Assembly (NCBI GenBank): GCA_001275005.1
Contig: JWZX01003091.1
Span: forward strand, 1-40,986
Reading direction: 5' to 3'
DNA from: Chrysochromulina tobinii
Lineage: Eukaryota
DNA length: 40,986 nt
Position numbers and translations under genes: made by a program. This document shows, piece after piece, positions 1-40,986 of the stretch (position 1 is the stretch's first letter; each line of letters opens with the position of its first letter). Under the pieces are notes generated by a model. It ran no database searches and was not told the origin of the DNA. It saw only the letters and a program-made list of their open reading frames with translations.

Positions 1-207
1 GGGGGAGATAGGGGGGAGAGGGGGGGTAAATGGCCTTTCAAATGGTGATCAGGTAGCCACCAAGAAGCCACTGAGTAGTCATCAAGTAGCCATCCCAAAG
101 CAGATGGGATCACGAGACAAGGCCGTTTGGGAATCCCATGCCAATCAAGTGACGAATCCCATGCCACTCAAATGACGAAGCCCATGCCCATTCAAGCGAC
201 GAAGCAC

Positions 208-2075
208 CTGTGGGTGGCGGGAGAGGGCGAAGGCGAGGGACGTCGAGCCGCATTTCTCGCCGCCGAGGAGGAAGACGGATGGTAGCGTCGTGTCGGGCGG
301 CGTCGTGTCGGGTGGCGCCGTGTCGGGCGGCGTTGTGTCGGGCGGCGTCGTGTCGGGCGGCGTCGTGTCGGGCGGTGGCCTGTTCCCGATGGCTGTCGCC
401 GTCGCCGTCGCTGCCGCTGCTGCCCTCGTCACCGCCGTCGAGGGCACCCCCACCCAAGGGTCCTCACGCGCCGTGATGGGCATCCCTTCATCCGCCCAAG
501 GGTCCCGACGCGCCGTGATGGGCACCCCTTCATCCGCCCAAGGCTCCCGGCGCGCCGTGATGGGCACCCCTTCATCCGCCCACAGCCAAGGGTCCTCACG
601 CGCCGACCGCACCGGCTGTCGCAGCAGCCGAAGCTCGCGCCTCACGCTCGCGGCAAAGGGCGCGTAAAAGGGACGAAGGATCGCGTCGGCATCGGTTGGT
701 ACGTCTCTACCTGATGAGGCACGCAATCAGTGGCCGTCAGAGGCGCGCATGCAGGCGGCGTCGGTTGGTACGTCTCTACCTGCATGCACGGCAAGCCGGG
801 CGTGTGTCGCGAGGAGAGCCGATGCCTCGGCGAAAGCGCCGTGTTGGGCGCCATTCTGGGCGCCGTGTTGGGCGAGGCCCGTCCACTCGAGGAGCCCTCG
901 CAGCGCCGTGCTGGGCGCCTCGACGAGCTGGTTCAGCGTCATGATGAGCACCTGGCCCGCGCCGTCAAGGGAGGTCATCAGTGGCAATCAATGGCCATCT
1001 ATGGCAATCAAGCGACTCGCACCTGGCCCACGCCGTCAAGGGAGGTCATCAGTGGTAATCAATGGCCCTCAGTGGCAATCAAGCGACTCGCACCTGGCCC
1101 GCGCCATCAAGGGAGGTCATCAGTGGTAATCAATGGTCATCAGTGGCAATCAAGCGACTCGCACCTGGCCCGCGCCATCAAGGGAGGTCATCAGTGGTAA
1201 TCAAAGGCAATCAGTGGCAATCAAGCGACTCGCACCTGGCCCGCGCCATACGCCTGCCGCCATGTGCGCAGTTGCGGTCCATACATGGCGCCGCCGAGCA
1301 CGCAGCCCGACCAGCCGCATGCAACTGCAAGGCAGCGCTGCCAGGTTTCGGAACTGATGTACGTCGTGCTCATGCCGCTGCTGCCGCTGCTGCTGCTGCT
1401 GCTGCTGCTGCTGCGTCCGCTGTGTACGCCACCGCCTCTCGCGCCGCTTCTGCTCCTGCCGCCGCCGCCGCCTCCGCTGCCGCCTTGGCGCTCACCATGG
1501 CGCTCGACGAGGCGACCGCTCAGGCAGCGCCGGAGCGCCGACGCCTCGCGCGTCACCTTTTGAGTAAAGTTGCGAGGCGAGAGGTAAGGGACGAGAAAGG
1601 CACCCTCGTCGTCGTCGCGCTCATGCGGCATCGCCAGCAGCGCGCGCCAGCGCACCCACGCCTGCTCGACGGGATCACGCAGCACAGCCACGATCCGGTG
1701 GCTGCTTGGCCTCGCCAGCACGGAGTTAAGCCGTGCGGCGGCATACGGTGCGGAGAGGTAGCCCGGGCTGCCGTCGACGATGGCGCGAACGCTCGCGTTG
1801 AGCACGTAGTGGGCCATGTACCAGGCCCAGCCGCGCGTGTATCGATCCTCTGCAGAGACGAACTCGGTGCCGAGGAGCGGCCTCGCGCCGCTTGCTGCAC
1901 TGTGAGGAGGCTTGGGCAGCACGACGCCGAGCTGCCGGCCCAAGGCCAAGGTGAGAGCTTCGCTGCCACACCCGTCTGCTCCAATGATCAAAATGACGCT
2001 CACCGGACGCGGCGGCCAAATGGTGCCAAGGGAGCTCGGGCTTGCCGCGAGCTCGACACCGGCATCGGCCAGCAT
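208..2075 (-). CDS. Tandem sulfotransferase-domain protein (Sulfotransfer_1 / heparan sulfate 3-O-sulfotransferase-like), 3' end outside window. Exons 2075-1236, 951-780, 710-208.
   Basis: Domain 1 has IIGADGCGSEAL (degenerate 5'-PSB loop), DGSPGY and RIVAVLRDPVEQAW (3'-PB motif). Domain 2 starts with VFLLGGEKCGSTSLAFALSRHPQ (canonical 5'-PSB). GT-AG introns at 1235-952 and 779-711 join the ORFs in frame. A donor at 207 opens an intron whose polypyrimidine tract reaches the window edge. ATG 2075 is the assumed start. Confidence 0.75.
278..600 (-). repeat. Coding tandem repeats in the inter-domain linker: 15-bp (PPDTT)x~6 and 39-bp (REDPWADEGVPITA-like)x3-4
   Basis: Visible repeats ggcgtcgtgtcgggc and cgcgccgtgatgggcaccccttcatccgcccaagg on the + strand. 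Confidence 0.85.
952..1235 (-). repeat. Intron made of four 71-nt units, each a complete GT...AG mini-intron
   Basis: Unit boundaries 1022/1023, 1093/1094 and 1164/1165 each read GGGCCAG|GTGCGAGTCGC on the minus strand. Confidence 0.85.
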
Positions 2076-2276
2076 CGGGGTCAGCTCCGACAAACGCTCG
2101 TGTGAATGTGAATGGATGGTAAGATCAAAGCAGAAGGGTCCACGAGAGTGTGGGAATGTCAGTCCGCAGAACACGTAAACACGTTTCCCACATATGAGCC
2201 TCTGATTACCTTCTGATGACCCTCTGATGAGCCTGTGATGAGCCTCTGATCTTGGCACGTGCTTCTACGGACATAG

Positions 2277-2697
2277 GTGCGCACCGGGCGCGTGTACCTG
2301 CGAGATTCGTCAATGGTGATGCCCTACCCGCTCCTCTTATTTGGAGGCGAGCTCAAGGTTGATCGTCAATGCCATTGCCCGGCATGCCCGCTCATGCCCC
2401 GCTCCATGTCCCCGCATGCAAGCGCTCACGACGAAGCCCAAACAATCCCCCCGTCAGGTGCGCCACGCGGAGCAGACGATCACCATCGATGGTTGGATGG
2501 AGTTTGAGGCGCCGCCGCGCGTGGCCGTCCTGTTTCCGTGTTTCGTCAGCTGCGGGTCGAGCTCGATAAGCTGCTGCTGGCCAAGATTGCGGCGCCCACA
2601 GCCGAGGCCGACCTGACCGGTAGGACCGTTGGGGCGATCGTGCAGCTGCTCCAGCCTCCAGGAGGAGGAGGGCTTCTACGTCGCGCAGGGCCACTAA
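2277..2697 (+). pseudogene. Orphan 3' fragment of a DEAH-box RNA helicase (DHX36/DHX57/DHX29-type C-terminal OB region), frameshifted
   Basis: Reads VRTGRVYLRDSSMVMPYPLLLFGGELK | intron 2358-2457 | VRHAEQTITIDGWMEFEAPPRVAVLF, then continues in another frame as RQLRVELDKLLLAKIAAP. Small duplications at ~2531-2544 and ~2649-2661 break the frame. There is no room upstream for the helicase core. Confidence 0.7.
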
Positions 2698-3095
2698 TAA
2701 TACTGTAATAGTAGGGCCACTACATGTAATAAATAGCAATACATGTACATGTAGCCGCTATTTGGCCGCCAAGCATGATGAACTCCTCCAAAAAAGACTG
2801 TGTATTTCACTGTTCGTCAATCGGCCAATCGGCCACATGCAATCGGCACTCAAAACTTGGAATCTGCAATTGTCTCTTGGCTCGTGCTAGACTTTCGGAA
2901 TTTAATTTCCTAAGGCGCCGCTCCGGGAGCGGGGGGGGGGAGCGGCAGTGAGGTTTTCGTTCAGAAAAACCCGGGTTCACACGAACGTTCACACGGGCCA
3001 AAATGGTCCTGTAACGTGCGAGAGGCCTCCCTCCTTCGCCGTCGGTGCTGCACCCCTCTCCCCCCTCGTGGGTCCGCAACCTCTTCGTCGCCCTG

Positions 3096-6000
3096 ATGGT
3101 GAGCTTAACCACGCCAGATCATGACTCTGCTTGGCGCAGCTCGGTGGGCCGCTTCGGGGCCGCGCCTCGGCTCGCCCGCATCCTCCTCCTCTTGATGGTG
3201 AGCTTCGCCGATGCGCAGCAGTTCGCGAACACGTGCATCGGTGCTCCTGGGTATGCCTCGGATTGTGACTGCGCCACCGAGTTTGCCTCCAACGAGTTTG
3301 CCACCGAGGACGACTACGACTTCATCACTGTCAACAGGGTCTCTTCCCACGGCTATTCTCTGACCAATGTGCAAGTGGCTGCCGAGACCGCCCAGCTCGT
3401 CGACACCTTCTCCACGACGACGTTCGACGCGGCGCAGGCCTGCACGCGCGGCTCTCTCGAAACCCTCAAGGCGCCCGTCGCGGCCAAGTCGCTCTCCAAC
3501 ATGACGTCGACGGGCGCGAAGGTGGACCCGACGCTCGATGACATCCAGACGACGCTGATGGTCTCGATCATCAGCTATCTGGGCGGGCTGCCTGAGACCG
3601 ATGCCTTCAAGGCAAAGAAGACCATCGACATCGCGGAGGCGGCGCACGAGATGGTTTCGGATTCCATGCCGCAGGCGCGCTCGTCCACGACGGCCCCGGC
3701 TCCTCTTCCCAGCATGCTGGCGATGCTCGGTCTGCTCTGCGCGGTACTGTACGGTGCCGTCCAGGCCTTTCCGGAGCACCTTGGCGCCTCGGCCCTCGCC
3801 TCCATCCCGGGGCCGCCGCCGCCCGAGGGCCGTCGTGCCATCAGCGCTACCTCTCCCTCGTGCCGACCCTCTGCTTGGCGCTGCTCTGCGGGCCGCTTTG
3901 GGTCCGCGCCTCGGCTCGTCGGCGTGCTCTTCCTCACCCTGGTAGTGGGCTTCGCCGGCGCACAGACATCACCGTCACCCGAGCCACCCCCGTCGCTACC
4001 ACCACCCTCGCCACCGCCCCAGCCGCCTCCGCCATCACCACCGCCATCTCCGCCCTCGCCACCATCGCGCCCGCCAGCGCAGCCGCCCAGACCGGCTCAG
4101 CCTGGCTGGGCTCTCGAGGCACGGAACGTAACTCTTCGCCGGCGGTACCCTCCCCCTCGGGACTATGCGCATGACCTCCAGCCTGGCGGCCACCCGACGG
4201 CGTTCGCACCGCCCAACTGCTCGGCACCAGGGCGAGTGGGCTGCGTCGCCATGCCCAGGCCCGCCCGGGCGAAGCCCGCACCAGGAACCAGAGCATCGCT
4301 CTCGCCGCCGGCGTGCCACTTGAGCAACGAGACCGGATGCCTGCGCCTGCCCAAGCCAATGGCGAGGACTGGAGGAGAGCTACTGGGCTCCAGTGAGGCT
4401 GTCATCCAGTTTCGCAGCTCCGTCCTGTCAGGCGGCAGCGCGTCAACGGGTTCGATTGCAGCGGCGGACGTCGACGGCGACGGCCACCTCGACGTGCTGC
4501 TTGGGAATTCGGTCAGTCCCAGCCGAGTGCTGCTCAACGCGGGCGACGGCACCTTCCCGACGAGCTTTGAGCTGCCCAGTGGCAGCGCAAACACGTGGTC
4601 GATCGCGGCGGCGGACGTGGACGGCGACGGCGACCTCGACGTGCTGCTTGGGAACTATGGCAGTCCAAGCCGCGTGCTGCTCAACGCGGGCGACGGCACC
4701 TTCCCGACGAGCATCGAGCTGCCCGGCGGCAGCGCGGACACGCGCTCCATCGCGGCTGCGGACGTGGACGGCGACGGCGACCTCGACGTGCTGCTTGGGA
4801 ACGATGGCGGTTCCAGCCGCGTGCTGCTCAACGCGGGCGACGGCACCTTCCCAACGAGCATCACGCTGCCCGACGGCGACGCAAACACGTACTCGATCGC
4901 GGCGGCGGACGTGGACGGCGACGGCGACCTCGACGTGCTGCTTGGGAACTATGGCAGTCCCTGCCAAGTGCTGCTCAACGCGGGCGGCGGCACCTTCCCG
5001 ACGAGCATCACGCTGCCCGGCGGCAGCGCGGACACGTACTCGATCGCGGCTGCGGACGTGGACGACGACGGCGACCTCGACGTGTTGCTTGGAAACGATA
5101 GCAGTCCAAGCCGCGTGCTGCTCAACGCGGGAAACGGCACCTTCCCGACGAGCATCGAGCTGCCCGGCGGCGACGTGAACACGTTATCAATCGCGGCGGC
5201 GGACGTGGACGGCGACGGCGACCTCGACGTGCTGCTTGGGAACTTTATCAGTCCCAGCCGCGTGCTGCTCAACGCGGGCGGCGGCACCTTCCCGACGAGC
5301 ATCACGCTGCCCGGCGGCAGCGCGGACACGTACTCGATCGCGGCTGCGGACGTGGACGGCGACGGCGACCTCGACGTGCTGCTTGGCAACGATGGCAGTC
5401 CCAGCCGAGTGCTCCTCAACGCGGGCGACGGCACCTTCCCAACGAGCATCGAGCTGCCCAGCGGCAGCGCGAACACGTACTCGATCGCAGCAGCGGACGT
5501 GGACGGCGACGGCGACCTCGACGTGCTGCTTGGGAACTTTGGCAGTCCCAGCCGAGTGCTCCTCAACGCGGGCGACGGCATCTTCCCGACGAGCATCGAG
5601 CTGCCGGAGCTGCCCGGCGGCAGCGCGTACACGTCCTCGATGGCAGCGGCGGACGTGGACGGCGACGGCGACCTCGACGTGCTGCTTGGGAACTATGGCA
5701 GTTCCAGCCGAGTTCTGCTCAACGCGGGTGACGGCACCTTCCCGACGAGCATCGAGCTGCCCGGCGGCAGCGCGGACACGTTATCAATCGCGGCGGCGGA
5801 CGTGGACGGCGACGGCGACCTCGATGTGCTGCTTGGGAACTTTAACAGTTCCAGCGTAGTGCTGCTCAACGCGGGCGACGGCACCTTCCCGACAAGCATC
5901 GAGCTGCCCGGCGGCAGCGCGTACACGCGCTCGATCGCGGCGGCGGACGTGGACGGCGACGGCGACCTCGACGTGCTGCTTGGGAACGATGGCGGTCCCA

Positions 6001-9000
6001 GCCGGGTGCTGCCCTTCATCCGGTGCTCCGAACCTGGCACCGCGCGCAGCCGCTACGGCAACGGATGCGTCCGCTGCCCTGCTCCGTCCTCACGCCGCGA
6101 CGACGTTTTCGACGTCTGCTACGAGTGCGACGAGAACACCCAGCTCGATCCTGGCTCCGGCGCGTGCGCCGCTTGCACTGAGGGCAGCGAGCGCTTTCTC
6201 GGCGCAACCCGGTGCACGCGCTGCCCCGTGGGCAAGCGGCACGCGGCCCCGGGCACCGCCTGCATCCCCTGCTCTCCGGGTGAGTACGTGAACTTCCAGG
6301 GTCTCTTTGATCCATCGACGTGCTTGCCCTGCCTCCCGGGCTCATACAACCCGACGTCTGGGGCGAGCGCATGCACGCCCTGCGCACCTTCAACCTATTC
6401 GTCCACGTTGCGCTCGGTCGCGTGCTCGGCGTGCCCTCGCGGCGGCTTCTGCCCCATGGCTGGCGCTGCTGCCCTGAGCCTGACCTTCTCGGCGTGCCCC
6501 GCTGGTACCTACAACCCGGACGAGGGATCGTCGACAAATACCTCGTGCCGCTCTTGCCCCGCTGGCAAAGCCAACCCCGTGCCCCAATCGACTGCGGCCT
6601 CGGCTTGCAGAGCATGCCTGCCCGGGTCGCATGCTGCGCAAAACGGCACGGCCATTTGCGATCTCTGCCCGACAGGCACGTTCACGTCGACGTCGGGCAG
6701 CACAGCCTGCCAGCCGTGCACTCCAGGCTATCTGTGCTTCGAGGGCTCGTCCGCGCCCCAGCCCTGCCCGGGCGGTACCCACGCCAACCAGACCGTGCTC
6801 ACTCTCACTGGCTACCTCGGCTCCCTGAGCGAGTGCGTCGTGTGCCCGGTCGGTACGTCGTGCTCAGTGGGCTCGGCCGTGGCGGTGCCTTGTGCTCCGG
6901 GCACGTACAACAACCAGTCGCGGCAGGAGACGTGCCTCAAGTGTGCAGCGGGCTCCTTCCAAGAGCTGGCTGGTCAGACCTCGTGCAGCCCGTGCATGCC
7001 GGGCTACTACTGCGCCGAGGGCGCGGCGGCGCCGCTTCCATGCGCCCAGGGCACCTTCTCGAACGCCACCGATCTCAAGAGTGCGATCCAGTGCACGAGG
7101 ACGCCCCCGGGCTTCTACGCACCGACAGGCAGCCAACAGCGGCTTCCGTGTGCTCAGGGTACGATCGCAGTGACAGGCGGGCTTGGCGCGTGCGTTCCAT
7201 GCCCTGGTGGCACATACCAGAACGAGGTCGGAGCCACTGAGTGTAAGCAATGCGAAGCGGGCTCTTTCTGTCCTGAGGGGGCCGCGGCCGCGCTGCCGTG
7301 CACCAGGGGCACCTATGCAAACTTGACGAACCTCACGAGTGCTGCTCAGTGCACGACGACGTCGCCAGGCTTTGCGGCGGCAACGGGCAGTTCGCAGCAA
7401 TCGCCGTGCACTCCGGGCACTATCGCGGCAACGGGTGGCCTCGGGGTGTGCGTGCCGTGCCCTGCCGGCCGTTATCAGGACGAGCCTGAGGAGACGAGTT
7501 GCAAGATATGCCCAGTCGCCTCTTTCTGCAGGGCAGGCTCCGCCAGCCCCGTGCCGTGCCCTGGCGGCAAGTACAACAATCGGACGGGTCTCGTGTCCGC
7601 GGAGGGCTGCGTGCCGGTCGGCTTTGGCTACTGGGCTCCGACCGGGAGCGTGTTTCCCATCCCGTGCCCCTCGGGCTTCTCGTGCCCTGGGTACTTCAAC
7701 GACAACGTGACGTTCGGCTCCCAGCCCCTCATTCTCCCAACGGGCGGGCTGACCCCGGTGGTCGCGGTCGAGACGCAGACGGTCGAGACGGTCACGGGCT
7801 CTATCTCGCTCAACGCGCCACTCTCGTCCTTCCTGAACGACACGGCCCTGCAGCTCCAGTATCGTCAGACCCTCGCCGCCCAGCTCGGCATTCCGTGGCA
7901 GGACCTGCAGCTCGACTTTTCGGAGGCTCCGCCGTCTGCTGGGCGTCGGCTTCAGACTGGCTCCACCGTCCTCACGTACACCATCATTCGGACGGTGACC
8001 ACGAATCCGACCGCTCCGCGCTCGGGCACCAATTCCAGCAACACCACCACGAGCAACGCCACCACGAGCAACGTCACCACGAGCGGTCCACCCGTCGTGG
8101 CTCCATCCTTTGCTCTCAACAACCTCGATCCCGCAGTCCTCGGAGCCGCTCTCGGTGTGTCTGTGGCCGCCCTCGTGGCACCCACTGCAACCGTGGTCCA
8201 GCAGACCGTGACCGTCATTCGAGAGCGCGTGTGCCCCAGGGGCTTCTGGTGCACTGCCGGGCTTGAGGTGGCGTGCGAGCAGGGTTTCTACAACCCGAAC
8301 ACAAATGCCGCCAGCCAAACAGCCTGCTTGCGCTGCCCCGAGTTCTCAACCACCAACGGCACCGCAGCCACCAACGTCAGCGAATGCGTGTGCCAAGCGA
8401 GCTTCGTGCGACAGCTCGATGCAGCAGGCAGCCCCCAGTGCGTCTGTGCGGCGGGCCGTGAGCTCATAGGCGGCGTGCAATGCGCCCCGTGCAAGATCGG
8501 CACGTACAAGGACTGGACGGGCGAGAACCTTTTTCGCAACCCTCTTGGCCCCCAAAAGTGCCTCGACTGCCCTGTGCCTCAGACGACCACGGAGCAGGAA
8601 GGCGCCGACTCGATCTCCCAATGCGCGTGCGAGGTGGGCACGTTCGCCAGCCTGACGCGCGCCGAGATGATGCAGGCTACCAACGACAGCAGCCGCGTCG
8701 CAGCAGATGCCTTCGAGTGTAGGTCCTGCGTGAGCATTCAGGACTCTGGCGGCAGTCAGATGACCAACTGCACCACGCTGGGTGTCATGCTCGACACCAT
8801 CCCCGTCACGCCGGGCCACTGGCGGCAGAACCCGATTGCGCAATACGTTCGAATGTGTGACCTCGAGGAGGCGTGCCTCGGCGGCGATATCGCGGGCGAC
8901 ACGTCGTGCGCGGAGGGTCACACTGGGCCGGTGTGCGATCTGTGCGTGCAGGATCCGCTGCACTTTGGCGGTCGCGGAGCGCCCTGCCAATTGTGCTCCG

Positions 9001-11857
9001 ACGTGGGCGACCCCGTGTTCACAATCACCTTCTACGCTGTTGGCGGCGTAGTGGTTCTTCTCGCTACTGCGCTGGTCATGGCCATTTGCAAGCGCAGAGG
9101 GGCTCAGGTAGCAAAGACCGCGCTCGCTCTCGCACGCAAAGATGAGGAAGGGAAGGACGACAGGCATGACAGAATAAAGAGGCGAGCCACCTCAAGGATT
9201 AAGTTGACAGAGGAAGCGACTCAAAGTCTCGCAGCGTCCGCTGGGGTTTCGGAAGCAACGTGGTCCAGGTTGGCTCAGTTGGCGTCACTTGTGGGGTCGT
9301 TCGGGGTCAAGATCCGGATTTTGATCTCGCTCTGCCAGGTGGTCGGGCAGCTGGGGTTGATCTTTGACGTGACCTACCCGGCCTTCTACACTGAAACCCT
9401 CAAGAGCATCAGCAACATCAACATCCCTTTTCAGTTGCTGCCCTTTGGCTGTATCTTTCCGTCGCTGAATAACTTCATCTTCGATCTAGTGCTCAAGACA
9501 GCCACGCCTATCATATTCGTGCTGCTGCTCTCCTTCTTCAGCAAAGTCCTGCGCGCACGCTCTGGCGGTAGCGGCTTTGGGGTCTTCCTCGCTGATGCAT
9601 GCTCGGATCTGTGGTTCTTCATCATCTTCCTCGTCTTCCCAAGCTGCTCCACCATGACCTTCACATACTTCATGCGCGAGACGTATGACGAGCCTGGGGA
9701 GGAGTATGTGGACCTGATGCGAGCCGACCGCTCCATCAACCGCGAGGAGCCTCTCTACCAGAGCTTCACGGCGTACGCGATCGCCATGCTCGTCGTCTAC
9801 CCGATCGGCGTGCCCCTCCTCTATGCGCTCATGTTCCACCGTTCGCGCCACCAGCTTCACGAGATGCGCCGCATCGAGCTCACTCTGGAGACGGACTTTG
9901 CGCTCGCGAAGCTCGAGGCGGAGGCCGCTGCCACCCCGGAGGAGACGGACGAGATGGTGCGCAGGGCCATCGAAGTGCATCAGGCCAGCAGCGAAGCCCT
10001 TGAGAAGCTACGTGGCGAGCTGCCGACGACGCTGCGCAAGCTGACCGCGGGCTACGAGCTCCGCACGTACTGGTTCGAGATCTTTGAATGCCTACGCAAG
10101 ATCACTCTCATCGGGCTGCCCATCTTTTTCCCGCCTGGGTCGCCGCCGCAGCTCATCTTCGGGTTAATCATCTGCTTCCTCAGCTATGGCGCCTACTGCG
10201 TCTGCTCTCCATACATCAGAGATGACGACGACTTCCTTGCTCAGGTTTCGCAGGTCATCATCTTCTTCTCGTTGGTCAGCTCCGTGGTGACCAACGCGTT
10301 CCCCGAGGATCCGTTGATGAGAGTCTTGCTCCCAGCGCTCCTCGCCGTGCCCGTGATCCTCACCTTCATCTTCGAGACGCCGCTGCTCGAGTTCCTGCGT
10401 AGCTTCACCGAACCTGATAAGGAGGGCAACGTCGGCTTGGCTGGCCAGTTTATCCTCGCCTTCCGCCGTCACACCCTCCGGATCACGGATAGGCTCGTTG
10501 GCGCTGTCGGGCAAGAAGAAGCCAAGTCAGGAATGCGCGCCGTGTGGGAGGAGCACAGCAAAGAGCTTGGAGCCTCCGCCTTGGTGCGCGCCCGCTCGTC
10601 CCAATCCTCGTTCACATCCTTGTCGACGTCCGAACCCTCGGCGAGGCATGCAGACATGCCTGCAGCCGGCCCTTCAGAACGTTTTGCTCCCAACGACGGA
10701 GGCGCAGCGATCTCCCAACAATCTCCCAACGACGGAGGCGCGGCGCCGAAGGTGCGGGCACAGGTCCGGCAGGTACGTGGAAACCTGCGCACACTCGTAC
10801 ACGTGGCCGACCAAGCCAACCAGGAGGTCACCGCCGCCTTTGCCGCTGCGATGACCGTGGCCAGCGAGGGCAAGAAGACGCCGGTTCCTGATGACCACTC
10901 CATATTAGGCAACAAGACGTCGACTCCCTGGACTTTTCTCTCGAATCGAACGGCCGTAGCGGCAGCGGCGGCTAAAGTGGCGGACAAGGCGCCAGTGGAC
11001 AAGGCCGCCAAGGCAGCCAAGGCAGACAAGGCCGTGATGAGCCATCTGCTCCAACTCGACCCCACAGGTGTGAATGACCTCTGATGACCTCGATGACCTC
11101 TGATGACCTCTGATGACCTCTGATGAGCCATCTGCTCCAACTCAACCCCACAGCTCTCGAAACCGAGCTCCGCAGCCTGGGCGAGACAAAGCAGGTCTCC
11201 GAGGCTCCTGCAAGCAATGAGGGAGGCAATCAGGTCTCCGAGGCTCCTAGCTCCTGGCGGGCCAGCGTAGCCCCTGGCGGGCCTCCCTGGGAGCTCCTTG
11301 ACTCTGGAGACTCACTCAAGGGCCTCGCTGAGCTCCGTGCGGTCCTCAGACTCTTTACGCGCGAACTCGAGGCTGTCAAGCATGCTGATCACGACTATGT
11401 GCGCATGCAGAGGATGCTCATTATCTTCCTGCGCTTGGTGCAAACAAGAAGTGCGTCGGAGCGCCTGGAGCTCGCCCCCTCGCTGCAGGCTTTGCACAAG
11501 GTCCAGCAGATCCAAGCCATCGTGCACAAGGCACTACTGCGGATGCAACACCGCATGGTGCCCGCCGCCTTCGAACAGTGGCGTGACACCTACCTTGCGG
11601 CCAAACACAAGCACGCTCTCGCTGGAATGGCTCCGCGAGACTCGGACGCTCGGGATGGCGTTGGTGGCGGCGCCAACGGCTCGTCCGAATCAATCTCGAC
11701 GCCCGAGCTGCACTCGACGATTCAATCTGAATCAATCTCGACGCCCGAGCTGCACTCGACGGCGCCTCCCTCGGTGATGACTTGGCTGGCAAACTTGGGC
11801 TCCGACAGGGGCCGCCGAGGGTCCAAGGAGCCCTCTGAGGCACATCTCGATGCGTGA
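3096..11857 (+). CDS. Giant receptor-like membrane protein (~2,900 aa): signal peptide(s), Pro-rich linker, 11 FG-GAP/VCBS repeats, GCC2/GCC3 (ephrin-receptor-like) Cys-rich repeats, SEA-like insert, multi-pass (~7 TM) region and cytoplasmic tail. Exons 3096-11067, 11154-11857.
   Basis: ORF 3045-11084 has AAADVDGDGDLDVLLGN repeats, many CxxCPxGxY motifs and hydrophobic helices at ~9020-10370. Intron 11068-11153 (CAG|GT...CAG|) joins it in frame to ORF 11123-11857 (DPT-A-LETELR). The first in-frame ATG is 3096. Confidence 0.85.
4430..6015 (+). repeat. 11 near-identical 147-bp (49-aa) FG-GAP/VCBS coding repeats
   Basis: gcggcggacgtggacggcgacggcgacctcgacgtgctgcttgggaac recurs at ~147-bp spacing; one unit carries a 9-bp (ELP) duplication. 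Confidence 0.95.
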
Positions 11858-11882
11858 AAGCACTGGCACAAGAAAAGCACGA

Positions 11883-11939
11883 TGACGAAACTGGAGTGCA
11901 CACGTGACGAAACTGGAGGCACAAGTGACGAAACTGGAG
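11883..11939 (+). repeat. Three copies of TGACGAAACTGGAG in the 3' UTR
   Basis: Copies at 11883, 11905 and 11926. Confidence 0.85.
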
Positions 11940-12399
11940 AGCTCTAGTGCCCGTTCTGGAGGTACGAGAGAACACATGTCGCTCACACAGGGCCGATACC
12001 GCGGGCAGTGGGGCAGGGGTGGAGCAGGGGTGGAATGGGGGTCGAGACGAGACTCACACTGAGTTCAAAATCAGGTGCGGAGGTGGTGGGGATAGTGTGT
12101 GCGAATCCAGAAACGCGAATACACTCCCCCTACCCCTTTGAGGTCAAATCACACGAACATCAAACTGCTAACACTAGTACTAACTGAAGTTTTTTGGAAT
12201 GGACGGCGAACGTGGTCACACGGCGGCCGCACCGGCCCTCGCACTTGGCACTACAATCTCGCGCGTGAGCTACCGCGAGAGCTCATATGCTCGTCTCCAA
12301 GAGTGGAACCAGCTTCCTATGAACATGGCAGTCTTCCTCATGGCCGTCCTTCTGTACGCATGTGGGCATGGGGCAGCCTGCTGTGCCGCCTTGACCGTC

Positions 12400-12540
12400 G
12401 ACGCCCAGATCCTCAACATGATCTCAAACATCGAGCTCATGATTGTGACGCCCAGATCCTCAACATGATCTCAAACATCGAGCTCATGATTGTGACGCCC
12501 AGATCCTCAACATGATCTCAAACATCGAGCTCATGATTGT
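12400..12540. repeat. Perfect 47-bp tandem repeat x3
   Basis: gacgcccagatcctcaacatgatctcaaacatcgagctcatgattgt at 12400, 12447 and 12494, with no spacers. Confidence 0.95.
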
Positions 12541-12560
12541 GGTGCTCATCCTCACGAGAG

Positions 12561-13589
12561 TCACGTGCGGCCACTCTCAACGGCACGCTGGCGAAAGAAC
12601 GTCTTGCCCATCTCATACGAGGCAATCATGATCGCGCACGACGGCGCCACCTTGGCAAGCCGCGGACCCAAACCGGCAAAGAGGGCACCGACGCCCTCGC
12701 GCTGTGCAATCTGCGCCATGAGAGCGAGGGTGCTTGGGTGCGCAATCGCACTGCCTCGCTGCCCTTGCACGCCGGCCGGCTGCGCCGAAAGCTGGTGAAC
12801 AGGGTGGGCAGGTCGATCCGTCACCTGGTGGCGCGTCTTCAGCACGTCGAAGGGCGTCGTGAGGAAGGCGGCGAACGCTCCCGAGGCGGCTCCGCATGCA
12901 AACGAGTGAACGGGCTCGAGCTGCGCCGGCTGCCCCTCGGCGGTGTGACTGACGAAACCCGAAGCGACGCCACGCGCCAGCAGCCTTGCTTTGAGCAGCT
13001 CGTAGACCGTCCAGTACAGCATAGAGAAGGGCACGTCGCGCCACAAGGTCGGTGGAAGCCCCTTCCACAGAGCGCCCCACCCTTCACGCTTCACGAGCGC
13101 CATCGCCCCACCGATCATGCCTTCGCTCCGCAAGGCCTGTGACGACTGCAAGCGCGTGCGCATGAGCTCCACGGGCGACACGATCGTGGCGGTCAGCAGC
13201 CGCGCCCCGCCACCCGCGATCAGTGGCGCCAGCTCTCGCAGCGGCCTCGCAGGTGCGCTCGCTACGATGGCGTCTCGAGCGGCCTCGTACAAGCTGAAGT
13301 AGAGAACAGTGCCTGGGACGCTCATGATGAGCGCGGGTTGCAATCCAGCCCACAGGGAGGCGATGCCCTCATGCCGTGCCACTCGTAACATCACGGACGA
13401 TGCCGATGTCAAAGGCACAGACCCGCTGGCTCCGATGAGGGCGGCTTCAGGATGCTGCATGCGCACCCGGACCACATCAAGCGGAGTCATGAAAAGTGAA
13501 GTGAGGATGGCCCCAGAGCACGCCGCTGCCGAGGTCTCCAGCCACGTGATGCGTGGCGGCTCTGACGCCGGCGCCGCGCCTTCTCTCAT
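12561..13589 (-). CDS. Mitochondrial carrier, SLC25A39/SLC25A40 (Mtm1)-like, intronless
   Basis: Three PX[DE]XX[KR]X[KR] signatures (PLDVVRVR, PVELMRTR, PFDVLKTR), plus LWRDVPFSMLYW and PSCAIMIASYE typical of this subfamily; ATG at 13589. Confidence 0.9.
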   Translation of the reverse strand: MREGAAPASEPPRITWLETSAAACSGAILTSLFMTPLDVVRVRMQHPEAALIGASGSVPLTSASSVMLRVARHEGIASLWAGLQPALIMSVPGTVLYFSLYEAARDAIVASAPARPLRELAPLIAGGGARLLTATIVSPVELMRTRLQSSQALRSEGMIGGAMALVKREGWGALWKGLPPTLWRDVPFSMLYWTVYELLKARLLARGVASGFVSHTAEGQPAQLEPVHSFACGAASGAFAAFLTTPFDVLKTRHQVTDRPAHPVHQLSAQPAGVQGQRGSAIAHPSTLALMAQIAQREGVGALFAGLGPRLAKVAPSCAIMIASYEMGKTFFRQRAVESGRT

Positions 13590-13747
13590 GGAAAGCAAAC
13601 ACCCTGAAACTTTCCGGAAAGCGAACACCCGGCCACCACACTACGGTACGTCGACGGGCGTCAGGTGTGATTGAAGTTCAGAAAGTTTCCCTAGGAAACG
13701 AGTTTTCCCCGTTTGGCAAGCGCGAAGTGCGACAAATTCGCCGCAAC
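13590..13747. promoter_or_regulatory. Probable bidirectional promoter between the head-to-head carrier and SET genes
   Basis: Only 158 bp separate the divergent ATGs; the gap is more AT-rich than the flanking CDSs. Confidence 0.45.
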
Positions 13748-15715
13748 ATGGCGGCGACGCCCGCAGCGCAGGCGGTCCGCGATTTGATCGCCCACGCCCG
13801 CGCGGCCGGCGCGGAGCTTCACGAAGCTGTGGTCGTCAAGGAAGGCCAACGCGGCCGCGGTCTCTTTGCGGCTGCGCCGATCGCAAATGGTGCACTGCTC
13901 CTTTCTGTGCCGCTGTCGCACGCAGTCGTCCCGGCCGGCCCACTGGCGGATCTGGTGCCGACTCGCTGTTCGCGGCTACTCGCACTGGCGCTGACTGTCT
14001 TGCATGAAATCCACGTCAAGAGCCCACGGGACCCATTCTTTGAGATGCTCGCGGTGTCTCCGTTGCCTGCGACGCCTTCGCTGTGGACGCACGATGCGAT
14101 CGCCGAGCTCGAAGGCACGTCGCTGCTTCCGAATGGAGCCGACGCCGCCGCCGTGGATGCCGCCGCCGCCGCCGCCTTCGAGGCCGACGTGCTGCCCGTC
14201 ATGAGGGCGGCCGGCGACGACTACCTGCCGCCGCACACGCGCGTGCGTTCACTCTTTGCACAGTGCCTCGCGTGGGTCACGTCGCGAGCGCTCTTCGGTC
14301 GCGTCAACTACGAGCAGGGCGCCGCGAGCCTGTGGCCCTACTTGCGTGCCGACGGCCCTCCGACGGCCAACTCCCTCATCCTGCTCCCGCTCTTCGACCT
14401 GCTCAACACGGCGTCGGCGGGAGATGCGATCTGCGCGAGCCTGCGTCGTGTGGACAGTCCAACGGCTGTCGTCGAAGTGAGGGCCTCGCTCGAGGGCCTC
14501 TGATGGCCTCCCATTGCCTGCAATCGACTCCTCATTCCTCTCTTGACTTCTGACCTCTCATTGACTTGTCATTCACACCTCTCATTGACTTGTCATTCAC
14601 AGGTCAGGGCCACACGCGCGATTGCTGCGACTGACGAAATCCTCATCACGTACGGCCAACACGACGCCGCCGAGCTGCTGCGCACCTATGGCATCTCCGA
14701 GGGCGAGCATGCCCAGCCGGCCGTGACTCTCGACTTCCGCATCGATGAGGTCGTCGATGCCACGCGCACGAGCCTCGCCAAGGCGGGCGCCGTGCTGAGC
14801 GCCGCCAACGCTACGGCGCGCTGTGAGATGCTGCGAGGTGCGGGGCGGCTTCCCGCGTGCTTTCGCGTGCGGTCGGTCAACGGTACGCTGGTGCCCACCG
14901 AGAGCCGACGAGCATGCCAGTGCTCACCACGGCGCCGCGCCTCCCTGGACAGGTACGCTGGTGCCCACTGAGCCGACGAGCGAGCTGGCGAACGAACCGG
15001 CGACGACTATACCTCTCTCGCTGCTGACTTTGGTCCAAGTGCTCGTGATGGGGGACGAGGAGGTGCGTGTATGGGGTAGCCTCTCTGAGAGCCTCTCTGA
15101 GTGCCTCTCTGATTGCCTCTCTGAGTGCGTCTCTGAGTAGTCTCTGATAGCCTCTCTGAGTGCCTCTCTGAGTGCCTCTCTGATGGCCTCTCTGAGTGTG
15201 TCTGATGGCAGGTGCGAGAATGGGATGATGAACCCTGATGATCCCTGATGAGCGCTGATGAGCCCTGATGAGCCCTGATGAGCCCTGATGATCCCTGATG
15301 ATCCCTGATGGCCACTGATGGATGGCAGGTGCGAGAATGGGAAGCGGCCGGGCGCATCATGCTCGGCTTGCCATATTTGGATGCGGAGAGCCTCGCGCTC
15401 GTGATTGGGGCGCTGCTCACACTCTGTAACGGTCGAGTGCGTCGGCTCCCAAAGATGGCAACCGCGCCGTTACAGACCGAGGGCCATGCTGAAGAGGGCG
15501 CCGTCGTGGGCGCTGGTTCGGGCCGCAGTGCGGGCAGCAGCTACGATGCGGTGGAGATGGCGCGCATGCAGGGAGATGCAGGGAGGTGCAGGGAGGTGCA
15601 GGGAGATACCGGGAGATACATGGAGATGGCGCGCGCGCTCGTGCGCCGGGAGCGAGGGCTGCTCGAGGGCGCGTTCACGAGGGCGGTGCTTCAGTTGGAA
15701 TGCGATGGGTCCAAG

Positions 15716-15747
<32 letters not shown>

Positions 15748-15907
15748 TGATGATGATAGTGATGATGATGATGATGGTGGGGAGGAGGGCGTGGAGGAGG
15801 ACGAGGAGGACGAGGAGGACGAGGGCGACGGCGACGAGGATGGCGCGGTGGGGCAGCCTCCAGTTAGGGATCCGGGCGTGGGGAGCAAACGCGCAAGGAA
15901 CGCGTGA
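13748..15907 (+). CDS. SET-domain protein-lysine methyltransferase (Rubisco LSMT/SETD6-like) with acidic C-terminal tail. Exons 13748-14476, 14603-14882, 14953-15062, 15329-15907.
   Basis: Motifs GRGLFAAAPIANGALLLSVP, WVTSRA, LLPLFDLLN and RAIAATDEILITYG; GT-AG introns restore one frame; poly-Asp/Glu tail ending in a basic KRAR motif. Confidence 0.8.
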
Positions 15908-16152
15908 CTCAGGAGCGACGGAGACACGGAGTCAGGACGCGTGGTCAGGGAGAACGAGACAGCGTGACTGTGCTGATTTGTGGTTTCAAACCTGAACCTG
16001 AGATAGGCTCCTGAGAGCGAGATACCCCAGCCTACCCCCAGCGCCCCACGGTCATTTTCAACATCGGTGACGAGATTTGTACCTCGTGCGGATTTGGAGC
16101 TCGATTAGGAATCCTAACTTTGGGGGTTTGGTGCTGAGTTGCAGTGCTGAGT

Positions 16153-17121
16153 ATGCTCGCGAGCTTCGCTGCGCCCATCGCGCTCAGTCTGTGCGCGAGC
16201 AGCAGCTGGGAGGCTCTCCCCTCTCGCACAGGCCCGCGACCGACAGTGCAGGTGCACAACCTCTGGGACCAGCGCGTCCCGTACCATGAAGCGCTCGCTT
16301 GGCAGCGGCGCCTCCTCTCGGAGCGTGTCGCCTCGCTGCGCTCGGGCGCGGCTCCAGCCGGGGACTCGCTGCTGCTGCTGCAGCATCCACCCGTGCTCAC
16401 GCTCGGCACGGCCAGCACGCTCGACAATGTGCGCTCCGACGCGCCGCCCTTCGAGCTCGTGCGCACCGAGCGCGGCGGCGAGGTCACGTACCACGGGCCT
16501 GGGCAACTTGTGCTCTACCCGATTCTCGACCTGCGCGCGTACCGGCAGGATGTGCACTGGTACATGCGCGCGCTCGAGGAGGTGGCCATCCGCACCGTGC
16601 GCTCCGTCGGCCTGCCCGCGGGCCGCGTCGAGGGACTGACCGGCGTTTGGGTCGATAGGCGAGGAGGCAGCGGCGGCGATGGCCTCACCGGCGCTGGTGA
16701 GGCGTCCCCGGCCAAGATTTGCGCGATAGGCGTGAAGCTCTCCCGGTGGGTGACGATGCACGGGCTCGCACTCAACGTCGAGACGGACCTGCGCGACTTT
16801 GAGCACATCGTGCCCTGCGGCATCGCCGACCGGCCGGTCACCAGCATGCAGAGGGAGGTGGAGCGACGGGGCGACGAGAGAGATCGCCTCGAGTGCTCCT
16901 CGATTCGGCGCGGCGAGGCGGCGGCCCAGGCAGCGGCCGAGCCGACCCCAAGCATGGAGACCGTCCAGGTGCTGCTGCTGCGCCACTTTGCCGAAGTCTT
17001 CGACGCGGAGCTTGTGCCCGCGACGGCGCCCGGCGTTGCGGCTCCGGGACCCGCGTGGGCCCTGGCGCGTGTGTCTGCGTGGCCGCGCTCCCTGCATAAG
17101 GATCATCGAGGATCTCAATAA
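16153..17121 (+). CDS. lipB: Lipoyl(octanoyl) transferase (lipoate-protein ligase B), probable organellar targeting peptide, intronless
   Basis: Motifs LLLQHPPVLTLG, RGGEVTYHGPGQLVLYPILDL, KICAIG, TMHGLALNV and IVPCGI. Confidence 0.93.
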   Translation: MLASFAAPIALSLCASSSWEALPSRTGPRPTVQVHNLWDQRVPYHEALAWQRRLLSERVASLRSGAAPAGDSLLLLQHPPVLTLGTASTLDNVRSDAPPFELVRTERGGEVTYHGPGQLVLYPILDLRAYRQDVHWYMRALEEVAIRTVRSVGLPAGRVEGLTGVWVDRRGGSGGDGLTGAGEASPAKICAIGVKLSRWVTMHGLALNVETDLRDFEHIVPCGIADRPVTSMQREVERRGDERDRLECSSIRRGEAAAQAAAEPTPSMETVQVLLLRHFAEVFDAELVPATAPGVAAPGPAWALARVSAWPRSLHKDHRGSQ

Positions 17122-17341
17122 TGTCGATGTGGCTACATCTAATAGCATCTAATATCGCCCCGGGGCGGGGTCGACCGGAACACATTATGACAGCATCGCA
17201 TGGTGCACGCAGAGATCAGCGATGCCTATATAAGACCGCCAAGGGCCCCACACGCACCCGGCTGCATGATTCCATGAGAACAAGGCCCGCGAGCACCGCG
17301 CGGAGCGATGTAGACGACGGGGTACCTCGCGCCGCCGCCCC

Positions 17342-17914
17342 TCACAATGACAGCATGCCAGCGGGAGCGGGCACAGCGCGCTGTCCGTCGGGCGGCAGGC
17401 GGAGTGTCACCGCAGCCGTGCCCGGCATCAGCAACACGCTCGGGTGCGCCTCATCGCGCACGCGCACGGCGGCGTCGCACTCCTCGCGGCGCGCACTCTT
17501 GCTGAGCCGCGTCATGTCGGCGGCGAGCGTCCGCGATCCGCGCATCAAGTCGTCGACCGCCGCCTCGTGGGCCTCGCTCAGCGTGGCGCACGCCTGCTCG
17601 CCGCGCGTGCGCCAGTCGGCCAGCCGCGTTCGGAGCGTGGCGAAGACGGTGGCAGCCGGCGGCGGCTGGTCGGAAACGCTGGGCGCCGGTCGCAGCAGCT
17701 CGCTCGTCCACGTGCCGATGGCGTGCAGGCTGTCCTGGGCGTGCAAAACCTCGTGATGCTTGCGCTTGCTCGCGATCGCTGCGGAGTCGGGCACTTTGGC
17801 CGGTGCGGCGACGAGCTTAGCAGCGGCCTTGATCTCCGGCCGGGGTACCAAGGGTGCGGCGCGATTCGGCAGGGACGCGAGGTTCCCACCGGCACGCTGG
17901 CTCGCGTGTTGCAT
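17342..17914 (-). CDS. Hypothetical protein (190 aa)
   Basis: ATG-initiated ORF with GC3-rich codons and plausible helical composition, filling the gap between lipB and the glycosyltransferase; no recognisable motif. Confidence 0.45.
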   Translation of the reverse strand: MQHASQRAGGNLASLPNRAAPLVPRPEIKAAAKLVAAPAKVPDSAAIASKRKHHEVLHAQDSLHAIGTWTSELLRPAPSVSDQPPPAATVFATLRTRLADWRTRGEQACATLSEAHEAAVDDLMRGSRTLAADMTRLSKSARREECDAAVRVRDEAHPSVLLMPGTAAVTLRLPPDGQRAVPAPAGMLSL

Positions 17915-18037
17915 CGAGCGAAAGTGGCACGTCTCTTCACATGAACGGGCGCGTGACTTTCGAAATGCGGCATCAGGGAAACATGCACTTCCTGCCGCGC
18001 GAACCTCGACTTGACTTGACTTGTCGATCGACGTGAA

Positions 18038-20384
18038 ATGCAGGCCACGAGAAGAGAATACTGGCGCATGAACGGCGGCGCTCCCGCCGTGCGCCGCTAC
18101 GGCGTGGGCAACGTGACCGCGCGGTGCGGCGACGGCTGCCTCGACCGGCTCGTCGTGGCCGTGCGGAAAGGCAGGATTTTTCCACTGCCCGTTCGTGAGA
18201 GCATGATGGCGCTCACCGGGGCGGGCCCATCGCCGCCGTCCTCACCGACGACGCCAGTGCTGCTGCTGGGGATTTTGAGCGGCAGCTCACCCCGCCGCGA
18301 GGTGCTGCGCTGCACGTGGATGCGCGTGCCCGTGTTCGCACGCGACGTGCGCGTGCTCTTCATCGTCGGCAAGGCGAATGCCGAAAAGTCGCCGGACGTG
18401 CTGCCAGTCGACGTGGTCGAGGGCGCGTTCATGCGCAGCAAGCACGACGCGGCGACGAACACGACGCGCACCTTTGACGTCAAGAAGGTCATCCGCACCG
18501 GTTCGGTCACGACGTACTGGAAGTTGGTCGCCTGGCTCCAGTACGCGTCGACGCAGCCCGAGCCGATGATCGGCCGCGCCGATGATGACGTCTTCATCTC
18601 GCCTCGCATGCTCGTGGCGCACACGCGGCTGCTGCTCGAACACGCGAGCCACCCGCGCTCCCCACTGCTCTTCGCGGGCGTCTTCGAGTGGTATTCCTAG
18701 CGCACCCGAACGCTCATGTCGACCGCTGATGACCGCTGATGACCTCTGATGACCCCTAATTGCCTTCCTCATCAGGTATTCCTGGCGTACCCGAACGCTC
18801 ATGTCGACCGGCTTTGGGCTCTCGGCAGGTGAGTGCGCCTGATGACGCCTGATGACGCCTGATGACGCCTGATAACGCCTAATGGTGTCTGATGGCGCCT
18901 AATTGTGTCTGATTGCACTCTTTGGCCTCTCGGCAGGCGCCTCACGCACGCGCCGCAAAAAGGGCTGGCGCAACTGCTCCGCGACGGGCGCGCACACCAA
19001 CCCGCTCGACCCGTGTACTGGGCCTGTCGCCTTTGCCAAAGGTCCGCTGATGCTGATGAGCACCGCGGCGGCGCGCGCCGTCGTGGGCAGCCCGCTCTTC
19101 GCGCGCGACGTGGCACAGGCCAGGGCCCTGAGCGAGGGGAAGGCGAGGGCGTATGAGGGGCCGGGATCGGGCCGCATCGACGACGACGTGCAGCTCGGGT
19201 ATTGGATGTCGCAGGTGAGTGCCACTGATTGCCACTGATTGCCACTGATTGGCTCGGGCCGCCGCGACGACGACGTGCAGCCGGGGTATTTGATGTCGCA
19301 GGTGTGATGGCCTCTCATTCGGCCTTTTTGATGGCCTCTTGATGGCCTCTGATTGAATGCCGCACGTGCAATAGCCGTCTCTGACGAAACTCTTGATGAC
19401 TTTGGATTCCGTGTGGTGCGTGGCATTTCACACCGCGTGGCATTTCGCAGCTGCCCAATCTCACCGTGGTGACCTTCCGGCGGTACCTCGCGTGGCACGA
19501 TCGATGGAAGGCGGGCGTCACGGACATGCTCCCGAGGTTGCTCCTCGCTCATAAGGTGCAATCAGATTCAATGACCACTGATCACCACTGAGGACCGCTG
19601 ATGACCACTGAGGACCGCTGATGACCACTGAGGACCGCTGATGACCACTGATGACTACTGATGACCACTGACATGCTCCCGCGGCTGGTCCACGCTTGCC
19701 CAACTTGCTCAACAAGACGACCTCTGATGACCTCTGATGACCTCTGATGACCCCTAATCTCCTTCCTCATCACCTGATGACCCCTAATTGCCTTCCTCAT
19801 CACCTGATGACCCCTAATCTCCTTCCTCATTACCTGATGACCCCTAATTGCCTTCCTCATCAGGTGCCTTGGTCACGCTTCTCCGACTTGCTCAACAAGA
19901 CGGAGGCGCTGTGGCGGGCGTCGCCGCGCGCTCTCACGCGGCTGATGTGTGAAGGACCGCCCTGCGCGGATTGCGCACACGTACGCTGATGACCACTGAT
20001 GACCACTGATCGCATCTGATAGCCTCTTATGGCCTCTAATGACCTCTGAGCGCCTCTGAGTGCCTCTGAGGGCCTCTGAGGGCCTCTGATGACCACTGAT
20101 GACCACTCATCACATCTGATGACCTCTGATTGACTCTGATTGCCTCTGGTTGCCTCCGAATGCCTCGGAGTGCCGTTTGAGTGCCATCTGATTGCTTCCC
20201 TCATCAGGTCCAAGACCAGAGTGGCTGCGTCATCGATGTAGAACTTGAAGTCCCCACCGCCGTCGCCAACAGCTCCTCCACCTGCTTCCCAAAATGCCGA
20301 TTCACAAAGGCCGTGCCACCCGCTGTCCCCGAGCACTGCTGGAACCGCTCATACGGCTCGCCCGTTGGCGAGTGGCGCCGGTGA
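18038..20384 (+). CDS. GT31-like (beta-1,3-galactosyltransferase family) glycosyltransferase. Exons ~18038-18690, 18776-18828, 18937-19214, 19451-19555, 19864-19980, 20208-20384.
   Basis: Motifs LLGILSGSSPRREVLRCTW, VLFIVG, RADDDVF (DxD), FAKGPLMLMS and DDVQLGYW; five GT-AG introns give a continuous frame. The start codon and the exact 3' end are uncertain. Confidence 0.8.
18746..18775 (+). mobile_element. Candidate intron-forming cassette A: CTGATGACCCCTAATTGCCTTCCTCATCAG (7-bp terminal inverted repeats, branch point inside, ends at the 3' splice site)
   Basis: The same 30-mer ends introns at 19834-19863 (identical) and 22001-22030 (1 mismatch). Here the intron opens with a 35-nt copy of the downstream exon. 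Confidence 0.55.
19744..19863 (+). repeat. Four tandem copies of the 30-nt cassette A; only the last retains the AG
   Basis: Units start at 19744, 19774, 19804 and 19834 and end in CAC, CAC, TAC and CAG. Confidence 0.9.
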
Positions 20385-20756
20385 GTGAACGCCGTGGTGA
20401 GCGCCGTGGCGAGCGCCGTGGTGAGCGCGTGCAGCGGCGCGCGGACTGCGGCGCAATGCGATGGATTTCAAGTTGAGATTCGCGCGTGCTTTGCCTTTGG
20501 GCGACGGACCGAGGTGAAGAAGCGCTTTGGCTCGCTCACCGGGGGTCTCTTTAAACTCAGCAGCAGTAAGCAAACATCTAGTTCAAGCGCCTGTGCGCTG
20601 TGGGAGTCGGACTGCCCCCGTCACTGTGCTCAGAAGAAGGTTGTGTGAACGTGATCGAGAGACTTAACAGCCCATTCACACCTGTTCCAAAGGGTGGGCG
20701 TCGGCTTTCGGACGTCTTGCCGGCCGCGTGCGTGCCGCGGCTCGCGGCCTTGAAGT

Positions 20757-23700
20757 ATGGCCGACGGCAGCAACTTCACGATCAGCCATGTGTCTCCGGT
20801 TGGCAGCAGCACGTTTGGCGAGACAACGATCACGCTGCGCGGCAGCGGCCTGTCGCAGCTCCGCCAGGCCATCTTCCGGCCGCGCTTCATGTCATTGTTG
20901 GTCGAGGTACGCAGCGACGCCGAGGTGACCGTCCAGATGAATTGCCGCCTGCTGCAGGCAGGTTTGCACACCCTCAACTTCCAGATCATCGGCCGCACGA
21001 CCGAGTACTCGGGCTCCGGTGGCACCGGGCTCCGCCTCGTGTGCTTCAACGAGCCCCGCTTCGACGGCCTGCGGCCGGTGCTCGGCCCGTCGCACCCTGG
21101 CATGCTGATCACGCTCACTTCGACGCTGACCGTGTGTGCGCGACCCGAGGCCGAGCAGCACCTCTGCGTGCCTCCGGCGCTCGACATCATGGACCGCATG
21201 AATCTTCTCGCCAGCTCGACGGTGATCTCGTGGGCTCGCACAAGGGACGTGGCGCGCTGCAGGTACGTGTGCGACTTCCTTCTGGGGTGCAACGACCGGC
21301 CGATCGACGTGACCGGCCCCGTCGGCAACGTGACGCGCGATCGCGTCCAGTGCTTTCTGCCTCCAGAGATCCACGGCCATACCGGCCGTGTGGAAATACA
21401 GCTCACCCTTGAAGGCACCCACTTCACGCGCCCGGACAACCAGGTGATGAGCTTTGATGACCCCTGATGGCTACTAATTACCACCGATGGCCACTTCACG
21501 CGCCCGGACAACAGGGCCGTAACCGCGTGCGGCCCCGCATCCATTACTGATGACTACTAATTACCACTCATTACCCTTGATGACCCTTGATGACAACAGG
21601 GCCGTAACCGCGTGCGGCCCCGCATCCATTACTTCTTCTACCGGCAGCGCATGTTCACGCGGGTGCCTGCGGGCGGACCGATCACCGGTGGCACGCGCAT
21701 CGTCATCACGGGGGAGGGCATCAATGGCGCGGCGGCCACGTATGACGAGATCAACGCGATGCTCGTCGCCGAGAATCTTCTCGGATCGACCATTCGTCGC
21801 TGGTACGAGATTGAGATTGAGATTGAGATGGAGGTTCAGATTCAGAGTCAGTGTCAGATTCAGATTCAGAGCTGCTCGGTTCGACCGTTCGTCGCTGGTA
21901 CGAGGAGCAGCGCGGAGATCCTATCTGGCAGGGACGACCTCTGATGACCTCTGATGACCTCTGATGACCACTGATGACCGCTGATGACCGCTGATGACCG
22001 CTGATGGCCCCTAATTGCCTTCCTCATCAGGTATGACGAGTCTGCCTCGTATATGGCGGGGACGACCCTGACGCAAGGCTTGCCGCCCGTCGGATACATG
22101 CACTCGACGCCGCAGTTTGTGCAGCGTAGCATCATGGATAACGCTCGCTGCTCGTTTGGACCCTACGGCGTCGTGCGTGTCGAGAGCCAGACGTACCAGG
22201 GGCTGTGCTTCGTCTCTGGCATCTCACAGGTGAGATCGAGATTGAGATCGAGATTGAGATCGAGATTGCTGCGATGGAGGGCCTCTGATGGCTCTGATGA
22301 CGACGGAGTGTGAATGGCACGATGACGAAGTGTGAACGGCACGACGCGCAGGGCTCAGCTGCAGCGAGGACACCACCATCGCGTGATTGCTTCTCCTAAT
22401 TGCCCCCTAATGAATGGCCTCTCCTAATCGCCCCCTAATGAATTGCCTCTCCTAATTGCTCCCTAATGAAACAGGGTCTGAGCTGCATCGAGAACTCCAC
22501 CATCACCTGCGTGGCACCAGCGGCGATGGGCAACGGCTCGTCGGTCATCATCGGCGTCTCCACCAATGGGCTTGACGCGGTGAGTACCATCTGATGACCA
22601 GCTGATGACCTCGGCTGCCTCCCTAATTGCCTCCCTCATGGCCTCCCTCATGGCCTCCCTAATGTAGCCTCTCCTCTAATTGCCTCCCTAATCGCCTCCC
22701 TAATCGCCTCCCTAATTGCCTCCCTAATTGCCTCCCTAACTGCCTCCCTAACTGCCTCCCTAATTAGGTGAGCGGCGCTCACTTCGTGCCCGTCGACCAA
22801 CCGTTCTCGTACTACCCCGTGCCCATCGTCAGCACGGTGCTCGCCGCCTCTGATGGCCTCAGATTGCCTCCCATTGCCTCTGATCGCCTCGAATGGCCTC
22901 TTCACGCCTCTGATTGCCTCTGATTGCCTCTGATTGCCTCTGATTGCCTCAAATCGCCCTAATGACCTCTTACTGCCTCTGATTGCCTCTAATTACCTCA
23001 GCTCATCCCGCCGGGAGGTCCAATCTCCGGCGGCACCGCTCTCACCATACGTGGCATGGGCTTTGGAGGCGGCTCCGCCGACCCTCAGAACCGACGATCG
23101 CTGTTCCGGTGAGGACCACTGAGGACCACTGAGGACCACTGATGACCACTGATGGCCTTTGATTGCACTCACCTCGTCCCTCATCGACCAGGTGGATCTT
23201 CACCACTGATGACCACCGACGACCTCTGATTACCTCTGATGGCCTCTGATTACACTCACCTCGTCCCTCATCGACCAGGTGCATCTTCACCACGCGCGCC
23301 GTGCCGGGCGATCCGAACAGCGCCCGCGTCGTACTGAGCACCGGCGTGGTCGATCGCGTGGACGCGGATGGCCGAGAGGCCGTCTGCAACACCACAGAGC
23401 ATGTGAACACCGACGGCGCGCCCTTACCGGCAGACCGCGCGCTCTCAATCAGCCTGAACGCGCAGCAGTATGCAGATCTAAGCATCTACCGGTAATGAGC
23501 CTTGATCGAGGCTTGACCACCTGTGATTGCGCCTAATGACCTCCGATGGCCCCCCTCATCAGGTACTATGGCCGTCCGCACATCCGTCGCATTCTCCCCA
23601 CAGGAGGCCCGACGCTCCCCGCGTACACCATTACGATTCGCGGCGTGGGCTTCGGAGGCATGGACGGCACGAGCATGCCCTACGTGCCGCTCTGTCGCGT

Positions 23701-26700
23701 CGGGCAGGTGATGACCGCTGATGACCGCTGATGACCACTGATGACCTCTGATGACCTCTGATGACCACCAGACGCACCGCTCTGTCGCATTGGGCATCGC
23801 GTGGGCACAATCCTCTCTGATTGCCTCTACTAATTGCCTCTCATCCTCTCTGAGTGCCTCTACTTATTGCCTCTCATCCTCCCTGATTGCCTCTCATTGC
23901 AGCGCGCGGGCACCATCATCTCGATGAGCTCGAGACTCGAAGATGCTGAGAGCAGCGGTAGCAATGCGCCCGTTGGTGCCGAAGGGACAGGCAGTAGCGC
24001 CGCCGCACCGCCGCCGCCGCAGGAGGTGGTTACGGATGCGGTGTGCGTCGTACCCGAGCCTCAAGGTGCGTCTGATGCCCTCTGATTGCACCTTTGATTG
24101 CCTCTAATTGCCTCTAATTGCCCCTAATTGCCTCTGACTGCCTCTAATTGCCTCTCCATCAGGTGGACTGCCTGGCCCCGCTCTCGTGCGCCTTGCACTC
24201 AACTACTTGCCTCTGATAGCCTCTAATTGCCTCTCCATCAGGTGGACTGCCTGGCCCCGCTCTCGTGCGCCTTGCACTCAACGGCGTCAACTTCGATGAC
24301 GGCACCCCCGACCCGGCCGCCTACATGGCCCAATATGGAGTGCCGCCGGTGCCACAGTCCTACCGGTATTACCGGCAGCTGCTGCACGACCTTCTACCCG
24401 TCGGCGGCCCGACGAGTGGCGGGACGACCGTGAACGTGCGTGGCGAGGGCTTCTCCAATTGGCGAGTGTGCATGCAAGCGCTCACCACGGCGTCCCTCTC
24501 CCCACAGGTGCGCGGCGAGGGCTTCCTAGGGTTTGATGGGCTGCCCAGCACGGCGCGCTGCAAGTTTGAGATCGTGGGCGTCGTGATGATCGGTCGTGTC
24601 ACGGAGATCCGTTCAGATACAGAGCTCGCGTGCTTCGTGCCCGCCCAGGTGAGCGCCGCTGATTGCCACCGATTGCCTCTGATTGGAACTGATCGCCACT
24701 GATTGCCTCAATCATGACCTCGCTGATAAGCGACAATTGCATGCGCCGCTCTCCGACCAATTGCATGCGCTGCTCTCCTACCATTGCATGCGCCGCTCCC
24801 CGATCAGGCATTCGATGGAAGAACCTCCCTCAAGGTCTCTCTGAACGGCTTGCATTTTGTGGGTGTGTCGGCTGCAGCCGCCGCCTCCGCTGGGGCTAGC
24901 CCCGCCCCCACCGCTTCCACCGCCTCCACCGCCTCCACCGCCTCCGCCGCCTCCTCCGCCGCCTCCGCCCCCTCCGCTGCCTCCGGTCGCCGCCTCACGA
25001 GTTCAGTTGGTGACGGCGGCGGCAGTACCTCAAGCAGCAGCAGCAGCAGCAGCAGCCCATACATTCTCAGCAGCAGCACGGCCCTGGTCGCAGAGGCAGC
25101 GCTCCCCCAACCTGCCAACTACGACGGAGGCACTGTGGGGCTTTCCTATTGGTACTACCGCGAACCCGAACTGTACGCTGATGACGCCTGATGACGTCTG
25201 ATGACGTCTGATGACACCTGATGACCCTCCCTCATTGCATGCTGACCTCCCTCTCTCATTGCATGCTGATGACCCTCCCTCATTGCATGCTGGTTACCCT
25301 CCCCTGATTGCATGCTGATGACCCTACCTCATTGCATGCAGGTACACCGTCACCCCCCTCTCGGGCCCCACCGTCGGCTCCGGAGCTACCGGTATGAGTC
25401 ACGCGGTCTTCACAGTCACACTCTCGGGCCGTGGCTTCGATCGACTCGCCGCCGCCGGTGCGCATGACGTGGCCCAGCTGCCGCCCCGCCCGCATGCATG
25501 CGCTCACGACGGCGCCGACGCTTCCCCACACCCCACAGGTGCGCGTGACGTGGCCAAGTGCCGCTTCGGCGGCGTGGCGTCTCCAGCGGTGGCGGTGGGC
25601 CCCACGTATGCGGTGTGCCTCTTGCCGCCCGGTCGGCAGGGGAGCGCTCTTGTGGAATTCTCCGTCAATGGGCAGGTGGGTGACGAAACCTCATTGAGTG
25701 ACGAAACCTCATGGAGTGACGAAACCTTACCGAGTGATGAAACCTGATCGAGTGACGAAACCTCATGGAGTGACGAAACCTCATGCGCCCGCAGACCCAT
25801 GATGATCCCTGATGGCCTCTGATGACCGCTGATGACCCCTGCCATCAGGACTTCTACTCTCAGCGAGAGCTTCTCTTCTTCGACGGTTCGAACTTGACGA
25901 ACGCGACGGAGGCTTACCTGCCGCCCGTCATCACTTGCCTCCTGAGCGCCTCCGACCTCACCGAACAGCTCAAGCAGGTCATCTCAGCGGCGCTCGGGCT
26001 GACCTTTTCTGCCGGAGACCAACTGACGGATGCCCTGCTCGAAGCGATGCGCGCCGCCCTGGGCGCGCCGGCGACCATGGCCGATGACGAGGTGCGCAGG
26101 CTTGTGGCCCTCCCGCACGCGTGCATGCAAGCGCTCGCGACGGCGCGCGCGCGCCCAGCGTCGACGAGGTGCGCAGGCTTGTGGGCCTCGCGCATGCATG
26201 CGTGCATGCATGAGCTCGCGACGGCGCCCAGCGCATGCATGCGCTCATGACTGCGCTCCCGCGCATGCATGCGCTCACCACGGCGCCTCACCCTTCCCCA
26301 CAGGTGCGCGAGCTCTTGATCTCGCGCGGCGTGCTCGAGTGCAGCTCGAGGACGACGCGCGTGCTCACGACCAGGACGACGCGCGATGAGCTCTTCTTGG
26401 AGGTGCGCGCGGCCCTGATGAGCCCTGATGAGCCCTGATGAGCCCTGATGAGCCCTGATGAGGTGATCGCCGCTAAGTACCGCTGAGTACCCCCCTCATT
26501 GAGTACCCCCCTCATCACACGTCGCAGGCGCTGGTGCCCTTCCCGACGCACGTGCCCAACATGACGCTCGAGCCCATGCCCACGTGGGACCTTCCCGAGG
26601 GCGACGGTTTCGTCCTCCTCGCTTCCACAGCGATCGGGCCCTACCGGCCGAGGCTGCGCGCCGTGTTGAGCGCCAATCGGACCACGTCGCTGCGGGCGGT

Positions 26701-26895
26701 CTTCAACGGCAGCTACTTCTACTTCCGCTACTATGAGCAGGTGCTCGCCTCTAATGACTTCTGATGACCTCGAATGACCTCTGATGACCTCTAATTACCT
26801 CTACTTCCGCTACTATGCGCAGGTGCTGCATACGCTCTGGCCGCGCGCCGGTCAGGCACTGCGCGGCGATGAGCCGTGCTGCACCCCAAGCACAC

Positions 26896-26926
<31 letters not shown>

Positions 26927-29900
26927 TGCTGCTGCCGAGGCCCGCGCCGTCCCGGGCACCGCCTCGGAGGCGGCGAACGCGAGCGTGGCGGTGACCGGCT
27001 TCGGCTTCGACGTCTTCGGCGCGTCGACGCTCGCGACGGCGCGTTGCAAGTTCGGCACCGTCATCACCCAAGTGATCTCGATCGAGCTGAGCGGCATCGC
27101 GCTGCCCCGAGCGCCGCCCGCGCCGCCCCGAGCGCCCGAGCCCCCTCCCTCCTCGGCTGATGTAGGCGCCTCATCAGCGGGTTCGTCAACGGCGGCACCT
27201 ACCGGTATGAGCAATGCATGCATGCATCGACAAGGCGCGCTCTCGGCGCGCTCATTCCCCCTACCCTACCCCGAACCCTAATTAGGTACGAGCATGCATG
27301 CATTTGGCACTCTCGACGTCTTCCTACCGGTCACGAGCGGAGAAGGCAGCAACAGTGCTACCGGCAGCAGCAGTGCCGACAGCAGCGGCGGCGGAGGCGG
27401 CGGAGGCGGCGGAGGCGGCGGAGGCGATGGAGGCGTTGCGAGCTGGGGTGGGAGCGGCGCGGGGACGCTTGTACGCTGCATTGCTCCAGATTTCGATCTC
27501 GTCGCTCCAGATGTCGATCTCGTGGGCGTGGGTGGCACGGCGGAGGTTGAGGTGACCTTTGCCGTCTCGGAGTGACCTCTGAGTGCCTTCTGAATGCCCT
27601 TTGAGTGCCCTCTGAGTGACCTTCGACCTCAATAACGAGCACTTCCTCTCCCGTGCATGCATGTGCTCACTACGGCGCCCATCCTTCCGCACAGGTCACC
27701 GTCGCCCTCAACGGCGAGCACTTCCTCTCCGCCCGTCCCCCCGCCATCTACCGGTACTACCAGCAGTCCGTCCTCTCCATCTTCCCCACAGGAGGGCCGG
27801 TAGGGGGCGGCACGCTCGTCACCGTCCGGGGGTACGGGCTCGTCAACGAACCTCTCTGCTGACGTGCATGCATGCCTTTGACGGCCACTAATTGCGTGCC
27901 TCATTAGGTACGGGTTCGTCAACGGCGCCGATGGCGGCGCGGGCCTACGTTGCCGTTTCGACGACCAGCGCGTGCGTGTCCAGCTCCAACCGGTCAATCG
28001 CACAGGAAGCAGCCGCAGCAGCAGCAATAGGAACAGCAGCACGGGCAGCAGCAGCGGCAGCGGCAGCGGCAGCGGTGATAGTAGCGGCAGTGATGGCAGC
28101 GGGTTTCGTCACGAGTACGAGGTGCATTGCTTCGCGCCGCCGCGGCAGACGTTCGCCCCCGGGGTCTCTGACTTCAGCCTCGCCCTCAACGCCCACCACT
28201 ACCTCAGACCACTTAGTGGGAGTGGCTTCACGTACGTTGCCTAGCTCGAGACCTCTCTGAGGACCTCTGATTCTCTGAGGACCTCTGATTGCATCTGATT
28301 GCATCAGCTTGCATCCGATGGCCTCTGATGGCCACTAATTGCGTACGAATTGCGTGCCTCATTAGGTACTACGAGGACCCTCACGTCTTCGGCATCTTGC
28401 CCACCGGAGGCCCCATGCGTGGCGGCACGCTCGTCACGGTGATTATGCTCTGAGTGCACGCTCTGATTGCATCCCTCATCACTGCTTTTCGTCACGGTGA
28501 TTATGCACGGAGTGCACGCTCTGATTGCATCCCTCATCACTGCTTCTCCTCACGGTGATTATGCACGGAGTGCACGCTCTGATTGGCTACTCGGGCACGG
28601 CTTCCACAGGCCCCTTGATTGCCCTTCTCATCATCCCATCAACTCTGAGTGCCCATGGTTGCCTAATATGGCAGGTGCTCGGTCGCGGCTTCCATGGCCT
28701 CGGCGCCGACGTGAGCGTCGCGCGTTGCCTCTTCGGAGAGTTGACCTCCTACGGTCGGGTGATCTCGATCTCGCCAGATGGCACCTCGCTCACATGCCTC
28801 TCGCCCACCCCGTCGCCCTTGGAGTTGGGATGCGTCATGCCGCCGCCGCCCTTCCCGCCGCCACCGCCGCCCTCGGCGCCGCCGCCCTCACTGCCCCCCT
28901 CGGCGCCGCCGTTGCCCCCCTCAATGCCACCCTACCCGCCGCCGATCAATATGACCAATACGACGCTCGGGCTTAATATGACCAACGCGACCAATACCAC
29001 GGTGTGTGCGCTGATCGCCGCTGATTGCCACCGAGAGCCGCTGATGACCACTGATTGCCACTGAGTGTGTGCGCTGATAGCCGCTGATTGCCACCGAGAG
29101 CCGCTGATGACCACTGATTGCCACTGAGTGTCCCTGGACGCTGCTTCTCATGGCCTCATATGACCTCTGATCGCATCGCTCATCAGGCCTTCAACATGAC
29201 GAACGCGACTAATTTCAGCGTCATCGAGATCATCACCGTTTCGGCGCCTCCACCGCCACTCCCTGTAACCGTCGAGGACGCCCATGCGCCCGCCCACTGC
29301 GCCGGCTCTCTCCTCACGCTGCGCATCGCGCTCGATGGTCAGGTGATTACATGATTGCAATTACCTGATTGCAATTACCTGATTGCAATTACCTGATGCA
29401 ATGACCTGACATGCGCTCGATGAACAGGTGACTGCAGCTGATGGCAACTGATTGCATGTGAGTGATGCTGATTGCTCTCCGCACGCTCCATCTTGCGCAA
29501 TCTCGCCCCATCTCGCCCCATCTCGCCCCATCTCGCTCGCCAGATTCGTACCAACTCGTACGGAGATCGCCTCCCGCCGCCGCTGAACGAGAGCACCCTC
29601 GACCTCTCTGACGAAATCGACGGAACCCTCGCCGCCAACGGCGCCAACGCCACCGACACGGCGCTCCTGCTGAACTTGACCAACGGGACGAATACTTCGT
29701 CACCCCCGCCCCCCGGCATGCCCCCCCCTTCCTCGCCTCCACCGCCGCCCTCGATCGACGCTCCGTGCTTCTTCGGCACCTGCCGCGAGTTCCTCTACTA
29801 TCGCGAGCCAGCACTCTCCTCAATCTCGCCCTCGGGAGGTCCCGTCCGGGGGGGGTTTGCCGTCACGGCGCTCGGCCGACGGTTGGATGGGATGCGCCTC

Positions 29901-31639
29901 AATGCCTCCATCGCGAGGTGCGTCCTCTGATGACCCCTGATGGACCCTTGATGGCCCCTTGGTCGCCCCCTTGATGACCTCCTTGATGACCTCTAATTGC
30001 CTGACGGTCACCCCTTGAGTGCAGATGACCCCCTTGATGACCCTTAATTGCCACATGGTGATCCCCTTGATGACCCTTAATTGCCTCATGGCCTCCCCCT
30101 TGAGTGCAGATGCGCCTTCGGTCGCCTTCATGTGCGCGTGAACTCGATCGCCCACGACGGCGCGCTCAACTGCACCACGCCGCCGCAGCCGATGGCGCAC
30201 GCGAGGTTCGCAATCTCGCTCAACGGGCGCGACTTCACACCCGCGCGCGGTGTGAACGCCCACGTCGGCGGCGTGAACGCGCGCGACCGCGAGTTCAACA
30301 GCGCGATCCGCGCCCACGACAGCGCGTCGCTCCGCTACCACGCGTACCGGCAGGCTGTTCACAGCGTCTGGCCGCTGGGCGCCCCCGCCTCCGGTCGAAC
30401 TGTGATCACGTTAAGCGGGGAGGGCTTCAGTTCCTTCGGCTCCGTGGGCGGCGCCGTCGTGGGCGGCGCCGTCGTGGGCGGCGCCGTCGTGGGCGGCGCC
30501 GTTGTGGGCGGCGCCGGCGAAGGGGGGGCGGCCGGCCTTGCCGCGTGCCGCTTCCTACCCGTCGACGCGCCGTCGCGGGCGTGCGAGGAGTATGACGAAG
30601 CTCGGCTTCGGCACAGCACGCTCGCACGGTGCCGCTCGAGGGCGGCGGTGGTCTTTCGGGCAGCTGCGGCGGCCTTGGCGGCGAGCGCGGGGGCTGTGGA
30701 AACGCCTGTGGGGTCGGCTGTGGAATCGGCTGTGGGGTCGAGGTACCGAGGGGGGATGGGCGGCGGCATGGGCGCCGACCTGAGCGGCGGTGGTTACGAC
30801 GAGACGGGCGCCGACCTGAGCGGCGGTAACGAGTCGGGCGCCGTCTCGGGCGCGGCGTCGGACCGGCTGGGCAGCGGTTACACCGATACGATCATCTGTC
30901 TGCTCACTACGGACAGTCTCCCACCTAATTTGGAAAGTCTCCCACAGAATGCGAGCGCCGTGCGCGTGCAGCTCGCCCTTAATGGAGAAGACTATCTCGA
31001 CCCGATCTCGCCGGTGCGCCTCTGATGGCCTCTGATGACCTCTGAGTGCCTCTGATGGCCTCTGAGAGCCTCTGATGGCCTCTGATGGCCTCTAATGGCC
31101 CCTGATGACCTCTGAGTGCCTCGGTGTGCCTCTGATGGCCTCTGATGGGGTCTGATCGCCTCTGAGTGCAGGTGCGGATCGCCATCTACCCAAGCCTCCA
31201 AGTCCATTCAGTCACGCCGCCCGCCGGCACGAGCCGCACGCTCCTCCTAGTGCAAGGCGTCGGCTTCTCCGGCCTGCCGCATGCAACCCCTCGGTGCATC
31301 TTCACCGCGGCGCGTGGGGACAAGTTTCGTCAGACGAGCGCCACGCGGCTGAGCGATACGCAGTTGCGATGCCACTCGCCGCGGGACGTGTACGGGCTCG
31401 TGCCGCCGTCGTGGGCGAATGGCACGAGCGACAGCCATGGCGCCGCCCACGACGGCGCGCACGCCCACGACGGCGCGTCAGCCCACGACGGCGCGTCAGC
31501 CCACGACGGCGTCGCTGGTGGCGGCGGAGACGGCGGTGGCGGCGGGCTGCTCTACGTACGGATTGGGGTTACCATCAACGGTGTTGACGAAACTCGAGCT
31601 ACCGGTGAGATCGCACCGACGCTGCCCTGGCAATTGCGC

Positions 31640-31671
<32 letters not shown>

Positions 31672-34600
31672 CGAGCCGTCGCCGTCGCCTGATGACGACG
31701 GTAATTCGACCGAGACGACGACGACCACTCCCCCCCGCGTGCCGCCACCCGCTGTGCCGCCGTCGCCACCGGAGCCACCGGAGACAGACGCGCAGCAGCT
31801 GCTTCGCCTCGCCGCCGCCCGTCTCGCCGCCGAGTCGTTGACGAAACTCAATGCGAGCAGCGCCGATGCATTCGCCATCTTCCCGCTGCCAGCGCTCTCG
31901 ACCGTTTCGCCGACCGGCGCCTTCCTGAACGGGGGCGTCCCCTTGACCATATTAGGCAGGGGCTTCGATATTCTTCGCGAGGTGCGCGCCGTCGCGGGCA
32001 GCGCCGTATTGGGCGGTCAGTGCCGCTTCGGCGGACCGACGGGCGTGCGCGTGCCCGGCACGGCGCTCGACGACGGCGCGTTTGCATGCGCGTCGCCCGC
32101 TTGGGGCGCGCGTTCTCCTGGGCGCGTGCCGATCGAGATCTCCATCTCCGCTCCGTTTGGCGCCGACTACGCCGACTGGGTAGGGGGGCGACGACACCCA
32201 CTCCTCTTCACACTTGCCCGCCCGTTCACACTCTCCTCTGTCCTACCCGCCGGGGGGCCCGTGCACGGGGGGACGCGCCTCTACCTGCGCGGCGACGGCT
32301 TCGAGGGTTTTGCGCGCACCACGCCGTCGGCCTCCCTGTGCAAGTTCGGACCGTTTGAAGGCCATGCGTTCGAGGGCTACCCGTAAGCTCTACACTGATG
32401 ACCACTGATGGCGTCTGATGGCGTCTGATGACCTCTGATGACCTCTGATGACCTCTGGTGACCTCTGATGACCTCTGATGACCGCTGATGATCTCCTCTC
32501 GATCTGCAGCCATGCGCTCAACGGCACCGTTCAAGCGACTCGCTCGAGCGCCACCCTCGTTCTCTGCGTCGCTCCCCCCGCTGTCGGTCTCTTGCCGTCA
32601 AGCGTCGCCCTCCGACTCTCACTCAACGGCATCGAGTTCGCTCCCGGGGCGCACGCGGGTCCTCGGGAGATGCCCTTCTATCAGTACGCGGATGACCTCG
32701 AAGTGCTGCTGATGACCACTGATGACCGCTGATGACCACTGATGACCTCTGATGACCGCTGATGACCGCTGATGAGAGCTGATGGGTACTGATGAGCGCT
32801 GATGGCCTCCCTCATCAGGTACTATCCACACCCAACGCTCGTGCAACTGCAGCCGTCGCGGGGGTCCGCAGCCGGGGCACAGCTCATCACCATCGTTGTA
32901 CTCGGTCTTGAGGCGTTTGGAAGCCTGAGTGAGGCCCTCTGCCTGATGACGCCTGATGACGCCTGATGACGCTTGATGACGCTTGATGACGCTTGATGAC
33001 GCCGACGTGATGTTCTCGTGAGCCCCCCTGAGTGCCTGTGATTGCCTGGGATTGCCTCCCTCATCAGGTGAGACCCTCTGCATGATTGGGGACGCCATCG
33101 TGGCAGCGCGCCATCGTGGGCGCGCCACCGTCGTCTGCCCGACGCCGCCGCGCCGGGCGGGCGCCGTCGCGGTACGCCTCTCTCTCAACGGCCAGAGCTT
33201 CACACCGCGCGACCAGGTGAGCTTCACACCGCGTGAGCATCTTGATTGCCGTTGATGACGTCGGATAGGGGATTGCCTCTGATTGGCTCTAATTGGATCT
33301 GATTGGCTCTGATTGGCTCTGATTGGCTCTGATTGACTCATGACTGGCGCCGCGCACGCGATCGCAGGCGCTCGAGTACACGTATGCATGCGAGCTGAGC
33401 TATTCCACACGCGACACCTGTGTTCTCGACCCGGCATGCGGCTACTGCGAGCCGTTGAGCGTCTTGCTTCCACCGGGTATTCCCGATTTGGAAGAGGAGG
33501 AAGGCGACTGGGTGGCCAACCGCGCGGCCGATGGCGGCGGCGTCGGCGGCGGCGTCGGCGGCGGCGACGGCGGAGGAGGAGGAGGCAGCGGCGGCGGCGG
33601 CGGCAGCGGCGGCAGCGGCGGCGCAGGCGCAAGTTCACACTTGCTTGGTGAGGGAGGGCCTCAAGGTTGCTTGAGCCGCTCGCTCTCCTCTCATTGCATG
33701 CTGATTGCATGCTGATTGCCTCCCTAATTGCCTCCCTAATTAGGTTGCCTGAGCCGCTCGCTCTCCTCTACCTGCCGCGGCTACTGGCGAGAGCAGTTGC
33801 CGTTGAACATGAGCGCGCTCGGGACGGCGCCCTCCATCTATACGGGGACTGTTCGGCCGGCGGAGACGCTTCATTATCGGCTGACGCTGCCGCTGCCGCC
33901 GGGTACGCGCTCGGGACGGCGCTTCGTTGACGGCGCAGCGGCGTGGCCACCGATTGCGGCCACTGATTGCGGCCACTGATTGCGGCCACCGATTGCGGCC
34001 ACTGATTGCGGCCCTGATTGCGGCCACTGATTGCGCCATGGAGAGTGATCCCGCTGATGAGCGCCGCTGAGAGCTGTGATTGCGCCGCTGATGATGTGAT
34101 GACGTCCCTCATCAGGTACGAGGTCGGTCGTTACGTTCCACAGCCCGAGCGCCGTGTTGGACGTTCGCAGCCCAGCCGGAGGCACGCAATCACCCGTCAT
34201 CAGCGGCGGAGGCACGCAATCACCCGTCATCAGCGGCGGAGGCACGCAATCACCCGTCATCAGCCGTGCGACGCATGGCGAGATCGCAACCTCGGCCGCG
34301 CCCGGCGCCTCCGATGTGATCTCGACCTCGGGAGATGCGATCTGGCGGTACGAGATCGCGCGCGCGGTGCCGGTCGAGGTGCCCGAGACGGCGGCGGCGC
34401 GGCGGATCTCGTCACGATCTCCCTGGGCGCCGAGCGCGGTGAGTGGTCTCGATCAGCCGACGCTCAGGACGGCGCTCGAGACGGCCGGATGGGGGCGGGG
34501 GCGGGGGCGGGGGCGGGGACGGGGGCGGGGGGCGAGGAGGACGACTACAGGCCTAATGACGAGGACGAGGACGCGGACGAGGTCGCGGCCATGCAGGCCG

Positions 34601-36179
34601 CCCTCGTCGCCTCCGCCGCCTCCGCCGACAGCGTCTCACCCTCCTCGGCTGTGAATGCACAGCGGCCGCGGCGTGAATGCCAGGCGCCGCAGGAGTTGGT
34701 ACTCGACTTGCTGGTGCGCCTCGAATGGCCTCGAATGGCCTCTGATTGCATAAGATTGCATAAGATTGCATATGATTGCATATGATTGCATATGATTGCA
34801 TATGATTGCATATGATTGCATATGATTGCATATGATTGCCCTTGATTGCATATGATTGCATATGATTGCCTCCGATAGCCTCTGACGGTACTTGGCCTGC
34901 TGGTGCACGAGCCGCGCCTCTTACGCTCCTACACTCACGAGGTGATCGATGCATGCAAGTGCTCATCACGGCGCTCCGCCCCCTTTCCCCACAGGTGCAT
35001 GGGCCGCGCCTCCTGCGCTACTCTCGCGACGACCAGCGCGACAACACGATCTACACCACCCTCCCGCCGCCTTCACAGCACAATCCGTTCACAGTGGCAG
35101 TCTCGATGGCGCTTGATTACGCGGATGGCTTCGGATGCGGATGCGATGGCGAGCCCGCCTTCTTTGAGCTGCGGGCGCCGCCGTGGGCGCCGCAGAACAA
35201 CACGACCAATACCACGGCCGCCCTCCACCTGACCGAGGGCGCCGTCGTGGGCACTCCAGGCAGCCCCAGGTGCATCGCCCGCCCTTCCAATCAGATGCAT
35301 GCAAGTGCTCATCACGGCGCCTTGCACCCTGTTCCCACAGGTGCATCGCACGCCCATCCAATCAGACAGACGTGAGCACGCCGCCGTCGACCAACTCCAT
35401 ATTAGGCAACGGGACGAATGTGAGCTTGGCGACGGAGATGACTGTGAATGTGAACGTGACTGGGGTGGTGAACACGACGAACATCACGTTTCCACCCGCC
35501 GTGCCGCCCCCATTGCCACCTGGGTGGGCACCCAATGGTACGCGCTGATGACCTCTTGATGACCTCTTGATGACCTCTTGATGACCTCCTTGATGACCTC
35601 TCGATGACCTCTTGATGGCCTCTTGATGGCCTCTTGATGGCCTCTTGATGGCCTCTTGATTGCCACTTGATGGCCTCTTGATTGCCACTTGATGGCCACT
35701 TGATTGCCACTTGATTGCCACTTGATTGCCACTTGATTGCCCCCTCAGGCACGGCGGAGAATCCGCTCGGACTTCCCTATTGCGATGAGCTCGAGGACGA
35801 GATCGGGAGCTCCGGCGGCGAGATTGGGGGAGATATGGAGGAGATTGGGGGAGATATGGAGGAGATTGGGGGAGATATGGAGGACGAGGACGTCGACGGT
35901 CCAGGGAACGTGACTGAGGTGGACACGTCGCCGCCCTCATGCCCAGCGCCCCCGGCGCCACCTGTGGTGGATGTGGTCCGCTTCATCCGAGCATGCGGGC
36001 TCGAGTTGCATTGGGGAGCGACCATACTCCAGAGGCGAGCGCCCTCAGTGCACGCGGGGGCGCCCACGACGGCGCCCAGCGCCGCTGCGACTGGAAGCGG
36101 CAGCGGCGGTGAAGGCAGCAGCGGCAGCAGCGGCAGCAGCGGCAGCAGCGGCGGCGAAGGCAGCAGCAGCAGCAGCAGC

Positions 36180-36213
<34 letters not shown>

Positions 36214-37472
36214 GCAGCAGCAGCGACAGCAGCAGCCTACCTACCCTTCCCCTTCCCTCGAGCTGGCTACGGTTGACGAGCGGCGCTGGCTCGGTCGGGA
36301 CCGCTTGGTACAGCGCGCCCCTCCCCCTTCGCGCAGGCTTCGATTTGCTCATCACGGCGCCCCAACCCCTCTCCCCACAGGTACAGCGCGCCCCTCCCCC
36401 TTCGCGCGGGCTTCGACACGAGCTTTACGTTCCAATGGCTGCAGGTGATGGCCATTGATCACATTGATTGCCATTGATTGCCATCGATTGCAATTGATTG
36501 CCCTCGATTTACATTGATTGTCATTAATTGCCATCGATTGACATCGATTGACATTGATTGGCACTGACACGAGCTTTCCGTCCCCTTGGCTGCAGCCGAG
36601 TGCACGCACCGATCGGCACGCACCCAACTTCGGCGGCGGGCTCGCGTTCGTGGTGCATGCCGACGTTCGAGGGCCGTTTGCGGTGGGCTGTGCGGGCGGC
36701 GGCTTTGGGTTTCGTGCATGCAAGTGCTCATCACGGCGCCTCGCCCCCTTTCCCCACAGGTGGGCTGTGCGGGCGGCGGCTTTGGGTTTCGTGCGAGCCC
36801 GGACGCGGCTGTGGAATGCTCCGAACGCGTGGGCCGCGCTGTCGCGGTCGCTCTCCACGCCGACCATTTGGAAGTCATACGTACGTTGATTGTCTTAACT
36901 TGCCATGGAGTACCTTGGACTGCTACTGATTGCTAATGATCGCTACGTTTGTCATTGATTGTCATTGATTGCCACCATATTTGACAACCATACGTACGCT
37001 GATTGCCGTGGATTGCCTCTGGGCGACACTGCGCGACTCTGAGCTCCTGATCAACACACACTGAATGCTTCCCTCATCAGGCACCGATGAGGACTTTGCA
37101 GTGCCGTTACTCGCGGGCTACTTCCCCTGGCCTCGGCGCGTCGATGACGGCCGGCCGCACCGCGTGCGCCTCACGTACTCACGGCCCGGCGGCGGCAGCC
37201 TCGCCGCCTTCGTCGATGACCTCGAGAAGCCCGTGCTCACGACGGCGCTGGACCTGCAAGGCCACGCGCTTGACGAAACGGGGCGCGGCTTCGCAGGCTT
37301 CACAGCGGCGAGCAGCGCCGTGGCGAGCAGCGCCGTGGCGAGCGGCGCCGTGGCGAGCAGCGCCGCCGGAGCGCCCTCGGAATCGCCCACGACGGCGCGG
37401 GTCGAGGACGAGGTCGCGGTCGAGGTGCTCGACTGGCAGCTAGCCACCTTCTTTATGGAGACGGCGTCCTAA
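20757..37472 (+). CDS. Very large multi-exon protein (about 40 introns) with many IPT/TIG (plexin/fibrocystin-like) repeats, Pro/Ser/Gly-rich linkers and a C-terminal legume (L-type) lectin-like domain
   Basis: Recurring exon translations PxGGPxxGGTxxTxxGxGF...CxFG...C...SLNGxxF...YY. The last exons encode WLRLTSGAGSVGTAWYSAPLPLRAGFDTSFTF...GGGLAFVVH...HRVRLTY...FAGFTAAS. Stop at 37470-37472. It could be more than one gene; the start is uncertain and no clear signal peptide follows ATG 20757. Confidence 0.72.
25680..25785 (+). repeat. Intronic 18-bp tandem repeat x6 with TGACGAAAC core
   Basis: Copies at 25681, 25699, 25717, 25735 (variant), 25753 and 25771. Confidence 0.9.
34743..34870 (+). 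repeat. Intronic (GATTGCATAT)n 10-bp minisatellite
   Basis: About 12 consecutive units visible. Confidence 0.9.
35545..35742 (+). repeat. Intronic 11-bp minisatellite grading from CTTGATGACCT to CTTGATTGCCA
   Basis: Visible array between the donor at ~35538 and the acceptor at ~35748. Confidence 0.9.
36683..36759 (+). mobile_element. Candidate intron-forming cassette B insertion (GCATGCAAGTGCTCATCACGGCGC...CCCCACAG) with a perfect 35-nt target duplication
   Basis: 36683-36717 is identical to 36760-36794. Related cassettes end introns at 2457, 14952, 24507, 25538, 26303, 27694, 34994, 35340 and 36380. Confidence 0.6.
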
Positions 37473-38220
37473 TATGGCTTCAAATAAACAGAGACGTTGA
37501 CGGCCGACGGTCGACCCTTGGCCACCACAAAGTCTTGCGTTGACAGTTGACAGTTGACATGTTCTATTTCATATCGTCACATCTATTTCCATCGTCCCTT
37601 AGACTCTTCCGCCCGCAGGGGTACGCGCTGTAACGTCGGTGTAACGTGAGGCTGAGTGCGAGTCGGTAAACCGGGTCCGGGACGTCCCGGTCGCATGCAG
37701 ATGCACGTAGAGACCTAGAGTTACGTCAAATGCCGTCCCGGTGAAAGGCAAAGGGCGCGCGGAGCCTCCGCGCGCGAGTCGGAGACCCCCTACAGTGCAT
37801 GCTACAGTGTTTGTCCGGTGGTGACATCTAAGAACGTAGAACCTCTTTCGGACTTCAGCCCGCTCTCGAGGGGTCAGCTCTACTCACTGGACCCCCTAAG
37901 CGGCATGCAAGGGTCCCTGGAGCCAAGGGCTCCCGTTCCCACTGAGGGCGAACACGCGGACGGTAAAATTCGTAACCCTGTAACCTTCCTCCTCCGTGGT
38001 GAGCACTGCTGCGTGCTCTGCGGCCTGCGCGCGCGTGGGCCGGTGCTAACCTGCCTGCCGTGCACCGAGGTCCGAGCACCGCATGCGAGCACCGTCACAG
38101 TCACCCAGGCGCGTGCTGCTCGAGCGGCGCGAAGAGCCGCCGCGCCCACATGCCGACGGACGTGCGCGGCGGCGGAGGCACGACCGACCAGCGGTCGCCC
38201 ATGGCAAGGTGGCTTGGGGG

Positions 38221-40512
38221 TTAGCCACCCGCCTGCGCGATCAAGAACTCATTCTCGGCGTTGTTGATCGCAAGGTTCCGCAGCGCAGCCGCCGCGTACT
38301 CCTTTTGGCCAGCCGTGCCGCTCTGCACCAGCGTCACGAGCGGCGAAATGGCGCCCGCCTGCGCGATCAAGACCTTGTTCTCGTCGTTGACCGCGAGGGT
38401 CCGCAGCGCATCCGCCGCCTGCTCCATTTCGCCAGCCGTGCCGCTCTGCACCAGCGTCACGAGCGGCGCGATGGCGCCAGCCTGCGCGATCAAGACCCTG
38501 TTCTTGGCGTTGGTATACGCAAGGTTCGCCAGCGCACCCGCCGCGGGCTCCTTTTGGCCATCCGTGCCGCTCTGCACCAGCGTCACGAGCGGCGCGATGG
38601 CGCCCGCCTGCGCGATCAAGACCTCATTCTCGGCGTTGGTGTACGCGAGGTTCCCCAGCGCACTCGCCGCGTGCTCCTTTTGGCCAGCCGTGCCGCTCTG
38701 CACCAGCGTCACGAGCGGCGCGATGGCGCCCGCCTGCGCGATCAAGACCCGGTTCTCGTCGTTGGTGTACGCGAGGTTCCCCAGCGCAGCCACCGCATTC
38801 ACCTTTTGGCCATCCGTGCCGCTCTGCACCAGCGTCACGAGCGGCGCGATGGCGCCCGCCTGCGCGATCAAGACCCGGTTCTCGGCGTTGAGCGCGAGGT
38901 TCCGCAGCGCACCCGCCGCGCGCTCCTTTTGGCCATCCGTGCCGCTCTGCACCAGCGTCACGAGCGGCGCGATGGCGCCAGCCTGCGCGATCAACAACTT
39001 GTTCTCGGCGTTGACCGCGAGGTTCGCCAGCGCACCCGCCGCCTGCTCCTTCTGGCCATCCGTGCCGCTCTGTACCAGCGTCACGAGCGGCGCGATGGCG
39101 CCAGCCTGCACGATCAAGACCCGGTTCTCGGCGTTGTACGCGAGGCTCCGCAGCGCACGCGCCGCCTCCGCCCCGGCCGCTGGGTCTTGGGCCGTGAGCA
39201 GCGCCACAAGCGGCACGATTCCGCCCGCCCTCGCAATCGCCACCCGCGACTCGTCGTCGGTCATGTCAGCCAGCGCTCCGGCCGCATCCGCGCTGCCGCT
39301 GCGCACCTGCTCGACCAGCCGCTGCAGCCGCTCGTCCTTCGAGGGCGCCGGCGGCGCATCTGCGCCCGTGCCCACGCCCGCACCGCCACCCGATGGCCTC
39401 GGGGCTCCGCCGGCGAGCGTCAGCGTCGGCAGCGCCATCTTGCGCACAACCTGATGGTCGAGCGCCAAGAGCTTGGCGAGCTGCATGCCCTTGTCCTTTT
39501 GATTGGTCACCTGAATGTCCGGGCTGCCAAGCATCGCGTAGATCTGATCCAAGCTCTTGTCCGCCACCAGGGTCTCGAGCTCCGAGGCCGTGACTGAGCT
39601 CGCGAGGTGGATGGGCACGATGTCACAGCGCCGCTTCTCGCGCGGAGCGGGCATGAGGCCGTCGACGGTCGCCATCTGCATCGAGATCCACGCTTCGAAG
39701 AGCGTCCAGAAGCGGGTCGTGTAGGTCCGGTCGCAAAGAATGAGGACCCGCGAGCCGAGAAAGAGCAGGGAGACGAAGCGCAGGGTACGCCCGAAGACGA
39801 GCTCCTCGGCCGGGGTACGCACCTTCTGTGGCGCGCACGAAAAGTCGACCCACACGAGTTTGATGGCCGGCTTGCCGCGCACGTACACACACATGGCCGC
39901 GAACTGTTTGCCCTCCGTGTCCGGCTCCGCTGGCTGCTCCCAGCGATGCGAGACGGCAAGCACTTCGTCCGCGTACTCGTGCTTGCACGCGCCCTCGAGA
40001 GTGATCTCCTTCTCGACAAACCAGTCGGGCCTCTGCCGCTGCAGGTCCTGGAACCTGGGCAGCACCCGATCATCACAGCCCCGAAGCTTGTCGGCCTTGA
40101 TGAACCAGAGAACGATGCGCTCCCCCTCCTCGTCGTCGTTGGGGGTCGCTTGCACTGGCAGCACTCTGACCTGCTCCGCGGCACCAGGGGCCGAAAGCTC
40201 CAGAGCCACCGTTTCGAGCGACACCGCAGTCCCGCTCAGCGATTCGACCCACCTGACGGCGTGACCCTCGCGCATTTGAACCCTCTTTGCGACCTGCAGA
40301 AGCTTCTCCGGGGACGAACTCTTGAGATAGTCCAGATCGTCGTACCCAAGCTCTCTGAACGCAGGAGCGTACCGATCCAATCCGAGGGCGGCCAAGCTGG
40401 CGGTGACCTCGTCTGGCCCCCGCGCGGTCTGGTTCTGCGGGAACGGAACGTTGGCCCTCAAGGGGCCGTCAAGAAGGCCCGGCGTCGGCTCGGACGAAAG
40501 CGCACAGCCCAT
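38221..40512 (-). CDS. Intronless SAM + HET (TIR-related) + armadillo-repeat protein (763 aa) with an MGC acylation-type N-terminus
   Basis: Start MGCALS; SAM-like LAALGLDRYAPAFRELGYDDLDYL; HET motifs LAVSHRW, VWVDFSCAPQ and YTTRFWTLFE; at least 8 ARM repeats (AGAIAPLVTLVQSGTxGQKExAAxALxNLA). Confidence 0.85.
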   Translation of the reverse strand: MGCALSSEPTPGLLDGPLRANVPFPQNQTARGPDEVTASLAALGLDRYAPAFRELGYDDLDYLKSSSPEKLLQVAKRVQMREGHAVRWVESLSGTAVSLETVALELSAPGAAEQVRVLPVQATPNDDEEGERIVLWFIKADKLRGCDDRVLPRFQDLQRQRPDWFVEKEITLEGACKHEYADEVLAVSHRWEQPAEPDTEGKQFAAMCVYVRGKPAIKLVWVDFSCAPQKVRTPAEELVFGRTLRFVSLLFLGSRVLILCDRTYTTRFWTLFEAWISMQMATVDGLMPAPREKRRCDIVPIHLASSVTASELETLVADKSLDQIYAMLGSPDIQVTNQKDKGMQLAKLLALDHQVVRKMALPTLTLAGGAPRPSGGGAGVGTGADAPPAPSKDERLQRLVEQVRSGSADAAGALADMTDDESRVAIARAGGIVPLVALLTAQDPAAGAEAARALRSLAYNAENRVLIVQAGAIAPLVTLVQSGTDGQKEQAAGALANLAVNAENKLLIAQAGAIAPLVTLVQSGTDGQKERAAGALRNLALNAENRVLIAQAGAIAPLVTLVQSGTDGQKVNAVAALGNLAYTNDENRVLIAQAGAIAPLVTLVQSGTAGQKEHAASALGNLAYTNAENEVLIAQAGAIAPLVTLVQSGTDGQKEPAAGALANLAYTNAKNRVLIAQAGAIAPLVTLVQSGTAGEMEQAADALRTLAVNDENKVLIAQAGAISPLVTLVQSGTAGQKEYAAAALRNLAINNAENEFLIAQAGG
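38224..39260 (-). repeat. ARM coding repeats of 123/126 bp: seven near-identical units plus a divergent first unit
   Basis: ccgtgccgctctgcaccagcgtcacgagcggcgcgatggcgcc recurs seven times on the + strand with few mismatches. Confidence 0.95.
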
Positions 40513-40986
40513 GGGCGAGAGACAGGTTTCGTTTTGGGACGGTTTCATCCTCAAGACAACTTTTGCGTACCTCCGAAGTCCGAACAGTACCTCCGGTTCA
40601 GTTCGGTTCAGTTACCTCCGAATCTCATGGCTCCAAGGCGGCGGTGACGCCTGGGGGACCGATGCTAGGCCGCTTGGAACTGCTAGAGCGGGCTTGCCAC
40701 CTAAGAAAAAATGCTTAATGGCTGTTACGGTGTTCTACTTGTAGAGTTGTGCACACAGGCCAGCGAAGCACCCACAGAAAGTTCAGTTCAGTTCAGTTTC
40801 TTCGCGGTCCCCCACAGAAAATAATGACTGCACGGTTCCTCCGTACCCGATTTTGTCACGATGTGTCGCGAAAAGGAATTTTTACTTACTACATGTACCT
40901 GGCCACTTTTTCGGAAAATGTGGCCGGCCAACAAAATGGCCAACTTTTGCGTATTATCGCAACCCGCAACCAAAAATAGCCGACCA

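What the first reader, a model, noticed from the sequence alone, without database searches (positions are those of the whole stretch)
711..36794. Introns built from a long duplication of the neighbouring exon plus a short splice cassette: candidate active intron-generating system
Seen in four separate genes. Many introns begin with a copy of the first ~17-36 nt of the DOWNSTREAM exon, which supplies the GT: 779-711 (minus strand), 14883-14952, 18691-18775, 24436-24507, 25458-25538, 27832-27907, 35270-35340, 36308-36380 (36 nt, 1 mismatch) and 36683-36759 (35 nt, perfect). Others end with a copy of the last ~12-46 nt of the UPSTREAM exon, which supplies the AG: 952-1235, 11068-11153, 18829-18936 and 19215-19301. 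Splicing therefore restores the original coding sequence exactly. The duplicates range from perfect to decayed, like an age series. Established: Introner elements (e.g. Micromonas, Aureococcus) are short non-autonomous DNA transposons that take one splice site from a short target-site duplication. Inference: duplications this long and variable do not fit a fixed-stagger transposase. They point to target-primed reverse transcription, staggered-break repair or template switching that inserts a splice-signal cassette.
Basis: partly seen in the sequence, partly recalled or inferred. Interest (0 to 1): 0.88.

Follow-up and report, generated by a model that had tools for sequence, protein, structure and literature searches.

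The report
Introns rebuilt from copied exon ends
In a freshwater alga, 31 of 50 introns carry a 14-48 base copy of their own neighbouring exon, three such introns are missing from the predicted proteins of some close wild relatives, and a repair-type copying step likely makes new introns and rewrites old ones, which would let intron birth be studied while it is still under way.

Summary
Real, and more widespread than reported. The window is a Chrysochromulina tobinii contig. All 13 named stretches hold the exon copy; one boundary is wrong (19215-19450). Of 50 modelled introns, 31 hold a copy of their own exon edge, against about 1 expected. Two other assemblies match 38 of 39 introns exactly. 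Three of four testable 'exon copy + borrowed 3' half' introns are absent in some close relatives that keep the flanking introns; 0 of 5 other sites are (read from predicted proteins). The same units are also stacked onto existing junctions. A 95% paralog shares all 15 positions but differs by such units at three. One site also has an intron in distant relatives. So turnover is supported; net gain is likely but unproven, because the repeats also allow exact loss. Best reading: template-switch or staggered-break repair, not a transposase. A published survey lists zero introner families for this species. The scan saw the 5'-copy footprint before, on another piece of this genome (e1-2577349).

The parts
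711..779 (-). Type A intron: 24-nt copy of downstream exon + 3' filler family (iii); absent in 2 of 7 informative relatives
952..1235 (-). Intron expanded to four tandem 71-nt units (intron + upstream exon end)
11068..11153 (+). Type B intron: 5' intron half + 33-nt copy of upstream exon end that supplies AG
14477..14602 (+). Intron with a weak, sub-threshold 16-nt downstream copy at its start; present in 14 of 14 relatives
14883..14952 (+). Type A intron: 29-nt copy + filler family (i)
15063..15328 (+). Ordinary intron with an internal AG followed by a 14-nt downstream copy (15212-15225)
18691..18775 (+). Type A intron: 35-nt copy + filler family (ii); absent in 8 of 15 close relatives; intron at the same site in a distant relative
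18829..18936 (+). Type B intron, 17-nt copy; an RNA contig reads the spliced form
   Evidence: X13 record 11
19215..19450 (+). True intron (reader gave 19215-19301); 48-nt upstream copy at 19254-19301 followed by a second donor
19556..19863 (+). Intron with internal copies of both flanking exons (about 19666-19719)
21444..21599 (+). Intron holding a near-perfect copy of its own spliced junction (21491-21548)
   Evidence: junction score 111
21803..22030 (+). Intron holding a decayed junction copy (21872-21937)
22230..22474 (+). Intron with an internal 35-nt downstream copy (22351-22385)
23708..23902 (+). Intron holding a decayed junction copy (23772-23821)
24066..24241 (+). Intron with a local 79-nt tandem unit (3' intron end + perfect 41-nt downstream copy)
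24436..24507 (+). Type A intron: 18-nt copy + filler (i); in frame, no stop
25458..25538 (+). Type A intron: decayed copy of about 33-38 nt + filler (i); present in 13 of 13 relatives; in frame, no stop
25676..25848 (+). Ordinary intron; the paralog L004 carries an extra 79-nt unit (3' end + 31-nt exon copy)
26092..26303 (+). Filler (i) intron with a 77-nt junction-spanning unit that the paralog lacks
26741..26822 (+). Type B intron, 27-nt copy; shared with the paralog
27205..27285 (+). Type A intron, 18-nt copy; shared with the paralog
27552..27694 (+). Intron with a 36-nt downstream copy (27616-27651) + filler (i); in the paralog this unit follows a complete intron
27832..27907 (+). Type A intron: 17-nt copy + filler (iii)
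32929..33067 (+). Type A intron, expanded by repeats
33666..33743 (+). Type A intron, 26-nt copy
34714..34994 (+). Intron holding a junction copy (34887-34940) followed by filler (i)
35270..35340 (+). Type A intron: 26-nt copy + filler (i); spliced in RNA contigs; absent in 1 of 14 relatives
36308..36380 (+). Type A intron: 36-nt copy (1 mismatch) + 5'-shortened filler (i)
36445..36595 (+). Type B intron, 30-nt copy
36683..36759 (+). Type A intron: perfect 35-nt copy + 42-nt filler (i)
20757..37472 (+). Host gene G5: IPT/TIG-repeat protein of about 3580 aa with 39 introns; the window has two extra G (34487, 34527) that other assemblies lack
18038..20383 (+). Host gene G4: galactosyltransferase-family protein (PF01762), 5 introns
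13748..15906 (+). Host gene G3, 3 introns; SET-domain-like by recalled motifs, no Pfam hit in two exons scanned

Best explanation
These introns are built from a 14-48 nt copy of the neighbouring exon edge joined to half of another intron, most likely by template-switch or staggered-break DNA repair, which rewrites existing junctions and likely also creates new introns at exonic G|GT or AG| sites. Shown: two mirror-image units occur, A = [exon start copy + 3' intron half] and B = [5' intron half + exon end copy]. They occur alone or stacked on an existing intron, which gives internal copies and copies of the spliced junction. Inferred: the broken end switches to another intron end, nearby or elsewhere, through the short GT(A/G)C or CAG homology shared by splice sites. 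Selection keeps products that splice exactly and are about 70 nt or longer. Inferred: the direct repeats allow exact deletion again, so type A introns come and go. No dedicated enzyme is needed, and none was sought genome-wide.
For: 31 of 50 introns hold copies; 26 of 37 copies lie exactly at the exon edge. At least three unrelated filler families are shared between different genes (779/27832, 18691/21803/19556, family (i)), and there are mirror-image 5' halves. Best terminal inverted match is 3-7 of 10 and the longest A run is 2. Plain local tandem units of 71-87 nt span junctions (952, 23109, 24066), and the paralog differs from the window by such units at 3 of 15 shared introns. Filler (i) similarity falls with distance inside G5 (8 copies, rho -0.54, p about 0.01, post hoc). 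In relatives P0268 and P0269, filler (i) sits about 22 codons upstream of 14883, where the window has no intron. In P0269 it matches the acceptor end and first exon bases of the neighbouring 14883 junction (inferred from protein). For new positions: absent alleles at 3 of 4 type A sites against 0 of 5 others (Fisher p=0.048). Type A introns are short (11 of 12 are 69-85 nt, against a median of 186 for ordinary introns). Their phases differ (phase 0 in 2 of 12 against 21 of 34, p=0.017, post hoc). Distant relatives of G4 leave homology at many different points.
Against: The direction is not fixed: absent alleles could be exact losses between the repeats. The 18691 site also has an intron in P0156/P0191 (74% identical; exon 2 resumes about 130 nt later in a shifted frame, 0 of 500 shuffles) and probably in P0162 (54%), although P0158, P0164 and P0167 read through it. 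The 95% paralog shows no gain or loss at 15 positions. Across all G5 introns, neighbours do not have more similar 3' ends (p=0.13 and 0.38), and the best filler match is often in another gene. The phase contrast weakens to p=0.054 against introns followed by GT, and to p=0.07-0.29 if four weak cases are added. Nine of 12 type A introns carry GCATG, against 4 of 34 others, which looks like a defined element end. The presence/absence data come from predicted proteins, not from DNA that I could read.
Confidence: 0.5

Rival explanations
1. A short non-autonomous element (filler (i) and kin) is mobilised in trans, for example by target-primed reverse transcription, and leaves unusually long, variable target-site duplications: an Introner with a 15-40 nt duplication.
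For: Filler (i) is a dispersed family with a fixed 3' end and a mostly common 5' start at a TGCATGCA palindrome. Within the window's five modelled genes every copy follows an exon copy. Summed depth over one copy is 18,174 against about 47 for single-copy contigs (a rough hint, the tool says it is no copy number). Marine Chrysochromulina genomes have Introners. An earlier scan note claims more than 100 related introns in lake metagenomes (e1-2577349, not checked here).
Against: There are several unrelated fillers and mirror-image 5' halves. Local tandem copies have the same architecture. No inverted ends, poly(A) or consistent hairpin. Filler (i) also ends introns without a downstream copy (by eye). 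Published duplications are 3-8 nt and fixed per family.
Confidence: 0.27
2. No net gain. Old introns are partly overwritten by one-sided recombination with spliced cDNA or an intronless allele (abortive intron loss), and the resulting repeats then allow exact loss.
For: Four introns hold a clear copy of the spliced junction itself (21444, 21803, 23708, 34714). The 18691 position has an intron in distant relatives. All 15 positions are shared with the paralog while their interiors change. In relatives P0268/P0269 the intron copy, not the exon, keeps the residue seen in most outgroups, which fits loss in the window's lineage.
Against: The phase and length of type A introns differ from the other introns. 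A junction copy also arises from unit B followed by unit A. Relatives show many lineage-specific intron positions in G4. Three distant relatives read through the 18691 site.
Confidence: 0.2
3. Assembly or annotation artefact.
For: The window has two homopolymer errors. Only a few junctions have RNA support, and it is indirect.
Against: Two other assemblies are identical at 38 of 39 introns. The copies carry independent mismatches. The paralog and a contig from another sample (L016, by eye) show the same architecture. 14 of 16 terminal-copy introns break the frame if retained.
Confidence: 0.03

Closest known systems
Introners / introner-like elements (Gozashti et al. 2022, PMC9860276; 2025, PMC12130899; Polarella classes 4-6, 8, 10 in bioRxiv 10.1101/2020.10.14.339549)
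   Same: One splice site is carried and the other is taken from a duplicated target. Splicing restores the coding sequence. Dispersed related sequences occur, and so does presence/absence. Marine Chrysochromulina has Introners with a 4-bp duplication and no inverted repeats.
   Different: Duplications here are 14-48 nt and variable, against 3-8 nt fixed. Only about half of the intron is shared between loci. There are several fillers and both orientations of the design, and events stack on existing junctions. The 2025 survey lists 0 families for C. tobinii; its filter needs similarity up to both intron ends, which these would fail.
[quoted passage not shown]
   Same: Direct repeats plus filler, segregating presence/absence, repeated staggered events that lengthen young introns, and parallel gains at one site.
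   Different: Here the repeats are long and exactly anchored at the exon edge, and the filler is a recognisable intron end from a few families. 31 of 50 introns are affected.
Tandem genomic duplication of an AGGT-containing exon segment (as reviewed in PMC3443670)
   Same: An exon-derived duplicate supplies a splice site, and the coding sequence is unchanged.
   Different: Only one splice site comes from the duplicate. The upstream exon ends in AG in 3 of 12 type A introns, and the other half is borrowed intron sequence.
Direct repeats at intron borders in general (Rogers and Bendich 2025, PMC11782384, abstract only)
   Same: Direct repeats of 4-30 bp near splice sites are reported across taxa.
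   Different: That survey gives a mean of 11.4 bp. Here the median is about 29 nt, with shared fillers and population polymorphism.

Membership tests
Introner (TE-derived intron family) | Family similarity reaching both intron ends | tested here: not met
   Only the 3' 37-60 nt are shared; the 5' part is a host exon copy
Introner (TE-derived intron family) | Short target-site duplication of fixed length (3-8 nt in published families) | tested here: not met
   14-48 nt, 26 anchored copies; published range
Introner (TE-derived intron family) | Terminal inverted repeats (many families, not all) | tested here: not met
   Best 3-7 of 10 matches over 12 fillers
Introner (TE-derived intron family) | One splice site carried, one co-opted from the duplication | tested here: met
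   12 type A and 4 type B introns
Introner (TE-derived intron family) | Presence/absence among close relatives | tested here: met
   3 of 4 type A sites, read from predicted proteins
Introner (TE-derived intron family) | Autonomous partner with the same termini | not testable with these tools
   No whole genome held
Non-LTR retrotransposition (TPRT) | Variable-length target-site duplication | tested here: met
Non-LTR retrotransposition (TPRT) | 3' poly(A) or simple-repeat tail | tested here: not met
   Longest A run is 2; the ends are YAG
Non-LTR retrotransposition (TPRT) | 5' truncation with microhomology | tested here: inconclusive
   One shortened filler (36308); short overlaps at some junctions, by eye
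Tandem genomic duplication (AGGT model) | Both splice sites from a duplicated AGGT, intron wholly exon-derived | tested here: not met
   AG before the donor in 3 of 12; filler is not exon-derived
Break-repair intron gain (Daphnia type) | Direct repeat plus inserted filler at a polymorphic site | tested here: met
Break-repair intron gain (Daphnia type) | Position absent from outgroups | tested here: inconclusive
   18691: an intron in 2 distant lineages, read-through in 3; no outgroup DNA
cDNA-mediated (abortive) intron loss | Spliced-junction sequence written into the gene at an old intron position | tested here: inconclusive
   Junction copies exist but two successive duplications explain them equally well

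The most novel reading that the evidence does not exclude
C. tobinii has a self-propagating intron cycle that needs no transposon. Break repair duplicates 15-45 nt of exon and captures half of another intron, creating new introns that segregate in wild populations, can be deleted again exactly through their own repeats, and are rebuilt repeatedly at the same junctions.
Probability: 0.4. Interest if true: 0.9.

Novelty: new variant of a known kind. Interest (0 to 1): 0.72.

Why it matters
How new spliceosomal introns arise is an open question, and bursts of gain are currently credited to Introner transposons. This cultured alga, scored as Introner-free in a survey of 8,716 genomes, shows a frequent footprint of another kind, which similarity-based screens would miss because half of each intron is host sequence. 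Alleles with and without the intron appear to exist in nature, so direction, rate, donor source and fitness cost could be measured directly. The gene models here also have far more introns (39 in one gene) than the published average of one per gene, so the annotation may have hidden the pattern.

Tried and rejected
No whole genome was held, so there are no genome-wide counts. Filler and repeat patterns gave 0 hits in viral contigs, 0 hits in prokaryote genomes, and one stray contig there (L016). The read-laying at 85% likeness was swamped by repeats: 15 of 1532 joints were shown and none was a claimed intron. The junctions 36308 and 36683 have no RNA confirmation. The protein search with G5 exon 1 against longer proteins found nothing. 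Five of 10 exact ORF look-ups were not in the collection, including those for 36308, 36683, 27205 and 24436, so those sites have no population data. The idea that copies come from a diverged coding paralog was rejected: mismatches are even over codon positions (22/18/24). A general resemblance between neighbouring intron 3' ends was not found; the 5' ends gave one nominal p=0.024 of two statistics. Filler hairpins: z-scores -0.87, -1.20, +1.03 and -2.03, no consistent structure. The decayed exon copy that I suspected inside the P0156 intron is not significant (p=0.06). The three relatives that stop right after the Trp at 18691 (P0180, P0182, P0186) cannot be assigned: one point change in the copy or a different donor would both do it. 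L013-L015 were not used: they are weak hits; L013 looks bacterial and L014-L015 were not read.
Full report
Source. No whole genome was held. A named cluster member on a contig of the window's exact length is annotated as Chrysochromulina tobinii (P0215). The nearest named relative of the window's lipoyl transferase is C. rotalis, 63% identical. The window is therefore haptophyte nuclear DNA.

Observation. All 13 stretches begin GT, end AG and carry the stated copy. I modelled five genes with 50 introns; all read open except for one frameshift in G5. That frameshift comes from two extra G that other assemblies lack. The stretch 19215-19301 is only part of an intron: the frame needs 19215-19450. 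Aligning each intron to its own 50-nt exon flanks, 31 of 50 exceed the 99th percentile of swapped pairs (23 downstream, 14 upstream), and the reverse-complement control gives 1 and 1. Of 37 significant copies, 26 lie exactly at the exon edge, against 262 of 4900 swapped pairs; 16 of them also form the end of the intron; lengths are 14-48 nt. An unbiased scan gives 14 hits on the + strand and 0 in each of 20 block shuffles. L001 and L002 match the window in 38 of 39 G5 introns, so the copies are not assembly errors, although these loci are probably the same strain.

Splicing. Evidence is indirect. In one search, RNA contig X13-16 lies on 34994-35295 with exactly the two mismatches that separate the intron copy from the exon. 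X14-24 holds 34994-35266 inside a 725-nt contig. X13-11 shows the single mismatch expected if 18829-18936 is removed, and X14-18 leaves the window at the 21444 donor. The public annotation splices 35270-35340 and 35538-35748 as modelled (P0215). Retention would break the frame in 14 of 16 terminal-copy introns; 24436 and 25458 would not. The near-perfect cases 36308 and 36683 have no RNA confirmation.

Anatomy. Two mirror units describe nearly everything. Unit A is a copy of the downstream exon start plus a 3' intron half (12 clear introns, 4 weak). Unit B is a 5' intron half plus a copy of the upstream exon end (4 introns). The rest are stacks: unit A behind a complete intron (15063, 22230, 24066, and 27552 in the paralog), unit B before one (952, 19215), or B next to A, which leaves a copy of the spliced junction inside the intron (21444, 21803, 23708, 34714). 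Fillers fall into at least three unrelated families shared between genes. They lack inverted ends and poly(A) and fold no better than shuffles, with one borderline case of four. Nine of 12 type A introns contain GCATG, against 4 of 34 others. Family (i) also ends two introns in L004 that have no downstream copy (by eye). Mismatches between copy and exon are even over codon positions (22/18/24), as expected for neutral decay of local copies.

Paralog. One scan of metagenome contigs returned 15 loci. L004-L007 hold a roughly 95% identical copy of window 25567-32701. All 15 intron positions are shared, including type A 27205 and 27832 (the latter partly deleted) and type B 26741. Three introns differ by junction-spanning units: the paralog has an extra 79 nt at 25676, the window an extra 77 nt at 26092, and at 27552 the paralog keeps a whole first intron ahead of the exon copy plus filler (i). 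Rewriting of existing introns is therefore shown, and no gain or loss is seen over that distance.

Populations. Gene callers read metagenome DNA into the next intron, so protein ends reveal intron state. At most 15 members per cluster were listed, out of 73, 15, 63, 22, 8 and 3. At 18691, 8 of 15 read through the junction and into the next intron, 4 carry the intron with its copy, and 3 stop right after the Trp. One of the 8, P0181, is encoded on a 23,665-nt contig, so it is DNA. Intron 35270 is absent in 1 of 14, with both flanking introns retained (P0223). Intron 779 is absent in 2 of 7 (P0259, P0262). Both absent types carry linked residue changes, which argues against collapsed repeats. 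Intron 25458 is present in 13 of 13. Five other sites (18829, 14477, 25676, 1235, 34714) were never absent; 3 of 4 against 0 of 5 gives p=0.048. Partly spliced RNA cannot be excluded for the short contigs. Two relatives at 88-90% identity show filler (i) about 22 codons upstream of 14883, where the window has no intron. In P0269 it matches the acceptor end and first exon bases of the 14883 junction, which suggests copying from the neighbouring junction at DNA or pre-mRNA level. This is inferred from protein only.

Gain or rewriting. For gain: polymorphism confined to type A; short length (11 of 12 are 69-85 nt); a different phase profile (2/6/4 against 21/5/8, p=0.017 post hoc, weaker in stricter comparisons); and many lineage-specific departure points in relatives of G4. 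Against: the 18691 site carries an intron in P0156/P0191 (74% identical; exon 2 resumes in a shifted frame, 0 of 500 shuffles) and probably in P0162, while P0158, P0164 and P0167 read through. Long direct repeats also allow exact deletion, so absence may be derived. Parallel gain at one site is common in Daphnia, so a shared site does not settle age. I put the chance that some type A introns are true gains at about 0.7.

Mechanism. I favour template-switch or staggered-break repair (0.5). It explains both orientations, several fillers, local tandem versions and stacking without special machinery, and exactness follows from splice-site microhomology plus selection. Filler (i) similarity falls with distance within G5 (rho -0.54, p about 0.01, 8 copies), although intron ends in general show no such trend. 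A trans-mobilised element with long duplications (0.27) and abortive cDNA-mediated loss (0.2) remain open. That some non-LTR elements leave long duplications, and that one-sided recombination and polymerase-theta templated insertion exist, is recalled knowledge and comes from no call.

Literature seen. Gozashti 2022: passages and supplement rows (file cut when stored, family rows for Chrysochromulina not read). Gozashti 2025: passages and supplements, where C. tobinii has 0 families (files 13 and 14 not searched). Dinoflagellate preprint: passages and section 5, duplications of 3-8 nt (supplements closed). Mikina 2024: first fifth. Yenerall and Zhou 2012, Li 2014 and Hovde 2015: passages. Rogers and Bendich 2025: abstract. 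Ten searches found no description of this pattern in haptophytes, judged from titles and abstract starts; the library lacks most subscription journals, and unseen supplements could list such families. The scan's own notes hold one earlier report of a 15-nt 5' copy elsewhere in this genome (e1-2577349), which pointed me to the dinoflagellate paper, and a similar single case in another protist (e1-7378193). Neither counts as independent support.

Verdict. A real, frequent and apparently undescribed mode of intron construction and turnover. It works like Introner insertion and like break-repair gain, but fails the Introner membership tests on duplication length and end-to-end family similarity. 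New variant of a known kind; interest 0.72.

Noticed in passing
L004 1-19145 (also L005-L007; related pieces in L008-L012): A mosaic region holding a 7-kb, about 95% identical piece of gene G5 (25567-32701) fused to fragments of other genes. One fragment looks like acetyl-CoA carboxylase by recalled motifs. It suggests a gene-capturing element or frequent segmental shuffling.
   Followed up: partly
window 34487 and 34527: Two extra G in homopolymer runs break the G5 frame in the window; L001-L003 lack them.
   Followed up: yes
window 20757-37472: One open gene model of about 3580 aa with 39 introns, whereas the public annotation has a 293-aa partial protein starting inside an intron (P0215) and a 220-aa truncation of G4 (P0178). 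The published mean of one intron per gene may be an undercount.
   Followed up: partly
window introns throughout, e.g. 19556-19863, 32383-32509, 35538-35748: Introns are filled with 10-12 nt tandem repeats around a CTGATGAC / CTGATTGC core that resembles a branch-point motif; the unit length varies between introns.
   Followed up: no
window 2203-2697: An intron-containing fragment on the + strand that looks like a DEAH-helicase C terminus (recalled motif). It has a filler (i)-like acceptor at 2457 and an exon copy before it, and may be a pseudogene.
   Followed up: no
window 3045-11067: A single exon of about 8 kb with twelve 147-nt repeats (4277-6055) and many Cys-rich repeats; it has no introns although neighbouring genes are intron-dense.
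   Followed up: no
window 480-600, 11195-11233, 11680-11760, 12400-12540, 34170-34260: Short tandem duplications are also common in exons and between genes, which fits a high genome-wide rate of local duplication.
   Followed up: no
L016 1-1440: A contig filed in a bacterial MAG carries Chrysochromulina-type introns, one with an internal downstream-exon copy (by eye); likely eukaryotic contamination.
   Followed up: partly
window 38130-39260: Armadillo-like 126-nt repeats on the minus strand whose copy number or order differs between the window, L001 and L002.
   Followed up: no
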